Shown: positions 1 to 48,627 of the stretch, piece after piece
How positions within the stretch are numbered: the stretch's first letter is position 1
Layout: the number at the start of each line of letters is the position of its first letter
Assembly: GCA_002366755.1 (NCBI GenBank)
Contig: DFBV01000018.1
Span: 15,508 to 64,134 of the forward strand
Source: Anaerolineales bacterium UBA3071
GTDB lineage: Bacteria > Chloroflexota > Anaerolineae > UBA3071
Length of the DNA stretch: 48,627 bases
Direction: 5' to 3'
The notes under the pieces: generated by a model
The model's database searches: none
Seen by the model: only the letters and a program-made list of their open reading frames with translations
Told to the model about the DNA's origin: nothing
Position numbers and translations under genes: made by a program

Positions 1-1209
1 GTGGCCACCACCCTCAGCGGGCTCGAGGATGGCATCGAGTCCACCTCTGCGGAAGTGGCCATCGTCGATGCCGAGCTGCTGCTGGGGCGGGGGGAGGCAG
101 GCATCATCGACTTCCTGACCCACCAACTGGGCAGGACGGTCGCCGTGGTGCTCCTGCCCCCTGGTCTCCAGGGTATGCAGGGACAGATCTTAGAGCTGGC
201 CCAAGTGCGGGAGGTGCTGCTGAAGCCCCCTGGCGTGGGAGAGCTGCTGAAGCGCTGCCACGACATCGGCGTCTCCGAGCGGGCCTCCCGCTCGGCCCTG
301 GAGCCGCGAGGGGTGATGCAGGCTGCCGTCCCTCGCCACCGGGCGGGGATGGATGGAGGCGGCGCCAGCGTGGGCGGCACCAACATCTTCGCCCTCATGT
401 CCATCAAGGGCGGCACGGGCAAGACCACCATAGCCTGCAACTACGCCTACGCCTTGCAACTGGCGGGCATCCGCACCTGCCTGATGGGCTTCGACGTGCC
501 CGACGACATCGGCGTCTACCTGGGGCTGGCGCAGGCGCCCAACAGTTCCTACTTCTACCAGCGTCCCACACGGGACGCCTTCGCGGCCAGCATTCAGGAG
601 TACCACGGCCTGGACGTGGTGCTCTCGCCCAACGACGCCGTGCTGGCGGCCGAGGTGGCGCAGCGGGATCCGGACACCGACGAGGGAGCCATCGGGCGCG
701 TCATCGACACCGCTCGCACCCACCACCCTCCCTACGCGGCCATGGTTCTGGACCTGCCGCCGACCTACAGCGAGTGGGGCCTGCAGCCACTGACGCGAGC
801 CAACACCGTGCTGGTGGTGGCCACACCCAACATCTCCGACGCCATCAAGCTGGTGCGGCAACTACAAACGATCACCGAGCGGTTCGATCCCCGCTACCTC
901 ATCCCGAAAAGCGCCATCTACCTGGTGCTCAACGACCAACGGCGAGAGGACAACATGCCCGCCACGGCCATACAGGAGATCCTGGCCGACCATCTGAACG
1001 GCTGGGCGCCGCCGGTGATCGCCACCATCCCGCACGATACGCAGGTGAGGCCCTTGCAGAACCGGGGCTCGCTGCCCTACCGGAGGCTGGAGGGGTTCAC
1101 CCGTGGCGTCAACACGCTGGTGGATCACTTCTACGGCCAGGTGCTGGGATCAGGCGGAGCGGCGAGGGCCACGAAGCGGAGTTGGCTGCCGAGGATAAGG
1201 ATTCGCTGA
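1..1209 (+). CDS. tadZ: TadZ/CpaE-like pilus assembly ATPase (ParA/MinD family); N-terminus may lie upstream of the window
   Basis: ORF is open from base 1. Deviant Walker A SIKGGTGKTT at about aa 134. Lies directly upstream of tadA/tadB/tadC-like genes. Confidence 0.8.
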   Translation: MATTLSGLEDGIESTSAEVAIVDAELLLGRGEAGIIDFLTHQLGRTVAVVLLPPGLQGMQGQILELAQVREVLLKPPGVGELLKRCHDIGVSERASRSALEPRGVMQAAVPRHRAGMDGGGASVGGTNIFALMSIKGGTGKTTIACNYAYALQLAGIRTCLMGFDVPDDIGVYLGLAQAPNSSYFYQRPTRDAFAASIQEYHGLDVVLSPNDAVLAAEVAQRDPDTDEGAIGRVIDTARTHHPPYAAMVLDLPPTYSEWGLQPLTRANTVLVVATPNISDAIKLVRQLQTITERFDPRYLIPKSAIYLVLNDQRREDNMPATAIQEILADHLNGWAPPVIATIPHDTQVRPLQNRGSLPYRRLEGFTRGVNTLVDHFYGQVLGSGGAARATKRSWLPRIRIR

Positions 1210-1292
1210 TCGCGCATCGCTATTCGCATATCGCTGATCGCGTATCACACATCGTGCAATGCGATAGGCGATAGGCAATGAGCGATAGGCGA
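1203..1292. repeat. Low-complexity ATCGC/GCGATAGG block in the tadZ-tadA gap
   Basis: CGCTGATCGCG / ATCGCTATTCGC units, followed by GCGATAGGCGATAGGC units that are partly complementary. Confidence 0.6.
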
Positions 1293-1304
1293 GGGGAGGT
1301 GCTT

Positions 1305-2603
1305 ATGACTACAACAACACCAGGCGTTTCACGCTACATGGGCCAGGCAGCGGAGATACCGGATATAGACGAGGCTGCCCTGTCGGAAGTCATCGCTGGC
1401 GTGCTGCAGCGGGTCAACACGGAGTTCTCCCCCGATGAGATCCTGGCCCCCTCAGACGCCATCCGGCGGCAAATCGGCGAGCGCATCGCCGTGCTCACCC
1501 GCGGGCAACTGCGCCGTCACAACCTGATCACGGCCTTCAGCTCAGCTCAGGAGCAGGCCCTCATCAGTCGCATCATCCACCAGACGATGGGGCTGGGCTT
1601 CCTGGAGGATCTGCTGCCGCCGGCGCGCACCGACGTCTCGGAGATCCTGCTCAACCAGGATGGCTCTCTGTGGGTCATGCCCCGCGGTGTGCGGCGGGCC
1701 CAGCGCGTGGATACCCAGCTCACCCCCGCCGACGTGCGGCTGGTGATCGACAAACTGCTGGGCCCGCAGGCCAGGGCCTTGAGCGAAGCCAACCCCGTCG
1801 TGGAGGCCAAGCTGCCCCGGGGGGTTCGGTTGCCGGCCGGGGCGCGGGTGAACATTGTCGGGTTGCCCATCGCCAACGGGCCCTTTCCCATCGTCAACAT
1901 CCGGCTCTACGAAGACAGGCCGGTGAAGCCGGAGCAGATCCTGGCCTGGAGGATGGCCAGCCCGGAGATCATGGAGTTCCTGGCTGAGCTCATCGGCCGC
2001 GACACCGGGCGGGTCGTGATCTCCGGTGGCACGAGCACGGGCAAGACGACTTTCCTGAGTTGTCTCTGCAACTACATCAACCCTAAGGCACGCATCGTGC
2101 TCATCGAGGACCCGGCGGAGATCTTCGTCGACCATCCGCATGTGGTCTCCATGGAGGCCCGGCCGGCCAGTGTGGAGGGCAAGTACGGCGTGCCCCTGGG
2201 AGCGCTGGTGACCACGGCCATGCGCCAGAGCCCGGAGTGGTTGGTGGTGGGGGAGGTGCGCACGGGGCAGGCTGCGGTGTGGCTGCTGCGAGCCCAGATG
2301 TCCGATCATCCAGGGCTCTCCACCATCCACGCTGAGACCCCCAGGGCGGCCATCGATACGCTGTGCCTGCTGGCGCTCCTGGACATGGACGTGCGCTTCC
2401 AGGCCACCAAGACACTCATCACTCAGGCCATTCGCTACTTCGTGCAGATCGGCTTCGACGGCCACCACATCCGGCGGGTGATACAAGTGACCCACGTGGA
2501 GCCGGCCTTGAAGCACGGGGAGGTCTTCCTCAACGACGTTTTCCGCTTCGATGCCAAGGCGTCGACGGCTGAGAGGCCTGTGTGGAACAGAGTAGACAAG
2601 TAA
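1305..2603 (+). CDS. tadA: CpaF/TadA-type secretion ATPase
   Basis: Walker A GGTSTGKTT and a T2SS/T4SS E-type ATPase core. Start taken at ATG 1305 behind a GGGGAGG SD (track ORF begins at 1278). Confidence 0.9.
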   Translation: MTTTTPGVSRYMGQAAEIPDIDEAALSEVIAGVLQRVNTEFSPDEILAPSDAIRRQIGERIAVLTRGQLRRHNLITAFSSAQEQALISRIIHQTMGLGFLEDLLPPARTDVSEILLNQDGSLWVMPRGVRRAQRVDTQLTPADVRLVIDKLLGPQARALSEANPVVEAKLPRGVRLPAGARVNIVGLPIANGPFPIVNIRLYEDRPVKPEQILAWRMASPEIMEFLAELIGRDTGRVVISGGTSTGKTTFLSCLCNYINPKARIVLIEDPAEIFVDHPHVVSMEARPASVEGKYGVPLGALVTTAMRQSPEWLVVGEVRTGQAAVWLLRAQMSDHPGLSTIHAETPRAAIDTLCLLALLDMDVRFQATKTLITQAIRYFVQIGFDGHHIRRVIQVTHVEPALKHGEVFLNDVFRFDAKASTAERPVWNRVDK

Positions 2604-2680
2604 ACAAGGAAACAAGTAGACAAGGGGCCTTGTTCCTTGCTCCCCCTTGTTTCCCTGTCTACTTGTGTACTTGTGTACCT
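2592..2680. repeat. Long hairpin built from GTAGACAAG/GAAACAAG words (tadA-tadB gap)
   Basis: GTAGACAAGTAAACAAGGAAACAAGTAGACAAGG faces CCTTGTTTCCCTGTCTACTTGTGTAC. Confidence 0.75.
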
Positions 2681-2699
2681 GCAAGAAAGGAGAATACTC

Positions 2700-3635
2700 A
2701 TGGACAAGATCTTTAGCTACATACCCACCTTCCCACCAGCGACCATCGCCTTGCTCGCTGCCATCTGGGTGGGCTGGCTGGTCTGGGAATTCGCAGGGAG
2801 AAGTACGTTCTTCGCCAGTCGCGCTCGCAAGCGGGCGGCGGAGATCCTCAGCGGGGATGCCGCGCTGGAGGACATGGCCCGCACCCCTCTGGAGCGGGAC
2901 TTGCGGGCCTCCGGGTTCAACCTGGGAGAGGGGGCGCCGGCCAAGTTCACGATGATCCGCCTGGGGCTGGCTGCTGTGGGCTACGTCCTGATGACCGCCT
3001 TCAACACGCCGCCCATCATCGCCCTGGTGGGTGCGGGGCTGGCCTCCTGGTTTCCTCGCTCCTACATCGCCGGGCGGGCCCAGGGGCGGGGACGCCAAAT
3101 CGACGAGGAGATGCCGGCCACACTGACCCGCGTGGCCTCGCTCATCAACCTGCAGCCCGACGTGATCGAGCTGCTGGCCCAGGTAGCCAACTCGCTGCTG
3201 GCGGCCAATCCCGGCTCGCTCCTGGCCCAGGAATTGAAGACCACGGTGGCTCAGGCACGCACCTCCGGGGCGGAGCAAGCCCTGCAGGATCTGGAGCTTC
3301 GCGCCCCTTCGACGGCCTTAGCCTCGCTGGCCTTTTCCCTGCGCACCTACGCCCAGGCCGGTGGCGCGTATGCCAGTGTGCTCATCCAGTCGGCGCAGCG
3401 GTCGCGGGCCATCATCGCCGGGCGCAACCGGGCGCGTTCCAAGTCGGCGGAGGCTACCACGGCAGCCAAGGCCATCCCCTTGTTGCTCTTGGCGGTGAGC
3501 GTCGTGCTGTTGCAGGATCCCATCTTCCGCCAGTTCTACAGATCCTTCGCCGGCCAGGTGGTGGTGGTGGGCACGGTCATGGCCATGCTCTACGGGTACA
3601 CTGTCATCAAGAGCATGGTCGAGGACGTGGGGTGA
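2700..3635 (+). CDS. tadB: TadB-like (T2SS F-family) inner membrane pilus platform protein
   Basis: Polytopic membrane protein following tadA. AAAGGAG SD lies before ATG 2700. Confidence 0.8.
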   Translation: MDKIFSYIPTFPPATIALLAAIWVGWLVWEFAGRSTFFASRARKRAAEILSGDAALEDMARTPLERDLRASGFNLGEGAPAKFTMIRLGLAAVGYVLMTAFNTPPIIALVGAGLASWFPRSYIAGRAQGRGRQIDEEMPATLTRVASLINLQPDVIELLAQVANSLLAANPGSLLAQELKTTVAQARTSGAEQALQDLELRAPSTALASLAFSLRTYAQAGGAYASVLIQSAQRSRAIIAGRNRARSKSAEATTAAKAIPLLLLAVSVVLLQDPIFRQFYRSFAGQVVVVGTVMAMLYGYTVIKSMVEDVG

Positions 3636-3723
3636 AGTAGACAAGGAAACAAGTACACAAGTAGACAAGGAGTAGCAAGGAATAAGTCCTTGTCTACTTG
3701 TTTCCTTATGTACTTGTCTACTT
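3636..3723. repeat. Second copy of the GTAGACAAG-word hairpin (after tadB)
   Basis: AGTAGACAAGGAAACAAGTACACAAGTAGACAAGG ... CCTTGTCTACTTGTTTCCTTATGTACTTGTCTACT. Confidence 0.75.
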
Positions 3724-3746
3724 CCCTACCCGAACCCGAGGTAATT

Positions 3747-4169
3747 ATGCCAACACCACAACTCGTATCTGCTTTACTGTGCGCCGACGTGCTCACCAAC
3801 CCTGGGGGGCGGCTAAGCATCTACAACATACTGCTGGACGTCTCTGCCGAGCGTTTCCCCACCGTGCTGCCCTACTTGGTGGCTGTGGGCATCTGGATGC
3901 ACGAAGCGCCGGACATGCGCTTCTGCACCACGCGGGTGGTGATCGTCAATCCTGACGGGAACGTGTCACTGGCCGAATCCACGGATAACTTCTCCTTGGG
4001 CGGGGCCGTGGTGCGCCACGTCTCGGTACACCGCTTTCGCGGCGTGCTGCTGCCAGAGCCGGGGACCTATCGCCTGCAGTTCCTGCTGGGAACAGAGGTG
4101 CTGCAAGACATCCCGCTGGTGGCTGTGGAGATCCCCGCCGAGGAAGAAGAAGAAACCGATGCTAACTGA
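3747..4169 (+). CDS. Hypothetical protein with acidic C-terminal tail, inserted between tadB and tadC
   Basis: 140-aa ORF (MPTPQLVSALL...EEEEETDAN) in coding-like GC3 context. No motif I recognise. Start at 3747 is just downstream of the long hairpin. Confidence 0.5.
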   Translation: MPTPQLVSALLCADVLTNPGGRLSIYNILLDVSAERFPTVLPYLVAVGIWMHEAPDMRFCTTRVVIVNPDGNVSLAESTDNFSLGGAVVRHVSVHRFRGVLLPEPGTYRLQFLLGTEVLQDIPLVAVEIPAEEEEETDAN

Positions 4170-4181
4170 AAGGAGGCTCTC

Positions 4182-5060
4182 ATGCCTACACTTATCGCTC
4201 TGCTAGCCGCCGGCTACGGTGGCTGGCTCTTCTACAATTTCGCCCCGTTGAGCAAGGGCTACTGGGCCCGGCGGGCCAACGTCCTGCTATCTGAAGCCGA
4301 GGAGCAAGAGGACCTGCCCTTCTACCGGGCTATCCTGCTGCCCGTCGCCGGTCTGGTGCAGCGCTTCGCTCCCGCGGCCTGGCTCCTGGGGGCCAAGGCC
4401 GACCTCTACTGGGCCCATCTCGCCGGCTCCTGGCTGGGCTGGGAGAGCGGCGACTTCTGGGCCCTGCGGCTGGTGCTGTGCATCCTGGGACTGGCCTATG
4501 GCCTCTTCGTCATGCGCCAGCCTTACGTCGGCGCTCTCGTTGGGGCCATCGGGCTGCTCTATCCTGGTATGCGGCTGCATGGCCAGGCGGAGAAGGTGCG
4601 GAGGCGCTTTCTGCAGGAGCTCCCCGATGCGGCGCAGAACCTGGCCATGTTGGCCGCCGTGGGAACCTCCGTGGGTGAGGCGCTGCGCCGCCTGGCCCAG
4701 GGCCAGGGATTGGTCAGCCAATGGATGCGGCAGACGCTGGCCCTGGCCGCTGGGCAGCAGTTCTTCTCCGCCAGCGAGCGAGAGAAGGGCTTCTTGCGCC
4801 AACGGGCGGAGGAAAGCCGGCTGCCGGCCTTGATCAACCTGGCCGTGCAGCTGGATCTGGTGCAGCGCAGCGGTGCGGAGGCGGGGAACCTGTTGGGCGA
4901 CCTGGCCACCAACGTCGCTCAGGCCTACGAGGGGGAGATGTCCGAGCGGGCGGAGAAACTGGGGGCCACTCTGGTCTTCCCCACCATGATCTTCTACTTC
5001 ATTCCCTACATGATCACCATCCTGGCCCCAGTGGCCGTCAGTGTCATGCAGGGGTTCTAA
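4182..5060 (+). CDS. tadC: TadC-like (T2SS F-family) membrane protein
   Basis: AAAGGAGG SD. Membrane protein with an F-type helical cytoplasmic domain, paralogous in architecture to the tadB-like gene. Confidence 0.8.
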   Translation: MPTLIALLAAGYGGWLFYNFAPLSKGYWARRANVLLSEAEEQEDLPFYRAILLPVAGLVQRFAPAAWLLGAKADLYWAHLAGSWLGWESGDFWALRLVLCILGLAYGLFVMRQPYVGALVGAIGLLYPGMRLHGQAEKVRRRFLQELPDAAQNLAMLAAVGTSVGEALRRLAQGQGLVSQWMRQTLALAAGQQFFSASEREKGFLRQRAEESRLPALINLAVQLDLVQRSGAEAGNLLGDLATNVAQAYEGEMSERAEKLGATLVFPTMIFYFIPYMITILAPVAVSVMQGF

Positions 5061-5064
5061 AATT

Positions 5065-5166
5065 GGGGGATGGAGGATGGAGGATGGAGGATGGAGAATG
5101 GAAGACAGAGGGAAGCGGGACGGAAAGTAGATATCCATTTTCCAACTTCCAACTTCCAATCTCCAG
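5065..5166. repeat. Hairpin of GGAGGATG tandem units versus TTCCAAC tandem units (after tadC)
   Basis: (GGAGGATG)x3-GGAGAATGGAAG ... CCATTTTCCAACTTCCAACTTCCAATCTCCAG. Confidence 0.7.
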
Positions 5167-5746
5167 TTTGGCCGCGGCGTTGTGGCTGTTCTTGGCCCTG
5201 GTCTTTTTAGATCAGGCGAGAGGGGAGCCCTTGCTTGCGGGCAGGCTCCTGGCTTGGGGGCTGGCGCTGCAGAACGGCCTGCTGGCCTTGCTCTTCGTCC
5301 TGCGCCGGGAAGCGAAACGCACGGCCGGTGCAGGGGCTTTCTTGCTGGCCCTGGCGGTGACGGCAGCTTCGTGGTTCTTCCGCCCTGCGGCGCTGGGCCC
5401 AAAGAGCCTGGGACTGGCCTTGGAACTGATCGCCCTTCCCTGGCTGATAGCCTCGCTGCTCTCCCTGGGGCCGGCGCTGGGCATGGCCCCTGCGGATCGG
5501 GGCTTGCGTACTGGCGGGATGTATCAGATCGTGCGCCATCCGCTGTACACGGGGGAACTGCTCGTTGCCCTGGGCTACGTCGTGGGCAACCCCAGCTTGG
5601 GGAACGGTCTGATCTGGTTGCTGATCCTGGCGGGCCAACTGCTGCGCATCCGCCGTGAGGAGCGGCTGCTGAGCGAGCAGTATCCTGACGCTTACACCGC
5701 CTACCGCCGCCGCGTGCGCTGGAGACTTCTGCCCTTCCTGATTTGA
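5084..5746 (+). CDS. ICMT/PEMT-family membrane methyltransferase
   Basis: C-terminal MYQIVRHPLYTGELL...RIRREERLL...Y..Y matches the isoprenylcysteine carboxyl / phospholipid methyltransferase signature. Start is uncertain: ATG 5084 lies inside the hairpin repeat, TTG 5168 is the alternative. Confidence 0.7.
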   Translation: MEDGEWKTEGSGTESRYPFSNFQLPISSLAAALWLFLALVFLDQARGEPLLAGRLLAWGLALQNGLLALLFVLRREAKRTAGAGAFLLALAVTAASWFFRPAALGPKSLGLALELIALPWLIASLLSLGPALGMAPADRGLRTGGMYQIVRHPLYTGELLVALGYVVGNPSLGNGLIWLLILAGQLLRIRREERLLSEQYPDAYTAYRRRVRWRLLPFLI

Positions 5747-5771
5747 CAAGGAAGTGAAGCTATGCTATACT
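5743..5771 (+). promoter_or_regulatory. Sigma70-type promoter TTGACA-17 nt-TATACT
   Basis: TTGACA at 5743-5748 (overlaps the methyltransferase stop codon), a 17-nt spacer, then TATACT at 5766-5771. Confidence 0.5.
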
Positions 5772-5777
5772 ATGCCA

Positions 5778-5892
5778 GCAACAACAATCGAATAGCTTTC
5801 TGTGACGCCCTTGCCGCCGTACTTCGTGGCAAGCTACCTGTGACGACCCTTTGGCGCGTGTTCGCGCGCCCATGACGGTCGTCCTTTTTTTT
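5778..5892 (+). ncRNA. Candidate ~115-nt small RNA or attenuating leader upstream of flp
   Basis: A near-consensus promoter is followed about 115 nt later by a strong intrinsic terminator. No ORF in between. Internal hairpin CTTGCC...GGCAAG. Confidence 0.4.
5842..5892 (+). terminator. Intrinsic terminator
   Basis: GACGACC (5842-5848) pairs with GGTCGTC (5877-5883). Inner GGCGCG/CGCGCC stem. T8 run at 5885-5892. Confidence 0.75.
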
Positions 5893-5979
5893 GGCATCCG
5901 CGGCGACAGCCGCTTTCAGGTGCGGGCAGCGCACCGCTAGTCCAACAATCTATATCATCACACAACAGGAGGTCAACAC

Positions 5980-6126
5980 ATGCGATTTCTCAAAGATGTA
6001 CGCGCCGCCGAGTTCAGCGAGGTGGCCCTGGTTCTGGCTCTGGTGATCGTCGTTGCCATCGGGGCCTACTCGCTCCTGGGCGGCAACATCAGCCAGATCA
6101 TCACCGAAGTTGCCGGTTCGCTCTGA
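5980..6126 (+). CDS. flp: Flp/Fap-family type IVb prepilin (48 aa, not in ORF track)
   Basis: AGGAGG SD then ATG at 5980. MRFLKDVRAAEFSEVALVLALVIVVAIGAY... resembles the Caulobacter PilA RFLKDESGATAIEYGLIVALIAVVIV layout (from memory). Stop is 2 nt before the tadE-like start. Confidence 0.75.
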   Translation: MRFLKDVRAAEFSEVALVLALVIVVAIGAYSLLGGNISQIITEVAGSL

Positions 6127-6128
6127 TC

Positions 6129-6554
6129 ATGCGACGCTTTCGCTTTCTCCGCTCCAGAAGGGGGGCTGAGTTTGTCGAAGCGGCGGTGACCATCCCCATC
6201 GTGGTGCTGGTCATGCTGGCCATCGTGCAGTTCGGCATGGTGGTCTACGCCTCGCAGATGGCCAGTGAGGCCGCACGGCATGGCGTCCGCTGGGGCGCGG
6301 TGGCCCAGGCTAACCAGGCTGGCATCGCTGCTAGCCAGGCTGCCGGCTTTGCCAGCTCTGCCTTCTCCATGGGCAGTCCGCGGGTCTCGGTCCTGGCCCC
6401 TGGTGGGGTGCTGGGCTCCAACATCAAGCTGCGCGTCAGCTACGAGGTGCCCAACTTCATCGGTGGCCTGGCCGGGCTCTTCCCGGGCCTGCCCAGTGGA
6501 CCGTTCCAGGTGATCGGCGAGGCCACCATGCGGCAGGAAGGCTGGTTGCAATGA
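6129..6554 (+). CDS. tadE: TadE-like pseudopilin
   Basis: N-terminal RGAEFVEAAVTIPIVVLVMLAIVQFG is a TadE/G-type motif. Lies in the Tad locus. Confidence 0.75.
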   Translation: MRRFRFLRSRRGAEFVEAAVTIPIVVLVMLAIVQFGMVVYASQMASEAARHGVRWGAVAQANQAGIAASQAAGFASSAFSMGSPRVSVLAPGGVLGSNIKLRVSYEVPNFIGGLAGLFPGLPSGPFQVIGEATMRQEGWLQ

Positions 6555-7060
6555 GTACCCGGTCTACAGTAGTGATTCGTCGGAGGGGCTATCGTCGCGC
6601 TGCCCGGCCCCTTCGGCGACACTTCAGACGAGCCTTCTGGCGGGACCGCGTCGCCTATTCCTTCACCTTCTGGGCCGTCTTCGTTGCCCTGGTCTTAGGC
6701 CCCTTGTTCGCCTTCTCAACCGAACTGGGGCGCTATGCCCGCGCCGTGAGTGAGGTACAGAAAGCGGCCGACGCTGCGGCGCTGGCCGGCGTGCGGGAGG
6801 TGGACGTCGCCCTGTGGCAGGAGGGGGAGGAGTTCGCCTTCCTTCCCTCAGCCTATGGTCTGGCCCAGCAGTATGCCAGCGAGAATGCGGCCTACCTGGG
6901 GCAGTATGGCATTGGGGTCTCGGTCACCGGCATCTGGATCAACGCAGACCTGCAGATCGTGGGCTCTCGATGTCGGGCCGACGTCTCGCTCCTCTTCCCA
7001 CGATGGGTTCCCCAGGTGGTCATCGAGCGCCAGGGAACCGCCCAGGTGGGATGGCGGTAG
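6551..7060 (+). CDS. TadE/TadG-like pilus assembly protein
   Basis: Overlaps the preceding stop (ATGA). N-terminal TM segment then AADAAALAG motif, typical of TadG-like proteins. Confidence 0.65.
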   Translation: MSTRSTVVIRRRGYRRAARPLRRHFRRAFWRDRVAYSFTFWAVFVALVLGPLFAFSTELGRYARAVSEVQKAADAAALAGVREVDVALWQEGEEFAFLPSAYGLAQQYASENAAYLGQYGIGVSVTGIWINADLQIVGSRCRADVSLLFPRWVPQVVIERQGTAQVGWR

Positions 7061-7139
7061 TGGCTGATAGCTGATGGCTCGCTGCGCTCAATAGCTGATA
7101 GCTTATGGCCATTGGCTATCTGCCATCTGCCATCGGCTA
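7061..7139. repeat. Hairpin of GCTGATAGC words versus GCCATCTGCC words
   Basis: GGCTGATAGCTGATGGC...AGCTGATAGCTTATGGCCATTGGCTATCTGCCATCTGCCATCGGC. Confidence 0.65.
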
Positions 7140-7388
7140 GGCAAGGTAGTTCCAGCATCGCCGCTCTCCTGAGTTGGCCCACGTGGGCGTAGGGAGGCGA
7201 GGCGGGGCTGTTACTATACGCAGGCAGGTCGTTCGGATCCGGCGTCATTCGCACCGTCAAGCCGCCCAAGCTATATGGTCATATGTCGCCGGGCGAGAAC
7301 CGAAGACGACCAGATCACTGTCTTCCAGATGGTGGTCTGTGGCCACACGTGACGCATCCCCGTGACGAAACAACCGGGTGCAAGCGGG

Positions 7389-7446
7389 CCCTGTGAAATA
7401 ACGATGGCGATGTGACTTGTACCGTCGCCTTGCTTATTTCACAGGG
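7389..7446. repeat. 13-bp perfect inverted repeat CCCTGTGAAATAA / TTATTTCACAGGG
   Basis: Arms at 7389-7401 and 7434-7446, with a partly paired interior. Confidence 0.7.
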
Positions 7447-7449
7447 CGG

Positions 7450-7561
7450 GGAGCTCGGTGTGGATCTTGAGCAGAGGAGCAGAGGTGCCAGGGTGCGGAG
7501 GAGAGTTCTCCTTTGCTCCCCTGCTCCCCATGTCCTCTGCTCAGGTTCCCCACCGAGTTCC
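7450..7561. repeat. ~110-nt hairpin of GAGCAGAGG words
   Basis: GGAGCTCGGTGTGG...GAGCAGAGGAGCAGAGG ... CCTCTGCTC...CCCCACCGAGTTCC. Confidence 0.65.
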
Positions 7562-7701
7562 ATTCAAACGCTTGGATCTTGGTGGCAAAATGTGACGACT
7601 CTGCTTCTGAAAAAAAAGGAAGCAGATCTCGTTTTCCGAATCGGCTTGCCTGCCAATCTCGGCAGTCTCCGAACCTTAACAACACCATAGGGAGGCAAGT
7701 T

Positions 7702-7914
7702 ATGAACCGAGGTTTGAACGCGCATGGTCTCCTCCTCCGCGTTGTCATCGGGCTGGTGGTAGCCCTTGCCGTTGGTTTGGCAGGAGCAACCATCGACTGG
7801 TGTCAGGCTCCAGGAGGAGCCTGCCCCCAGGGGGCAGAAGTTGTCGATAGGATTTCTGCTTCGTGGGGGAGGCTGCTGCTCTGGAACACAAGTTCAAGCA
7901 TCGTTCCTAAATAA
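7702..7914 (+). CDS. Small (70 aa) membrane/secreted hypothetical protein
   Basis: GGGAGG SD 6 nt before ATG 7702. N-terminal hydrophobic helix LLLRVVIGLVVALAVGLAGA. Confidence 0.4.
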   Translation: MNRGLNAHGLLLRVVIGLVVALAVGLAGATIDWCQAPGGACPQGAEVVDRISASWGRLLLWNTSSSIVPK

Positions 7915-7960
7915 AGTTCCCAAATGAATGCCAGCAGGGACAGAAACAGGAGGTTTTCTC

Positions 7961-8107
7961 GTGAGCGACATGATCGCCCAGGCCGTTCTGCTGGCCATTC
8001 AGGTCTTGGCCTTTCTCTTCATCGCCAAGCCCTGGCTGCTCCGTCAGCTCCGCATCATCGGCGGCCTGGCGGATGCCATTCAGCAGATCGTCGCCGTTCT
8101 TCGATGA
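7961..8107 (+). CDS. Small (48 aa) hydrophobic hypothetical protein (not in ORF track)
   Basis: AGGAGG SD 7 nt before GTG 7961. One TM-like helix. Followed by the terminator at 8173. Confidence 0.35.
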   Translation: MSDMIAQAVLLAIQVLAFLFIAKPWLLRQLRIIGGLADAIQQIVAVLR

Positions 8108-8172
8108 GGCCCCCTTGTATGGAGTGAGCCACGTGGCTATCCAGCCTCATCTCCCTGCAATCTGTATCACAG

Positions 8173-8201
8173 GCCCCGGGATCTCCCGGGGCTGTTTCGT
8201 T
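8173..8201 (+). terminator. Intrinsic terminator
   Basis: GCCCCGGG-atct-CCCGGGGC stem followed by TGTTTCGTT. Confidence 0.6.
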
Positions 8202-8245
8202 GTGGGATGGTCAGGTGGGGAGTTCGAGGGGTCTGGACCAAAGAC

Positions 8246-8272
8246 GAGCGCCCGGTGACAAACCGGGCGCTC
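8246..8272. terminator. Perfect 10-bp hairpin, possible bidirectional terminator
   Basis: GAGCGCCCGG-tgacaaa-CCGGGCGCTC between convergent genes. Confidence 0.45.
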
Positions 8273-8328
8273 CAGACAACCTCCGCAGAGGGGGTTCCCC
8301 CTCCGTCAGACAACAGGAGGCATAGCTA

Positions 8329-8592
8329 TCATAGCGCAGGATCGCCTTCCGCGCAAAAGCGGCGGGGCTCGATCAGCCGATAGCCGTGCTGCAGCCGCCG
8401 GCGGATCAGGCGTCGCGCCTGCGGCCAGGCCTCTTGCGGCGAGGCATAGAGTTCGACCTTTTCCCGCCGCATGGCCGTTCCCCGCCGACCCCAGGAGCGC
8501 ACCAGCGTCCCCTCTCCAAACAGCGTCTTCTGCCAGGTGAGGCAATAGTAGCGGTGTTGGTTCCTCTCCCAATCGTCTTTGACCAAGAGCAT
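8329..8592 (-). CDS. Stand-alone WGR-domain protein
   Basis: HRYYCLTWQKTLFGEGTLVRSWGRRG matches the WGR signature (RYY.L..q..LFG.w.l.r.WGRiG). GGGGAGGA SD. Confidence 0.8.
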   Translation of the reverse strand: MLLVKDDWERNQHRYYCLTWQKTLFGEGTLVRSWGRRGTAMRREKVELYASPQEAWPQARRLIRRRLQHGYRLIEPRRFCAEGDPAL

Positions 8593-8610
8593 CTGACATC
8601 CTCCCCACGG

Positions 8611-9330
8611 CTAAAGCCGGGGGGTTCCCGACACGGGACTTGCGAGGTTAGGGTCTGAATGCACCGAGGCACATCCCTTTACCCCATCGGGCCGGAGACC
8701 AACGTCTCCAGTCTGGCCCTCCGAAGAAGGCCGGGCGGTGTCAGGCCACCCATGCCACAGAGCACCTGGCCCTGCGGCAGCGATGTTGCGTGCAGCGACG
8801 ACGTCGGCGTTGGCTTGGTAGCCGCAACGCACACAGCGGAAAAGCCCTTGTTTGCGACGGTTGGCACGGCTGGCATGGCCGCACTGGGGGCAGGTCTTGG
8901 ATGTGCCACGCGGGTCACAGAAGACGACAGGCACGCCTTCCCTTTCTGCCTTGTAGCGGATCATGTCCACCAACTGGCGAAAGGCCCAAGAGGAGATCAT
9001 GCGGTTGAACCGCTTGCTGCCCTGCGTGCGGTGGCGGATACCATCCAGCCGCTCCAAGACGATGACCGGGTTGGGGTATTCCAAGGCCAGGTCGATGATC
9101 TGACGGCTGATCTTGTGGTTGGTGTCGCGCATCCAGCGAGCCTCTTTGCCCTGGCCGGCTCTCACACGGTCGGTACGACGGTGGCGCTGGTAGCGCCGTC
9201 GCAGATCGGCGAAGTGCTCCCGCCGCCAGCGGTCCGCCTTGCCGTCGAAGATGACCACCCGGTCCGGCGTAGCCACCACGGCGTGCCGCACGATGCCAAG
9301 ATCGACGCCAAGAAAAGTGTGTTTACCGGA
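8611..9330 (-). pseudogene. tnpB: TnpB (IS200/IS605 OrfB) C-terminal fragment: RuvC-I/II/III plus zinc ribbon, no N-terminal half
   Basis: FLGVDLGI (RuvC-I), VIVLERL (RuvC-II), CPQCGH...CVRCGY zinc ribbon, NADVVAARNI (RuvC-III). The frame is open only from about 9390 and has no WED/REC part. Confidence 0.8.
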
Positions 9331-9373
9331 ACATCCGGTAGGCGTCGGAGATACGCGGACAGAGAGAAAGCTA

Positions 9374-9745
9374 ATGAGAATAACTAGGGGCTACAAGGTC
9401 GAGCTCGATCCCAACAACAGACAGTGTACACTGCTGATGCAGTGCGCTGGGACCGCAAGGTGGGCCTGGAACTGGGGTCTCGCCCGGCGCAAGGAAGAGT
9501 ATGAAGATACCGGCAGGTCGAGCAATGCCATTGAACAGCATCGGCAGTTGAATGCTTTGAAAGCGACAGAGTATCCCTGGCTCTACAATTACTCCAAAGC
9601 AGTCCCCCAAGAAAGCTTGCGTGATCTCGATAAAGCCTACCAGAACTTCTTCCGGCGGGTGAAGAATGGTGACAAATCTCCTGGTTTCCCTCGTTTGGCT
9701 CTTTTGCGTCCCAGCGGCGGTGGTCAACGGAGACATCCGCATTGA
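9374..9745 (+). pseudogene. tnpB: TnpB N-terminal fragment on the opposite strand
   Basis: MRITRGYKVELDPNNRQ...LKATEYPWLYNYSKAVPQESLRDLDKAYQNFFRRVK...GFPR is the typical OrfB N-terminus. It diverges after GFPR (about 9700) and stops. Confidence 0.75.
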
Positions 9746-9799
9746 GGGGATGTGCCCCAGCGAGGCGACGCTCAACAACGCGCTGAGGGAGGGCGGGCT

Positions 9800-10066
9800 A
9801 TGTCTAAGGTAAGAATTGAGGCCTTCGTGTCAGTGCCGCCTTGTTCCGGTGGCGTGGCGGTCAAACGACTGTTGAAGGAAATCGAGGCCGAGTTTGGCGA
9901 GCAGGTCGAGATCGTCTTCCACACCGGCCCCGGCGACAAGGAGTGGGAGGAATATGCCATCGGCAACGCGCCAGCGATGGTTATAGGCGATCTGGTCAAA
10001 TTCGTGGGGCTGGCTCCGAGCAAGGAGAGCCTTGTAGGCGCGTTGCGCGAGGCGGGGTTGGAGTAA
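9800..10066 (+). CDS. Small (88 aa) hypothetical protein, possibly thioredoxin-like fold
   Basis: GAGGGAGGG SD before ATG 9800. Size and beta-alpha pattern recall small thioredoxin-fold proteins, but there is only a single Cys (PPCSGG). Confidence 0.4.
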   Translation: MSKVRIEAFVSVPPCSGGVAVKRLLKEIEAEFGEQVEIVFHTGPGDKEWEEYAIGNAPAMVIGDLVKFVGLAPSKESLVGALREAGLE

Positions 10067-10130
10067 CCAGACATTGGACACCGCTGCATTGTAGTCTCGT
10101 CCCAACGCCCTCAGCGCTGCGCTTGGTTCC

Positions 10131-10156
10131 GGGGGTGGGGCCTACACCCCACCCCC
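10131..10156. terminator. GC hairpin between convergent genes
   Basis: GGGGGTGGGG-cctaca-CCCCACCCCC. Confidence 0.45.
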
Positions 10157-10241
10157 GCATAGGTTAGTTTACGTCCAGGCACAGGACAAGAGCGCGCTGC
10201 CCCGGAGCGTGCGCCGAAAGGAGACACACAACCCACACAAC

Positions 10242-10949
10242 CTATGAGGATGAAGCCAAACGCTCTGCGTTGGATATGATCCGTCCATCTTGTAACTCAT
10301 ACACCACTGCGGCGTACTCCTCGACGGTGGGATCATGGCTGGCCACCAGCACCGTCGTCCCCTCCTGGGCCACGATGCGTTGCAAAAGCGTCATGATCTG
10401 GCGGCCGGTACCGCTGTCCAATTCGCCCGTCGGCTCGTCGGCCAGGATGAGCGGAGGGCTGAGCGCCAGGGCGCGAGCGATGGCCAACCGTTGCTGCTGC
10501 CCGCCGGACATCTCGTAGGGACGGTGATCGGCCCATCGTGCGAGCCCGACCAGGGCCAGGCACTCCCGTACCCGCTCACGTCGCTTTCGAGCGCCAAGGC
10601 CAGCGATGCGCAGCAGCAGGTCCACGTTTTCCCAGGCGGAGAAAGTAGGCAGGAGGGCAAAAGACTGGAACACGAAGCCGATGCGCTGCCGCCGCAGGCG
10701 GGTTCGCTCCCCTTCCGCAAGGCGGGTGATCTCTTGCCCTTCGACGAAGACCTGGCCGGACGTGGGCCGATCCAGCCCGCCGATGCAGTTGAGCAGTGTG
10801 GTCTTGCCGGAGCCGGAGCGTCCCTTGATGGCCACGAAGATGCCGGGGGGGATTTCCAGGTCCACCCCGCGCAGGGCGTGTACCTCCTGGCCTCCAGCGC
10901 GGTAGACGCGCCTCAATCCGACCGTCTGCACGATGGGGGTTTTTCTCAT
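10242..10949 (-). CDS. ABC transporter ATP-binding protein (MacB/LolD-like)
   Basis: Walker A GRSGSGKTT, signature SGGQQQR, Walker B LILADEPT. Its start overlaps the upstream gene's stop (ATGA). Confidence 0.9.
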   Translation of the reverse strand: MRKTPIVQTVGLRRVYRAGGQEVHALRGVDLEIPPGIFVAIKGRSGSGKTTLLNCIGGLDRPTSGQVFVEGQEITRLAEGERTRLRRQRIGFVFQSFALLPTFSAWENVDLLLRIAGLGARKRRERVRECLALVGLARWADHRPYEMSGGQQQRLAIARALALSPPLILADEPTGELDSGTGRQIMTLLQRIVAQEGTTVLVASHDPTVEEYAAVVYELQDGRIISNAERLASSS

Positions 10950-12013
10950 TTGCTCACCTCGCCAAACCCCTGGTAGTTTGGGTCCACTCTCTTTCTCCTA
11001 CGAGCCCACCAGCCGCGCAGCCCTCTCCGCCGGGGTGCAGGTGGTTCCTCCTCCAATCCGGCCAGCAGCGGCGCGGCCACCTTCCGGCGGACGCCGGCCG
11101 GCCGGATCAGCAGCCCCTCGTCCGCCGGCTCCAGCCGCACCCGCTCGCCGATGCCGTATTGCTCTCGATACTCCTCCGGGATCTGCAGCCGCCCCGCCGA
11201 GTCCAGCAGCACGTATTCAGAGTAGAGAGCCTTTTCACTCTCCTCTGCTTCCTCTCCGCTCTCCCCCCTCTCTTCTCCCCTCTCTTCTCTGACCACCTCC
11301 GTGGCTGTCTTGCCATCGCGGATAGCCACCACCCGATCCACCCACGCCGCCAGCCCCGCGTCGTGGCTGACGATGACCGTGGTCAGGCCGTAGTTGCGGT
11401 TCAGGCGGCGGAAGGCGTCGAAGATGGTCTGGGCGGTGGCCGAATCCACCTCGCCGGTCGGCTCGTCGGCCAGGAGCAGCGGTGGCTGGTTGGCCAGGGC
11501 CACGGCGATGGCCGCCCGCTGCTGCTCGCCGCCCGAAAGCTCCGCCAGCCGGTGATGACGGCGCGCTGCGAGCCCTACCGCCTCCAGCAGCTCCCGCGTG
11601 CGAGCCTGCTTCTGGCTCCACCGGCTGCCAGCTACGGTCATGGGCAGCTCCACGTTCTCCTGGACCGTAAGGTAGGGGATCAGGTTGCGGGCCGACTGCT
11701 GCCAGACGAAGCCGACGCGGGTGCGGCGGTAGCGGTTCAGTGCGGTGTCCGAAAGCTTGAGCAGATCCTGGCCCTTGACCGTCACCTGCCCTGCGGAAGG
11801 CCGGTCCAGCCCGCCCAGGATGTTCAGCAGCGTGGTCTTGCCGGAGCCAGAAGGGCCCACGATGCCCAGCATCTCCCCCGGCTCCACGCGCAGATCCAGC
11901 CCCTGCAAGGCCACCACCTCCAACTCGGCGACCTTGTAGATCTTGACCAGATTGTTACAGACGATCAGAGGAGAGATGGGAGAGGAGAGAGGCGAGTTGC
12001 CTGGTCTGGTCAT
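10946..12013 (-). CDS. ABC transporter ATP-binding protein with C-terminal AbrB/SpoVT-like extension
   Basis: [24 protein letters not shown]. The C-terminal ~110 aa contain [32 protein letters not shown], plus an in-frame [13 protein letters not shown] repeat insertion. Confidence 0.85.
11238..11290. repeat. CT-rich simple repeat inside an ABC ATPase gene (translated as [13 protein letters not shown])
   Basis: CTCTCCTCTGCTTCCTCTCCGCTCTCCCCCCTCTCTTCTCCCCTCTCTTCTCTG. Confidence 0.7.
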
Positions 12014-12042
12014 GACTTCTCCTTCCTCTCCTCTCTCCTCTG
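11966..12042. repeat. GA-rich arm plus CT-rich arm forming a hairpin across the 4HB stop / ATPase start
   Basis: CAGAGGAGAGATGGGAGAGGAGAGAGGCG (11966-11994) and CTTCTCCTTCCTCTCCTCTCTCCTCTG (12016-12042). Confidence 0.7.
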
Positions 12043-12399
12043 ATTTTTCATCTCTGCTTCCATCAGTCCCCAGAGCATGGCTGCTACTTCGTCACCATCG
12101 CGATAGAAAGCGGCGTAAGTCGCGTTATCCATGAAACCTCGTTTCCGCACCAGGGCCATGATGCCGATTACCTCGTAGGTTGAGCCTTTGGCGTGATCGT
12201 AGAAAGCGCGGCGTGATCTGGCCGTACGCTTGCCACTGCCTTCCGTAATGTTGGCGACTATGGACACCGCTGCCCGCCGCACCTGATCGCCGAAAGAGGA
12301 TTGCATTGTCTCCGGCCATCGAAGCGACTCACTAACCGCCCGGTCCGCAAAATCCAGCGCCTTTGGCCACACTTGCAGTCTCTCGTAACGAAACGCCAT
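12010..12399 (-). CDS. Four-helix-bundle protein (23S rRNA intervening-sequence protein family)
   Basis: MAFRYERLQVWPKALDFA...SIVANITEGSGKRT...FYDHAKGSTYEV matches the family signature. Stop overlaps the ATPase start (ATGA). Bracketed by CT/GA repeats. Confidence 0.8.
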   Translation of the reverse strand: MAFRYERLQVWPKALDFADRAVSESLRWPETMQSSFGDQVRRAAVSIVANITEGSGKRTARSRRAFYDHAKGSTYEVIGIMALVRKRGFMDNATYAAFYRDGDEVAAMLWGLMEAEMKNQRREERKEKS

Positions 12400-12436
12400 C
12401 TCTATCTCTCCTCTCTCCTCTCTGTTCTCTCCTCTG
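12400..12436. repeat. CT-rich simple repeat between permease stop and 4HB start
   Basis: TCTCTATCTCTCCTCTCTCCTCTCTGTTCTCTCCTCTG. Confidence 0.7.
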
Positions 12437-15304
12437 TCAGACCGCTTCGCCCAGCTTGACCGCCTCAAACACGCGCATGCGCACCAGCAGCACGGCCAGC
12501 ACCGCTACGGCCACGGCCAGCATGGCCCCGAAAATACCACAGATGACCAACAGGTCGCTCCAGGCGATGCGCACGATGAAGGGCGGCGTCTGAGGGCCAA
12601 CCTGCAGGAAGGGAATGAACAGCCGGCTGGCCCACACGCCCAACCCGGTGCCGATGGCCCCACCGGTGAGGATGATCAGCGCCTGCTCGCCGGCCAGGAA
12701 AGCGACCATCTGCGCCACCGAAAGCCCCACCGCCCGCAGCATCCCCAGCTCGATGAAGCGGCGGCGGAAGGAGACAACGGAGTAGAGCAGGAAGCCCAGC
12801 ACCGTCAGCCCGGCGGCGGCCAGGAAGCCAGTCGTCAACAGGCCGAACAGCCCCTGCCGCTGCGGCCTGCTCTGCTCGGCGACCATCAAGCCCCGCGCAT
12901 CGCCCGCCGCCACCACCCGCAAGCCCAGTTCCCGCACGCCGTCCACCACCGCCGCGGGGTCGGCGTGCTCTTGCAGCCTTAGCCATACGTCGTAGGGGAA
13001 TATCCCGCCCAGTTGCTCGTAGACGTAGTCCAGGTTGGCGACGAAGAAGGGGCCATCTTCGGGATAGACGGTGGGGAAGAGGTCGAGCACCCCGGCCACG
13101 ACGAACTCTATTTCAGCCCGCTCGTCCAGCACCTGCGCGGTGAGCAGCAGCCGATCGCCCACCCCCAGGCCGTGGCGGGCCAGGAAGGCGCGGCTGGCCA
13201 GCAGGTGGTTGCGCCCCAGCGCCAGTTCGTTCATCAGCGCCCCCAGCGATTGGCCGGCACTGAAATCGCGGCGGAAGAAGGCCACCTGCGCGAAGTCCAC
13301 GCGGTCCACCCCGATCAGCCGCCCCGTCTCTCGCCGCTCCCCCAGGCGGGCGATGGCCGTGTAGTCGCCGACGCGAGCCGCAGCCCGCACGCCGTCCACC
13401 TGCAGATGCTCGGAAACGGGCAGGAAAAGCCACTCTCCTCTCTCTCCTCTCTCCTCTCCTATCTCTCCTCTGACCATCTCCTCCGTGCTCTCCCCCAGCT
13501 CGGCCAGGTTCAGGTCGGCCCCCACCTGGTAGTACACCTGGTCCGTCAGGTGTTCGTCCAGGGTCAGGGCCATGGAAGCGGTGAAGGTGGCCAGGCTCAA
13601 AGTCAGGACCAGCAGCAACAGGGGGCCGACGTAGTGGGCCGGAGAGCGGGCCAGGTGGCGCAGGGCCAGCAGCAGCGAGGTCCCCGGCAGCCGTCCGGCC
13701 AGCCAGGAAAGCGCACCCATTAGAGCAGGGAAGAAGCGGGCGCAAACGAGAGCCAGTCCGAAGCAGAAGAGAGCCGGCACCAGGAACAGCAGGGGGTTCT
13801 GGAAGGGATCGCCGCCAGCGAGTCCTCCGCCCAGGATGGAGATGGTGCCCCGCTGGCGCAGCACGTAGTAGCCGTAGAGAGGTGGAACGAGCAGGAGCAG
13901 GTCCAGGAAGTAGCGCTGCCAAAGCGGGCGGCGCAGCGTGCGGGCCACTTCCTGCTTGTAGGTGACGATGGTGTGGCGCGAAGCGGCCAGGCTGGGGAGA
14001 ACGCTGGCGCAGAGGCCGGCAACCACCGCTCCCAGGGCGAAATAGACGCTGCTGGGGGAAAGGCGCACAGGCAAGCGGGAGCGGTTGGTCAGGACGCCGG
14101 GATCGAGGAAGGTACGCACGGAGCCCAGGAGTTGGGCCAGCGCCCTTCCCAGGGCCAACCCCGCGACGGCAGCCACGGCGCCGACGAGCAGCCCTTCCAG
14201 CAGGTAGATGCCAATCACCTGCCAGCGCGACGCGCCGCGGCTGCGCAGGACGGCGATCTCGTTCTGCTGGCGGCGCACCACCATGCCGCCGATGAGGCCG
14301 GTGAAGTAAAGGATCAGCCCCAGCAGGGGCAGGCTGAAGACGGTGAGCTGGATGGTCAGAAGGCGCGCCTGGCGGCGGTAGGCCCGCAGCGCGTCGAGGG
14401 GTGAGACGTCCAGGCTGGTGTTGGAAAGCAGGGACGCCGCCCGCGCCTGCACCGTCGCCACCCGCGCCAGGAAACGGGATACGTCGGCGGTGCGGACGCT
14501 CTGCCCGTCGAAGAGCATGTACCAGGCGGCCTGATAGACCTCGTCGGGCAGGGCCGGGGCCAACCGCTGCGCAAAGGTCGCTTCCGGCACCAGCAGCACC
14601 TCGTCGAAGGTCTGCGGCGCGTAGAACCAGAAGGGATCGGCTGCATCGCGCGCCTGCCAGAGCCCGGCAATGCGCACCGGCAGTTGGATCAGTTCTCGCT
14701 TGCCGAAGAGCACGTAGCGCTCGCCGACCTGCAAGCCCAGCTCCTCGGCCAGTGGCCGGCTGACGAGCACCTCGATGACCTCGTCTTCTGCCGTCGCCGG
14801 CCGGGGGAACTGCCCCTCGATCAGGTCAACGTAGCTCTCCAGGCTGCTGATGAAGGCCAGGCTGGTCCAGAGCAGCGGTTGCCGGCGGGCGTAGGCCCCG
14901 GATTCTCCCTCCCGGGTGAAGAGCCGGAGATTGTCGGTTCGCACGTGGCGGACGGCCAGCTCCAGTGGCAGCCCCAGCGCCGCCGGGGACTGTTCCATCA
15001 GGTAACCGTTGATGGGCTGGTAGGTGTCCCACTCCACCGCTCCGTGCCAGGCTCCGATGTAGCGAAACAGGAAGGCGAAGGGCCTGCCCTGAGCACCGTC
15101 GAAGGGAGGGCGTGTGCTCTCCTCGCTTGCCAATTCCTCGTGCAGCAACCGGAAGTGCACGGCGTCGGCGTAGAGGGGGATGCTGGTGCTCAGGGCCACG
15201 GCGGCCAGCAACCCCGCCAGCAGGCAGCCCATCAGCGTGCGCTGGTTCCAGATGCGCCTGGCGGCGATGAGGATGATGGACAGAAGGTTAAGCAAGAGGT
15301 TCAT
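12437..15304 (-). CDS. ABC transporter permease with two FtsX-type domains (MacB/YbbP-like), 955 aa
   Basis: Repeated FtsX-like TM bundles with large extracytoplasmic domains. Start set at ATG 15304 (MNLLLNLLSIILIAARR). Carries an in-frame GEIGEERGERGE insertion. Confidence 0.85.
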   Translation of the reverse strand: MNLLLNLLSIILIAARRIWNQRTLMGCLLAGLLAAVALSTSIPLYADAVHFRLLHEELASEESTRPPFDGAQGRPFAFLFRYIGAWHGAVEWDTYQPINGYLMEQSPAALGLPLELAVRHVRTDNLRLFTREGESGAYARRQPLLWTSLAFISSLESYVDLIEGQFPRPATAEDEVIEVLVSRPLAEELGLQVGERYVLFGKRELIQLPVRIAGLWQARDAADPFWFYAPQTFDEVLLVPEATFAQRLAPALPDEVYQAAWYMLFDGQSVRTADVSRFLARVATVQARAASLLSNTSLDVSPLDALRAYRRQARLLTIQLTVFSLPLLGLILYFTGLIGGMVVRRQQNEIAVLRSRGASRWQVIGIYLLEGLLVGAVAAVAGLALGRALAQLLGSVRTFLDPGVLTNRSRLPVRLSPSSVYFALGAVVAGLCASVLPSLAASRHTIVTYKQEVARTLRRPLWQRYFLDLLLLVPPLYGYYVLRQRGTISILGGGLAGGDPFQNPLLFLVPALFCFGLALVCARFFPALMGALSWLAGRLPGTSLLLALRHLARSPAHYVGPLLLLVLTLSLATFTASMALTLDEHLTDQVYYQVGADLNLAELGESTEEMVRGEIGEERGERGEWLFLPVSEHLQVDGVRAAARVGDYTAIARLGERRETGRLIGVDRVDFAQVAFFRRDFSAGQSLGALMNELALGRNHLLASRAFLARHGLGVGDRLLLTAQVLDERAEIEFVVAGVLDLFPTVYPEDGPFFVANLDYVYEQLGGIFPYDVWLRLQEHADPAAVVDGVRELGLRVVAAGDARGLMVAEQSRPQRQGLFGLLTTGFLAAAGLTVLGFLLYSVVSFRRRFIELGMLRAVGLSVAQMVAFLAGEQALIILTGGAIGTGLGVWASRLFIPFLQVGPQTPPFIVRIAWSDLLVICGIFGAMLAVAVAVLAVLLVRMRVFEAVKLGEAV
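13433..13472. repeat. CT-rich simple repeat inside the permease gene (translated as GEIGEERGERGE)
   Basis: CTCTCCTCTCTCTCCTCTCTCCTCTCCTATCTCTCCTCTG. Confidence 0.7.
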
Positions 15305-15311
15305 GTCCCGC

Positions 15312-15340
15312 TTGCCTTTTTGGCTGTGTAGTGCTATACT
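15312..15340 (+). promoter_or_regulatory. Candidate promoter TTGCCT-17 nt-TATACT
   Basis: Hexamers at 15312-15317 and 15335-15340. Shares the GCTATACTAT context with the promoter at 5766. Confidence 0.35.
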
Positions 15341-15406
15341 ATTTGCAGTAGCTTTAGGGACGCTGCGACGAGTGCAAGCAAATGAATGAATGGAGGAATG
15401 AAAGCG

Positions 15407-15793
15407 ATGAGAACAGTGAAAGTAGTCAATGACCAAATCTCTTTGCCGCCCCCCGTTGCTAACTGGATCGGTGCTATGGATGAGCTTTCCTTGTTCATAG
15501 AGGGCGATACCCTGATCCTGAAGAAGATGCGTGTGCCCAGGCTATCCGAAATCGCTGCCCGTGCGCCGGAGGGTGATGAGGAAATACCCTTGGAAGAGAT
15601 TGTCGCTGAAGTGCATCGCTACCGACGAGAGAAGCGAGATGCTGGTCGTATGGGAACCAACTATAACATTAGACACAAAACTGTCAAGCCAGCTATTGCC
15701 CCAAGACAGTCTGTCCTTCCTCCAACCCCGCTTCGATCTCCACCCGCTCCTTGCTTTCGATGCCCAGGGTCACGTCCAGGCGGCGTTGCTTAG
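15407..15793 (+). CDS. AbrB/MazE/SpoVT-type antitoxin-like protein, orphan, with a read-through tail
   Basis: MRTVKVVNDQISLPPPVANW...EGDTLILKK swapped-hairpin motif, then EIVAEVHRYRREKR. GGAGGA SD 9 nt before ATG 15407. The 3' ~100 nt overlap the convergent HlyD gene, so the tail is probably degenerate. Confidence 0.55.
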   Translation: MRTVKVVNDQISLPPPVANWIGAMDELSLFIEGDTLILKKMRVPRLSEIAARAPEGDEEIPLEEIVAEVHRYRREKRDAGRMGTNYNIRHKTVKPAIAPRQSVLPPTPLRSPPAPCFRCPGSRPGGVA

Positions 15794-24583: not shown

Positions 24584-25636
24584 TCACACTGCCGCACCAG
24601 TTTCGACGATCGGTTCCCAACTGTGAACTTGGCCTGCAACCAGCAGGTCAGCGATGGCATCCGTGATGGGCAGACCGGTGAGTAGTTCAATCCAGTACCA
24701 CAGTCCTACTGGATTGATCTCCAGAAATACATAACGGCTATCGGGGGTCAGCACCATATCAATGGCCCCGTAAACCAGACCGAAGCTTCTGGTCAACTCG
24801 ATGCACAGTTGAGCGATGGGCAGCAGCAGTTGATGCACGCGGTGAGGCGTATTGTCGAAGTCATAGTGGCGCCAGTCGTGCCTGGTGCGTTCTGAGGCCT
24901 GGGAATGAATCTCGGCGGCGAAGACCCGATTACCGACCACGGTGACTCGAAGCTCAATCTCCTTCGGAACGTACTCCTGAAACAGATTGGCGGCGTAGAC
25001 TACTGAATGAAGGTGAGCCAAATCAGCCTCTTCGACCGGGGTAGTATAGATACCGCCATATCTGGATCCAGGCGGAATCATGCCTCGTTCTAGCTTCTCT
25101 TCACTGACAAAAGGGGCATAAAGGGTCTTGTAGATAACATTGCCTCCGCATTCTTCGTAAAAAGCCTTCACTGCAGTCGGATCGTTGGTGACCAACGTCC
25201 GGGGAACCTCAAGGCCCAACGCCGATGCTCGTTGGAGTTGGACCAGCTTCCGCTCCCCAAGCCGCATTTTGTCAGGGTGGTTGATCCAAAGAATGTGGTC
25301 AAGGTGCAAGATCCCTGCCATGGCCGCCTTGGACTCGGCCTTAGCAAACCGGGCGGCCATGGGCGAGAGCGCAGGATTCACCTCCACTGGATCCGGTCGT
25401 CCCAACCAGGCGCTGTGAATCTCCTGCAAGTCAAGCCGGCGGTGGCTCAAGTCCAAGTCAATGTAGCTATGCCATTTGCCATCGTGATTACTGAAGTACA
25501 GGCGCGAACGTAGCGGAAAATCCGCCGGGTTGAACCGAATGGGACGTGCATTGCGTCGCTCCAACGCCAGGATGATCTTATTGGCATGAAGGTCCCTCTC
25601 GTTGGTGAGAATCAGTACGGTAGGGGCAGATGACAT
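24584..25636 (-). CDS. ATP-grasp ribosomal peptide maturase (MdnC/MvdD graspetide-ligase type)
   Basis: N-terminal VLILTNERDLHA...IRFNPADFP, KL.QLQ.A..LGLEVPRTLVTNDP, DWRHYD, FLEINPVGLWYWIE..TGLPI..AIADLL are all hallmarks I associate with microviridin-type ligases. Confidence 0.8.
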   Translation of the reverse strand: MSSAPTVLILTNERDLHANKIILALERRNARPIRFNPADFPLRSRLYFSNHDGKWHSYIDLDLSHRRLDLQEIHSAWLGRPDPVEVNPALSPMAARFAKAESKAAMAGILHLDHILWINHPDKMRLGERKLVQLQRASALGLEVPRTLVTNDPTAVKAFYEECGGNVIYKTLYAPFVSEEKLERGMIPPGSRYGGIYTTPVEEADLAHLHSVVYAANLFQEYVPKEIELRVTVVGNRVFAAEIHSQASERTRHDWRHYDFDNTPHRVHQLLLPIAQLCIELTRSFGLVYGAIDMVLTPDSRYVFLEINPVGLWYWIELLTGLPITDAIADLLVAGQVHSWEPIVETGAAV

Positions 25637-25657
25637 GTCTCTTTCCTCACTGAAATC

Positions 25658-25692
25658 GGAGGGAGACAGCCCCCATAAGGCTGTCTCCCTCC
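25658..25692 (-). terminator. 13-bp hairpin between precursor and maturase genes (attenuator-type)
   Basis: GGAGGGAGACAGC-loop-GCTGTCTCCCTCC, followed on the minus strand by GATTTCAGTG. Confidence 0.55.
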
Positions 25693-25759
25693 TGCATACA
25701 ACCTTTGACTAATTCAAGGTCGTCGCCGTATGGCATGCTCACTCAGGCTGGACTTCTCC

Positions 25760-26104
25760 TCAGTCGCAATAATAGTCATCCTCGCAGTCCCACTGCCAAG
25801 GTGGCCCGTGGCCAGTGAGATACCGATGGCATGTCTTCTGGTAAGTGCAGCCAAAGATGGGCGTGCCATTGCGGTTCACGAAGAGCTGTCGGTCGGGGTC
25901 GTAGTGGCCATCAAGAACCAACGGCTCTGCCTCACTTGTCTGAGCGAACAGCATGCCGAAGGGGACTTCTTCCCCATTCCAATTCAATCGGGTGCAGTTG
26001 CTCTCAGTTACCAGCACAGATGTTCTAGAAAAAGTGCCTTCTACTGCTGGATTTCGCGTAGATTCTCCGCACGAATCTGCCCAAAATCCGGCAAGACAGT
26101 GCAT
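25760..26104 (-). CDS. Candidate RiPP precursor peptide ending ...GCTYQKTCHRYLTGHGPPWQWDCEDDYYCD
   Basis: Only ORF directly upstream of and co-oriented with the ATP-grasp gene. C-terminus is rich in T/K and D/E, with 4 Cys. Start uncertain (ATG 26104 or internal ATG 25954). Confidence 0.55.
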   Translation of the reverse strand: MHCLAGFWADSCGESTRNPAVEGTFSRTSVLVTESNCTRLNWNGEEVPFGMLFAQTSEAEPLVLDGHYDPDRQLFVNRNGTPIFGCTYQKTCHRYLTGHGPPWQWDCEDDYYCD

Positions 26105-26386
26105 TTTGCTCCGGACACTTGCGAGAATTCACCCGAAAAGCCATGGCAGCTGGGGTGAATTCCTAGCAGGTAACCAGGAGCATCTGCACCCAATTCAATC
26201 GGCTATACATCGTTTTCCTCCTTCGTGATAGGTTGAGTAGTACTCACGCTGACCAACGAAGAACTTGGTACTCCAGATTGCCGCTTCGATCACCCCCTTT
26301 CTAGATGCTTGTACTAGAACTACCCAATTTGCCTGCCACCGACTATTGAGAGTTTGAACGAGTCGGCCAGGCGGACGATGGGACGG

Positions 26387-29080
26387 TCATTCATCGCCCC
26401 ACATCTGATAGGCCGGGGCTACCTGCCTCGCGCAGGTCAGGGCCGTTTGACGAGGATCAGCTTCAACATCAGCACCATCGAAACACGCCAGATAGGCTGC
26501 CGCCTTCTCCTGCGCCGCTGTCAGGACGCTCTCTGTCTCTTCCCCTTGGGCTGCAGCGTCCACGGCTTGATAGAACCAATCGCTGGGAACCCATGTGCGG
26601 AATACATCTCTCAGACTGTTCACATGTATTGGGTTTTCAGGAGGGCTAAATTGATCGAGCGTGTGCAGAATCGCTGCCTGACGATCCTCGCCGACTCTGA
26701 TCCTGTAAGCATCAGACATAGCCACCTGGCGTCGTGCTGGTGTTACATAACCCCAAGCAGGCACGTTCTCATTGGAGAGAGGAATGAAGCGTTCGCTCAA
26801 ATAGGTGATCCAGGTCCAGCATCCCTGGATTTCCTCGGGAGTAGCCTGGCTGGAGATGAAGTAGGCCGTCCCGTAACCGAAGAAACCAGGGGAGCCCTGC
26901 TGTCCCGCCGGGAACGCTGTGTAGCCGATGTCGAAGGTCGGCCTTTCGTTCGGTGGAAATGTGATGTTGCTTTCCCACATGGCTGCACGCTCGCTCAGAA
27001 CCAGTTGCTCTGCTTCTTGCATCTCCTCGTAGCTAAACAGGCTCAAGCTGTACTGAGGTTTGATGCCATGCACTCGATGAAGGTCAACGTACCATTGTAC
27101 GGCGGCCACGCCCTGGGGATCGGTGAAACGAGGCTGAGGCTTATCGCCTGGCTCCCATGCCTCTGCGCCGTGCCATCTCATGATGCTGCCTAAAATCGTC
27201 CCTTCGTTTCGGGCTACGTAGGCATAGCGCTCGTCAGCCCCGTTTTGTTCTGTCAGTGAGAGGCTGAATTGGAGAAATTCGTCCCAATCCCAGTCCAACG
27301 GGGGATAGGGCTGTCCAAGGCCATCGAATAGATCTCGGTTGTAGGCAATTAAGTACACATAGACCCAGGCAGGAAGACCGAGGACTCGACCATCACGAAA
27401 CAAGGGCTGGCGAGATACTTCGAAAAAGTCCTCTGGAGAAAGATTGGGATCACTATCAATCAGCGGCGTCAGATCCAAGAGTACTTGTCGATCAACCATG
27501 TCTATGTGCCAGCTTCCCTCGAAGCAGGGGGCCCGGCGGGCTATGGACTCGTGTTGCGGCCAACGGAAGACGGTTTGTGATGGCGCGTGGAGTTCCACAT
27601 TGACGACGATCTCGGGATGTTCCTGTAGAAAATCCTCGGCCAGTAGCAAGTAGGGTTCCACGTCCTCGCTAACCAGAAAATCAATCTCGATCCCTCCTCC
27701 CGCCAGCGTTGGCCCCGGCTCAGGCTCTCGGACGACGACGGGCTGAACATTGAGGTTGACCTGTTGCTTAACCGCCGCGGCAAGCTGGTCCATGACCCGT
27801 GCCTGAGCTTCGGCCAATGCCGCTTCTACAGGCTCCTGCTCGACGAGGACGGCCTTCAATACCGCGTCCAACCCCTGCCGAACAGGACGGGCCAGACTGG
27901 CATCGCCCAAGCGATCGTCGAGGGGAGGGCTGAAGGCACTTACATTGTCGAACACCCAGCGGAAAGCGGCAGCCACGTCGGGGTGCAGTCGTTCCCAGGC
28001 ATCACTGGCCTTGGCAACAGAGCGGCGCGGCGGCAAGTTGTTGGGACTGTAAAGCACGCCGAGAGGAGGAACATCCTGATAGCTGAGCCAGGAGAGCCAG
28101 CGCCACGCTTCCTGGGGATGCTGGGTGCCGCCGCTGATCATGTAGCCTTTATACTCGATGTAACGGTTCGCCTCGGACGATTGCGGATAGGGCACAAAGC
28201 CGAGATCACGCGAGGAGAACTCGAGGCGATCCATGTCACTCGACAACCCGCCCCACATGGCGACCTTGCGAGCATCAATCAGGTTGCGCTCTTCCTGCCA
28301 GCGAGAACTAAAGCTCAGGCCTTCCAAAACTGGCGCCACCTGATGGACGAGGAATAAGTTCGCATACCACTCTAGAGCGGCAACCATTTGGCTATCGGTC
28401 AGATTGACGCGGGGTGGCACATCCATCTCCAGGATGTCTCCCGCCTCGGCCAGCAACCAGTACCTGGTGTGGCGCTGCTGAGGCAGGAAACCATAGCGCC
28501 GATCGCTCGGGCTATCGGCTGAAACGTAGGTGAGACGCTGAGCCGCCTGCAAGAACTCGTCCTTGGTCCATCCTGGCCGAGGGTAGGGCACGTTAGCCGC
28601 ATCCAGGATCTCCTTGTCATACAAGATGCCCCAAAGGTAGAGAGGGCCAGGGAGCCGGACGATGCGGCCTGTTGCATCTGTGGTCAGCGCGCCGGGGAAG
28701 AAATCATCCTGGTTGAAGCCACGATCGGAGTCGATGAACAGCTTCAAGTCGAGGTAATAGTCCTGCCCCTGGTACCGGGCCGGGATTTGCTGGTACACCG
28801 TGTCCGCTAGCTGTGCAATCTGACGGGGGTAGTCGTCTGGCCACTGCGATCGGGGTCCAAGTTCATTGGTCAAGGAAACGATCTGGATGGAGATACCTGG
28901 GTTCTCCTCCTCAAACTGCTTGGCAAGTTCCAGATAAGCAACCTGTTCGCGGTCTTCGACTGCGAACGTAACAACGGTGGGCTCCAGGTTGTCGAGATCG
29001 TGTTGGGGAGCTGGGCTAGAGGTACAACCCACCACTAGCAGGGTGAGGATCAAGAGTGAGCACGCAAGTCTTGTCTTCAT
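26387..29080 (-). CDS. Double solute-binding-protein lipoprotein (two tandem family-1 SBP domains), paralog 1
   Basis: Lipobox LLVVGC after MKTRLACSLLILT (AAGGAG SD). Two SBP_bac_1/8-like halves. Conserved C-terminal Cys pair. Confidence 0.8.
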   Translation of the reverse strand: MKTRLACSLLILTLLVVGCTSSPAPQHDLDNLEPTVVTFAVEDREQVAYLELAKQFEEENPGISIQIVSLTNELGPRSQWPDDYPRQIAQLADTVYQQIPARYQGQDYYLDLKLFIDSDRGFNQDDFFPGALTTDATGRIVRLPGPLYLWGILYDKEILDAANVPYPRPGWTKDEFLQAAQRLTYVSADSPSDRRYGFLPQQRHTRYWLLAEAGDILEMDVPPRVNLTDSQMVAALEWYANLFLVHQVAPVLEGLSFSSRWQEERNLIDARKVAMWGGLSSDMDRLEFSSRDLGFVPYPQSSEANRYIEYKGYMISGGTQHPQEAWRWLSWLSYQDVPPLGVLYSPNNLPPRRSVAKASDAWERLHPDVAAAFRWVFDNVSAFSPPLDDRLGDASLARPVRQGLDAVLKAVLVEQEPVEAALAEAQARVMDQLAAAVKQQVNLNVQPVVVREPEPGPTLAGGGIEIDFLVSEDVEPYLLLAEDFLQEHPEIVVNVELHAPSQTVFRWPQHESIARRAPCFEGSWHIDMVDRQVLLDLTPLIDSDPNLSPEDFFEVSRQPLFRDGRVLGLPAWVYVYLIAYNRDLFDGLGQPYPPLDWDWDEFLQFSLSLTEQNGADERYAYVARNEGTILGSIMRWHGAEAWEPGDKPQPRFTDPQGVAAVQWYVDLHRVHGIKPQYSLSLFSYEEMQEAEQLVLSERAAMWESNITFPPNERPTFDIGYTAFPAGQQGSPGFFGYGTAYFISSQATPEEIQGCWTWITYLSERFIPLSNENVPAWGYVTPARRQVAMSDAYRIRVGEDRQAAILHTLDQFSPPENPIHVNSLRDVFRTWVPSDWFYQAVDAAAQGEETESVLTAAQEKAAAYLACFDGADVEADPRQTALTCARQVAPAYQMWGDE

Positions 29081-29099
29081 GATTGCTCCTTGCGACAAA

Positions 29100-29186
29100 C
29101 TATCGGGAGAAGGTTTCGTTGAGGGTGTAACCCTGGCCATCGGGCGAGCCGTGCCGGTTGTAGCGGCCCTTGAAGTAGGTGAGCAT
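29100..29186 (-). CDS. Possible 28-aa peptide MLTYFKGRYNRHGSPDGQGYTLNETFSR
   Basis: GAGGAAGGG SD 5 nt before the ATG. Occupies the same position (just 5' of an SBP gene) as the other small peptide genes. Could instead be a degraded relic. Confidence 0.25.
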   Translation of the reverse strand: MLTYFKGRYNRHGSPDGQGYTLNETFSR

Positions 29187-29221
29187 GTTTCCCTTCCTCA
29201 ACGGCAGACCCAGCAGGCTCA

Positions 29222-29435
29222 AATCAAAAAGCGCCAATCTCTCAAGGCACAGGCGTGCCCTGAGAAATCGGCGCTCTTCGCGGAGGCCAAACCACCTTTT
29301 CGCTGTGAATTATGGCGGGCTGTTTCCTTCTCTCTCTCTCTCTCTCTTCAAGAACATCTTATCCTCCCCGAACTTCCCATCAGGCACCACTTCGTGGTCT
29401 TGGCCGGTACAATCGTTGCATGGTAATTCTACCAC
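29222..29435 (-). promoter_or_regulatory. ~200-nt leader, copy A: SD-uORF, (GA)n tract, 20-bp terminator hairpin plus U tract
   Basis: About 85 percent identical by eye to 40533-40733. uORF at 29357..29310 (MFLKREREREGNSPP). Terminator at 29226-29275. Confidence 0.65.
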
Positions 29436-29454
29436 AGCTCTCGTGGTTTGTCAA
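29426..29454 (-). promoter_or_regulatory. Sigma70-type promoter TTGACA-17 nt-TAGAAT driving leader A
   Basis: On the minus strand, TTGACA is at 29454..29449 and TAGAAT at 29431..29426, with a 17-nt spacer. Confidence 0.6.
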
Positions 29455-29518
29455 ATCCGCTTTGCCCGTGGTGACGGAAATTCTAAGGTTCTGCAGCCGG
29501 GCTGGCGGGGCAAACGGC

Positions 29519-29553
29519 GGCAAATGGAAAGCCCCTCGCGGATGCACGAGGGG
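29519..29553 (-). terminator. Terminator-like hairpin with conserved 23-mer, after SBP paralog 2
   Basis: Minus strand reads CCCCTCG-tgcatc-CGCGAGGGG CTTTCCATTTGCC. The 23-mer GGCAAATGGAAAGCCCCTCGCGG recurs at 36803. Confidence 0.5.
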
Positions 29554-29607
29554 CTCAGTGTCGCTTCGGGTAACACTGAGCGACTCAGCCTTTTGTCGGA
29601 TCCGAAA

Positions 29608-32136
29608 TCACGGTGCGTCCACCTCTTGGAAGCAGGCGTCGGCGCTCGCCCGCTCTTCCAGGTCAGGGCGCTGCCGCAGGCAGTTCAAGTAGGCTTCGGC
29701 TTTTCCTTGCGCTTGGCTCAGCGCGGCCTGGGCGCCGGCACCGTGCCAGACGATCTCTTGGGCGGCCTGTATCAGCCAGGTGTAGGCCTTCTTGGACCCG
29801 GGCACCCCTTCCAGGTCGCGGAAGACGTCGGTATGTTGATATGCCAGCGATTCCAGGTAGGCAGCCTGGGCTTCCTCCCCCACGTATGCACGGAATTCGT
29901 CAGAGGCCACCAGTGAGCGACGGGCCGGAAGACCATCCTGCGGGATATGGTCCGAGACGAACTTCAGCCATTCCCAGCAGGCCTCGACGTGGGGGGTGTT
30001 GGCGGCGATGTAATAAGCCATGACCATGCTGCGAGGAGCAACGGGCCGACTGCCCCTGGGCAAAGGAGCAGCGCCGATGGAGCGTCCTTGGTACCTGGCC
30101 CACTCCATCCCCACTGACATGGATGACCGGATCCACATCCCGACCCTTCCGCTGTGGATCAGGCTATAATTCAGATCGTACAACTCGTCGTAGCCACCCG
30201 ACCCCGCTTCCAGAGCGGGAGCGACGCCGTCGGTCACCAGGCCAGCCAGTTGCTGTGCTGCTACCACCACGTCCTGCGTGTCGAAGCGGAAACCGGTCGG
30301 CGTTCCCGGGTTGTCCACCAGCGTCCCTGCCATCGCCTCCAGCAGGAATGCCAGGCTGGTGCCCGGCCATAGGACAACGCCATAGCGCTGCTCAGCGCCC
30401 TCCCCGCCACTCAGTTTCCTGGCCGCCACCAGCCAATCGTCCCACGTCCAGCCCGCTGCCGGGAAGAGGCCGGTCTCGTCGAAGAGTGCCTTATCGTAGT
30501 AAAGCACATCCACTGCGACCTGAGCGGGGAGCCCCCACAGGTCATTTTGATAGCGTACCCGCTCCAACACCTGGGGGTCGTAATCATCAAGGGGAAACCC
30601 GGGGTCGGTTTCAATCAAGGGCTGCAGGTTGAGCACACTCTGGCGCGTCTCCTCGGCGAGCGAGGCAGCGGTGAGGATACAGTCGGCGTGGCTGACCGCG
30701 ATCAGCGCCGCCAGGGTATGGTCTTGAGCAGAGAACTCCTCCGCGCCGCGCACCACCACTTCGATCTCCGGGTGGGTCTCGTGGAAGGCTTGGGCCAGCG
30801 CCTCGTATGTAGACCGGTTCCAAACGGGGACGAAGGTGATCGTATCTTTGCCCGGTGGTGCTGGTGTGGGTAAGGGAGCGATGGTAGGCTCTGGAGCCGG
30901 GGTGGCCTGCGCCAGCGCCTTCTGCTGGGCAGCCGACATCGCGGCTTCTACTGCCTCGCCGGCGAAAATCTGGTCGAGGGCCTGGGAGAGCCACACGCGC
31001 ACCATAACCGGCCGGACGGGGGGCAGGGCATGCTCCACCGCGTACTGAAAGGGGGCCAGGGCCTCTGCCCCGGCTGCGGTGGCGAGGGCGGATTCGAGGG
31101 TCAGGCTGCGCCGGGCTGGAAGGAGATCGGGCGGGGCGGCCTGCCGGCTGAGGAACTGTAACCAGCGCCAGGCTGCTTCCGGATGGGAAGTGCCGGCGCT
31201 GATGAAATAACCGTACACGTCCATCAGCGGACCTTTCCCCGGCAAGGGCGCGACCCGCAGAGAGGGACGATCCCGGACTGCCGCAGCCCACGAGCTGGCA
31301 AGGCCCACCGCCATCGCCGCTCGGCCCTCGAGCAGCGGGGCCAGCAGAGACTCCCCTTCTGCCTGGACCGGGTTGAGCATCACGCCGTGGGTCAGAGCCA
31401 GGTCGGCGTACCACTGCACCGCTGCCACCGTGCGGGGGTCATCCAGCATCGGGCGCGGCGGCTCCACCGAGGGGTCCACGATCTGCGCTCCCTGCACTTC
31501 GATCACTGATTCGAGACCCCCTCCCAGGAGGTCAGCGAAGCCGTAGCGCACGACCTGTCCTCCCTCTCGCTGCGTGAGGCGCTGCGCCTGGCTCAGGAGG
31601 TCATCCCAGGTCCAGCCCGCGGTGGGATACACCATCCCCGCATCGTCGAAAGCGGCCGGGTCGTAGAAGACGACGAGAGGGTCCACCCCGGCCGGCAGGC
31701 CCCACGTACCCTCCTGCCAGCGGAAGCGCTCCAGCAGGCCGGGGAGGAAATCTGTCTCGTCTGGCTCCCCGTCGGCCTCGAGAAACGGCGCTAGGTCGAG
31801 CAGCAGGCCAGATGGTCCGACCTCAACGGCGCCCTCATAAACGATAAAGGTGTCGGCGCTGGAGGCCAGTTGTCGCAGGGGAGTGGATCGCTCCACAGGC
31901 ACAATCTGTACTTCCAGGTCAGGGTGGGCATCGTGAAAAGCGTCGGCAACGGCCTGGTAGATCATCTTGTCGTCCATGGGGCAGGCGAAGGTGAGTCTGG
32001 TCAGATTGCCCACATGAGCAGCGGTCGGCGTTTTTCCTGGGGTGGTGCAGGCTCCCAGGGTGGCAATGAGCAGCACCAGCGACAAACTTAGCCTGCCCGC
32101 TCGCTGAGAAAAAGAACGCACTGTGCGGTCTGGCAT
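29608..32136 (-). CDS. Double solute-binding-protein lipoprotein, paralog 2
   Basis: MPDRTVRSFSQRAGRLSLSLVLLIATLGAC lipobox. Two SBP halves joined by a Pro/Thr/Ala linker. Confidence 0.8.
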   Translation of the reverse strand: MPDRTVRSFSQRAGRLSLSLVLLIATLGACTTPGKTPTAAHVGNLTRLTFACPMDDKMIYQAVADAFHDAHPDLEVQIVPVERSTPLRQLASSADTFIVYEGAVEVGPSGLLLDLAPFLEADGEPDETDFLPGLLERFRWQEGTWGLPAGVDPLVVFYDPAAFDDAGMVYPTAGWTWDDLLSQAQRLTQREGGQVVRYGFADLLGGGLESVIEVQGAQIVDPSVEPPRPMLDDPRTVAAVQWYADLALTHGVMLNPVQAEGESLLAPLLEGRAAMAVGLASSWAAAVRDRPSLRVAPLPGKGPLMDVYGYFISAGTSHPEAAWRWLQFLSRQAAPPDLLPARRSLTLESALATAAGAEALAPFQYAVEHALPPVRPVMVRVWLSQALDQIFAGEAVEAAMSAAQQKALAQATPAPEPTIAPLPTPAPPGKDTITFVPVWNRSTYEALAQAFHETHPEIEVVVRGAEEFSAQDHTLAALIAVSHADCILTAASLAEETRQSVLNLQPLIETDPGFPLDDYDPQVLERVRYQNDLWGLPAQVAVDVLYYDKALFDETGLFPAAGWTWDDWLVAARKLSGGEGAEQRYGVVLWPGTSLAFLLEAMAGTLVDNPGTPTGFRFDTQDVVVAAQQLAGLVTDGVAPALEAGSGGYDELYDLNYSLIHSGRVGMWIRSSMSVGMEWARYQGRSIGAAPLPRGSRPVAPRSMVMAYYIAANTPHVEACWEWLKFVSDHIPQDGLPARRSLVASDEFRAYVGEEAQAAYLESLAYQHTDVFRDLEGVPGSKKAYTWLIQAAQEIVWHGAGAQAALSQAQGKAEAYLNCLRQRPDLEERASADACFQEVDAP

Positions 32137-32163
32137 TTGTACACCCCTCTCACCATAACCATT

Positions 32164-32200
32164 GAGATGAAGCCTCCAGTTCACGCTGAGGCTTCATCTC
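32164..32200 (-). terminator. Perfect 13-bp hairpin between small peptide gene and SBP paralog 2
   Basis: GAGATGAAGCCTC-11 nt-GAGGCTTCATCTC. Confidence 0.45.
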
Positions 32201-32223
32201 GACTGTAGACACAAACAACAGGT

Positions 32224-32421
32224 TCAGCAAGGGCCGGGCCAGTCCCCCAGGCGGAACTCGCAGTAGAGGTCGCAGCTACTGCCTGGTGGGTTGCAGTCCG
32301 GATGGTTGACACAGTGGTAGCACCAGTACTCCCAGTGTTGCTGGGTCTCGTATACCTGGCGCGGCCACAAAGTTACATTTTGAAAACACAGAATAGGACA
32401 CAGATTTTCACAGATGAACAC
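32224..32421 (-). pseudogene. Cys/aromatic-rich peptide (paralog of 44112-44336) whose 5' part is replaced by a MITE-like insertion
   Basis: ...HWEYWCYHCVNHPDCNPPGSSCDLYCE... aligns to WCYYCCNHPDCLPYNCCDLFCE. There is no signal peptide, and the N-terminal 18 codons lie inside the AT-rich element. Confidence 0.5.
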
Positions 32422-32512
32422 AGATCAGGCTGCATTGCTGGCGAAAATCGAGAAAAATCCGTAAAAATCAGTGTCAATCAGTGTTAATCTGTGTCCCATA
32501 AAATGTAACCTT
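32369..32512. mobile_element. AT-rich ~140-bp MITE-like element with terminal inverted repeats and 10-bp-phased internal repeats
   Basis: AAAGTTACATTTT...GGACACAGATT versus AATCTGTGTCC...AAAATGTAACCTT. CACAGA occurs at 32387, 32399, 32409 and 32419. ATC(A/T)GTGT(C/T) occurs at 32467, 32477 and 32487. Confidence 0.55.
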
Positions 32513-32638
32513 ATGCCCGTCATCAGTATATATGTGGGGTCATGTAGCGTCTCTCGCGCCGCCGGTTAATGGCCATATCCGTGACAAATGACCCACTAGC
32601 AAGCTCAGGCTCAGTTTTCATCCGTCAAGGTCTTGCCC

Positions 32639-35224
32639 TCACCAGGACTCATAGTCTGGATCTACCTCCTGAGCGCAGGTCTCGCGCAGTTCACCGTCGT
32701 ACTCGCTCGCGGTGACCCGCCCTCCCAGGCAGGCCACGAAAGCCTCCGCCTTGGCCTGGGCCTCGGCCAGGGCTTCTTCCACCTCAGCCCCCTCCATCAC
32801 CCGATCAAAGGCTTCGTAGAACCAGTACCGACGAACCGTGTACACCCAGGGATATTCCTCGTACACGGGATTTACGCTCCCGACACTGCGTTCCAGCGCG
32901 AATTGGAAAGTCGCCAGAGCTTCTTCCCCCACTCGCTGCTGATACTCTGGTGTCTCCATCAAGGAACGCCGTGGGGGAACCCCTTGAACCACTGCGAGCT
33001 GGCCGGTCAGGAACTTGATCCACTGCCAACAGGCTTCTGGGTAGGGTGAGTTGACCGAGATTACGTAAGCGACGATCTTGTTTTGGTTCATTTTCCCCTG
33101 ACCCAGGGGCAAGGGGGCCATACCGACGCGGAAGGGGAAAGCCTGGGCAGGCATATTGCCGGGATACTCGGCCCACATAGCCACCCGGCCTGTGGATACC
33201 ATGTCCCGCTGCCTTTGAAGATGCGCATCTCGATCCCGAAAGTAGTCTTTGATGTAGAGGGGGGGCATCACACCGTGGACCAGGGCCAAGTCGGCGTACC
33301 AGCGCACTCCCTCAACCATTGCCGGGGTGTCCAACTGAGGTCGTGGGGGCCGGGTGGACACGTCCGCCACAGTAGCGCCGTGCTGTCCAAGGAAGAACAG
33401 CAGATCATAGCACACCGGGTCGAGAGGTATGTAGCCGTACTGTTTGCTCTCCCCTTCTTCTTCTCTGGTCAGGGCTACGGCCTTTTCCAGGAAGTCGTCC
33501 AAATCCCAACCCGGCTGGGGATATGCCACGCCTGCCGCGTCGAAGAGGTCCTGGTGGTAATACATCACTTTCACGTCGCCGTCAGCCGGCAGGCCCAGGA
33601 GATCCCCTTGCCAGCGCCAGGTCTCCAGGAACCCGGGATAGAAATCGTCCAGGGGTAAGTCCTGGTCGGCGTCCACGAGAGGCTGCAGGTCGAGGACGTG
33701 CTGGCGATGCTCCGGTACGTAAGGGGTCGTATCGAAAGCGGTAAAGCAATCACAGGCTTCAGCCCAATAGGGAACCCCCCACTGCTCCGGCACTGTCACC
33801 TCCACCATGATCTCGGGATGGTCATCATGAAACGCTTCGGCCAGGGCATGGTAGGGAGCCGTCTCGCCGCGCCCACAGAAGGTGATGGTGACTTCCTCAC
33901 CAGTTGCCCTCTCTGGCTTCGGCGTGGCCACGGCCACGGGTGTCGCTGGGGTGACCTGCTGGGCCTCTTGCGCCGCAGCCAGAGCCTGCGCCTGGGCCTC
34001 GGCCAGGGCCTCCTCCACACCTCGTTCTCCGGCGAAGATGGCGCCCAAAGCTGTCAGGAGTGGCATATCCAGTGACAGCCCCGCAGGCACCTCCATCTGA
34101 AATTTCTCCAGGACGTAGCGGTAGACCGCAGCCGTCTCCTCGTCCAACGAGGCCCAAACGTCCACAGCCCCGGCCAGCGAGCGGCGCGGCGGCACAGTCC
34201 CTTCCTCAGTGGCCAGGGGCTGACGGGTCAGAAAAGTCAGCCAGAGCCAGCTCTCCTGCGGATGGGCAGTCCCGGCGCTCATGGCGTAGCCCGCCGCCTG
34301 TTTCCAGCCCACGATGGCCTTCCCCTCGGGCAGCGGCGCTACGCCCAGGTCAGGATAATACGGCATGTAGTCGCCGAGTTGGTCGGAGTAGCCGGGCCAC
34401 ATGGCCGCCTTGCCGTCCTGGATCAGCTCCACCAGCCGCACGGTCTTTTCGAGGCGGGGCGTGACGCCCTGGCGGGTCAGGTCGGTGTACCAGTTGACGG
34501 CTTCAGCCATGGCTGGATCGTCCAACCGGGGAAGCGGCGGGGTCGTCGTCTCATCCGTCCAGGTACCGGCGCGGCCCAGGATCAGGGCTATTGCCGCGCG
34601 CGGCCAGGGATTGATGAAGCCGTAGCGCAGCGTCTGGTCCCCCTCTCGCACGGTCAACTGCTGTGTCACCTGGGTGAAGTCCTCGTAACTCCAACCGGGC
34701 TGGGGCGGAGCGATGCCAGCCTGGTCGAAGGCGGCTTTATCGTAAAAGATCAAGGCCAGGGTCGTGCGCACAGGCAGAACCCAGGTGCCGCCGTCCCAGC
34801 GGAACTGCTCCAGCAGGCCGGGGTAAAAATCTTCGGCCTCGAAGGTTGGGTCGGCTTCCAGGAGAGGGGTCAGGTCCCGCAGCAGACCCCGCCGCGTGTC
34901 CTGGGGACGGATTAGACCTGCTGGACCGGTGAACGTATCAGCCGCTGTCGCCAGCTTGCTTAAGATATCTCGGTGCTCAGTTCCCAGGATCGCATTCTCC
35001 GACAGCAGCCGCACGGAGATGTGAGGATGGGTTTTGTGAAAACGCTCGGCCAGCCGCTCGTACTGGGGAAGATCCCAATCGTTGACGGCGAAGGTGATGG
35101 TTACCTGCTGGGCGGGCGCAGGGGTCGGCGTGGGTGTAACTTGCGAGGAACAGGCCGCCACCAGTATGACTAAAAGCATCCTTGGGAGTAGACGTTGCAA
35201 AGATCTCGACGGTATCACTTTCAT
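32639..35224 (-). CDS. Double solute-binding-protein lipoprotein, paralog 3
   Basis: GGAAGGAG SD. MKVIPSRSLQRLLPRMLLVILVAAC lipobox. Two SBP halves. Confidence 0.8.
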   Translation of the reverse strand: MKVIPSRSLQRLLPRMLLVILVAACSSQVTPTPTPAPAQQVTITFAVNDWDLPQYERLAERFHKTHPHISVRLLSENAILGTEHRDILSKLATAADTFTGPAGLIRPQDTRRGLLRDLTPLLEADPTFEAEDFYPGLLEQFRWDGGTWVLPVRTTLALIFYDKAAFDQAGIAPPQPGWSYEDFTQVTQQLTVREGDQTLRYGFINPWPRAAIALILGRAGTWTDETTTPPLPRLDDPAMAEAVNWYTDLTRQGVTPRLEKTVRLVELIQDGKAAMWPGYSDQLGDYMPYYPDLGVAPLPEGKAIVGWKQAAGYAMSAGTAHPQESWLWLTFLTRQPLATEEGTVPPRRSLAGAVDVWASLDEETAAVYRYVLEKFQMEVPAGLSLDMPLLTALGAIFAGERGVEEALAEAQAQALAAAQEAQQVTPATPVAVATPKPERATGEEVTITFCGRGETAPYHALAEAFHDDHPEIMVEVTVPEQWGVPYWAEACDCFTAFDTTPYVPEHRQHVLDLQPLVDADQDLPLDDFYPGFLETWRWQGDLLGLPADGDVKVMYYHQDLFDAAGVAYPQPGWDLDDFLEKAVALTREEEGESKQYGYIPLDPVCYDLLFFLGQHGATVADVSTRPPRPQLDTPAMVEGVRWYADLALVHGVMPPLYIKDYFRDRDAHLQRQRDMVSTGRVAMWAEYPGNMPAQAFPFRVGMAPLPLGQGKMNQNKIVAYVISVNSPYPEACWQWIKFLTGQLAVVQGVPPRRSLMETPEYQQRVGEEALATFQFALERSVGSVNPVYEEYPWVYTVRRYWFYEAFDRVMEGAEVEEALAEAQAKAEAFVACLGGRVTASEYDGELRETCAQEVDPDYESW

Positions 35225-35284
35225 TTCATGCTCCTTCCATTGTGTCCGGCTAACCGATCTGAGGTTGCGGACGTCAATCTTATG

Positions 35285-35316
35285 GAAGAGAGAGCCCACA
35301 AAGGAACTCTCTCTTC
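35285..35316 (-). terminator. Perfect 10-bp hairpin after the His-repeat peptide gene
   Basis: GAAGAGAGAG-12 nt-CTCTCTCTTC. Confidence 0.45.
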
Positions 35317-35329
35317 TGTGGCAATGTCA

Positions 35330-35530
35330 CTACTCGCAAACATCTGTGTGCTGATTGGTGTGGTAGTTATTATGGATGTTGTCATGAACACACGCTTCAG
35401 CCACACTTGCCGTGAGCACCATCCCCAGCACGCTGGCAGTCAGCGCTGCTCCCGTCACCACTGCCGCCTTGCGCCCGATGTTGCCCTCTTCGAGTACAAT
35501 GAAGTCGGTCACCTTCTTTGGCACGTTCAT
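35330..35530 (-). CDS. 66-aa candidate RiPP precursor / membrane-anchored peptide with C-terminal C-V-(HDNI)(HNNY)(HTNQ)(HTDV)-C-E
   Basis: GGAAGGAGG SD. Lies 100 nt downstream of and co-oriented with the radical SAM/SPASM gene. Central hydrophobic helix, then four H-x-(N/D)-x units flanked by Cys. Confidence 0.65.
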   Translation of the reverse strand: MNVPKKVTDFIVLEEGNIGRKAAVVTGAALTASVLGMVLTASVAEACVHDNIHNNYHTNQHTDVCE

Positions 35531-35633
35531 CCTGTTTCACCTCCTTCCTGTGTGGGTTTTGTGCTGGATCCGAACCTTTGATATCCATCCAATATCCATC
35601 ACCTCCTTCTCCCGACGGCAATTGGGCATCCCT

Positions 35634-36761
35634 CTACACCCAACTGTTCAAAATGGCTGCCTCCTCACGATTGAGGAGTTTCCTGAACAGGTGGGGGATC
35701 ATCTCCCTGTAGATCTGACATTCGAAGTTGAGGGGAATGTTGGGAATGGGGCTGCCGTGCTGGTTGATGCCCCGCGCCACGCAGTAGCCACAATACGGTC
35801 CGAAGGGGCAAGTCTGACATTCTGGCAACGTCTCGGCGGCCAGAGTGCGCAGGGCCATAGCCGTGTCCGACGTGAAGACCTCGTCGTAGGTGTCGCTCAA
35901 GACGTTGCCCATGATCAACATCGGAACACTGCGACCACCATCGCAGCCGTGAATGGTGCCATTATGACCAACAATGACCTGCGATATACCACAACCGCAG
36001 GGCCGGCGCAGGCACATGTAGGCGTGCGCAGGGTTCAGCACGTTTCCCAGCAGATAGGCCGTCTTGCCCTCACGGAAGCTGTGGCCCCCGCGGTTCTTCT
36101 CCAGCACGTAGTCCAAAGTGCGCTTCCAGGCTCCGACGAACTGCTCCGGCGTCACGCCAACGTCGTAGCCCGACTCATAGGCCCGCCCTAGATAGTTCAC
36201 ATATCGCAAGTACAGAATATTCACGCCGCGCTCGATGTATTCATCAACGATCTCCCTCTCATGCCCCAGCCCGTTGACGGTGAAGGTGGGCAGGAAGGGC
36301 ACGAAGATGTCGTACTCCTCCTTGAGCTTCTCCGCCCAGCGCACGACGTCCTCGTAGGTCCCTCGCCCGCTGGGATAGACCCGCTGCCGGTCGTGCACCA
36401 GCGGTGGGCCATCGAGGGAGGAGCATAGCTTGACGTTGCCTCGCTCCTTGATGTCCTGAGCGATCTCGTCGCTCATCAGCGTAAGGTTGGAGACGATAGC
36501 GAAGCTGAGTTCGATACTCTCCGCCTCAGCCCGCTGCATGGCGTAGTCCATGGCCTTCTGAATCAGGTCGTAGCGCAGGAGAGGCTCGCCGCCCTGGAAC
36601 TCGATGCGCATCTGCTTGCGGCCCTGGCGGGGCACGGAGAAGAAGAAGTCCACGGTCTTGTAGAGCACCTCATCGTCCATGTCCCACTCCTTGCGGGAGA
36701 GCGACTGCGATTTGGCGTGGCAGTAGACGCAGGCCATGTTGCAGCGGTTGGTGGGCACCAT
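35634..36761 (-). CDS. Radical SAM enzyme with C-terminal SPASM domain (peptide-maturase type)
   Basis: CNMACVYC (CxxxCxxC) at the N-terminus. GGEPLL. C-terminal CGCG...C and CQTCPFGPYCGYC auxiliary-cluster motifs. The true start may be upstream (see findings). Confidence 0.85.
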   Translation of the reverse strand: MVPTNRCNMACVYCHAKSQSLSRKEWDMDDEVLYKTVDFFFSVPRQGRKQMRIEFQGGEPLLRYDLIQKAMDYAMQRAEAESIELSFAIVSNLTLMSDEIAQDIKERGNVKLCSSLDGPPLVHDRQRVYPSGRGTYEDVVRWAEKLKEEYDIFVPFLPTFTVNGLGHEREIVDEYIERGVNILYLRYVNYLGRAYESGYDVGVTPEQFVGAWKRTLDYVLEKNRGGHSFREGKTAYLLGNVLNPAHAYMCLRRPCGCGISQVIVGHNGTIHGCDGGRSVPMLIMGNVLSDTYDEVFTSDTAMALRTLAAETLPECQTCPFGPYCGYCVARGINQHGSPIPNIPLNFECQIYREMIPHLFRKLLNREEAAILNSWV

Positions 36762-36802
36762 GATGAAGAGAGAAGGCGGCCGGTGCAGAAAGCCGTAGCG
36801 CT

Positions 36803-36837
36803 GGCAAATGGAAAGCCCCTCGCGGGCGGCACGAGGG
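36803..36837 (-). terminator. Terminator-like hairpin with the conserved 23-mer, after SBP paralog 4
   Basis: Same GGCAAATGGAAAGCCCCTCGCGG block as at 29519. Stem CCCTCG/CGAGGG. Confidence 0.45.
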
Positions 36838-36865
36838 TCTTGGCGACAGACATAAGCTCCTTACG

Positions 36866-39439
36866 TTATCCTCCTCCGTACGTCGCATCCACCTGTCTGG
36901 CGCAGGCATCGGCCCGCTCCTGATCATCCTCGATCTCACTGGCGGCCCAGCAGGCCACGTATGCCTCCGCCTTGGCCTGCGCTTCATCCAAAGCCATCTC
37001 CACCTCTATCCCTTGCGCGATGTCCAATAGCGCCTGACGGAAGCAAAGCCAGATTTGGTCGAACCACGGCGTCCTCTCGGACAGCTCGGGGGTCCGACTG
37101 TCGAAATACTCAACCGTCGCCCGATAAGCAGCCGCCACTTCGCCCCCCACGGCTTCTTCGAAGGCCGGGGAAGCCATGAGAGAGCGACGGGTGGGCAGCG
37201 AGATTCCGGCCGGCCGCTGCTCGGTCAGGTGGGCAAGCCACTCCCAGCACGTCTGAGGATGCTTCGTATTAGCTGAAATGAAGTAGCCGGATAAGTAAAA
37301 CTCAGCCGCCCCTTGAACCTCCCCCAAGGGTAGCGGTGCCATTCCCCACTGCACACCTCTGAATCGTTCCTGTTCCAGGCTCATCCCCATCCACATCGCC
37401 ACCCGCCCGCCACTGATGAGGAGAGCCCGCTGCCGGAAGGCTACAGCCCCTTCTTCTTCCCCTTCTGGCAGAAGGAGCACCGCACCTTTCTCGGCTAGGT
37501 CGAAGAATCTGCGCGCCGCCTCCACCACCTTGGGAGCGTTAAGAGTGGGGCAAGTGGGATGTTGGAGATCATCCACCAGGGAGCCCCCGTGGGCATAGAC
37601 GAAGGGAATAGCCTGGCTGGGCAGCGCAATGAAGCCATACTGTTTGGTTTCTCCCTCACCCTGGGTCAGACGAAGAGCCTTGTCGTAGAAATCGTCCCAC
37701 ATCCAACCAGCCTGGGGGTAGTCCACTCCAGCAGCGTCGAAGAGGTTTCGGTTGTAGAAGAGCACCTGAACCTGTATCGTGGCCGGAAGGGCATAGAGAT
37801 CGCCCTCCCAACGATAGGCGTCCAGCGCTCGGGGACAGAATCCATCCAGGGAAAAGGCGGGATCAGCTTCCAGGAGGGGTTGGAGGTTCAGGACGTGGGG
37901 CAGAGATTCCTCCGGCAAATCGCCCCAGAGGAAGCAATCGGTCTGAGTGGCCGTCTCGACAAAGGAAGATCGGGAGTCCCTGACCACAATCCTGATGTCT
38001 GGGCGTGCAGCAGTGAAGGAACGGGCCAACTCTCGATAGGGCAGGAACTCAGGGCCGTAGGCAAAGGCGATCTCCACTTCCTCCTTAGCTGCCGTTGGGG
38101 TGGCCATGACCACCGGCCGAGGAGGGGTCTGCATAACCTTAACCAACTGAGAGTGGTAGGCCATAGCCTCTGCCTGAGCCTGCGCCAAGGCTGCCTCGGC
38201 CGTCGCCTCCCCTCGAAGCACGGCGCGCAACGCCTGAGACAGCCATCCATACAGGCGGAAGGGGCGTAACGGAGGCATGGCGTGCTCCAGGGCGTAGAGA
38301 TAAGCGGCAGCGTTTTCCTCGCCCATTTGCTCCCGGAAGCCCGAAGTTTCGAACACCGATCGGCGTGCAGGGAGTTCGTTCCTCAGCCGGCGGGTCGTCA
38401 GGAAATGGATCCATTCCCAGCTCTCATGAGGGTGAGCCGTAGCGCCACTAATGTAGTAGCAAGAGAGGAAAACAGCATCAGTTGGCTGTTTTCCCTCGGG
38501 GAAAGGCACAAAGCCCAGGCGCATCTCTTGGGCCGCCTTGGAAAGCGAGTCTGGACGCCTCGGCTCCATCCACATGGCGACGTGCCCCTCCAGAGGCAGC
38601 TCGAATAGAGTGGAGAACTCCATTCCGGAAGTATCGGCCACCACTTGATGGCGAAGGGTCAGGTCGGCAAATTCCCGTAACGCCGTCGCTACCCTCGGAT
38701 CGTCCAACGTAGGGCGGATCGGGTCGGCGAAAGGATCCGCCAGAGACCCGCCATGTCCGTAGATATAGGAAACCAGGAACTGGGGACTAGTGGGGAGAAA
38801 AGCATATTTGACCCCTCGATGCCCGGCCAGGGACTGGGCTTTGGCCAGGAAATCATCCCATGTCCAGCCGATTTGTGGATAGCTCATGCCCGCCTGGTCG
38901 AAAAGGTCCTTGTTGTAAGCGATGAGCATGAGGTTCACCTGGTCAGGCAAGCCCCATAGCTCTTCCCGCCAGGTAAGGCGCTCCAGAAGGCCGGGGAAGA
39001 AATCATCGGCCTTGAAAGTGGGATCAGCCTTGGCCAGGGGATCCAGGTTCAGCATGTAGCCCTGCGCAATCCCATTCCAGGGCTCGAGCGTTAAGGCAGT
39101 GAAGGTATCGGCGGCTGAGGCCAGCAGCCGTATATCTTCCCCTGGCTCGGCCGGCTGGTCCGATTGCAGGTCAAGGATCTCCTCGTAGCTCTTCAACTGG
39201 ATGGTGATGCCCGGATGGGCCTGGGTGAATTCCTCGGCCAGGGGTTCGTAAACTTGGAACGTGCCCTTATAGCAGGCAAACGTGACGGTGACGGGAGCAG
39301 TGGTAGGTAAGGGTGGGAAAGGGCTTGCTCTGACGCCCGCTGGGGCGGTAGGCTCTTCAATCCGTTCAGGGATCGTTGGTGGCCTACAATGAACCAACAG
39401 CAGTGCTGGCAGGACGAATAGAGCAAAGATTTTTCTCAT
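36866..39439 (-). CDS. Double solute-binding-protein lipoprotein, paralog 4
   Basis: AAGGAGG SD. MRKIFALFVLPALLLVHC lipobox. Two SBP halves. Confidence 0.8.
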   Translation of the reverse strand: MRKIFALFVLPALLLVHCRPPTIPERIEEPTAPAGVRASPFPPLPTTAPVTVTFACYKGTFQVYEPLAEEFTQAHPGITIQLKSYEEILDLQSDQPAEPGEDIRLLASAADTFTALTLEPWNGIAQGYMLNLDPLAKADPTFKADDFFPGLLERLTWREELWGLPDQVNLMLIAYNKDLFDQAGMSYPQIGWTWDDFLAKAQSLAGHRGVKYAFLPTSPQFLVSYIYGHGGSLADPFADPIRPTLDDPRVATALREFADLTLRHQVVADTSGMEFSTLFELPLEGHVAMWMEPRRPDSLSKAAQEMRLGFVPFPEGKQPTDAVFLSCYYISGATAHPHESWEWIHFLTTRRLRNELPARRSVFETSGFREQMGEENAAAYLYALEHAMPPLRPFRLYGWLSQALRAVLRGEATAEAALAQAQAEAMAYHSQLVKVMQTPPRPVVMATPTAAKEEVEIAFAYGPEFLPYRELARSFTAARPDIRIVVRDSRSSFVETATQTDCFLWGDLPEESLPHVLNLQPLLEADPAFSLDGFCPRALDAYRWEGDLYALPATIQVQVLFYNRNLFDAAGVDYPQAGWMWDDFYDKALRLTQGEGETKQYGFIALPSQAIPFVYAHGGSLVDDLQHPTCPTLNAPKVVEAARRFFDLAEKGAVLLLPEGEEEGAVAFRQRALLISGGRVAMWMGMSLEQERFRGVQWGMAPLPLGEVQGAAEFYLSGYFISANTKHPQTCWEWLAHLTEQRPAGISLPTRRSLMASPAFEEAVGGEVAAAYRATVEYFDSRTPELSERTPWFDQIWLCFRQALLDIAQGIEVEMALDEAQAKAEAYVACWAASEIEDDQERADACARQVDATYGGG

Positions 39440-39483
39440 CTCTTTTGCCTCCTTGCCTAACCAGGCATCACGCCAATGCTTGG

Positions 39484-39518
39484 AAAGGGGCTGGCAGGGT
39501 TACCCGCCAGCCCCTTTC
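39484..39518 (-). terminator. Hairpin after Cys/Trp-rich peptide gene
   Basis: AAAGGGGCTGGC-loop-GCCAGCCCCTTT. Confidence 0.5.
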
Positions 39519-39559
39519 GGGCAATCGGCCTGTTACGGGCGGGGGAAGCAGCGGTCCTT

Positions 39560-39868
39560 TCAAGTACCACATGGGAAGTGCCGGTCCTCCCAATTGCCAC
39601 AATAGCAGCGCCATTTCCACCCGCTCTCGCATTTCATCCAGAATTCGTCTCCCTCATGCCAAGTCCAACCGTCGATCCCCCAACGACATGACCAGCAAGC
39701 ATCGGGGTATCTCACTATACAGCCTTCGCAGTCCTCAAGGGGCTGCACTGGGCCGGCATTTGCCATAGAGGGCGTGAAGAAACTCACCGCCGCCAACACC
39801 AGCGATGCGACGAGCATTGTGACCAAGCCACCCATGACCACCCTTTGCATTTTACCATACTTCACCAT
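39560..39868 (-). CDS. Secreted Cys/Trp-rich small protein (about 64-aa mature part, 8 Cys, 8 Trp)
   Basis: AGGAGG SD 8 nt before ATG 39868. Signal peptide ...FFTPSMANA, then GPVQPLEDCEGC...WKWRCYCGNWEDRHFPCGT. Confidence 0.65.
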   Translation of the reverse strand: MVKYGKMQRVVMGGLVTMLVASLVLAAVSFFTPSMANAGPVQPLEDCEGCIVRYPDACWSCRWGIDGWTWHEGDEFWMKCESGWKWRCYCGNWEDRHFPCGT

Positions 39869-39957
39869 TTTTGTCACCTCCTATGCAGTTGAATTGATCG
39901 AGCGAAATGTCGGACTGTCCCACTCGTCTTTGCATCTATCACCCCCTTTCACTTCCG

Positions 39958-40515
39958 TCACTCGACTTCGGCCAGCTTTTTCAGTTGCCCCAATGAGTTG
40001 GCGAAGCCCCTGCTAACAACGACGCCACTTTCGTTGATGACGTATAAGAAGGGCGTGCCCGGCACCTTGTAATCCCGCGCCACCCCATCATCCCAGATCA
40101 GAACGGGGAAACCAAACCCTTGCTCCTCCACCAGTTGCTGGTTCTCCTCTACGGAGCCCCGCGAGATCATCACCACTTGCATTTCGTCCATTTCCTCGCT
40201 GAAGGTCTTCAAGTTGGGGGATAGTTCAGCGCAGGCCGGACATCGGGTGGAGGAGAAGACCAGCAACACTCCCTGCCCCGCAAAATCACCCAACGTGACC
40301 GTTTGACCCCTCACGTCGGGCAAGCTGAACTCTGGCGCTTTCGTGCCCTTCTCCAGGCCCGGCGGCTCGCTCACCGCCCCCAAGAACTCCAGCGCTGCTA
40401 CGACGTTATTCTGCAACTGGTTCATTCTGATGAAAAGGCCGATGATGGTCACCATCAACAGGATGACGATGCCCATCAGCATCAGGAGCAGAACGTTGGT
40501 CTTCGTTTCGTTCAT
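39958..40515 (-). CDS. TlpA/ResA-like membrane-anchored thiol-disulfide oxidoreductase
   Basis: N-terminal TM helix and redoxin fold with a CPAC active site (FSSTRCPACAEL). Start is ATG 40515 or GTG 40521. Confidence 0.8.
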   Translation of the reverse strand: MNETKTNVLLLMLMGIVILLMVTIIGLFIRMNQLQNNVVAALEFLGAVSEPPGLEKGTKAPEFSLPDVRGQTVTLGDFAGQGVLLVFSSTRCPACAELSPNLKTFSEEMDEMQVVMISRGSVEENQQLVEEQGFGFPVLIWDDGVARDYKVPGTPFLYVINESGVVVSRGFANSLGQLKKLAEVE

Positions 40516-40532
40516 GGGCACACCTTTGTCGG

Positions 40533-40733
40533 AATCAAAAAGCGCCGACCTCTCAAGGCACGAGCATGCCCTGAGACATCGGCGCTCTTCGCGGACGCCA
40601 AACCACCTTTTCGCTGTGAACTATGGCGAACTGTTCTCTCTCTCCGCAAGTGCATCTTATCCTCCCCGGACTTCCCACCAGACATCACTTTGTGGCCTTA
40701 GCCAGTATGATTGCTGCACAGTAATCCTACCAT
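40533..40733 (-). promoter_or_regulatory. ~200-nt leader, copy B, directly upstream of the TlpA-like gene
   Basis: Homologous to 29222-29435. A 47-codon uORF (40655..40512) reads through the terminator hairpin (40536-40585) and ends in ATGA on the TlpA start. The -35 region is replaced by foreign sequence. Confidence 0.65.

Positions 40734-48627: not shown

Follow-up and report, generated by a model that had tools for sequence, protein, structure and literature searches.

Four-helix-bundle proteins of the family PF05635 are encoded in the intervening sequences (IVS) of 23S rRNA genes in Coxiella burnetii, Leptospira, and Xanthomonas, where the S23p ORF lies inside a long stem made by inverted flanks (Warrier et al. 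2016, PMC4990558). In Coxiella, tandem heptamers (GACAGAT x3) of strain-variable copy number lie directly upstream of the S23p ORF, the IVS is excised by RNase III, and ORF-bearing IVS have been proposed to be selfish or mobile (PMC4990558). These elements occupy helix 25 or 45 of the 23S rRNA, and their gene is decaying. To our knowledge, PF05635 proteins and their stem-flanked intervening sequences have had no assigned function in about 30 years.

Heptanucleotide tandem repeats occur elsewhere in bacteria, for example as the cyanobacterial STRR elements. The GGGNATC repeats of Xanthomonas and Nostoc (Rehm 2015, PMC4692102) and the 4x heptanucleotide elements of Geobacter metallireducens, which are both intragenic and intergenic and stand beside looped 5x heptamer sites (Aklujkar 2009, PMC2700814), are dispersed one-unit families that are tied to no gene in these two reports. 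Such elements are arrays of 3-10 heptamers, mostly between co-oriented genes and sometimes intragenic, and are abundant genome-wide. A third comparison is offered by the Rickettsia palindromic elements (RPE), which were reportedly described by Ogata et al. in 2000 as inserted in frame in protein genes. RPE form dispersed families of 100-150 bp, palindromic repeat-derived DNA being tolerated in ORFs and translated as extra peptide; they are reviewed in PMC10969869.

The window analysed here is a stretch of 48,627 nucleotides from Anaerolineales bacterium UBA3071 (genome G000, 2.55 Mb). In contrast to the rRNA setting of the IVS, its PF05635 gene lies in an mRNA operon, that of a MacB-type ABC exporter of an Anaerolineae bacterium, between the permease and ATPase genes:

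12437..15304, minus strand: FtsX/MacB-type ABC permease (PF02687, PF12704), with the ATG at 15304 taken as start and the stop codon at 12437-12439
12010..12399, minus strand: four-helix-bundle (4HB) protein gene (PF05635 / TIGR02436), 129 aa, from profile matches and orthologues
10946..12013, minus strand: ABC ATPase, with a LolD/MacB-like nucleotide-binding domain and a C-terminal domain
10242..10949, minus strand: second ABC ATPase of the operon, the gene order being the same in related contigs

An initial annotation, made from the sequence alone, had placed the 4HB gene in the 23S rRNA IVS protein family, and profile searches bore this out, with scores above the curated cut-offs for both PF05635 (83.5 bits, cut-off 33.8) and TIGR02436 (76.7 bits, cut-off 24). 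Its start was corrected to the ATG at 12399, by agreement with orthologues. The protein reads GDQVRRAAVSIVANITE, in which the RxxxSxxxNxxE portion of the family motif GxxRxxxSxxxNxxE (Zhang et al. 2013, PMC3936711) occurs, with the G shifted by two residues. The sole solved structure matched by the 4HB sequence (E = 7e-8, residues 6-117) is XCC0516 of Xanthomonas campestris (PDB 2GSC), a pentameric four-helix-bundle S23p/IVS protein, this likeness being one of sequence. Judged by a dN/dS of 0.09-0.18 among orthologues, the 4HB protein is under purifying selection, in contrast to the decaying gene of the IVS. The proposed ATGA coupling of the 4HB gene to the ATPase gene is also present, as a stop/start overlap at 12010-12013.

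The annotation had further claimed five repeat tracts within 11238-13472, and all five were found at those positions, with one (A4) inverted:

13431-13475, minus strand: A1, an AGGAGAG array lying in frame within a hypervariable linker of the permease, giving the peptide GEIGEERGERGEW
12400-12436, minus strand: A2, the upstream arm, beginning immediately after the permease stop
12016-12044, minus strand: A3, a direct array at the 3' end of the 4HB ORF (RREERKEKS) and the 5' half of a local hairpin
11966-11996, minus strand: A4, the inverted downstream arm, CUCUCCU on the mRNA, read as a 10-residue N-terminal extension of the ATPase
11238-11292, minus strand: A5, an in-frame array in a hypervariable linker after the ATPase nucleotide-binding domain, giving an 18-residue peptide

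The predicted translations of A1, A3, A4, and A5 were recovered exactly as described, and A2 is the tract that had been noted between the permease stop and the 4HB start. A GGAG within A2, 8 nt before the 4HB ATG, is likely the SD of the 4HB gene.

Rather than plain CT runs, A1-A5 are arrays of 25-55 nt with a 7-nt period (neighbouring motif matches lie 7 nt apart), spread over 2.3 kb, and all share the heptamer AGGAGAG on the coding minus strand, or CTCTCCT on the plus strand. With up to three mismatches, CTCTCCTCTCTCCTCTG has 14 matches in the window against 0.24 expected, every one within 11231-13472. A genome-wide motif census, as the initial annotation had proposed, retrieved no match to CTCTCCTCTCTCCTCTG at up to two mismatches outside this locus in the 2.55-Mb genome, and a genome-wide repeat family was rejected because the unit is absent elsewhere. 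The arrays thus differ from the dispersed heptanucleotide families described above in that the unit is private to the operon, is tied to the 4HB gene across deep divergence, and has copies in inverted pairs. In total, G000 holds about 460 7/8-mer arrays, compared with about 3 in a shuffled control at comparable score, and same-unit array pairs are enriched at a spacing of 350-500 nt (8 vs 0.76 expected).

When the arrays were aligned, a non-repeat boundary, (T/A)CAGAG(G/A)AGAG, was found to be common to four of the five (A1, A2, A5, and the reverse complement of A4); A3 also has the TCAGAGGAGAG start, sitting 14 columns out of register. A4 terminates in CCTCTGATC, which encodes P-L-I, the conserved start motif of the ATPase. 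These features bear on an explanation that takes the in-frame GEERGE and SPLSP segments for ordinary linkers of low complexity, made purine- or pyrimidine-rich by codon composition and slippage with no link to the arms, and assigns only A2, A3, and A4 to a cassette. That both A1 and A5 sit in linkers that are hypervariable and often acidic in every orthologue, and that the GEERGE linkers of G000 are no longer than those of orthologues, fits such an origin, as do the roughly 99 purine or pyrimidine runs of at least 18 nt in G000 and the GA heptamer-like arrays that L045 and L049, two operons without the 4HB gene, have in their ATPase linker. Ordinary linkers would not, however, account for a period of 7 nt rather than 3, for a boundary G(G/A)TCAGAG common to A1, A4, and A5, for the 89% identity over 38 nt between A1 and reverse-complemented A4, or for a unit with no matches elsewhere in the genome. 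One DNA family is moreover read in both orientations as unrelated peptides (EERGE vs SPLSP), and the satellite arrays are confined to operon clades holding or neighbouring the cassette. We therefore regard the explanation by ordinary linkers as quite unlikely. Alignment with orthologues, proposed in the initial annotation as a check for lineage-specific insertions, showed that most orthologous operons lack the cassette and that the linkers occupied by the GEERGE segments are hypervariable in every orthologue.

Close relatives differ in the flanking genes by gains and losses of same-unit arrays, which occur in both orientations. A heptamer array occupies the same ATPase linker as A5 in L045, L049, L084, L073, and L086, and its presence in L045 and L049 shows that the satellites do not need the gene in cis. 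L086, which is about 90% identical to G000 in protein, also has the permease-linker array, of a different length, as well as two in-frame arrays missing in G000 (+24 nt, a 10-residue peptide, and +21 nt, SPLPFSPLRSPISPLP); at one site of a GA array in G000, L086 instead has a GA+CT hairpin. ORFs are intact in both even though certain arrays occur in only one of the two, the satellites being in frame in either orientation, with GA giving EERGE peptides and CT giving SPLSP peptides. This tolerance of translated repeat DNA is shared with RPE; in contrast to RPE, the arrays are short, operon-private, and confined to cassette-adjacent genes, where they lie in pre-existing variable linkers. As with the upstream heptamers of the Coxiella IVS, copy number varies, L088 and L089 differing by one 7-nt unit. 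Unlike in the IVS, same-unit arrays also lie inside neighbouring ORFs, and one arm is translated within the downstream protein.

The 4HB protein has homologues in 33 clusters, 61-77% identical, and the permease orthologues are 50-92% identical. Gene order was permease-4HB-ATPase in all ten contexts looked up, and also in L073. Twelve Anaerolineae operons hold this 4HB subfamily, always at the permease/ATPase junction, with arms of the AGGAGAG heptamer family that are degenerate in some (L091, L092). Ten orthologous cassettes have such an arm directly against the permease stop. The downstream arm is translated throughout these operons, with nine operons besides G000 reading it likewise as the ATPase N-terminus. 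The cassette is missing from most orthologous operons examined, including L045, the sister to G000+L086, and searches for the operon and the 4HB subfamily in two genomes of the same genus (G001, G002) and one of the same family (G003) found neither in any of them. By these comparisons the 4HB subfamily is fixed at a single site in one MacB-type operon family, which is a new point, and the cassette is an old resident, neither a recent nor a dispersed mobile element.

We rate as very unlikely a MITE-like element that is actively transposing to new sites, mobilised by the 4HB protein itself or in trans, for instance by a nearby TnpB/IS605-type gene. The arms do look like terminal inverted repeats, the distribution in the operon tree is patchy, a putative TnpB zinc-ribbon ORF lies at 8611-9291, and, by a crude estimate, about one fifth of the 7/8-mer arrays of G000 are in coding-like open frames. 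Two other G000 cassettes, C60 and C247, also share gene and upstream arm (76% nucleotide identity) in different contexts. Transposition would, however, be expected to leave target-site duplications and dispersed copies, whereas the junction is the same in all 12 operons, the unit has no copy elsewhere in the genome, the cassette contains no recombinase, and neither the arms nor the filled and empty satellite sites show a target-site duplication. The satellite sites resemble microhomology expansions or replacements.

The closest operon pair, G000 and L086, was used to compare the cassette interior with its flanks. At the nucleotide level the two are 85-93% identical outside the arms and 55-75% identical in the stretch that the arms enclose, and the break in divergence coincides with the arms. 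Differences at four-fold sites rise from 0.31 outside (n=677) to 0.73 inside (n=44; Fisher p=5e-8), the latter value being saturated, whereas in the control pair L094/L095 the corresponding values of 0.28 and 0.36 do not differ significantly. The expectation from homing, that the 4HB gene be better conserved than its host genes, was rejected, as the L086 4HB is only 63-65% identical to that of G000 against about 90% for the flanks. Since the interior is saturated at neutral sites and the flanks are not, it is most likely that one of the two lineages took up a divergent allele in place of its own interior, which suggests an exchange of the cassette interior. Our argument for exchange uses the four-fold sites and the identity profile rather than the 4HB protein tree: that tree is too short to prove exchange, and an AU test did not reject a G000+L086 clade (p = 0.56), so locally accelerated evolution in one lineage is possible. 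Local hypermutation, or relaxed codon constraint between the hairpin arms, would be compatible with that AU result and with a four-fold divergence of the 4HB gene about 1.4x that of its flanks in three other pairs. We nevertheless consider it unlikely, given that the control pair shows no excess, that dN/dS stays at 0.09-0.18, and that the G000 4HB falls in a supported clade (97/92) with the distant-operon alleles L082, L090, and L093, from which the L086 4HB groups apart.

It had been suggested that the purine and pyrimidine arms could pair around the ORF, as the inverted flanks of the IVS do, and A2 and A4, which bracket the 4HB gene, are 87% complementary across 31 nt (27/31 pairs by eye). 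The predicted hairpin between the 4HB C-terminal and ATPase N-terminal coding arms was likewise found: A3:A4 (11955..12060, minus strand) folds at -49.9 kcal/mol (z = -4.9), and 0 of 200 shuffles fold as well, with the AUGA at 12010-12013 in the loop and the GGAG within the stem. In the minimum-free-energy structure A3:A4 beats A2:A4. The fold proposed for the whole transcript fared less well than this local hairpin, as 11940-12460 is predicted to fold no better than shuffles (z = -1.3). A search of the hairpin against Rfam returned only sub-threshold, miRNA-precursor-like matches, and A3 is absent from some orthologues, such as L086. Across ten operons the sense arms were more stable than the antisense arms in five; the arms pair equally well on either strand and therefore show no sign of RNA-specific selection, and with this 5-to-5 split arm stability does not separate pairing of RNA from pairing of DNA.

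We propose that the locus is probably an IVS-like cassette that seeds repeats and recombines within its ABC operon, with possible processing and gating of the mRNA. The 4HB gene is boxed by inverted arrays of one heptamer, AGGAGAG upstream and CTCTCCT downstream, and the box fits precisely between the stop codon of the permease gene and P-L/F-I-x-C-D-N, the conserved start of the ATPase. The arrays behave like a self-similar DNA repeat, with complementarity kept across the gene and length shifting in 7-nt steps. Extra copies arise in either orientation in tolerant linkers and loops of the two flanking genes, presumably through template switching or gene conversion where microhomology rich in purines or pyrimidines is available; those that survive are stop-free and in frame only, with GA giving E/R/G and CT giving S/P/L peptides. 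The arms would bound the unit of recombination, across which a divergent interior could be substituted. The complementary arms, patchy presence, array turnover, and divergence break together support the original idea of a recombinogenic cassette for which translation is tolerable. In the transcript A4, the only CU-rich arm, could pair with A3 and bury the SD-like GGAG of the ATPase; with GGAG in the stem and AUGA in the loop, the ATPase would be expected to be translated only when ribosomes have reached the end of the 4HB ORF. In an alternative pairing, A4 may join A2 in a stem around the 4HB ORF, like the stems of rRNA intervening sequences that are cut by RNase III, and similar processing could occur here. 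The spread of the repeat into adjacent coding sequence, translated either way, is a tangible means by which linkers and loops come to vary in transport proteins that are conserved elsewhere. The abrupt change in neutral divergence on reaching the arms suggests exchange of the boxed gene as one unit, and the hairpin over the AUGA junction offers a simple model of how a cassette could gate a downstream gene.

A census of 4HB genes and their flanks, also suggested in the initial annotation, showed that the remaining PF05635 genes of G000 are likewise flanked by arms, each with its own unit. That this 4HB subfamily keeps one heptamer and one site across deep divergence points to a specific protein-repeat relationship. 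More tentatively, and with a low probability in our judgement, each PF05635 4HB protein could be a sequence-specific reader of its own heptamer, with arms and satellites as cognate sites and the arms as crossover points for allele swaps. Protein and repeat would then form a co-inherited pair acting on the mRNA or DNA of the host operon, and whole 4HB alleles would swap between lineages somewhat like integron cassettes, without an integrase. Such recognition would also supply a role for a family that has been an orphan since the 1990s and account for its presence in rRNA intervening sequences. RNAduplex energies of cognate and non-cognate arms were dropped, being inflated by long loops and without discrimination, and were replaced by an ungapped count of complementarity over 21 nt; by this count, cognate arms agree at 16.7 of 21 positions, compared with 13.1 +/- 1.1 for non-cognate pairs.

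All five CT-rich tracts that the initial annotation had reported in an ABC operon of the UBA3071 genome (an Anaerolineae, Chloroflexota, MAG of 2.55 Mb and 74% completeness) are present, and the 7-nt spacing of the motif matches within them identifies them as heptamer arrays, with the unit AGGAGAG when read on the coding strand. The heptamer motif has 14 matches in the window against 0.24 expected, every one of them within 11231-13472, and a genome-wide motif search found it absent from the rest of the genome. The genes and arrays A1-A5 are as follows:

17501..15693, minus strand: membrane-fusion protein gene, first in operon order
15304..12437, minus strand: FtsX/MacB-type permease, second in operon order
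13431-13475: A1, in the permease, purine-rich on the mRNA
12400-12436: A2, upstream arm, between the permease stop and the 4HB ATG, purine-rich on the mRNA
12399..12010, minus strand: four-helix-bundle (4HB) gene, 129 aa, PF05635/TIGR02436
12016-12044: A3, within the 3'-terminal codons of the 4HB gene, purine-rich on the mRNA
12013..10946, minus strand: ABC ATPase, its start overlapping the 4HB stop in ATGA
11966-11996: A4, downstream arm, inverted, in the first codons of the ATPase, the sole array pyrimidine-rich on the mRNA
11238-11292: A5, in the ATPase linker, purine-rich on the mRNA
10949..10242, minus strand: second ATPase, last in the listed order

Four of the five arrays (A1, A2, A4 and A5) share a boundary from which they align, (T/A)CAGAG(G/A)AGAG, and which lies outside the repeat unit; the fifth, A3, also opens with TCAGAGGAGAG, but is out of register in the MAFFT alignment. 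A 38-nt comparison of A1 with reverse-complemented A4 gives 89% identity. From this shared non-repeat boundary and the likeness of A1 to reverse-complemented A4 we conclude that the five arrays are copied from one another and that convergent low-complexity sequence is not their source.

The 4HB gene boxed by its inverted arrays (hereafter the cassette) recurs in other genomes. Homologues of the 4HB protein fall into 33 clusters at 61-77% identity, and the order permease-4HB-ATPase was found in every context fetched (16 loci from ten protein look-ups, plus the locus L073); counting the ten looked-up operons, L073 and that of UBA3071 gives 12 operons. In all cassette operons the upstream arm begins 1-2 bases or less from the permease stop and is of the AGGAGAG family (in most operons, CAGAGGAGAG...), and the downstream arm is a CTCTCCT-family array that encodes an S/P/L-rich extension at the ATPase N-terminus and usually finishes in TCTCCTCTGAT or a near variant, directly joining the conserved L/F-I-x-C-D-N codons; both arms are degenerate in some operons (e.g., L091 and L092). 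Permease identity among these operons falls to 50-60%, and since the arm family is kept even there, the heptamer unit travels with the 4HB gene, whose product is under purifying selection (dN/dS 0.09-0.18). Most orthologous operons have no cassette, their permease-ATPase gap being -45 to ~+70 nt, and in the operon tree the cassette operons make up several groups with empty operons in between; the sister of UBA3071 plus its closest relative, L086, is the cassette-free L045. The empty operons L050, L051, L054 and L056 carry gene-less 7/8-mer hairpins of other units at the same permease-ATPase junction, making this junction a preferred location for array hairpins in general. On these comparisons, the cassette is an old resident of a single operon family, fixed at one site within it. 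The operon itself was not found at E <= 1e-20 in the nearest genomes (G001 and G002 of the same genus, G003 of the same family), and its nearest copy is that of L086, a Guaymas sediment contig (~90% identical, also in protein identity; independently assembled also as L087). The UBA3071 operon may have been laterally acquired, or the nearest MAGs may simply be incomplete (83-92%).

The initial annotation had raised lineage-specific insertion as the origin of the GEERGE segments, the peptides encoded by A1 and A5. Arrays have indeed been gained or lost relative to L086, but both segments lie in linkers that are hypervariable across all orthologues, and the UBA3071 versions are no longer than others; by alignment, the two are replacements, not net insertions. 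Differences between UBA3071 and L086 concentrate at arrays: L086 has an additional 24-nt GA array at a GAG-GGA-GAA site where UBA3071 has none, an additional 21-nt CT array (SPLPFSPLRSPISPLP) in place of SILGGGLAGG, an A1 of different length, and a GA+CT hairpin in place of the GA array A5. In L073, the permease contains arrays in the CT orientation and the ATPase linker a hairpin that is translated; a heptamer array also occupies the ATPase linker of L084, L045 and L049 (the latter two without a 4HB gene), and the clade of L082 and L088-L095 has arms and no such satellite arrays in the flanking genes. As judged by comparison of these loci, the patterns show that AGGAGAG-family DNA moves within the operon. 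The GA and CT orientations encode peptides unrelated to each other; the repeat is therefore primarily a DNA element, tolerated by the protein. No target duplication was seen at filled versus empty satellite sites, which look like expansion at microhomology or local replacement. Between the near-identical contigs L088 and L089, from two samples (ENA ERZ27256783 and ERZ27256798), the upstream arm differs by exactly one 7-nt GTAGAGA unit.

Nucleotide identity between UBA3071 and L086 is 85-93% across the permease and ATPase, falls to 55-75% from A2 to A4 and recovers directly past A4. At four-fold sites, 0.31 differ in the flanks (n=677) versus 0.73 in the 4HB gene (n=44; Fisher p = 5e-8), the latter value being saturation, and NG86 dS is 0.53 and 0.64 in the flanks, and no value could be computed for the 4HB gene. 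A control pair of similar flank divergence, L094 and L095, gave four-fold values of 0.28 in the flanks versus 0.36 in the 4HB gene, an excess that is not significant, and cassettes are therefore not intrinsically hypermutable. The UBA3071 4HB clusters with alleles of distant operons (clade support 97/92), and that of L086 is placed elsewhere. We take these data to mean that in one lineage the cassette interior was replaced, the crossovers lying in or close to the conserved arms. A live alternative is lineage-specific acceleration of 4HB evolution, consistent with an AU test that did not reject the two 4HB sequences as sisters (p=0.56). The break at the arms fits the recombinogenic cassette that the initial annotation had proposed.

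As the only CU-rich array on the mRNA, A4 can pair with any GA array. A3 and A4 form a predicted local hairpin of -49.9 kcal/mol (z = -4.9) with AUGA in the loop and the GGAG upstream of it in the stem; this local hairpin is strong, and the whole-region fold is unremarkable. A2 and A4 are 87% complementary over 31 nt (27/31 by eye). Pairing of the arms is as good on one strand as on the other, A3 is not universal among orthologous cassettes, and no Rfam family matched. As A3 is part of the 4HB ORF, a ribosome that reaches the end of this ORF would melt the A3:A4 stem and could reinitiate at AUGA, which would couple ATPase synthesis to translation of the 4HB ORF. The alternative A2:A4 pairing would enclose the 4HB ORF, as in rRNA intervening sequences, its stem being a potential RNase III substrate. 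We infer the roles of the 4HB protein and of the stems.

The cassette is of a kind known from ORF-bearing 23S rRNA intervening sequences, with a PF05635-type ORF and heptamers upstream. In the Coxiella element, which is excised by RNase III, three tandem GACAGAT heptamers, variable in number between strains, precede the S23p ORF (PMC4990558). What is new is the fixed site and fixed unit throughout an operon family, the translated downstream arm, the same-unit arrays in neighbouring ORFs in both orientations, and the divergence break at the arms. The initial observation is thus confirmed and its interpretation, with the caveats given, supported.

The UBA3071 genome has 12 PF05635 matches and, as the suggested census of 4HB genes and their flanks bore out, nearly all are bordered by 7-8-nt arrays, the upstream array being the reverse complement of the downstream one and the unit differing from locus to locus, with ATCGCGT and GGTTTCA among the units of other cassettes (over 21 positions, cognate arms match at a mean of 16.7 versus 13.1 +/- 1.1 for non-cognate arms). 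There are ~460 7/8-mer arrays at a TRF score of at least 34, and 3 in a shuffled control at a score of at least 36. Pairs of arrays with the same unit exceed expectation at <100 nt (31 vs 3.2 expected; gene-less hairpins) and at 350-500 nt (8 vs 0.76; 4HB cassettes), and weakly at 0.5-3 kb (21 vs 10.8). By a crude test (open frame plus third-position GC), ~87 of 428 arrays lie inside coding-like frames, and this organism probably translates many of its arrays; heptanucleotide elements inside genes are on record for Geobacter metallireducens (PMC2700814). Two contigs with unrelated gene contexts (C60 12539-12853 and C247 13334-13642) share a 4HB gene and upstream ATCGC(T/G)(G/T) array at 76% nucleotide identity, which looks like whole-cassette duplication and is a second hint of cassettes moving as units.

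Several further observations concern arrays elsewhere. At C195 4835-6152, arms of unit AGCGAATC flank a 4HB pseudogene with one in-frame TGA. A 77-nt array of that unit lies in a coding-like open frame ~0.7 kb upstream of the upstream arm and ~0.9 kb from the 4HB match, and gives a second example of a satellite within a neighbouring ORF. The UBA3071 arrays include those at window 2586-2678, 3635-3669 and 7469-7542, and many arrays of the genome are in gene-less short-loop inverted pairs. The commonest unit, GGTAGATT/AATCTACC (37 arrays), also builds junction hairpins in the Anaerolineae operons L050, L056 and L084, and some units are therefore common to several genomes. The motif CCCCCCC-TCTTT-CCCCCCC / GGGGGGG-AAAGA-GGGGGGG recurs on at least 10 contigs (C39, C45, C49, C93, C97, C103, C115, C121 and others), and a similar C-run/G-run hairpin is translated within the L073 permease linker (PSSPPMGGIEGGEG). 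In the UBA3071 permease, at ~15070-15110 (codons for RPPFDGAQGRPFAF), there is a 24-nt insertion relative to L086 that is not heptamer-like and has the direct repeat CCCTTCG on both sides. Lastly, the translation of the ORF at 8611-9291 (minus strand) has a C-terminal CxxC...CxxC zinc-ribbon segment and resembles TnpB/IS605 OrfB.

Follow-up and report, generated by a model that had tools for sequence, protein, structure and literature searches.

The small gene that precedes an ATP-grasp gene in the 48.6-kb stretch of DNA analysed here (the window) is very probably a graspetide precursor gene that was split near its 5′ end when a 202-nt non-autonomous MITE, derived from an ISKra4-family insertion sequence (IS), inserted there. 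The insertion, its boundaries, its family and the empty sites at orthologous loci are read directly from the DNA. In the ancestral gene that we propose, a Shine-Dalgarno (SD) sequence and ATG 26210 would have opened MYSRLNWNGEEVPFGMLFAQ...DCEDDYYCD, a product of 79 aa consisting of a leader of ~50 residues with a PFG motif and a core of ~28 residues, in which the downstream ATP-grasp enzyme would join Thr and Asp residues into omega-ester rings. The element would then have inserted behind codon 7, in an AT-rich quasi-palindromic target of the preferred type, duplicating the 9 nt GATTGAATT. Ribosomes recruited by the strong SD would now make a 15-residue peptide that stops inside the element. 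The precursor, intact from Arg4 on, would have lost its own SD and start codon and would lie behind a very stable MITE hairpin, so that any residual synthesis would have to begin at ATG 26104, GTG 26017 or TTG 25987.

The 5′ end of the precursor gene

All features described here lie on the minus strand. The longest open frame of the gene encodes 114 aa (26104..25760) and ends in ...NGTPIFGCTYQKTCHRYLTGHGPPWQWDCEDDYYCD, with NWNGEEVPFGMLFAQTSE also present inside it. The gene caller used an in-frame GTG at 26017 as the start, and a record look-up for the resulting 85-aa product, P0006, returned no entry. Further upstream, the SD sequence GAAGGAGG (26224..26217) lies 6 nt 5′ of ATG 26210, which opens a 15-codon ORF, MYSRLNWVQMLLVTC (26210..26163). 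The 13-mer CCGATTGAATTGG occurs exactly twice in the window, at 26202..26190 and at 25991..25979, a spacing of 211 nt, and a perfect 10-bp hairpin, GAATTCACCC / GGGTGAATTC (26162..26153 / 26134..26125), follows the short ORF. The sequence features listed in a preliminary description of this region were all present on checking. A scan of positions 25500-26500 for promoter and terminator consensus sequences found zero sites.

When 211 nt were deleted in silico (the DNA between the 13-mers plus one copy of the repeat), ATG 26210 came into frame with the long ORF. The fused product is MYSRLNWNGEEVPFGMLFAQTSEAEPLVLDGHYDPDRQLFVNRNGTPIFGCTYQKTCHRYLTGHGPPWQWDCEDDYYCD, a protein of 79 aa that reads MYSRLNWNGEEVPFG...YYCD. 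The alignment of the window DNA with three related loci (L007, L008 and L009) showed one clean gap of ~211 nt in all three relatives, flanked on one side by a conserved upstream region with the SD and ATG and on the other by conserved coding sequence. These relatives carry the uninterrupted site, (C/T)CGACTCAATTGG or its equivalent, which is the empty site. The AAGGAG and ATG are kept at the original SD position in L007, L008, L009 and L061, and the homologues start with MS(S/N)RLNWNGEEVPFG (MSNRLNW, MSSRLNW or MSSRLFDW) straight after a strong SD. Furthermore, the N-termini of the homologues P0007, P0008 and P0009 agree residue for residue with the fused form. Because the syntenic loci lack the 211 nt, the extra DNA is an insertion in the lineage of the window.

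The 211 extra bases consist of the 202-nt element and a 9-nt target-site duplication. The original start and codons 1-7 (MYSRLNW) occupy 26192..26210, as indicated by the starts of the homologues, and in the alignment the insertion falls at precisely this point. The last 9 nt of this segment (26200..26192) are the left copy of the duplication, and the right copy (25981..25989) re-creates codons 4-7 (RLNW); the final GG of codon 7 is now represented by the first two bases of the MITE. A target duplication of 13 nt was considered and rejected, as the complete relatives of the element all show 9 nt beside GGG...CCC ends. The 13-nt identity results from the 9-nt duplication together with terminal GG/CC of the element that equal the flanking CC/GG. 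Thus, the repetition of the 13-mer is not coincidental and represents the duplication at the junctions of a transposable element. The suggestion that this repeat might be a duplication or frameshift scar was accurate in that it is a duplication and does shift the frame, and its origin in a MITE insertion had gone unrecognised. The ambiguous 5′ end of the gene is explained by this insertion after codon 7, which separates the gene from its own SD.

On this reading the annotation would be corrected: the true precursor would be the 79-aa form from ATG 26210, the 85-aa and 114-aa forms would be wrong, and any expression of the cluster should use the uninterrupted form of the precursor.

The inserted element and its relatives

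The MITE, GGGTGCAG...CTGCACCC, spans 202 nt (26191..25990), is absent from the orthologous loci and has termini in common with its relatives. It starts with GGGTGCAGATGCTCCTGGTTACC and ends with GGTAACTGAGAGCAACTGCACCC, which are inverted and imperfect; the terminal inverted repeats are ~26 nt long, match at 21 of 26 positions when compared by eye and end in ...CCC. Within the element lie the 10-bp hairpin (26162..26125), the TAG that stops the short ORF (26165..26163) and both the ATG at 26104 and the GTG at 26017 that are in frame with the precursor. The 202 nt have no transposase coding capacity. As RNA, the element is predicted to fold into one long hairpin (-90 kcal/mol, z = -5.8), and folding of this kind is typical of MITEs. 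An Rfam scan of the insert at E <= 1 gave only sub-threshold noise of the snoRNA type, so that the insert does not correspond to any known riboswitch, intron or leader.

BLAST searches for copies of the insert (198/202 nt) found none in its own metagenome-assembled genome (MAG), among four genomes from the order or among 401 from the phylum, and returned chance matches of 20-30 nt only. A mismatch-tolerant scan of its own genome for the termini detected only the two ends of this copy, which is therefore single in the MAG (74% complete). The tblastn search of the same 74%-complete MAG for a matching transposase gave, as its best result, only a 22%-identity hit on contig C162. Because of the single copy and the lack of a matching transposase in this MAG, the mobility of the element is judged from its relatives, to whose ~200-nt copies its interior is only weakly similar.

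Such relatives were found in several searches. A scan for the terminal pattern in one genome per species identified contigs from two uncultured Anaerolineales MAGs, with one match at a contig end, and a scan of metagenomes for the right terminus identified six contigs, in which elements 201-203 nt long and bounded by these termini lie at no fewer than five different sites. Within the class, the terminus (at most 2 mismatches) was present in 12 of 401 sampled genomes and in zero with a reversed-pattern control. These copies often lie ~100 nt from a contig end, and single genomes hold up to 16 of them (16, 8, 5 and 3). The genome G685 holds 8 copies of the terminal pattern, mostly of a 161-nt form, and five of its elements have perfect 9-nt flanking duplications.

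Elements that share these termini in other Anaerolineae genomes range from 161 to 203 nt, and there are also copies of at least 1.5 kb. In the long copies, the second terminus is absent within 1.5 kb, and an ORF of at least 489 aa ends ~52 nt before the terminus. This 489-aa ORF scores 210.9 bits on the NF033572 model of ISKra4-family transposases (cut-off 205). The right terminus, GGTAA..GAGAGCAACTGCACCC, also closes these transposase-bearing copies of at least 1.5 kb. Loci L030-L059, from G652, G685, G595, G542 and others of the class, contain ISKra4-type IS as well as 161-nt and ~200-nt MITEs.

The 35 distinct insertion sites that we collected give the target consensus WWWTSAWWT, in which position 4 is T in 30/35, position 5 is C or G in 31/35 and position 6 is A in 29/35; the DNA holding these sites is 58% G+C. 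The site in the window fits the consensus. The prokaryotic Mutator-like (p-MULT) transposons, which include ISKra4 (p-MULT 4), have inverted repeats of 18-39 bp with a terminal C and duplications of 8-9 bp, and Chloroflexi are one of the phyla in which they occur (Guérillot et al. 2014, PMC3942029). The window element resembles this family in its inverted repeats of ~26 nt ending in C and its 9-nt duplication (PMC3942029), and in having termini that also flank copies encoding the NF033572 transposase. It differs in its size of 202 nt without a transposase, its diverged interior and its single copy in the genome. Some members of the ISKra4 family show promoter-proximal targeting, from which the preference for WWWTSAWWT differs. 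These data describe ISKra4-derived MITEs of Anaerolineae as a family that has a clear target motif of 9 nt. The disruption of a small gene by a transposon is in itself ordinary, and both the precursor and the element are of known kinds.

Two individual copies deserve mention. At L024:2085-2287 and at L028, which represent the same site in two samples, a 203-nt copy lies 15 codons after an AGGAGG-ATG; because this is a putative gene start, insertions of this MITE family near the 5′ ends of genes may not be rare. The copy at L021:2984-3184 has no recognisable 9-nt duplication (ATTTGAAAA versus TAATCATTT) and could be old or the product of recombination between two copies.

The MAG is fragmented (289 contigs), and repeats of this MITE family often break contigs, which raises the question of whether the duplication-flanked 211-nt segment is an assembly artefact. 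We regard this as extremely unlikely. A chimeric join would not yield a complete 202-nt element with both inverted termini, nor a perfect 9-nt duplication at a site that matches the consensus, nor an excision that restores the frame precisely.

The same data bear on an alternative raised in the preliminary description, in which the 15-codon ORF and the hairpins would be an evolved uORF- or attenuator-type control of precursor translation. The short ORF is served by a strong SD, and in the predicted fold ribosomes translating it would open the left arm of the MITE stem, leaving unpaired the right arm beside TTG 25987 and GTG 26017. However, the ORF consists of the seven original codons of the gene and eight codons of the transposon, the 211 nt occur in no orthologous locus, the structure belongs to a MITE family whose copies occupy many unrelated sites, and no conservation indicates selection. 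Such control is therefore very unlikely. Similarly slim is the chance that the MITE has since been co-opted as a production switch, either because translation of the remnant ORF opens the stem and permits conditional initiation at the in-frame starts further downstream, or because precise excision between the duplicated 9-13 nt restores the original gene. If the excision version were true, production of a secreted cross-linked peptide could be switched on and off reversibly within the population.

The peptide family

A search of 5.8 billion proteins with the 79-aa form detected, in addition to the gene call from the window itself, three relatives of 77-80 aa: P0007 (80 aa, MSNRLNWNGEEVPFGMLFAQ...), P0008 (77 aa, MSSRLNWNGEEVPFGMLFAQ..., at L008) and P0009 (78 aa, MSSRLFDWNREEIPFGMSFAE..., at L009, L011 and L012). 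Only two further members, P0010 and P0014, came from a full HMMER scan of 1.84 billion representatives. The remaining HMMER hits were large repeat proteins (WD40-like LEGH repeats and an EEVPFGM repeat protein), which we judged to be spurious. A word-index profile search added no family members, and the precursor was not found in genomes of the same genus (83-88% complete). The true start of P0010, read from its contig, is the SD-ATG MSDRKIPFGMRFAQ; P0014 has the N-terminus MTNQLDWDCDCTPFGMRFAQ (start MTNQLDWDCDCTPFG). The contigs of both stop just past the peptide, and the maturase region falls outside them. These results define a rare family of Chloroflexota graspetide precursors with six members found.

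The 77-80-aa relatives share a conserved leader, NWNGEEVPFGMLFAQ...DGHYDPDRQLFVNxNGTPIFGG, that is followed by a hypervariable, Thr/Asp-rich C-terminus. Across the family, the conserved blocks are PFGM-x-FA(Q/E), then (D/E)G(H/Q)YD(P/H)(D/E)(R/Q)Q(L/I)F and, in most members, PxFGG, after which comes a variable tail of 25-35 residues. The sequence PFGM(L/R/S)F varies little or not at all among the 6 members. In the window, the leader corresponds to residues 4-50 of the uninterrupted form (25850..25990), is conserved across the six members and holds DGHYDPDRQLF; the PFG recognition motif within it lies at 25963..25955. The putative core, CTYQKTCHRYLTGHGPPWQWDCEDDYYCD, with the stop codon (25760..25849) is the hypervariable C-terminus, in which the Thr/Asp positions are retained.

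The four close members all have T52, D71, D75 and D79, and Thr is found at or beside positions 56 and 62. This pattern makes T52, T56 and T62 candidate ester donors and D71, D75 and D79 candidate acceptors, and suggests up to three Thr-Asp esters. Four homologues have 4, 4, 2 and 0 Cys residues. Because Cys is not conserved, the Cys-rich character of the C-terminus that had been pointed out is a property of this core only and does not extend to the family.

The PxFGG sequence precedes the variable tail in four of five homologues (P0014 is the one without it). The window peptide has FGC, through a change of GGC to TGC at codon 51 (25847-25849, minus strand). PxFGG could be a leader/core boundary of the double-glycine type; a Pfam search for a C39 peptidase domain in the adjoining ABC exporter gave no match.

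The maturase and comparison with known systems

The gene downstream of the precursor encodes an intact ATP-grasp peptide maturase of 350 aa (24584..25636, minus strand), and 123 nt separate the precursor stop at 25760 from the start of this gene at 25636. The protein matches PF21068, the MvdD pre-ATP-grasp domain, with 44 bits (cut-off 27). Among NCBIfam families it scores highest on TIGR04187, the ATP-grasp ribosomal peptide maturases of the SAV_5884 type, with 269.4 bits, below the 350-bit cut-off, and the nearest solved structures are MdnB (5ig8, 1.4e-47) and MdnC (5ig9, 2.5e-44). The MAG contains a single ATP-grasp gene of this kind and a single peptide gene of this kind. Genes for PF21068 ATP-grasp proteins lie directly after P0008 (L008) and P0009 (L009, L011 and L012). 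The reading of the small gene as a graspetide precursor, which had been proposed from the DNA alone, is supported both by the adjoining MdnB/MdnC-like ATP-grasp and by these homologous small ORFs before orthologous maturases. We looked specifically for such ORFs beside orthologous maturases, they were found, and the reading stands.

The closest characterised counterpart is in Thermobifida fusca. The precursor Tfu_1807 of this species has 89 aa and contains RPFGMRY and YDPDQQ (Makarova et al. 2022 supplement, PMC8939145). ThfA, the precursor of fuscimiditide, has a 67-aa leader and a 22-aa core (PMC13003496), so that length and species match for Tfu_1807 to be ThfA. The identity between Tfu_1807/ThfA and the window peptide is 33% over 64 aa. 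[quoted passage not shown] The two systems have in common a small precursor directly before the ATP-grasp gene, a leader with (R/V)PFGM and YDPDxQ and a Thr/Asp-rich C-terminal core. On the other hand, the window system misses the curated cut-offs (19 versus 25 bits for the precursor, 269 versus 350 bits for the maturase), its leader has ~50 aa compared to 67 aa in ThfA, its host belongs to Chloroflexota and not Actinomycetota, and its neighbours are genes for a double-SBP lipoprotein, an ABC exporter and a PurA-like protein. All four close members match TIGR04186 (GRASP_targ, putative ATP-grasp-modified RiPP) weakly over residues 13-48, with 18.1-19.2 bits and E ~1e-3; because these scores are below the cut-off of 25, the curated rule places the peptide outside the family, as a distant relative. 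A search for a PIMT-type methyltransferase (PF01135) gave no match on contig C77, the only strong match being on C70, and the core has no Asp-Gly site. Without such a methyltransferase on the contig and an Asp-Gly in the core, the peptide is not a graspimiditide.

We also compared the cluster with the microviridin system, MdnA with MdnB and MdnC. The ATP-grasp is closest to the structures of MdnB and MdnC, and in the leader a proline precedes hydrophobic residues, in agreement with the general leader motif Phhx(1,2)h (PMC8939145). However, the peptide contains neither PFFARFL nor a core of the TxKYPSD type, and there is one ATP-grasp gene, not two. Given the absence of these motifs and scores on the MvdC/MvdD equivalogs far under their cut-offs (TIGR04184 219, cut-off 475; TIGR04185 210, cut-off 425), we rejected a microviridin identity. 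The leader motif that had been likened to PFFARFL is real, and its better match is the RPFG/PFGM of precursors of the ThfA/TIGR04186 type (PMC13003496). Overall, the leader of the family points to the ThfA/TIGR04186 type, and the enzyme is most like MdnB/MdnC.

Translation after the insertion

We compared the possible starts by the calculated energy of SD:anti-SD pairing and by the probability that the region around the start is unpaired. The original start, ATG 26210, has values of -11.7 kcal/mol and 0.61. The preliminary description had found no SD for ATG 26104; in fact, GGAG is present at 26112..26109, 4 nt upstream, which gives -5.8 kcal/mol, with an unpaired probability of 0.28. For GTG 26017, the values are approximate, being computed one base upstream of the true start (~-1.5 kcal/mol and ~0.25), and TTG 25987 has -2.7 kcal/mol and 0.10. 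The value for the ATP-grasp gene is -6.5 kcal/mol. Because the 211 bases shift the frame, ribosomes loaded at the strong SD would make a 15-residue peptide and stop at the TAG in the MITE. Since codons 4-7 are re-created by the duplication, nothing of the precursor is missing from Arg4 onwards. A further in-frame start, ATG 25954, lies 3′ of the PFG motif, so that a peptide started there would be without the recognition sequence. Starts at ATG 26104, GTG 26017 and TTG 25987 all keep PFG, and their product should still be a modifiable substrate.

These properties leave some room for a gene that is still functional, with the 114-aa form made from ATG 26104 (or a shorter one from GTG 26017 or TTG 25987), the MITE serving as an N-terminal extension and the ATP-grasp modifying the product. 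The pairing energy at ATG 26104 is near that of the ATP-grasp gene, the frame is open throughout from 26104 to 25760 with no decay of the downstream ORF, the whole conserved leader from Arg4 is kept through the target duplication, the related ThfB accepts altered leaders if RPFG is kept (PMC13003496), and the rest of the operon is intact. However, the region of ATG 26104 is predicted to be mostly paired in the -90 kcal/mol hairpin, the SD spacing of 4 nt is short, and the open frame could simply reflect a recent insertion. Indeed, the lack of any mismatch in the target duplication and the integrity of the downstream genes point to a recent event. We consider a functional gene possible and clearly the less likely outcome. 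We favour the view of a gene cut off from its own start signals, whose precursor output in this genome is probably lost or strongly reduced, as judged from the predicted initiation signals.

The surrounding operon

Downstream (3′) of the precursor, the genes on the same strand encode, in order, the ATP-grasp enzyme, the ABC exporter, a PurA-like protein and a HAD/kinase/nucleotidyltransferase fusion. The main value of the present analysis is the correct reading of this larger and unusual operon, which includes the PurA-like and kinase/nucleotidyltransferase genes and for which this particular genome may fail to produce the substrate peptide.

Between the precursor stop and the ATP-grasp start, a stem-loop with perfect 14-nt arms, GGAGGGAGACAGCC / GGCTGTCTCCCTCC, spans 25658..25692 (minus strand). 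Loci L007, L008 and L009 have this hairpin in the corresponding position, where it shows compensatory changes and lacks a T-run downstream. The 14-bp hairpin may stabilise the mRNA or act as an attenuator, and thereby set the ratio of precursor to enzyme.

Upstream of the precursor, a 917-aa double-SBP protein is encoded. The order of genes for the double-SBP lipoprotein, the precursor, the ATP-grasp and the ABC exporter recurs in other metagenomic contigs, and L007 has the upstream SBP gene in common with the window. The double-SBP gene (~900 aa; 26387-29140 in the window) is syntenic in L007, L009, L010 and L013, and because of this synteny the SBP protein may be functionally tied to the peptide cluster. 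In L009 and L010, a response-regulator gene precedes the double-SBP gene.

Follow-up and report, generated by a model that had tools for sequence, protein, structure and literature searches.

Lipoprotein anchors are usual for the solute-binding proteins (SBPs) of monoderm bacteria. Methanobactin operons are RiPP clusters that encode a periplasmic SBP (i.e. MbnE), which binds the mature peptide; this protein is a single-domain SBP of family 5 and functions together with TonB-dependent uptake. Lantibiotic loci (i.e. LanI plus LanFEG) and the orphan immunity arrays of polymorphic toxins provide examples of a lipoprotein immunity protein with an ABC immunity transporter and of orphan partners, respectively. 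Among MacB-type ABC systems, MacAB secretes the enterotoxin STII, which is Sec-exported and disulfide-bonded, and YknWXYZ protects against SDP (PMC8277102). The HXS (His-Xaa-Ser) system HxsABCD is an antiphage defence of Pseudomonadota (PMC13128918).

These systems were compared with a locus of Anaerolineales bacterium UBA3071 (Chloroflexota; GCA_002366755.1, contig DFBV01000018.1). The whole stretch of DNA analysed, 48,627 nucleotides in length, is referred to as the window.

Tandem double-SBP lipoproteins

Four paralogs of approximately 842-897 aa, all intact, are encoded in tandem on the minus strand.

26387-29080, minus strand: SBP1, tandem-domain lipoprotein of 897 aa, the most divergent paralog
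29608-32136, minus strand: SBP2, tandem-domain lipoprotein of 842 aa, with close orthologs in loci L019 and L024
32639-35224, minus strand: SBP3, tandem-domain lipoprotein of 861 aa, identical to P0001
36866-39439, minus strand: SBP4, 857 aa, two SBP_bac_1 domains, N-terminal signal and lipobox LVHC

Identities of the paralogs to SBP3 were 33-38%. A sequence-only reading of this DNA had described four paralogous lipoproteins with two SBP_bac_1 domains each, and this description held: with corrected starts, two PF01547 stretches were found in every protein. The halves match PF01547 and PF13416, an AlphaFold model exhibited two MalE-like halves, and each half superposes on AbnE, MalE3, GacH, TMBP and UgpB. 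Sequence and fold matches of the halves were exclusively to CUT1 oligosaccharide binders (AbnE, MalE, GacH, TMBP). Lipoboxes were canonical in SBP1-SBP3 (VVGC, LGAC and VAAC) and atypical in SBP4 (LVHC).

Domain matches, fold and lipoprotein anchors are shared with CUT1 (MalE-like, SBP_bac_1) importers. The locus differs from these importers in having two complete domains in one chain of 850-900 aa, no MalF/G/K partners, a MacB-type operon setting, preceding peptide genes and unusually fast divergence. No MalF/G-type permease was found beside a double SBP in the window and 68 related loci (69 sequences, 779 kb), in agreement with the earlier statement that such permeases are absent near the four SBPs. 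The sole MalF/G-type match, in L049, lies beside split single-domain SBPs and acts as a positive control.

Peptide units upstream of the SBP genes

The sequence-only reading had proposed a small peptide gene, a hairpin and a double-SBP gene repeated four times. Two units with intact peptide genes (pepCW and pepHis) were confirmed, whilst the other two contain a relic and a radical-SAM leftover. Hairpins 3' of the small ORFs were found at three of the positions below (39483-39518, 35285-35316 and 32164-32200), as had been claimed.

Unit A, and the genes 5' of it, comprise:

39483-39518, minus strand: hairpin between pepCW and SBP4, 16-bp stem, no U-tract, z = -4.2
39560-39877, minus strand: pepCW, secreted peptide with a Sec-type signal and a mature part of 64 aa
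39958-40521, minus strand: MauD/ResA-like thiol-disulfide oxidoreductase, membrane-anchored, CPAC motif
40533-40743, minus strand: regulatory region 5' of the redoxin gene, with a duplicate at 29222-29445
40828-43353, plus strand: two IS transposase ORFs (DUF772/DDE_Tnp_1_6)
44347-45808, minus strand: ECF sigma factor and DUF4367 anti-sigma factor, orthologous to the L056/L065 pair

Unit A (i.e. redoxin, pepCW, hairpin and SBP4) is intact save for its regulator; the IS ORFs occupy the site of an OmpR-type response regulator in relatives. Orthologs of the ECF/DUF4367 pair head a pepCys-rSAM-pepHis-SBP cluster in L056 and L065. The pepCW signal is conserved (MTKMVKYGKMQRVVM...ANA), and the mature peptide contains 8 Cys and 22% aromatic residues. 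Within 5.8 billion proteins the family had 34 members, not one of them with an informative functional name, and the Cys count of the mature peptides was even throughout (8, 10 or 12). The MauD-like redoxin is likely to be the disulfide maturase of pepCW. A redoxin is also encoded 5' of pepCW in L022, L047, L069, L070 and L071, and a MauE-MauD fusion lies 5' of a different, leader-type Cys-rich peptide in L053. In a neighbour-joining (NJ) tree, SBP clades partly track peptide family, and SBP4 clusters with SBPs linked to pepCW/pepCys peptides.

In unit B, which has partly decayed, three elements precede SBP3:

35634-36761, minus strand: truncated HxsB-like radical-SAM/SPASM gene, TIGR03978 match
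35330-35530, minus strand: pepHis, HxsA3-like peptide
35285-35316, minus strand: hairpin between pepHis and SBP3

The radical-SAM gene lacks approximately 100 N-terminal residues and matched TIGR03978 with 306 bits (cutoff 370) over model positions 87-466; homology to the full-length gene of L014 runs approximately 30 nt upstream of the ATG and then breaks at a hairpin. The pepHis leader is highly conserved (MNVPKKVTDFIVLEEGNIGRKAAVVTGAAL...), and the core is variable and composed of His, Asn, Asp and Cys. The unit resembles HXS in its HxsB-like enzyme, in a small exported His-rich peptide with weak HxsA3 similarity and in the HxsD-like protein of relatives L065 and L014, with all matches falling under the curated cutoffs. 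It differs in phylum and gene order, in lacking HxsC, in the N-terminal truncation of the window enzyme, and in a pepHis without His-Xaa-Ser repeats (core HDNIHNNYHTNQHTD) or a peptidoglycan-binding domain. An A24 peptidase is encoded in relatives as well, and a double SBP and a MacB-type pump also belong to the cluster; the window has neither the HxsD nor the A24 peptidase gene that relatives carry. Methanobactin operons likewise have an SBP gene within a modified-peptide cluster, and the His/Cys/Asp-rich pepHis cores look metal-binding, but no MbnB/C-like genes were seen here and no importer is present.

Units C and D carry intact SBP2 and SBP1 behind mere peptide or enzyme relics:

32224-32421, minus strand: relic of the pepCW/pepCys family, 3' core kept, signal peptide and 5' half replaced by unrelated sequence
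32164-32200, minus strand: hairpin 5' of SBP2, 13-15-bp stem, kept in L024 via compensatory changes
29100-29186, minus strand: 28-aa ORF, relic of a radical-SAM N-terminus (MLTYFKGRYNRHGSPDGQGYTLNETFSR)
29222-29445, minus strand: duplicate regulatory region, copy of 40533-40743

The ORF at 32224-32421 was rejected as a third intact peptide gene, as its signal peptide is gone whereas the L024 ortholog retains one of pepCW type; intact relatives occur in L024, L056 and L065. The 28-aa ORF, compared with the radical-SAM N-termini of L014 and L067, was similarly rejected as a peptide gene on the basis of its match to an HxsB-like N-terminus. The two regulatory copies exhibited 90% and 78% identity. 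The duplicate contains a strong terminator-like hairpin (29231-29274; 20 bp and a T-run), and a promoter-like site (29454-29426) is located just 5' of it. Units C and D resemble orphan partners left by segmental duplication and decay.

Intact partner genes persisting beside relic peptide genes are a feature shared with orphan immunity arrays. Bacteriocin and lantibiotic loci show further likenesses, namely a conserved leader or signal with a hypervariable core, a hairpin after the precursor gene, a lipoprotein gene directly 3' and an associated ABC machine. Differences are that the proposed immunity protein would have approximately 860 aa and two SBP folds, and that the peptides here have no known antimicrobial activity.

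Recurrence of the unit in Chloroflexota

The unit of peptide gene, hairpin and double SBP was present in more than 20 Chloroflexota loci, some of them reached with peptides as the query. A double-SBP gene directly follows a pepCW-family gene in the window, L007, L022 (twice), L024, L037, L047, L054, L069, L070 and L071, and it directly follows a pepHis gene in the window, L014, L054/L057, L056, L058, L059, L062, L063, L065 and L066. Peptide-first contig look-ups for pepCW found an SBP in 3/3, and a peptide-first metagenome scan for pepHis found one directly 3' in seven of 11, with two of the other four contigs ending too early for a verdict. Of 16 related loci that were folded, 14 had a hairpin after the peptide gene, the exceptions being the two L022 junctions; structure was kept and sequence was not. 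The peptide-SBP unit is conserved and more than a quirk of one genome.

SBP identities between genomes were 36-52% as compared to 68-84% for the radical-SAM, FtsX and ATPase proteins of the same genomes (gene neighbours are also put at 77-84%), and the peptide cores likewise evolve much faster than their neighbours. Birth-and-death turnover of paralogs could be an alternative cause of the rapid SBP divergence. In the family at large, most double SBPs lack a peptide gene 5' of them, and SBP-to-SBP gaps of 23-260 nt are frequent, including gaps of 50-260 nt in Chloroflexia arrays, so that peptide binding cannot be what the family does throughout.

The proposal that each peptide is paired with an SBP for purposes other than nutrient uptake hence survives in part. 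In its favour are a conserved, same-strand, hairpin-separated unit with two unrelated peptide families in many loci, the absence of classical sugar-import partners and the fast evolution of SBPs and cores. Against it, no more than two units out of four are intact, most members of the family elsewhere lack a peptide gene, each SBP half is most similar to oligosaccharide binders, and the MacB-type partner had been overlooked.

Association with a MacB-type ABC module

The absence of an ABC permease or ATPase, as earlier claimed, is true only within 26387-39868. A MacB-type module is encoded on the same strand as the SBPs and a separate ABC exporter belongs to a graspetide-type cluster:

10242-17501, minus strand: MacB-type (type VII) ABC module
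15693-17501, minus strand: membrane-fusion protein of the module
12437-15436, minus strand: duplicated FtsX permease of the module, 999 aa
10946-12013 and 10242-10949, minus strand: two ABC ATPases of the module
22741-26104, minus strand: graspetide-type cluster (precursor, hairpin, ATP-grasp and ABC exporter)
within 25760-26104, minus strand: graspetide precursor
25658-25692, minus strand: hairpin after the precursor
24584-25636, minus strand: MvdD-like ATP-grasp
22741-24690, minus strand: ABC exporter, with homologs 3' of double SBPs in L017 and L053

The module also encodes a 23S-IVP protein. A distance of 9 kb, which includes a lower-GC segment with purA, separates the pump module of the window from the SBPs. 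In other loci the MacB-type set abuts or interleaves with double-SBP genes (L002/L015, L003, L004, L013, L014, L016, L020, L023, L035, L045, L053 and L071), and in L002, L003 and L004 the SBP genes are flanked by the two ATPase genes, at distances of 11-27 nt or with overlap. The module was adjacent to and downstream of the SBPs in at least nine further loci. The most consistent partner of the double-SBP family is a MacB-type ABC system.

Like MacAB-TolC/STII and the Gram-positive MacB homologs YknWXYZ and Spr0693-0695, the module combines a membrane-fusion protein with ABC ATPases and a MacB-type FtsX permease. As with STII, the substrate may be a small peptide that leaves the cell by Sec and would gain disulfides outside the cytoplasm, here with an adjoining MauD-like redoxin. 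Differences from MacB systems are that the window permease is one chain of 999 aa with a duplicated FtsX, alongside two ATPases that differ from each other, that no TolC-like gene was among those noted, and that genes for giant tandem-SBP lipoproteins, from one to many in number, lie within the operon. No precedent for such genes inside a MacB-type operon was found in the literature, nor any published description of the layout as a whole, as the sequence-only reading had supposed.

Alternative explanations

The double SBPs might instead capture or sense glycans for nutrient acquisition or sugar sensing, acting through permeases elsewhere, the MacB-type system or sigma/anti-sigma pathways, with the peptide modules being mere co-located or co-regulated neighbours. 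This is rather unlikely, although the exclusive CUT1 matches and the big peptide-free arrays of L021, L032, L035/L038 and L043 argue for it. ECF sigma/anti-sigma pairs also occur among SBP genes (L043 and L072), an arrangement familiar from polysaccharide-utilisation loci, and an anti-sigma::double-SBP fusion adjoining a GH1 glycosidase in L005 hints at sugar sensing. However, glycoside hydrolases were absent from all other annotated contexts, no MalF/G-type permease accompanied a double SBP in 779 kb despite a working control, and hitch-hiking would hardly place the genes of two unrelated peptide families in front of SBPs so strictly as to position, strand, hairpin and spacing. A further possibility is peptide signalling, whereby the double SBP is an extracytoplasmic receptor for the peptide of its own unit and relays to an anti-sigma (DUF4367 or zf-HC2 type) or two-component pathway in an autoinduction or kin-recognition loop, and the pump merely exports the signal. 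Fusions of zf-HC2 anti-sigma factors to double SBPs beside ECF sigma factors (P0034, P0064-66, P0069, P0081 and P0097; L005 and L072), units of relatives headed by ECF sigma/anti-sigma pairs (L056 and L065) or OmpR-type regulators (L014, L047 and L069-L071), and the upstream regulatory region common to two window units are consistent with signalling. The window SBPs are nevertheless unfused lipoproteins with no evident transducer or adjacent histidine kinase, the position of SBP genes between the two ATPase genes elsewhere speaks for a transporter subunit and against a sensor, and peptide-free arrays clash with a scheme of one signal and one receptor; signalling is accordingly considered improbable.

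The lipoboxes on three of the four SBPs, the location of SBP genes inside the operon and a weak match of the FtsX permease to LolC/LolE would suit a Lol-like extractor or surface-display FtsX/ABC machine that moves the SBPs as cargo to an outer layer, with unrelated peptides. The LolC/E matches (38 bits) are far under the cutoff of 362, a membrane-fusion protein is present, which Lol systems are not known to have, and both the peptide pairing and the rapid SBP divergence are left unexplained, making this very unlikely. Least probable, and already disfavoured, is the absence of any functional unit, i.e. segmental duplication and mobile RiPP cassettes entering a permissive paralog array. A recombinogenic locus is indeed indicated by the relics, the IS elements, the low-GC insert and the duplication of regulatory DNA, but many independent genomes and metagenomes repeat the order, those found by peptide-first searches among them.

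Proposed function

The reading tentatively preferred, at somewhat less than an even chance, is a peptide-SBP-MacB-type system of Chloroflexota for capture, self-protection or hand-over to a pump. The window would represent a tandem array of four fast-evolving double-SBP lipoproteins in a Chloroflexota-specific neighbourhood around a MacB-type machine. In an Anaerolineae-like lineage, units would begin with a regulator and a maturation enzyme, continue with a hypervariable secreted peptide and a hairpin, and end with the double SBP. Peptides would be exported and then cross-linked outside the cytoplasm via disulfides or radical-SAM chemistry, with the hairpin in a single transcript setting peptide expression high and SBP expression lower. 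The membrane-anchored double SBP would bind the mature peptide of its own unit, and may be either a capture or self-protection protein or a specificity subunit that hands the peptide to the MacB-type pump; it is plausible that SBPs bind peptides and pass them to the pump. Parallels would be the two-step secretion of STII by MacAB and the protection by YknWXYZ against the SDP peptide. The proximity of the MacB-type module suggests an undescribed system for peptide capture, immunity or export, and not sugar uptake.

Four double-SBP lipoproteins

The array consists of four genes for tandem-domain solute-binding proteins (SBPs), whose starts were reset to the first Met ahead of the signal peptide:

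26387-29080 (-), SBP1, 897 aa, corrected start
29608-32136 (-), SBP2, 842 aa, corrected start
32639-35224 (-), SBP3, 861 aa, corrected start
36866-39439 (-), SBP4, 857 aa, corrected start

The sequence-only reading had described these four ORFs as giant double-SBP lipoproteins forming a set of paralogs. This description was correct, as each protein contained two separate stretches matching PF01547 (SBP_bac_1; scores of 104-162 bits, cutoff 26), the structure modelled for SBP3 with AlphaFold2 (pLDDT 85.8) consisted of two MalE-like halves with a short linker, and Foldseek matches of this model in the PDB covered one half each (TM-scores of 0.6-0.78, normalised to the target). All of these matches were oligosaccharide-binding proteins (e.g. 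Lmo0181, TMBP, MalE3, AbnE, GacH, UgpB), in agreement with a sequence-level comparison of the SBP halves; no tandem, two-domain template was found by Foldseek in the PDB. SBP1, SBP2 and SBP4 exhibited 33-38% identity to SBP3. Lipoboxes were canonical in three of the four proteins (i.e. VVGC, LGAC and VAAC), while SBP4 had LVHC. A protein-cluster look-up gave no product names for the window's proteins.

Four Cys residues (i.e. C493, C732, C832 and C850 of SBP3) located in the second SBP half and the C-terminal helices were invariant in 16/16 members of alignment A1, which suggests two conserved disulfides particular to the double-SBP family.

Peptide genes and maturation enzymes

A peptide gene had been proposed ahead of each SBP gene. 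This held for two intact genes (i.e. pepCW, 5' of SBP4, and pepHis, 5' of SBP3), but the other two positions were occupied by a relic and an enzyme fragment. The relevant features are:

39560-39877 (-), pepCW, Cys/Trp-rich peptide gene with Sec-type signal MTKMVKYGKMQRVVM...SMANA
35634-36761 (-), HxsB-like radical-SAM/SPASM gene (rSAM), upstream of pepHis
35330-35530 (-), pepHis, HxsA3-like His-rich peptide gene; leader MNVPKKVTDFIVLEEGNIGRKAAVVTGAAL... under strong conservation, followed by a His/Asn/Asp/Cys core
32224-32421 (-), Cys-rich relic ORF of pepCW type, compared with its ortholog in locus L024

Judged by its sequence, pepCW looks like a real gene, with a mature part of 64 aa that contains 8 Cys and abundant Trp and Tyr. 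Mature peptides of this family were 41-73 aa long with invariably 8, 10 or 12 Cys, and had an aromatic content of 18-37% in all but L070b (10%); the signal peptides were conserved and the cores unalignable. The redoxin adjoining pepCW, a MauD/ResA-like protein, carries a CPAC motif; its counterpart in L053 is a MauE-MauD fusion. The position of such a redoxin next to peptides with 8, 10 or 12 Cys fits extracytoplasmic disulfide formation in the pepCW peptides. Locus L053 also contains a second style of unit (4319-5816 and 10066-11578), found twice ahead of double SBPs and comprising an ABC exporter, the MauE-MauD fusion and an 8-Cys peptide with a leader (…EDVAE(K/R)LFGRFLP(Q/E)I(E/K)AQASC…) rather than a Sec signal.

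The pepHis product (66 aa) has the core CVHDNIHNNYHTNQHTDVCE, lacks Ser repeats and matched the HxsA3 profile weakly (24 bits; cutoff 65). Leaders were 62-79% identical between loci, with cores free to vary. In the HxsB equivalog test, the window and L065 enzymes scored 306 and 320 bits, respectively, both under the cutoff of 370. As the match of the window rSAM starts at model position 87, and DNA homology with L014 extends ~30 nt 5' of the window ATG and stops at a hairpin, this gene lacks ~100 N-terminal residues; full-length relatives are 479-488 aa.

The Cys-rich ORF ahead of SBP2 was borne out as a relic. Its intact L024 ortholog has a signal peptide of pepCW type (MRKNVRMQKVVLGALATILVASLVLAVMAFAAP) and shares the core of the window copy (…EYWCYHCYNHPDCDPPGSDCDLYCE…); in the window, unrelated, AT-richer DNA replaces the 5' half. 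The 28-aa ORF ahead of SBP1 (29186-29100) had been taken for a peptide gene and was rejected as such: its product, MLTYFKGRYNRHGSPDGQGYTLNETFSR, is an HxsB-like enzyme N-terminus, paralleling the rSAM N-termini VLTYFKGRYRKYGPPNGEGYTPNEYFTY (L014) and MLTYFRCRYGRYGSPNGQGYTLNEYFTY (L067). The array arose by segmental duplication and subsequent decay; peptide genes are intact at two positions, and the other two retain a relic and part of an enzyme gene.

In another array, L054, short relics of A24-peptidase-like genes (7068-7247 and 9779-9886) lie 3' of successive SBP genes, indicating that the peptidase was inside that array's duplicated segment.

Conservation of the peptide-SBP units

Double SBPs are common among Chloroflexota. 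Of 155 matches to the family, all bearing an organism name were from Chloroflexota or Anaerolineae, and a genome scan with the closer SBP alignment (A2) identified 47 double-SBP loci over Anaerolineae, Chloroflexaceae and Roseiflexaceae. Pairing with peptide genes recurred in the window's relatives, although many SBP arrays were peptide-free, with SBP-to-SBP gaps of 23-260 nt that are too short for a peptide gene (e.g. L021, L032 and L035/L038, the last an array of 10 or more copies from a single Chloroflexia genome). A pepCW-type gene was present immediately 5' of a double SBP and in the same orientation in L007, L022 (twice), L024, L037, L047, L054, L069, L070 and L071. A pepHis-type gene occupied this position in L014, L054/L057, L056, L058, L059, L062, L063, L065 and L066.

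Pairing was also found when the peptides served as queries. Each of three pepCW contigs looked up carried, in this order, an OmpR-type regulator, AhpC/Redoxin, pepCW and a double SBP, with an IS element intervening in one and a membrane-fusion protein (MFP) gene coming next in one. A metagenome scan with the pepHis leader found 11 loci, in seven of which a double SBP lay directly 3'. L061 and L068 stop too early to judge, L067 has an IS element 3' of pepHis, and L064 has the SBP 5' and an A24-like peptidase 3'. The fullest order was that of L065: ECF sigma factor, DUF4367 anti-sigma factor, pepCys-type peptide, HxsB-like rSAM, pepHis, double SBP, Peptidase_A24, HxsD-like, UshA-like and MFP. 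Response regulator, A24 peptidase, HxsD-like and UshA-like genes were absent from the window by tblastn.

The SBPs diverge fast. Comparison of the window with L014, L056 or L065 gave identities of 83-84% for rSAM, 77% for the FtsX permease, 68-83% for the ATPases and 59% for MFP, and the pepHis-adjacent SBPs of these loci shared only 36-52% identity with their closest paralog in the window. A rough NJ tree placed the SBPs linked to pepHis and those linked to pepCW/pepCys in separate superclades, L007 being the one exception.

Hairpins and duplicated regulatory DNA

Perfect or near-perfect stems, none with a U-tract, follow four peptide genes or relics in the window:

39483-39518 (-), hairpin after pepCW, 16 bp
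35285-35316 (-), hairpin after pepHis
32164-32200 (-), hairpin after the relic ORF, 5' of SBP2, 13-15 bp
25658-25692 (-), hairpin after the graspetide precursor, 14 bp

Whole peptide-to-SBP intergenic regions of relatives were folded, and 14 of 16 contained a 12-22-bp hairpin in the same place and of unrelated sequence; both exceptions were from L022. Together with compensatory changes in the SBP2 hairpin (GAGATGAAGCCTC/GAGGCTTCATCTC in the window versus GAGCCGAAGCCTCC/GGAGGCTTCGGCTC in L024), this indicates that the structure is conserved. This structure would fit an attenuator or stabiliser setting the peptide:SBP ratio. A further hairpin-plus-tail motif (…cgaggggctttccatttgcc) was present 3' of both SBP2 and SBP4.

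The 224 nt ahead of the 28-aa ORF (i.e. the rSAM relic) and SBP1 (29222-29445) duplicate 40533-40743, 5' of the redoxin gene (90% and 78% identity). Within this copy is a terminator-like hairpin of 20 bp; a promoter-like site close to consensus adjoins the copy at 29454-29426. The duplicated ~220-nt segments may be shared regulator-binding sites.

A MacB-type module and the absence of sugar permeases

The array had been described as having no ABC permease or ATPase. This is true of MalF/G/K-type importers, but the window contains a MacB-type module, encoded 9 kb 3' of SBP1 on the strand of the array:

15693-17501 (-), MFP, RND_mfp TIGR01730 (110.7 bits against a cutoff of 94.9)
12437-15436 (-), 999-aa permease with FtsX matched in two stretches (80 bits) and MacB_PCD above its cutoff of 27 (29 bits)
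12010-12468 (-), 23S-IVP protein (PF05635), gene flanked by those of the FtsX permease and first ATPase
10946-12013 (-), ABC ATPase (ABC_tran)
10242-10949 (-), ABC ATPase (ABC_tran)

In L002, L003 and L004, SBP genes are embedded in the operon, flanked by its two ATPase genes at spacings of 11-27 nt or overlapping them. The module adjoins double SBPs on the same strand in at least nine more loci (i.e. L013, L014, L016, L020, L023, L035, L045, L053 and L071), equivalent to 9-10 of the 23 genome loci spanning 12 kb or more by our own count from locus lengths and matches. The closest relative with context, L014, has an FtsX permease 77% identical to that of the window and, with gene families assigned from L065 homologs, the order regulator, rSAM, pepHis, SBP, A24-like peptidase, HxsD-like, MFP, FtsX, ATPase, ATPase. 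A 23S-IVP (PF05635) gene occurs at the equivalent place in a distant Chloroflexota MAG (L002, 6094-6283). No outer-membrane factor of TolC type was among the neighbouring genes that were annotated.

No MalF/G-type (BPD_transp_1) permease was detected beside any double SBP in 69 sequences totalling 779 kb by EAA-motif scan and phmmer. The sole match, in L049 next to split single-domain SBPs, doubles as a positive control. Neither MalF/G-type permeases nor a MalK-type ATPase were present in SBP operons of the Pfam-annotated related contexts. An ordinary sugar ABC operon was rejected because of this absence of MalF/G-type permeases anywhere near the double-SBP genes.

Surrounding genes

The remaining features of the window are:

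22741-26104 (-), graspetide-type cluster: precursor, 14-bp hairpin, MvdD-like ATP-grasp, ABC exporter
18502-21408, HAD-phosphotransferase(APH)-nucleotidyltransferase triple fusion, 968 aa
40828-43353 (+), pair of DUF772/DDE_Tnp_1_6 transposase ORFs (one is truncated), located 5' of the redoxin gene
8659-9745 (+), mobile-element genes, with an IS605 OrfB-like HTH ORF near 9239-9745
1-7060 (+), Tad/Flp-type pilus genes: CpaE/ParA-like ATPase, T2SSE, T2SSF, TadE-like

The SBP array and MacB-type module are parted by a segment of low GC content (18000-27000; 0.51-0.55 versus ~0.58-0.68 in the flanks) that fills the gap corresponding to the SBP-to-MFP stretch of L014 and carries the graspetide cluster, purA, an LD-carboxypeptidase gene and the triple fusion. 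The MvdD/MvdC-type ligase scored 269 bits on TIGR04187 (below the cutoff of 350) and the precursor 18 bits on TIGR04186 (below 25), while the MvdD pre-ATP-grasp domain reached 44 bits against a cutoff of 27. The precursor has a Cys/Asp/Glu-rich C-terminus and a PFGMLFA leader motif, which we take to resemble the conserved microviridin motif. Homologs of the cluster's exporter lie directly 3' of double SBPs in L017 and L053. Peptide-SBP clusters of relatives include an A24 prepilin-peptidase-like gene; the window is without one.

Comparison with known systems

Membership of the canonical HXS antiphage system was excluded. No HxsC (second radical-SAM) was found, with a single radical-SAM ORF each in the window, L014, L056 and L065; no HxsA with His-Xaa-Ser repeats and a peptidoglycan-binding domain was found, and pepHis differs from it; the only HxsD match was a weak one in relatives (TIGR03976, 29 bits; cutoff 50); and every score was below cutoff. 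HXS systems are moreover 99.7% from Pseudomonadota and have the gene order HxsD-B-C-A (PMC13128918). PADLOC defence models produced no system match, only generic radical-SAM/viperin similarity. The locus is most like a MacB-type two-step peptide secretion/resistance system, with bacteriocin-style precursor-hairpin-partner units. Literature searches revealed no account of tandem SBPs associated with FtsX/MacB systems or pepCW/pepHis-type peptides, nor of this layout in work on Chloroflexi Cys-rich RiPPs and type VII ABC systems with SBPs.

Proposed mechanism and alternative explanations

The sequence-only reading had interpreted each peptide and SBP as a cognate ligand-receptor, carrier or immunity pair. 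The layout is real and conserved; the observation was confirmed, and the interpretation supported, in part. In our proposal, pepCW would reach the extracytoplasmic face by Sec and pepHis by leader processing, and both peptides would be cross-linked there. The membrane-anchored double SBP would bind the mature peptide encoded on its own transcript, and the MacB-type machine would act on the complex, either expelling the peptide or shielding the producer's membrane. Intact SBP2 and SBP1 beside relics would then be orphan partners. This mechanism is supported by parallels with MacAB-TolC, which secretes the Sec-exported, disulfide-bonded enterotoxin STII, and with YknWXYZ, which protects against the SDP peptide (PMC8277102), and we consider it plausible at somewhat below even chances. 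A bolder reading, that tandem SBPs are specificity/immunity subunits of an unrecognised SBP-dependent type VII ABC system, each capturing its cognate cross-linked hypervariable peptide for a MacB-like pump, is rather unlikely. Arrays would on that reading resemble polymorphic toxin/immunity or signal/receptor islands, in which orphan SBPs outlast decayed peptide genes.

Glycan binding by the double SBPs is the likeliest of the rivals, though itself rather unlikely: the window SBPs share with CUT1 oligosaccharide SBPs above-cutoff matches to PF01547/PF13416 and the MalE-like two-lobe fold, and in L005 an anti-sigma::double-SBP fusion adjoins a GH1 glycosidase, but the MalF/G/MalK association of CUT1 importers is missing. 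Peptide signalling via sigma/anti-sigma or response-regulator pathways appears improbable. Some homologs have a zf-HC2 anti-sigma domain fused to the double SBP with an ECF sigma factor adjoining, one such fusion heads an array with three further double SBPs (L072), and the sigma and anti-sigma genes of the window (45254-45808, 44347-45267) are orthologs of the L065 pair; the position of the response regulator in relatives is taken up in the window by IS transposases (40828-43353). That the lipoproteins are Lol-like cargo of the neighbouring module is very improbable, as is a lack of any functional link between peptides and SBPs.

The locus is built from known parts (i.e. type VII ABC machinery, MalE-fold SBPs and RiPP-like/secreted peptides), with a meaningful chance of being a new functional class. 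Solute-binding proteins are the textbook partners of ABC importers, and type VII (MacB/FtsX) machines work through extracytoplasmic partners such as EnvC, LolA, TolC and TesA. A conserved operon-level link between giant tandem SBP lipoproteins and a MacB-type pump would extend this list by one class, and an SBP-dependent type VII system, if true, would give the MalE fold a new role and type VII ABC systems a new class of partner. The findings also caution against the label "multiple sugar transport system substrate-binding protein" for double-SBP genes. Two uncharacterised peptide families emerge, one aromatic-rich with 4-6 disulfides and linked to MauD-like redoxins, the other divergent HxsA3-like, and the locus supplies concrete peptide/SBP pairs. 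As hypervariable secreted peptides are repeatedly encoded immediately ahead of SBP genes, Chloroflexota would seem to have a peptide biology that is still unexplored, possibly in secretion, self-protection or signalling.

Follow-up and report, generated by a model that had tools for sequence, protein, structure and literature searches.

A duplicated leader with a GA repeat in its upstream open reading frame and a strong intrinsic terminator in a rearranged gene island of an Anaerolineae bacterium

Introduction

Two regions of about 200 nt on the minus strand of a 48,627-nt stretch of DNA from Anaerolineales bacterium UBA3071 (the window hereafter) resemble each other, and each precedes a group of genes in an island that encodes secreted peptides, SBP proteins, a thiol-disulfide oxidoreductase and radical SAM enzyme fragments. 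An earlier note, made from the sequence alone, described them as two copies of one leader RNA with a promoter, a short upstream open reading frame (uORF) behind a Shine-Dalgarno (SD) sequence, a GA microsatellite and a terminator hairpin. The question raised by this locus is what kind of element the two copies represent, and by what means, if any, they could control the genes behind them. We addressed it by a combination of homology searches, comparison with a related organism, structure prediction against shuffled controls, and analysis of the reading frames that pass through the leader.

Results and Discussion

Two homologous leaders with unrelated flanks

Copies A (29222-29435) and B (40533-40733) were aligned by blastn over 213 nt at 80.3% identity (E ~1e-54), and the mean column identity of the two leaders in a MAFFT alignment was 83%. 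A 24-mer (TTCACAGCGAAAAGGTGGTTTGGC) and a 25-mer (TGGGAAGTNCGGGGAGGATAAGATG) are each present at just two places in the window, with 0 occurrences expected by chance, and one stretch of 48 nt common to both copies holds 2 differences, as against about 82% identity overall. The homology of the two regions is thus borne out by blastn, by alignment and by exact shared blocks. It begins at the extended -10 box (TGGTAGRAT) and ends at GCGCTTTTTGATT. A and B show no significant similarity 5' of the -10 box, and downstream of the U-run the flanks are unrelated, with no extension of the homology, in agreement with the dissimilar flanks that the earlier note had reported. Neither blastn nor a covariance model found a third copy in the window. 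The covariance model scored leader A at 169 bits, leader B at 176.5 bits and the leader of a related contig, L081 (described below), at 110 bits. We also considered a protein encoded on the opposite strand and rejected it on inspection of the list of open reading frames: those on the plus strand run into the non-homologous flanks, so their similarity merely reflects the shared DNA. The leader is a real feature that has so far been unannotated; its parts and the surrounding genes are listed in Table 1.

Table 1. Features of the two leaders and of the surrounding gene island (positions in the window)
Feature	Position	Strand	Remarks
Leader A transcript	29222..29425	-	approximate; after -10 box to end of U-run/GAUU
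Copy A promoter	29426..29454	-	TTGACA, 17-nt spacer with TG extension, TAGAAT; 11/12 matches
uORF A	29310..29357	-	GGAGG-5 nt-AUG, MFLKREREREGNSPP, UAA; stop 30 nt before terminator stem
(GA)9 in uORF A	29329..29346	-	read as AGA GAG codons
Intrinsic terminator A	29225..29280	-	26-bp perfect hairpin, GCCU loop, U5
Leader B transcript	40533..40723	-	approximate
Copy B extended -10 box	40724..40732	-	TGgTAGGAT; nested IS elements upstream
uORF B	40512..40655	-	47 codons, crosses whole terminator, ends in AUGA overlapping TlpA start codon
(GA)5 in uORF B	40635..40644	-	loss of one unit would bring back the canonical frame
UAG at conserved stop position, copy B	40621..40623	-	CAUAGUUCA; out of frame with copy B AUG
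Intrinsic terminator B	40535..40590	-	13+11 bp, one G.G mismatch, GCUC loop, U5
ECF sigma factor, DUF4367 protein, Cys-rich peptide		-	upstream of IS elements
Nested IS elements	40828-43375		just upstream of leader B
TlpA/MauD-like thiol-disulfide oxidoreductase	39958..40515	-	first gene after leader B
Secreted Cys/Trp-rich peptide, 102 aa	39560..39868	-	
Double-SBP protein, 857 aa	36866..39439	-	last gene of unit B
Terminator closing unit B	36817..36837	-	terminator and tail repeated at about 29515-29550, before copy A promoter
HxsB-like radical SAM body	36836-35634	-	without first ~78 residues
HxsA3-like peptide, 66 aa	35530-35330	-	
Two further double-SBP genes	35299-29608	-	
28-codon ORF (MLTYFKGRYNRHGSPDGQGYTLNETFSR, then stop)	29100..29186	-	own SD; N-terminal remnant of HxsB-like radical SAM gene
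Double-SBP lipoprotein, 897 aa	26387..29080	-	first intact gene after leader A
ATP-grasp RiPP maturase, ABC exporter	25636 and below	-	

The promoter that had been proposed for copy A holds up, with the additional TG extension in its spacer. No -35 box was recognisable in the promoter search of copy B. At the other end, UUUUUG lies directly 3' of the hairpin in both copies, and the TlpA start codon follows the U-run of copy B by 18 nt, so that transcription of the TlpA gene needs read-through of the terminator. The anatomy supports the view that both regions are leaders that open transcription units and close in a strong intrinsic terminator. The earlier proposal that the two units share one cis-regulatory device terminating transcription by default is a fair reading of this anatomy, in which homologous leaders with strong terminators start the units.

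The gene island behind the leaders

Leader B heads a portable module, consisting of the TlpA, Cys/Trp-peptide and SBP genes, that has its own terminator. The closest named homologues of the TlpA-like protein come from Chloroflexota/Anaerolineae MAGs. Leader A formerly headed an HxsB-like radical SAM operon. In a tblastn search with a relative of 479 aa (P0002), the match to residues 1-27 lay at 29186-29106, with 63% identity (E 1e-6), and that to residues 79-479 lay at 36836-35637. In the radical SAM relatives, the enzyme starts with (M/V)LTYFKGR and lies behind plain promoters. The terminator that adjoins the radical SAM body recurs, together with its tail GGGGCTTTCCATTTGCC, before the copy A promoter, which indicates that the island has been duplicated and rearranged. 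The window is also found as a JGI metagenome contig (3300027742 Ga0209121_10000204), and the same arrangement of the island was present in independent Logan assemblies. The placement given in the earlier note is correct for copy B, which stands before the TlpA-like gene, and needs amendment for copy A, which does not stand directly before the SBP gene because the 28-codon ORF intervenes.

A homologous leader before an orthologous module

One further homologue of the leader was found, on a contig of a related metagenome (L081, JGI 3300013233), before an orthologous TlpA / Cys-Trp-peptide / SBP module. We reached this contig through the sole relative of the Cys/Trp peptide, a protein of 83% identity (P0123), beyond which the peptide has no detectable homologue. 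The module in L081 contains the same TlpA, peptide and SBP genes in a different neighbourhood, and its leader, which is shorter, likewise lies upstream of TlpA. By eye, the leader consists of TTGTCA-17-TAACCT, GGAGG-6-AUG, AGAGAGAAC, UAG and a terminator homologous to those of A and B. The leader thus does have a copy beyond the window, in a related organism. The comparisons that follow cover these three sequences from two related organisms, of which A and B are not independent of one another.

Wider searches brought up no other copy. An exact 18-mer scan of the JGI metagenome contigs gave 12 matches and an exact 17-mer scan of the GTDB species genomes gave 59, all of them chance matches within unrelated sequence; both words were drawn from the block shared by A and B that is not kept in L081, and the scans are therefore sensitive to close copies only. 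There was no match to the leader in the plasmid and phage collections, and none in the loci of radical SAM homologues of 68-84% identity (L003-L009) or of TlpA homologues of 65-69% identity (L084-L097).

The identity of the leaders between the two organisms is unevenly distributed. The part from the GA tract to the stop codon is 75% identical between B and L081, and the terminator is 70% identical between the organisms, as against 45-52% for the spacer that includes the 24-nt block shared by A and B and 25-30% for the part 5' of the SD. The conserved core is therefore the 3' end of the uORF together with the terminator. All three leaders keep GGAGG 5-6 nt before an AUG (5 nt in copy B), a GA tract of 9, 5 and 4 units (A, B and L081), a stop codon and the terminator. 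The SD and AUG have been kept in spite of a 21-nt indel, and the stop lies in the identical aligned column of the three leaders, as UAA, UAG and UAG within C(A/G)UA(A/G)UUCA. The leader peptides, of 15, 47 and 7 aa, are not alike. The core can be written as the pattern GGAGG N5-6 ATG ... GAGAGAGAAC N8-12 TARTTCA N25-40 hairpin T5.

These results bear on the possibility that the leaders are decaying relics, i.e., that an ancestral leader was functional and that its copies, B in particular, now drift in a rearranged, IS-ridden island and regulate nothing specific. The state of the island is what one would expect from such decay: copy A precedes a 28-codon fragment of the radical SAM gene, the body of that gene lacks its first ~78 residues, and nested IS elements directly adjoin copy B, where the -35 box and the frame of the uORF are lost. 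The empty collection scans and the loci of the radical SAM and TlpA relatives, which hold no homologue, point the same way. However, both terminators, both SD-AUG pairs and both -10 boxes are intact at about 80% overall identity, a second organism retains the element ahead of its orthologous module, and the shifted frame of uORF B runs for 47 codons before it closes precisely at the TlpA start codon. We consider it improbable that the copies are relics.

Variation within the terminator hairpins

The earlier note had listed the differences between the hairpins of A and B as G.U to G-C and U-A to U.G, plus one G.G in B, and had taken those that keep the pairing to suggest selection on structure. 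The list is correct. The changes are, however, one-sided, and not paired compensatory substitutions. Across A, B and L081, 94.7% of 75 cells of the terminator alignment are paired, and the 25 pairs comprise 12 that are invariant, 9 with one-sided changes that keep the pairing, 3 with one unpaired cell and a single compensatory pair (U-A / U.G / C-G). The case for selection on structure is accordingly weak: it concerns the terminator only and one truly compensatory pair, and the shuffle control for terminator pairing has no power at three sequences.

Tests for a sensory structure in the leader

Riboswitch leaders typically combine a strong promoter with a strong terminator behind it, which raises the possibility that the conserved RNA itself is the sensor, either as a new kind of riboswitch or as the site at which an antiterminator protein binds, with the SD-AUG being incidental or part of the expression platform. 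The 48-nt stretch that A and B share almost unchanged fits such a sensor, as does the folding of the leaders, which is better than that of shuffled sequences (z -4.4, -3.8 and -3.3), although most of this is contributed by the terminator. A scan of the whole window with Rfam (15) at gathering scores gave 0 matches, and E-value scans of copy A and L081 returned chance-level matches only; the absence of a match to known riboswitches, which the earlier note had mentioned, was confirmed by the lack of a family match at either the gathering or the permissive thresholds. No aptamer-like helix upstream of the terminator was supported in A, B or L081, and the terminator is the only supported helix. 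In L081, the identity of the block shared by A and B drops to 45-52%, and that of the 5' half to 25-30%. The proteins of the window include no recognisable RNA-binding antiterminator (ANTAR, CAT_RBD or similar); the regulators nearby are limited to the ECF sigma factor and the DUF4367 protein.

Three candidate pairings were evaluated against shuffled sequences. An antiterminator formed by segment U1 (GGUGCCUGAUGGGAAG) and the 5' arm of the terminator (T5) is predicted for A and is no better than shuffles in B and L081: the pairing was equalled by 30 of 1000 shuffles for A, 859 of 1000 for B and 490 of 1000 for L081. A long-range helix P1 (GGCCAAGACCAC with GUGGUUUGGCC) that would enclose the uORF was not significant, with 136, 816 and 153 of 1000 shuffles as good. 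Pairing of the spacer with the 5' arm of the terminator was not significant in A or B either (938 and 1361 of 2000 shuffles). Since the A/B block is not kept in L081 and no helix or antiterminator rises above the shuffles, a novel ligand-binding RNA is unlikely; for a sensor of either kind, binding a ligand or a protein, we put the chances as low.

A stand-alone small RNA, or an attenuator-derived one like rnTrpL, is another reading of the same anatomy. In that case the transcript of about 200 nt would act in trans, and the downstream genes would receive leak-through only. Copy A has its own promoter and strong terminator, the homology between A and B is confined to the interval from the -10 box through the U-run between unrelated flanks, and attenuator RNAs and leader peptides that act in trans have precedent (PMC7298713). 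Against this, all three leaders are co-oriented with, and lie directly upstream of, operons whose first genes leave no room for a promoter of their own, the block conserved between A and B has no outstanding complementary target within the window, and this block, the candidate seed, is not kept in L081. A small RNA is in our judgement a very unlikely explanation.

The classical form of attenuation is somewhat better placed, though still unlikely. A uORF could report the speed of translation, for example at the tandem codons AGA, a rare one, and GAG, or under ribosome-targeting stress, so that the GA tract would matter as codons instead of as a mutable repeat and the position of the ribosome would choose between the terminator and an alternative pairing. 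The order of promoter, SD-uORF and terminator fits, and AGA is the rarest Arg codon in the window (5.7% of the Arg codons in its genes), yet occurs 3, 2 and 1 times in the three uORFs. In L081, the segment AUGCCAAGAAG just 3' of the stop forms a marginal pairing of -15.7 kcal/mol with the terminator's 5' arm (77 of 2000 shuffles as good), and a ribosome at the L081 stop would cover this segment, in a geometry like that of trp; the leaders of A and B can form a local hairpin, UUGGC(C/G)UC-CGCGAA-GAGCGCCGA, and so sequester the terminator base. However, the antiterminator candidates differ between the organisms and are not conserved in position, and those of A and B do not outperform shuffles. 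In copy B the uORF has a shifted frame, that of L081 has one AGA codon only, and the regulated genes show no apparent link to arginine, with no arginine-related genes downstream.

The GA tract sets the frame of the uORF

The GA microsatellite that had been noted in both copies is present, as (GA)9 in A and (GA)5 in B, and these are the only tracts of at least five GA units in the window. In A, B and L081 alike, the frame of the uORF is set by the GA tract within it. Leader A, with 9 GA units, closes its uORF with the conserved UAA, which precedes the hairpin by 30 nt, and leader L081, with 4 units, ends at the conserved UAG; both are in the frame that would be OFF according to the mechanism proposed below. 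Leader B has 5 units and is one unit out of that frame, in what would be the ON frame, and its uORF runs through the hairpin onto the TlpA start. In each leader, the canonical frame alone is closed after the GA tract and ahead of the terminator, a statistic that is uninformative in itself, since shuffled spacers, too, most often leave a single frame closed at that point (52-64%). The first stop of the non-canonical frames lies, in all leaders, in the 5' arm of the hairpin, in its 3' arm or after it. It follows from this pattern of frames that a change of one GA unit up or down would put A or L081 into a frame that runs into the hairpin and would return B to the short frame.

A known system with this design is the pil1 operon of Streptococcus gallolyticus, where phase variation goes together with an attenuation-like mechanism. 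Its leader ORF, with a ribosome-binding site (RBS) and ATG, holds GCAGA repeats, and an in-frame stop lies 39 bp before the terminator hairpin (PMC3894217). Repeat changes that shift the frame lengthen the leader peptide to a stop within or after the hairpin, upon which ribosomes block formation of the hairpin and transcription rises, with no antiterminator being involved (PMC3894217). By analogy with pil1, we tentatively propose that each copy is a leader-peptide, i.e., ribosome-dependent, transcription attenuator, a reading that we regard as the best of those considered, plausible rather than probable. The promoter would yield a short transcript on which the SD and AUG start a uORF containing the GA microsatellite, followed by the very stable intrinsic terminator. 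In the canonical frame, the uORF would stop at the conserved UAA or UAG, 30-37 nt before the hairpin, so that ribosomes would leave and transcription would end (OFF). In the other two frames, where the first stop is inside or beyond the hairpin, a ribosome trailing the polymerase would cover the arms of the hairpin and suppress termination (ON). Slipped-strand mispairing that adds or removes one GA unit would shift the uORF between the OFF and ON frames. The sequences show the anatomy of the leaders, its pattern of conservation and the states of the frames; translation of the uORF, efficient termination, its suppression by ribosomes and variation of the tract in the population are presumed in such a mechanism.

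A pil1-type attenuator would account for several properties of the leaders that are otherwise separate. It would explain that no alternative structure is detectable, that an unconserved peptide goes together with a conserved SD, repeat, stop and hairpin, and that B retains the UAG at the conserved position despite being out of frame with it.

Whether the GA tract works as a contingency switch is a further and more doubtful step. Such a switch, in a free-living Chloroflexota-like bacterium, could operate through slippage of the repeat or through +/-2 slippage of the ribosome on the AGA-GAG repeats at the rare AGA codons, and the secreted-peptide, RiPP and HXS-related modules would then be switched stochastically and independently, with A being OFF and B being ON in this population. 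We think this possible, though rather unlikely. The number of repeats differs among the paralogues and the orthologue (9, 5 and 4 units), with B in another frame. Several observations count against the proposed attenuator itself. No repeat-length polymorphism was seen: copy A does not differ between the JGI assembly and Logan SRR1313318, nor copy B between the JGI and SRR5324168 assemblies; such assemblies are consensus sequences, blind to minor variants. Tracts of (GA)5 and (GA)4 are short for hypermutable tracts. Copy B is without a -35 box and the island is in decay, with IS insertions and a split radical SAM gene, and the shifted frame of B could therefore be a sign of degeneration rather than a switch state.

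Comparison with known leaders and repeat-controlled genes

The likeness to pil1 (Danne et al., 2014) extends to the order of the parts, i.e., promoter, RBS and ATG of a leader ORF with a tandem repeat, stem-loop terminator and first structural gene. In both systems, the in-frame stop precedes the hairpin by about 30-40 nt and the stops of the other frames lie within or after it, no antiterminator hairpin is found, and the sequence of the peptide appears to be unimportant. A, B and L081 each have an SD-uORF before a premature terminator, a repeat unit not divisible by 3 inside the uORF, and a stop that depends on the frame. The two systems differ in the repeat unit, which is 2 nt here (GA, 4-9 times) and 5 nt in pil1 (GCAGA, 22 times), in the host, which is Chloroflexota-like as opposed to a member of the Firmicutes, and in the regulated genes, which are secreted-peptide, oxidoreductase, SBP and radical SAM modules rather than pili. 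Unlike pil1, the leader is present here in two copies within one island. Variation of the repeat number and dependence on translation, both features of pil1, are predictions for the leaders described here. The leaders have no sequence homology with that of pil1, and are thus analogues and not relatives.

Classical attenuators, such as those of trp and his, the ilvB-II uORF (PMC10272879) and antibiotic-sensing uORFs such as that of topAI (PMC12121999), share with these leaders a short leader ORF before a conditional terminator, and in them the position of the ribosome decides on termination, as proposed here. They possess a defined pair of antiterminator and terminator, whereas no alternative pairing is statistically supported in our leaders, and their regulatory codons are tied to the pathway, whereas the Arg and Glu codons here come from the GA repeat and have no evident link to the operons. 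Contingency genes with CT or GA repeats (Helicobacter pylori oipA, PMC10564699; the AG repeats of Mycoplasma mod, PMC3498834) are similar in that a dinucleotide repeat in the 5' coding region shifts the frame. In those genes the repeat is in the structural gene and the frameshift truncates the protein; here it is in a non-conserved uORF, with a presumed effect on termination. The cis-regulatory leaders and riboswitches of Rfam likewise occupy a 5' leader position and may use a terminator as the expression platform, but, unlike them, the leaders described here have no covariance-model match and no conserved aptamer.

The leader is best classed as a further example of a rare kind of regulatory leader, with a well-supported anatomy and a mechanism proposed by analogy. 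To our knowledge, the one described case of repeat-driven leader-peptide attenuation is that of a streptococcal pilus operon. If the proposed mechanism holds, this would be the second known case of attenuation by a repeat in a leader peptide, in a distant phylum and outside host-pathogen biology, which would suggest an independently evolved, general solution by which environmental bacteria diversify the expression of peptide-modification modules, possibly related to phage defence (HXS-like). It would also supply a signature for searches: SD-AUG, a repeat unit not divisible by 3, a stop codon that precedes a strong terminator by 30-40 nt, and the other two frames open into the hairpin. If the mechanism fails, what is left is an attenuator-like leader, restricted to its lineage and hitherto unannotated, that marks where transcription units begin in a RiPP island with heavy rearrangement.

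Three points of the present analysis are additional to the earlier note: the location of the GA tract within the uORF, the course of uORF B, out of frame and through the terminator, and the remnant of the radical SAM gene that follows copy A.

Radical SAM gene split beside a repeated terminator

An HxsB-like radical SAM gene was found in two pieces. Codons 1-27 follow leader A (the ~200-nt leader with a uORF, GA repeat and terminator), and residues 79-479 are encoded 7.6 kb away, immediately 3' of the terminator of the gene for SBP857, an 857-aa double-SBP protein; residues 28-78 are absent. The 375-aa ORF of the larger piece starts at an internal Met, shortly before the CxxxCxxC motif, and the protein scored 306 bits against HxsB, under the cutoff of 370 bits. 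A terminator with its tail (CCCTCGTGC..CGCGAGGGGCTTTCCATTTGCC) is present at two places on the minus strand of the window, 36817-36850 and 29515-29550, in each case 3' of a different double-SBP gene. At 36817-36850 radical SAM codons (..I C Q R Y G F..) begin immediately where the tail ends, a boundary that resembles a junction left by recombination or deletion.

Many other peptide-maturation genes were observed in the island. Among them is a gene for a 74-aa Cys-rich secreted peptide, which has an ECF sigma factor gene and a DUF4367 gene as neighbours. A recent report describes the HXS system as an antiphage defence (PMC13128918). Immediately upstream of copy B, the homologous second leader, nested IS elements were found; the second encodes a 569-aa DDE_Tnp_1_6 transposase and interrupts the N-terminal part of a DUF772 transposase.

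Locations of the features (window positions unless a contig is named)
Feature	Location	Strand
Radical SAM codons 1-27	29100-29186	-
Radical SAM residues 79-479	35634-36836	-
His-rich 66-aa peptide, weakly HxsA3-like	35330-35530	-
ATP-grasp RiPP maturase, MvdD/SAV_5884 type	24584-25636	-
114-aa possible precursor, upstream of ATP-grasp maturase	25760-26104	-
ABC exporter	22741-24690	-
74-aa Cys-rich secreted peptide	about 44100-44350 (= L001:2426-2650)	-
Nested IS elements	40828-43375	+
DUF772 transposase, N-terminal part	40828-41589	+
22-nt inverted repeats, second IS element	41573-41594 / 43354-43375	
Poly-G-spacer promoters	L091:3740-3790; L092; L093; L095:1810-1850, 6590-6630	
82-99-aa genes after TlpA	L084:4661-4909; L087:4648-4944; L095:2527-2826, 7302-7589; L096:866-1153	
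55-aa TlpA N-terminus-like piece	L081:113-280	

Related modules on other contigs

Homologous TlpA-peptide(-SBP) modules on other Chloroflexota-like contigs (L091, L092, L093 and L095) lack the leader; a promoter whose spacer contains a poly-G run (TTGACA..G11-14..TATAAT) takes its place. L095 has two such promoters, paralogous to each other, with runs of unequal length (G6 against G8). Simple repeats in regulatory DNA may be a recurrent feature of this family of modules.

In the relatives, a gene of 82-99 aa regularly stands 3' of TlpA-like genes. Both small proteins that were translated, from L084 and L087, have a signal-peptide-like N-terminus, and only that of L087 is Cys/Trp-rich. PadR-ABC ... 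FtsX genes also occur at some of these loci. These observations suggest that an oxidoreductase and a small secreted peptide form a conserved pair. In L081, the related contig with a third leader homologue, a piece resembling the TlpA N-terminus lies at the locus start. In the full TlpA gene, one extra nucleotide seems to have been inserted downstream of the ancestral start region (L081:9330-9400), and ESKTNIL is readable upstream of the called ATG in a different frame.

Follow-up and report, generated by a model that had tools for sequence, protein, structure and literature searches.

The window analysed here, a stretch of 48,627 nucleotides from Anaerolineales bacterium UBA3071 (contig DFBV01000018.1), carries on its minus strand a gene for a short precursor-like peptide, located directly 3' of a radical SAM/SPASM (rSAM/SPASM) enzyme gene whose 5' end is missing; both are flanked by genes for solute-binding proteins (SBP). 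The following features were annotated at the locus:

32639-35299, minus strand: SBP-2, double solute-binding lipoprotein, directly 3' of the peptide gene (start probably 35224)
35330-35530, minus strand: gene for a precursor-like peptide of 66 aa, with its stop codon (E 8e-30 with an own HMM of the peptides; 24 bits with HxsA3 of NCBIfam)
35333-35392, minus strand: peptide core, residues 47-66, CVHDNIHNNYHTNQHTDVCE, with four H-x-[DN] spaced by 4 and enclosed by two Cys (sequence, shuffle statistics and enrichment in the family)
35393-35467, minus strand: hydrophobic segment of the peptide, residues 22-46, AAVVTGAALTASVLGMVLTASVAEA, with an A-x-A motif at its end (sequence and conservation)
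35468-35530, minus strand: peptide leader, residues 1-21, MNVPKKVTDFIVLEEGNIGRK (alignment A2)
35538-35544, minus strand: Shine-Dalgarno sequence GGAGGTG of the peptide gene (read from the sequence)
35634-36802, minus strand: 5'-truncated HxsB-clade rSAM/SPASM gene, corresponding to residues 91-479 of full-length relatives
36720-36743, minus strand: CX3CX2C radical-SAM cluster motif CNMACVYC, intact (invariant Cys columns)
36803-36840, minus strand: hairpin element X', CCCTCGTGCCGCCCGCGAGGG plus GCTTTCCATTTGCC, shortly 3' of the SBP-1 stop and abutting rSAM codon 91
36851-36862, minus strand: Shine-Dalgarno sequence AAGGAG and ATG, taken as the enzyme start in an earlier note on this DNA, opening a 96-aa overlapping ORF
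36866-39439, minus strand: SBP-1, 857 aa, two SBP_bac_1 domains, directly 5' of the truncated enzyme gene

The peptide gene (product, MNVPKKVTDFIVLEEGNIGRKAAVVTGAALTASVLGMVLTASVAEACVHDNIHNNYHTNQHTDVCE) is preceded by its Shine-Dalgarno sequence 9 nt 5' of the ATG, and a gap of 103 nt separates it from the stop of the rSAM/SPASM gene, as the earlier note had described for a 66-aa ORF with a strong Shine-Dalgarno sequence directly 3' of such a gene. In the peptide family the leader is near-invariant and the tail is hypervariable and rich in His, Cys, Asp and Asn. The invariant leader positions are K6, V7, T8, D9, F10, I11, L13 and I18, the near-invariant ones G16, N17, G19, R20 and K21 (alignment A2), and the leader of the window peptide is perfectly conserved; it is presumed to be the element recognised by the N-terminal domain of the enzyme, described below. 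The hydrophobic segment is read as a membrane anchor or signal-like segment, with putative topology and cleavage. A Pfam scan of the window peptide gave no family and no Flp or pilin match, and the pilin motif (G/XXXXEY or G/FTLIE) is absent from the leader, which has a conserved E-x-G followed by basic residues; HxsA4-type loci keep an E-E-G motif with no A24 peptidase gene nearby.

The core contains the four H-x-[ND]-x units bracketed by two Cys that had been pointed out before, and shuffling of the 20-residue core seldom reproduces them: the period-4 array recurred in 2 of 200,000 shuffles, and at least four H-x-[DN] in 457 of 200,000. Among 33 distinct related cores, H-x-[DN] was observed 123 times (33 expected; reached by 0 of 2000 shuffles) and H-x-S once (8 expected; none in the window core), hence H-x-[DN] is a signature of the family, strongly enriched in its peptides. 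Neither the strict period of four nor the pair of flanking Cys, which the earlier note had included in the motif, is conserved among the related cores (at least one, L090 p76, is without any Cys); the strict period-4 array is specific to the window peptide and is not a family trait, and an i/i+4 spacing of His is enriched over the peptide family (46 observed, 23 expected). The motif was also thought to lie outside any recognised family. It is a variant of the His-Xaa-Ser (Hxs) system, itself on that note's comparison list, as the leader matches HxsA3 and true HxsA3 and HxsA4 peptides have the same architecture of leader and hydrophobic segment. The match of the window peptide to HxsA3 (NF038309) reaches 24 bits against a cutoff of 65 and is limited to the leader and hydrophobic part; the relatives' peptides score 19-29 bits, and a Butyrivibrio control peptide 117 bits.

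The enzyme scores 320 bits against HxsB (TIGR03978; profile positions 72-466), with the curated equivalog cutoff of 370 not reached, and full-length relatives score alike (P0002, 326 bits; P0025, 325 bits; P0046, 302 bits). HxsB is the top family for the window enzyme and its relatives, at two to three times the score of the next family, which in NCBIfam is PapB for the window enzyme (122 bits). The rSAM core and the SPASM domain are intact in the window gene, and the N-terminal 90 residues are absent. Membership of a non-peptide clade was considered in the earlier note; the enzyme lies outside the anaerobic sulfatase maturase clade (TIGR03942, 96 bits against a cutoff of 349). Membership of the triceptide, PapB, SCIFF, QhpD or anaerobic sulfatase maturase families was rejected, as every score is far under its cutoff, and so was a defence annotation, for which PADLOC gives generic viperin-level rSAM similarity only. 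With the HxsB score, and with peptide and enzyme co-occurring in relatives, the proposal of a peptide-modifying rSAM/SPASM enzyme with a precursor-like peptide is upheld, and peptide and enzyme do belong together, as members of an uncharacterised sister branch of the Hxs systems with H-x-D/N instead of H-x-S in the peptide. The span of 35330-36853 assigned to the pair holds for the peptide gene, which is intact, and fails for the enzyme gene, which is 5'-truncated and out of frame with the ATG at 36853.

The close relatives of the enzyme (74-83% identity, 479 aa) all have an N-terminal domain, and the homology of the window gene to them starts at Q91, right after the repeated hairpin element. 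The stretch 36803-36840 is this repeated intergenic element, and not enzyme sequence; a 23-nt exact repeat of it is found at 29519-29541. As element X' abuts rSAM codon 91, it marks the truncation junction. The longest conventional enzyme ORF begins at an internal Met (ATG 36761) with no Shine-Dalgarno sequence, and 5' of this Met the rSAM frame has no ATG, GTG or TTG. The ATG at 36853 is in another frame than the rSAM gene, and with homology beginning only at residue 91 it is not the enzyme start that it was taken for. A sequencing frameshift linking this ATG to the enzyme was rejected: the repeated intergenic element lies between the two, homology runs from residue 91, and two assemblies are identical in this region. 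An apparent resemblance of PRAAREGLSIC to PRNARDIATIHC of the enzyme was likewise not taken for enzyme sequence, as the copy of the repeat that follows SBP-3 also encodes REGLSIC; the resemblance may reflect microhomology at the junction. An assembly chimera is unlikely, as the contigs of the JGI and Logan assemblies, which may stem from the same reads, show the same order and arrangement at the locus; the JGI contig differs by 7 SNPs over 21 kb, each of them distant from the locus. Among the relatives, P0017 (367 aa) was tried as an independent truncation; it is identical to P0023, which has a full-length start, over the shared residues and is read as a gene-calling or assembly variant.

In an AlphaFold2 model of the full-length enzyme (pLDDT 94), residues 25-92 form three strands and then three helices, and Foldseek aligned the whole chain of the model to CteB and TigE, which carry RiPP recognition element (RRE) domains; the N-terminal domain of the relatives is predicted to be folded like an RRE. 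With its first 90 codons the window gene has lost the start codon, all of this RRE-like domain, and the first beta-strand of the core. The retained 389 codons contain no stop and encode every invariant Cys, and private changes at otherwise invariant columns number six in the remnant and 0-10 in 15 relatives, so that either the truncation happened recently or selection still acts on the remnant.

The 5' end of the enzyme gene, codons 1-28, is located 7.6 kb from the remnant, among additional SBP genes:

26387-29080, minus strand: SBP-4, paralog (likely start ATG 29080 after an AAGGAG Shine-Dalgarno sequence)
29100-29186, minus strand: codons 1-28 of an HxsB-like gene and a stop, MLTYFKGRYNRHGSPDGQGYTLNETFSR, an orphan 5' end that shares 85% identity with P0005 and P0007 at the N-terminus
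29190-29470, minus strand: leader region Y, 5' of the orphan 5' end, with promoter-like TTGACA-17-TAGAAT and a long untranslated region
29519-29555, minus strand: hairpin element X, 3' of the SBP-3 stop
29608-32184, minus strand: SBP-3, paralog

The likely start of SBP-4 lies 19 nt past the stop of the orphan 5' end. Region Y, apparently the former promoter and leader of the enzyme gene, includes a 20-bp hairpin with a U-tract (29231-29274) and is duplicated at 40500-40780 (83% identity), 5' of a thioredoxin-like gene. An Rfam search of the duplicated region gave no known RNA family, and the region was not detectable by blastn in the relatives.

Genes for a MacB-type exporter are located at some distance in the window:

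10242-12013, minus strand: two ABC ATPase genes after the permease (10946-12013 and 10242-10949)
12437-15436, minus strand: FtsX/MacB-type permease, 999 aa, 77% identical to the permease of the L001 cluster
15693-17501, minus strand: HlyD-type adaptor, 59% identical to the adaptor of an intact relative cluster

In the related locus L001 an ABC_tran gene likewise follows the FtsX gene, and the HlyD-type adaptor is probably a former member of the cluster, now about 9 kb of unrelated genes away. SBP-2 matches in position the SBP of the relatives L001, L002 and L088, and SBP-1 shares 37% identity with the L001 protein encoded at this position, after the peptide gene. No HxsD and no A24 peptidase were detected in the window, either with own HMMs (no match at E <= 1; the HxsD model was built from four relatives' HxsD-like proteins) or by tblastn, and family scans of the large ORFs in the window show one rSAM gene only, with no second rSAM (HxsC). 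The window also contains Tad pilus genes, about 30 kb from the peptide gene.

In intact relatives these components occur together. L001 and L002 comprise genes for rSAM enzyme, peptide, SBP, A24 peptidase, HxsD, HlyD adaptor, FtsX permease, and ABC ATPase, and L088 (A24 interrupted), L090 and L092 those for rSAM enzyme, HxsD, and A24. The intact clusters encode a 479-aa enzyme (RRE-like domain, rSAM core, and SPASM) and one or two precursors, in which a conserved leader (KKVTDFIxLExGNIGRK) is followed by a hydrophobic segment and then by a hypervariable tail containing two to six H-x-D/N and Cys; the closest clade has in addition the double solute-binding lipoprotein and the MacB-type exporter. 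The HxsD-like protein of the relatives scores 27 bits (TIGR03976; cutoff 50) and has precomputed PF27806 matches, and their prepilin-type A24 peptidase is above the Pfam cutoff and has the archaeal A24 C-terminal domain. Neither HxsC nor a second rSAM gene was found in L001, L088 or L092. Among 89 HxsB loci, HxsD is present in 57 and A24 in 39, and most have one rSAM gene, not two. Among the matches listed from a scan of GTDB genomes, the HxsB-type relatives all had 31-38% identity and came from DPANN archaea, candidate-phyla-radiation bacteria, Elusimicrobia, Myxococcota, and Firmicutes; a metagenome scan yielded three short loci. For purA, the nearest proteins from named organisms had 43-48% identity. 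The peptides 3' of the distant HxsB genes have the same plan of leader and hydrophobic segment; one of them is a genuine HxsA3, at 117 bits, and another a genuine HxsA4, at 109 bits.

The branch is comparable to the HxsA3/HxsA4 systems (NF038309, NF038313, with HxsB and HxsD), with which it shares HxsB as top family, a basic peptide start, the motif [DE]F[IL]xxE[ED]Gx[IV]x[KR][KQ], the hydrophobic segment, A-x-A, and a His-rich repeat tail, as well as neighbouring genes for an HxsD-like protein and, often, for an A24 peptidase. It differs in that its scores lie under the cutoffs (HxsB, 302-326 against 370; HxsA3, 19-29 against 65; HxsD, 27 against 50), in cores with H-x-Asp/Asn and Cys at irregular spacing instead of tandem period-3 H-x-Ser, and in the double SBP lipoprotein and MacB-type exporter of the closest clade; the window copy moreover is without the N-terminal domain of the enzyme, HxsD, and A24. 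In the literature searched, no experimental work was found on HxsA3, HxsA4, or A24 peptidases with rSAM/SPASM enzymes, and these systems are defined bioinformatically.

Canonical HxsABCD (HXS) is an anti-phage system of Enterobacteria, with 99.7% of canonical systems in Pseudomonadota (Nat Commun 2026, PMC13128918). In E. coli, HxsA, which has His-x-Ser repeats, is matured and exported and prevents phage DNA from entering; deletion of hxsD stops HxsA cleavage, and point mutations in the conserved motifs of HxsD abolish defence (PMC13128918). The only change reported for canonical HxsB with HxsC is a mass shift of +8 Da, of unsolved structure (PMC13128918). The branch described here has in common with it an HxsB-type rSAM/SPASM enzyme with an HxsD-type partner (in the relatives), His-x-(small polar) repeats in the substrate, and a substrate that is N-terminally processed and ends outside the cytoplasm, putatively so in the branch. 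In contrast to the canonical system, no HxsC was found in the window or in the closest loci, the peptides have 66-99 aa and a hydrophobic anchor whereas HxsA has more than 200 aa and a peptidoglycan-binding domain, and the motif is H-x-D/N and not H-x-S.

For the possible chemistry, the triceptide enzymes HaaB, YhhB and HtkB link His-C2 to the C-beta of the third residue of an aromatic-X-X motif (PMC11499958). H-x-[DN] agrees with this motif, which is present four times in the window core, the enzyme class is likewise rSAM/SPASM, and ChlB is among the structural matches; however, the branch enzymes score low against triceptide families (YhhB, 66-84 bits, cutoff 445; GrrM/OscB, 57-85, cutoff 310; XyeB, about 60, cutoff 450; AmcB, about 60, cutoff 425), and the precursors of the branch contain Cys residues along with a hydrophobic segment. 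The thioether maturases are a second comparison: CteB ranks first among the structural matches, with an alignment that spans the entire chain and so also the N-terminal domain (a similarity of structure only), PapB is the second-best NCBIfam family, and the branch cores hold Cys and Asp/Asn. PapB links Cys to Asp. Against these likenesses, the scores are low (PapB, 122-164 bits against 340; SCIFF maturase model, 93-115 against 425), and the conserved motif is His-centred and not of the CxxxD or SCIFF pattern.

For the intact relatives we propose that the RRE-like domain would bind the peptide leader, and that the enzyme, probably with HxsD, would modify the H-x-D/N sites by SAM-derived radicals, most likely by cross-linking His with the second residue after it, the linkage known from His triceptides; the modified peptide would then be processed and placed at or beyond the membrane. 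The locus in the window is, in our view, probably a partly deleted copy of this uncharacterised Hxs sister branch. With codons 1-90 of the enzyme, HxsD, and A24 absent, its peptide most likely stays unmodified, except if another, intact system elsewhere in the genome acts on it. A non-canonical start codon, or an intact copy of the maturase outside the window, is possible.

A wider interpretation, in which H-x-D/N would represent undescribed cross-link sites between His and the Asx at position +2 in membrane-anchored RiPPs with leaders cut by a dedicated archaeal-type A24, and in which the window peptide would be a ladder substrate whose maturation continues, through either the RRE-less enzyme or an intact gene copy elsewhere in the genome, is considered unlikely. 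The same low probability is given to a pair that works as it is, i.e. an RRE-less enzyme, starting from an internal Met or a non-canonical start, that cross-links the four evenly spaced H-x-N/D (or Cys to Asx), with a new ladder-like RiPP as the product. The remnant frame is open, all cluster ligands are kept and private substitutions are not in excess, the peptide is intact with a strong Shine-Dalgarno sequence, the exporter genes are retained, and ChlB, an rSAM maturase of similar length (375 residues), has a crystal structure that includes its substrate's leader. The enzyme frame, however, has no start codon preceded by a Shine-Dalgarno sequence, a start at M105 would cut the first core beta-strand (model residues 102-105), the N-terminal domain is kept by all close relatives, and HxsD and A24 are missing, when loss of hxsD in E. 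coli stops HxsA cleavage (PMC13128918). The working pair assumed in the earlier note, which had missed the absence of the first 90 residues, of HxsD, and of A24, is therefore doubtful in the window, as is also indicated by the out-of-frame ATG.

Somewhat more improbable is a function of the unmodified peptide as a small membrane-anchored protein with an external, metal-binding or pilin-like tail of His, Asp, Asn and Cys, for which the adjacency of the enzyme would be historical. The charged N-terminus, the hydrophobic segment of about 25 residues and the A-x-A motif are consistent with such a protein, as are the enriched i/i+4 His spacing, the preservation of the peptide gene next to a broken enzyme gene, and the presence of Tad pilus genes in the window; but the family peptides adjoin an HxsB-type enzyme across relatives, a hypervariable core behind a conserved leader is the pattern of RiPPs, no Flp or pilin match was obtained with Pfam, and the Tad genes are far off. 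An HXS-type anti-phage barrier as in E. coli, suggested by HxsB as best family, the HxsD-like partner in relatives, the apparently envelope-targeted peptides and the published canonical defence (PMC13128918), is very improbable, as HxsC is absent from the window, L001, L088 and L092, the peptide has no peptidoglycan-binding domain, its core, with 2 Asp, 1 Glu and 4 His, is acidic to neutral, which makes the electrostatic DNA binding proposed for basic HxS repeats unlikely, the PADLOC similarity to viperin models is generic for rSAM, and all Hxs family scores are under their cutoffs.

Taken as a partly deleted copy of the sister branch, the locus calls for caution, as its peptide adjoins a decapitated enzyme gene and the two are not a ready-to-express pair. 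What is new is an H-x-D/N variant of a known, chemically unsolved family, of which the window holds what is probably a non-functional remnant. HxsB-type enzymes are widespread and their chemistry is still unsolved; the replacement of Ser by Asp/Asn, together with the lack of HxsC, suggests that HxsB alone, with HxsD, acts on His-x-(small polar residue). The recurrent link to an archaeal-type A24 peptidase hints at an unusual removal of RiPP leaders, and the branch offers simpler two- or three-gene systems (e.g. L001) for solving the HxsB reaction.

The 66-aa peptide and the radical SAM (rSAM)/SPASM enzyme encoded next to it belong to a known family, within which their H-x-D/N motif marks a new variant. 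An earlier note had not recognised the motif from described families; the H-x-D/N form is indeed new, but the family, relatives of HxsB/HxsA3, is known.

35330..35530, minus strand: 66-aa peptide ORF, sequence MNVPKKVTDFIVLEEGNIGRKAAVVTGAALTASVLGMVLTASVAEACVHDNIHNNYHTNQHTDVCE

The peptide ORF has a GGAGGTG Shine-Dalgarno (SD) sequence 9 nt 5' of its ATG and begins 103 nt past the stop codon that ends the Radical_SAM + SPASM gene. Its tail reads C-V-(H-x-[ND]-x)x4-C-E, and the period-4 array was recreated in 2 of 200,000 shuffles of the 20 tail residues; the strong SD, the position downstream of the enzyme gene and the four units between two Cys were confirmed as first described. Among 30 database relatives the N-terminal half is near-invariant (KKVTDFIxLExGNIGRK, then AAVVTGAALAASVLG..AEA), and the tails are hypervariable, with abundant His, Cys, Asp, Asn, Tyr and Trp. 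For 33 distinct cores, H-x-[DN] was observed 123 times (33 expected; 0 of 2000 shuffles as high), H-x-x-x-H 46 times (23 expected), and H-x-S once (8 expected). The H-x-Asp/Asn motif is therefore a property of the peptide family, whereas the exact spacing of four residues and the two bracketing Cys, also part of the motif as claimed, are not conserved across it. An exhaustive profile search retrieved only 52 cluster representatives (E <= 0.001) with very diverse cores, some with Cys and without His. The NCBIfam model HxsA3 matched the peptide leader weakly (24 bits, below the cutoff of 65); the control peptides, true HxsA3 and true HxsA4, scored 117 and 109 bits. Peptides directly 3' of distant HxsB genes (DPANN archaea, candidate-phyla-radiation bacteria, Myxococcota, Butyrivibrio, Faecalibacterium), among them the HxsA3 and HxsA4 controls, follow the same plan as the window family, but carry period-3 H-x-S repeats in place of H-x-Asp/Asn.

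The window enzyme, compared with the rSAM/SPASM subfamily models as the earlier note had proposed, ranked first with HxsB (His-Xaa-Ser system maturase; 320 bits, cutoff 370), followed by PapB (122 bits), with anaerobic sulfatase maturase at just 96 bits. The nearest database proteins (74-83% identity) are all of about 479 aa, with approximately 90 extra N-terminal residues absent from the window enzyme. The HxsB scores of full-length relatives likewise reach 302-326 bits, and the whole clade is therefore a sister of HxsB under the NCBIfam threshold. In the AlphaFold2 model of one such relative (P0002; pLDDT 94.3), residues 25-92 form three strands and three helices before the rSAM core, and Foldseek matched the model over its entire length to CteB and TigE, followed by anaerobic sulfatase maturase, ChlB and SuiB. 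CteB, TigE and SuiB carry N-terminal RiPP recognition elements (RREs), and the enzyme part missing in the window is, from these matches, read as a putative leader-binding, RRE-like domain.

In two loci of relatives with an enzyme 83% identical to that of the window (L001 and L002), the gene order is response regulator, 479-aa rSAM enzyme, 82-aa peptide, double SBP_bac_1 protein, Peptidase_A24, HxsD-like protein, HlyD adaptor, 970-aa FtsX permease, ABC ATPase. The rSAM, HxsD and A24 core is also found, with one or two peptides, in L088 (A24 gene broken by an IS), L090 and L092. The relatives' A24 proteins score above the Pfam cutoff, two with the archaeal A24 C-terminal domain, and both catalytic Asp motifs are readable. 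HxsD was detected in 57 and A24 in 39 of 89 HxsB-type loci (own HMMs); the commonest order is A24, HxsD, HxsB, peptide, for which no published account was found in the literature, and a second rSAM gene is uncommon. L090 has two further rSAM genes (1-2851), some 7 kb 5' of its HxsB-like gene. One of the two codes for a 536-aa protein, and the HxsD-like HMM matches this ORF as well (E 2.5e-16), which suggests an HxsD-rSAM fusion.

Further features of the window are:

1-5700, plus strand: Tad/Flp-type pilus genes (CpaE/ParA-like ATPase, CpaF-type T2SSE ATPase, TadB/C-like T2SSF proteins)
18502-21408, minus strand: 968-aa fusion of HAD hydrolase, APH-type phosphotransferase and streptomycin-type adenylyltransferase
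21427-22707, minus strand: adenylosuccinate synthase
22741-24690, minus strand: ABC-ATPase fusion gene, adjoining the ATP-grasp gene
24584-25636, minus strand: MvdD-type ATP-grasp gene
25760-26104, minus strand: small ORF just upstream of the ATP-grasp gene, end ...TYQKTCHRYLTGHGPPWQWDCEDDYYCD
26387-39439, minus strand: four tandem SBP paralogs (SBP-1 to SBP-4; 857-917 aa), two SBP_bac_1 domains each
29190-29470 and 40500-40780, minus strand: duplicated leader, about 230 nt, 83% identity
39560-40521, minus strand: genes for a 105-aa Trp-rich protein and a MauD/ResA-like thioredoxin
40828-43356: IS1182/IS5-like transposase genes (DUF772, DDE), directly upstream of the locus operon

The SBP paralogs share 30-37% identity with the L001 homolog. 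A lipoprotein-type lipobox is present in at least three of them, and a conserved pair of C-terminal Cys in all four; they have no gene for an ABC importer permease near them, and in the closest relatives one SBP copy always follows the peptide gene. The signal-anchored 105-aa protein (ten Cys in its C-terminal part; no family match) adjoins the membrane-anchored thioredoxin, and their genes stand first in the operon that continues through SBP-1 to the truncated enzyme gene. The duplicated leader, located before the orphan rSAM 5' end and SBP-4 and before the thioredoxin-like gene, combines an extended -10 element (TGGTAGAAT) with a long untranslated region, at the end of which a 20-bp hairpin and U-tract lie just 5' of the start codon; it has no family in Rfam and appears to be an attenuator or cis-regulatory RNA common to both sites. 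The genes of 22741-26104 resemble a graspetide (microviridin-like) cluster of their own, in which the small ORF would encode the precursor. The window yielded no prepilin peptidase. For the adenylosuccinate synthase, the closest proteins with a named source, from several phyla, share only 43-48% identity (best metagenomic match, 76%).

The ATG at 36853 (good AAGGAG SD), previously taken as the enzyme start, is out of frame with rSAM; the first ATG/GTG/TTG of the rSAM frame is an internal Met at 36761, with none further upstream. In tblastn with the L001 proteins, the enzyme was matched from residue 79 onward only, its residues 1-27 were matched at 29186..29106, and neither A24 nor HxsD was found in the window (nor by own HMMs at E <= 1). 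The orphan piece reads MLTYFKGRYNRHGSPDGQGYTLNETFSR-stop (85% identity to the N-termini of relatives), with a promoter-like site and the long hairpin leader on its 5' side, and the SD and ATG of SBP-4 following 19 nt from its stop. A 23-nt exact repeat within a hairpin element occurs after SBP-1 (36803-36825) and SBP-3 (29519-29541); the copy after SBP-1 abuts rSAM codon 91 and the element shares microhomology with the gene; genuine enzyme sequence therefore starts at Q91. The gene order of the locus is identical in JGI and Logan contigs. The HlyD, FtsX and ABC genes are kept about 9 kb past SBP-4 (59-77% identity to their L001 counterparts), separated by unrelated genes from the remainder of the cluster.

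The window copy of the locus is probably a damaged remnant, and loss of enzyme function in cis is rather likely. A still functional remnant would agree with a frame without internal stops, with the retention of every Cys ligand and with 6 private changes in columns that are invariant elsewhere (0-10 in relatives); however, there is no in-frame start codon with SD, the first core strand would be cut if translation began at M105, and the RRE-like domain, HxsD and A24 are all gone from the window. In E. coli, HxsA is no longer cleaved when hxsD is deleted, and defence is lost on point mutation of conserved HxsD motifs (PMC13128918), which also counts against function here. With transposases beside the window operon, and a different IS in the A24 gene together with SBP fragments in L088, decay of these clusters seems common.

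The sole reported change for HxsB chemistry is +8 Da on an SHRSS motif, which is ascribed to a complex of HxsC and HxsD (PMC13128918). His triceptide synthases link His-C2 to C-beta of residue 3 at aromatic-X-X sites (PMC11499958). H-x-[DN] fits such sites, although the window enzyme is only remotely related to these synthase families, and the leading hypothesis is that His would be cross-linked to Asx two residues downstream; Cys-to-Asx thioethers would be the alternative. Synteny suggests that the leader is removed by the A24 peptidase, an idea weakened by HxsA4 loci, in which the E-E-G motif persists although A24 is absent. The main value of the finding lies with the intact relatives, and less with the window copy.

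Follow-up and report, generated by a model that had tools for sequence, protein, structure and literature searches.

A duplicated promoter-leader-terminator cassette with an internal GA tract: a plausible pil1-like attenuator in a Chloroflexota-like bacterium

Analysis of the window, i.e., the whole 48.6-kb stretch of DNA under study, revealed a segment of ~215 nt that occurs twice on the minus strand, as copy A (29222-29454) and copy B (40533-40743), each time directly in front of an operon. Both copies have in common a promoter, a Shine-Dalgarno (SD) sequence with an AUG, the position of a GA tract and a terminator. We regard this element as a plausible, yet unproven, attenuator cassette of the type described for the pil1 locus of Streptococcus gallolyticus, and as specific to the lineage at hand. 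The two copies are 78-90% identical and lie in unrelated flanks, and a search of the 48.6-kb window with an nhmmer profile of the leader found no third copy. The parts of the element are as follows.

29426..29454, minus strand: copy A promoter, sigma-70-type, with TTGACA, a 17-nt spacer and the extended -10 TGgTAGAAT (11/12 in the promoter scan, TG motif)
40724..40761, minus strand: copy B promoter region, with the extended -10 TGgTAGGAT and a -35-like GTGACT
29363..29367, minus strand: copy A SD sequence GGAGG, 5-nt spacer to the AUG, within a block of 90% identity to copy B
40661..40665, minus strand: copy B SD sequence GGAGG, 5-nt spacer to the AUG
29329..29347, minus strand: copy A GA microsatellite, (AG)9A, 19 nt, the longest dinucleotide repeat in the window
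40635..40644, minus strand: copy B GA tract, (GA)5, the second-longest dinucleotide repeat in the window
29275..29317, minus strand: copy A conserved block 2, CGCCAUAAUUCACAGCGAAAAGGUGGUUUGGCCUCCGCGAAGA, between the stop of the leader open reading frame (ORF) and the terminator, 95% identical to copy B
29225..29280, minus strand: copy A predicted intrinsic terminator, a 26-bp hairpin (core 29274-29231, -45.7 kcal/mol) followed by TTTTTGATTT
40536..40591, minus strand: copy B predicted intrinsic terminator, a 26-bp hairpin (core 40585-40542, -44.9 kcal/mol) followed by TTTTTGATT (40541-40533)

The promoter region of copy B was not called by the promoter scan; a 9-nt insertion/hairpin has moved its -35-like GTGACT away to a distance of 26 nt. 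An insertion sequence (IS) element abuts this region on the upstream side. In each copy, about 140 nt of leader separate the promoter from the terminator, and the hairpin is followed by a T5 run. The distance from the end of the leader repeat (TTTTTGATT) to the start of the next gene is 35 nt for copy A and 18 nt for copy B, which leaves no space for another promoter, and neither the promoter scan nor inspection of the sequence revealed a promoter-like site between the terminator and the downstream genes in either copy. Since these genes start so close to the terminator without a promoter of their own, the element constitutes the 5' leader of both operons, which could thus be expressed only by read-through of the predicted terminator. 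The genes that immediately follow are listed here.

29100..29186, minus strand: first gene after copy A, a conserved small ORF of 28 amino acids, MLTYFKGRYNRHGSPDGQGYTLNETFSR, with orthologous small ORFs in the loci L038 and L040
26387-29080: gene for a solute-binding lipoprotein of 897 amino acids (SBP897), following the small ORF of copy A
39958..40515, minus strand: first gene after copy B, a membrane-anchored AhpC/TSA-redoxin (TlpA/MauD-like, 185 amino acids), assigned by Pfam match and homologues

Besides the small ORF and the solute-binding lipoprotein, the copy A operon contains a graspetide-like set; the copy B operon encodes giant solute-binding lipoproteins in addition to the redoxin and a Cys-rich peptide. 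Four paralogues of large surface solute-binding lipoproteins are found downstream of the leaders, and surface proteins frequently undergo phase variation. In front of another paralogue of this family, at 35294-35285, we observed a CUCUCUCUUC tract that is complementary to the GA tract. The window forms part of the JGI metagenome contig Ga0209121_10000204, and the proteins it encodes resemble those of Anaerolineae/Chloroflexota MAGs.

The SD sequence, perfect in each copy, precedes a leader ORF, in which the GA tract starts 9 nt past the AUG.

40512..40655, minus strand: copy B leader ORF, AUG at 40655-40653, 47 codons (MHLRRERTVRHSSQRKGGLASAKSADVSGHARALRGRRFLIPTKVCP) plus UGA at 40514-40512
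29310..29357, minus strand: copy A leader ORF, AUG at 29357-29355, 15 codons (MFLKREREREGNSPP) plus UAA at 29312-29310

An earlier note on this DNA had described the frame of copy B as running over 47 codons across both arms of the hairpin and ending in ATGA on the TlpA-like start, and the coordinates confirm this: the ORF spans the whole hairpin (40585-40542), and its UGA overlaps the redoxin AUG (40515-40513). The note was likewise right that the frame of copy A closes after 15 codons and before the hairpin (29274-29231), as its UAA lies 35 nt upstream of it. The +1 frame of copy A (...ARHNSQRKGGLASAKSADFSGHACALRDWRFLI*) traverses the hairpin without a stop and closes 9 nt beyond it, and one added GA unit does put the AUG into this frame. 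More generally, the three frames past the tract end at the same three sites in both copies, namely 35 nt before the hairpin, in its 3' arm, where the stop is the UGA of CCUUGAGAG, and after the hairpin, 9 nt (A) or 27 nt (B) beyond it. The copies differ by a substitution in the early stop (UAA in A, UAG in B), which nevertheless remains a stop in both. Because the frames share these stop sites, a change by one GA unit shifts either copy to another of three states, in which the frame ends early, in the 3' arm or beyond the hairpin. The 1-nt offset of the AUG in copy A had been ascribed to the longer tract. The tracts do differ in this way, (AG)9A versus (GA)5, but the 13-nt indel in the alignment of the two copies comprises AAGGA beside four GA units, so the repeat count is not the sole cause of the offset.

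We estimated how readily these features arise by chance. The two tracts, located at homologous positions, are the longest dinucleotide repeats in 48.6 kb; tracts of at least nine units occurred in 0 of 300 Markov simulations of the window (maximum, seven), and tracts of at least five units are expected 0.63 times in the window. The motif GGAGG-N4-8-ATG appears by chance in a 170-nt leader with p = 0.022. The frame pattern, with one early stop and two frames reaching the 3' arm, is not unusual (chance p = 0.19), and a 47-codon open frame is expected in ~25% of cases at this G+C by our own estimate of ~0.03 stops per codon, so that the long ORF itself is not significant. The striking feature is the co-location of the SD-AUG, the microsatellite and the terminator and not the long ORF.

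The closest known system is the pil1 locus of Streptococcus gallolyticus, where gain or loss of GCAGA repeats in the ORF of a leader peptide switches expression (Danne et al. 2014, PMC3894217). A frame that stops 39 bp before the stem-loop terminator results in low expression of pil1, while the remaining frames end inside or beyond the terminator, so that the ribosome blocks hairpin formation and expression is high; deletion of a hairpin arm locks expression in the high state, and destruction of the ribosome binding site (RBS) or the ATG locks it in the low state (PMC3894217). The element in the window has the same parts in the same order, i.e., a promoter, a leader ORF with RBS and ATG, an internal repeat with a unit length not divisible by 3, a stem-loop terminator and an operon. 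Both systems have a single frame that ends clearly upstream of the hairpin, by 39 bp in pil1 and by 35 nt in the present element, and two that end inside or beyond it, and in both the downstream products are cell-surface proteins. All features by which we judged a pil1-type architecture were thus found: a leader ORF with RBS and start, a non-triplet repeat inside it, a predicted terminator and the pattern of frame stops, the latter with a chance probability of p~0.19. The two systems differ in that 5-9.5 dinucleotide units make up the repeat here, compared to 22 GCAGA units in pil1, that the hairpin is far stronger (-45 versus -18.7 kcal/mol), and that two copies, in opposite states by frame, are present in one genome. 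Moreover, the window derives from an uncultured Chloroflexota-like environmental bacterium and not from a host-associated Firmicute, and there is no sequence homology between the two elements. Variation of the repeat number and dependence on translation have been demonstrated for pil1, whereas they are proposed for the present element. According to a literature search, the pili of Streptococcus gallolyticus are the only demonstrated case in which a leader peptide ahead of a terminator changes frame to produce phase variation.

A translation-dependent attenuator that is set by the length of the tract is the best single explanation of the element, and we put it forward tentatively. According to this model, a lineage-specific cassette, present twice, would place a promoter, a largely unstructured leader of ~140 nt and a very strong predicted terminator directly before an operon, whose genes would be expressed only by read-through, with read-through depending on translation of the leader. 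A ribosome on an ORF that reaches into or past the hairpin would keep the hairpin from forming, and one that is released 35 nt upstream would leave it free to form. Copy B would then be in the "through" (high) state and, in addition, be translationally coupled to the redoxin via the ATGA. Copy A would represent the "early stop" (low) state, and either copy would change its state upon slippage by a single GA unit. Here we infer that the leader ORF is translated, that its translation suppresses termination and that tract length changes often enough for a phase switch.

The further-reaching proposal, that slippage in a leader ORF switches terminator read-through of two operons stochastically and heritably in a free-living Chloroflexota-like bacterium, as a second and independently evolved pil1-type instance, must be considered unlikely at present. 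If true, it would be an independent instance in a distant environmental phylum, based on a dinucleotide repeat and duplicated before operons for surface lipoproteins and peptide modification, and would suggest a general and easily evolved route to bistable expression. It would also imply that microsatellite contingency loci of this type are not confined to host-associated pathogens and can form a portable promoter-leader-terminator cassette, with a simple signature (SD-AUG, repeat, terminator and three-frame stops) by which metagenomes could be screened. If false, the element would still be an attenuator leader that belongs to no known class and was found in a single lineage.

We analyzed whether the leader exists at orthologous loci of relatives using nhmmer with the leader profile. 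The redoxin orthologues (65-69% identity), which sit in PadR-ABC-redoxin-small protein-FtsX operons, have no such leader upstream, and neither do HxsB-like radical SAM clusters (83-84% identity) or three SBP897 orthologues (75-82% identity). In two of these three (L038/L039 and L040), a conserved small ORF (MLTYFKG.Y.R.G.PDGQGYT...) is located directly upstream of the SBP897 orthologue, preceded by a plain TGnTAnnAT promoter and a short UTR without a terminator. As the nearest available relatives lack the leader, the window carries an extra cassette of ~200 nt. Across all fetched loci, the profile matched only the contig of the window itself and Logan contigs of SRR1313318, where L033 was recognized by nhmmer and L041 by alignment. 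Exact-pattern scans with a 20-mer against genome_contigs and an 18-mer against metagenome_contigs, as well as two scans of viral_contigs, returned chance matches only; genome_contigs and metagenome_contigs do not include the source contig, and their pattern matches were re-checked by nhmmer. In the comparison with homologous leaders that the earlier note had suggested, no homologous leader was found at any orthologous locus examined, and hence no recurrence of the AUG and its frame relation.

The Logan assembly SRR1313318 contains copy A on contig L033 and copy B on contig L041, and over both copies, tracts included, its sequence is the same as that of the window; this assembly may share the sample of the window, and consensus contigs hide minority alleles. 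The identical tracts are thus weak evidence against gross heterogeneity and none for heterogeneity. The point where the Logan contigs break was considered as a clue to tract heterogeneity and rejected, because it lies inside the 5' end of the redoxin gene and not at the GA tract. A difference in tract length was seen only between the paralogous copies A and B, where it amounts to four units, and the (GA)5 of copy B is short for a hypermutable tract. For the idea that the tract acts as a phase-variable ON/OFF switch, this leaves a divided picture: the architecture speaks for it in both copies, but no change in tract length was detected in the second assembly.

The RNA structure of the leader bears on how termination might be controlled. 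Upstream of the terminator, the leader shows no excess of structure over shuffled sequences (z = -0.01 and +0.72), single-sequence minimum-free-energy folds of the two copies disagree, and neither the P1 hairpin nor a block-2 hairpin is significant. A search of the whole window with Rfam 15 (4227 models) at gathering thresholds gave no match, both copies searched at E<=10 yielded only noise from microRNA and lncRNA models, and ARAGORN detected no tRNA or tmRNA in the sequence. The element resembles riboswitch leaders in its succession of promoter, ~200-nt leader, terminator and gene and in a candidate antiterminator strand; it differs from them in the lack of an Rfam match, of upstream structure and of conservation in relatives, and in a low-complexity indel in the middle of the leader. 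We therefore rejected a known riboswitch or other cis-regulatory RNA family, with neither an Rfam match nor a structured upstream leader in its favor, and since the leader is no more structured than shuffled sequences, a translated leader fits better than a riboswitch aptamer.

A conventional attenuator, run by RNA structure or by a bound factor such as a protein, a small RNA or a ligand, is possible, if doubtful. In such an attenuator, UGGGAAGUYCGG before the SD would be the antiterminator strand, or block 2 a binding site; the GA tract would be a passive single-stranded linker of variable length, and the leader ORF would be incidental or a site for ribosome loading or a decoy. In both copies, the upstream segment that pairs best with the 5' arm of the terminator is indeed the candidate antiterminator GGUGCCUGAUGGGAAGUUCGGGGA (leader positions 33-56). 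Its duplex reaches -25.6 kcal/mol in copy A (p~0.013 versus shuffles), but only -16.7 kcal/mol in copy B, which is no better than shuffles. Two double substitutions are compatible with this helix and with a competing small hairpin: one keeps the antiterminator pairing (G-C in A, A-U in B), and the other keeps the small hairpin YCUGR/YCGGG (A-U to G-C). With no homologues in relatives, covariation is limited to these two sequences. The SD sequence GGAGG of copy A can also pair with a CCUCC just before the terminator, but this is changed to CGUCC in copy B. Tolerance of the 13-nt indel between functional-looking copies would suit a linker. The lack of excess structure upstream, the differing folds, the insignificant local hairpins and the missing Rfam family even at E<=10 argue against structural control.

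Comparison of the two copies by segment revealed that identity rises from 74% in the first 34 nt to 90% in the small hairpin with the SD-AUG and to 95% in the 43-nt block 2. With 95% identity against 74% in the 5' part of the leader (Fisher p = 0.009), block 2 fits a binding site in a structural attenuator, yet its conservation is accounted for by none of the models offered here. Substitutions in the terminator hairpin keep pairing through G-U/G-C and U-A/U-G exchanges, with the exception of one G-G mismatch in copy B. In the leader ORF, codons 2 and 4 each differ at two positions between the copies (F/H and K/R), and substitutions in the long frame are mostly non-synonymous, as counted by eye from the alignment of the two copies. 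Judged from this comparison, the sequence of the leader peptide appears to be under no visible selection, and the two copies seem free of coding constraint. For the 47-amino-acid product, phmmer found 0 matches among 1.84 billion representative proteins. A conserved coding region across the repeat was rejected, as the 13-nt indel breaks every frame, and so were coding ORFs wholly 3' of the indel, where the differences between the copies are non-synonymous only.

It appears quite unlikely that a promoter-terminator segment was merely duplicated locally in the recent past and has no regulatory function of its own, with the tract reflecting neutral slippage and the frames being accidental. The region is certainly rearranged: next to the IS element at copy B and the 9-nt promoter insertion, the radical SAM gene is truncated at its N terminus and SBP genes are duplicated together with their terminators. 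The restriction of the element to this contig and the chance probability of the frame geometry (p~0.19) are also in line with neutrality. However, a terminator of -45 kcal/mol before two operons without another promoter would silence them, which makes neutrality unlikely; furthermore, the SD-AUG is conserved (p~0.02), substitutions in the hairpin preserve pairing, and conservation is uneven along the element.

We consider it very unlikely that the two copies are a pair of paralogous small-RNA genes, possibly of dual function, each with its own promoter and U-tailed terminator. The (AG)n and the U tail would then be chaperone-binding modules and the conserved blocks seeds, and effects on the downstream genes would be secondary. 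A promoter followed by ~200 nt and a strong terminator is the standard layout of a small-RNA gene, and a duplicated element of one lineage, with conserved blocks split by a variable middle, would fit as well. Such a combination of conserved blocks, variable middle and lineage-specific duplication is typical of small-RNA families such as OmrA/B. The complementary CUCUCUCUUC tract (35294-35285) before an SBP paralogue would offer a candidate pairing site. Nevertheless, genes on the same strand begin 18 or 35 nt past the terminator without a promoter of their own, so that the RNA is necessarily their 5' leader; an independent small-RNA gene was rejected on this ground.

Two further candidates were rejected. 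A MITE or IS-derived repeat does not fit, since the sole inverted repeat is the terminator, as read from the sequences and from reverse-strand nhmmer matches at the hairpin, the ends are not complementary, and the window holds only two copies, with none detected in the scans of genome and metagenome contigs. Amino-acid-sensing attenuation of the trp/his type is at odds with AGA/GAG codons that are owed to the repeat alone, with downstream genes for a redoxin, a Cys-rich peptide, solute binding and peptide modification but none for amino-acid biosynthesis, and with a candidate antiterminator that is significant only in copy A.

Translation of a leader through its own attenuator is known from E. 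coli pyrBI, whose 44-codon leader is translated across the attenuator and which senses UTP via polymerase pausing at U-rich sites. The leader of copy B is similar in length (47 versus 44 codons), crosses the terminator and ends beside the structural gene, and close coupling of ribosome and polymerase would suppress termination in either case. In contrast to copy B, pyrBI has no repeat and no heritable frame switch; conversely, leader and operon show no recognizable metabolic connection here, and copy A does not have the pyrBI layout. A transcribed microsatellite in the 5' leader of a surface-protein operon is also found in hmw1A of H. influenzae, where (ATCTTTC)n repeats in the 5' UTR make up one side of a long hairpin cut by RNase III and expression scales with the repeat number (PMC12721329). 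As in hmw1A, tract length could tune expression after initiation in the element described here. Unlike the hmw1A repeats, the GA tract lacks a complementary stretch elsewhere in the leader and lies inside an ORF, so that its effect would follow the three-state frame rule.

Two operon heads of the window bear a leader copy (promoter, GA-tract leader ORF and terminator). Copy A lies upstream of a conserved small ORF, and the gene of the 897-aa solute-binding protein (SBP897) follows; copy B heads the operon of the membrane-anchored redoxin.

Features in and around the operons headed by leader copies A and B (window positions)
22741-24690, minus strand: ABC exporter, part of the graspetide-like set
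22741-26104, minus strand: graspetide-like set (counterpart in L040, 5681-8946)
24584-25636, minus strand: MvdD-type ATP-grasp ligase, part of the graspetide-like set
26387-39439, minus strand: tandem array of four paralogous genes for giant (857-897 aa) solute-binding lipoproteins
29100-29186, minus strand: conserved small ORF MLTYFKGRYNRHGSPDGQGYTLNETFSR, directly 5' of the SBP897 gene
35285-35316: hairpin GAAGAGAGAG/CUCUCUCUUC, after the His-rich ORF
35330-35530, minus strand: 66-aa His-rich precursor-like ORF (…CVHDNIHNNYHTNQHTDVCE), 3' of the radical SAM gene
35634-36761, minus strand: radical SAM/SPASM (HxsB-like) gene, 375 aa, with a junction at about 36760-36870
39560-39868, minus strand: 102-aa secreted Cys/Trp-rich peptide (…CEGCIVRYPDACWSCRWGIDGWTWHEGDEFWMKCESGWKWRCYCGNWEDRHFPCGT), after the redoxin

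Counterparts of the small ORF are present in L038 (about 1033-1146) and L040 (about 2628-2738), two relatives' loci with SBP897 orthologues. There the ORF runs further (…FVARSNH) and overlaps the TTG start of the SBP gene as TTGA, which suggests translational coupling. The window ORF is 8 codons shorter, being ended early by a TAG, and the SBP gene starts with ATG. L038 also harbors, 3' of the promoter and 5' of the small ORF, a remnant of the redoxin N terminus (MTKSKTDVLLLMLM…, about 965-1035), which is identical to window positions 40500 to 40473 at 26 of 28 nt. By this sequence match, the remnant points to a past deletion that would have fused two operon heads, those bearing the leader copies in the window.

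The graspetide-like set, downstream of the SBP gene under the control of leader copy A, is conserved in relatives, and its precursor-like ORF (…LDGHYDPDRQLFVNRNGTPIFG…) is homologous to a 78-aa gene in L038 and L040. Pfam found two SBP matches apiece in three of the four array proteins (857, 886, and 858 aa). The four genes share short conserved nucleotide islands (repeat families D1 to D3) and similar terminators; together they have the look of a family of surface proteins undergoing diversification.

The radical SAM protein has 375 aa, whereas most of the full-length homologues closest to it (65 to 84% identity) have 478 to 504 aa. In place of the missing N-terminal ~104 aa, the window has the 3' end of an SBP gene and a terminator (36837-36817). 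This terminator is nearly identical to one that lies 5' of leader copy A (about 29550-29530). The radical SAM gene is possibly a pseudogene that arose by truncation. The His-rich ORF is homologous to an 82-aa gene at the equivalent position in L034, another relative's locus, and the hairpin's CU arm and the GA tract of the leader are complementary. The Cys/Trp-rich peptide is a plausible substrate of the redoxin; relatives also carry a gene, of 82 to 98 aa, at this position after the redoxin.

Mobile-element traces and other genes (window positions)
8611-9291, minus strand: 226-aa ORF with a Cas12f1-like TNB domain (TnpB-like fragment)
12010-12468, minus strand: 23S rRNA intervening-sequence protein gene, between ABC ATPase and FtsX permease genes
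40744-43356, plus strand: IS remnants adjoining the copy B promoter
40828-41589, plus strand: 253-aa DUF772-like fragment (IS remnant)
41644-43353, plus strand: 569-aa DUF772/DDE_Tnp_1_6 transposase (IS remnant)

No Pfam family matched the 588-aa minus-strand ORF at 41590-43356, which is likely to be an artefact of the antisense strand.
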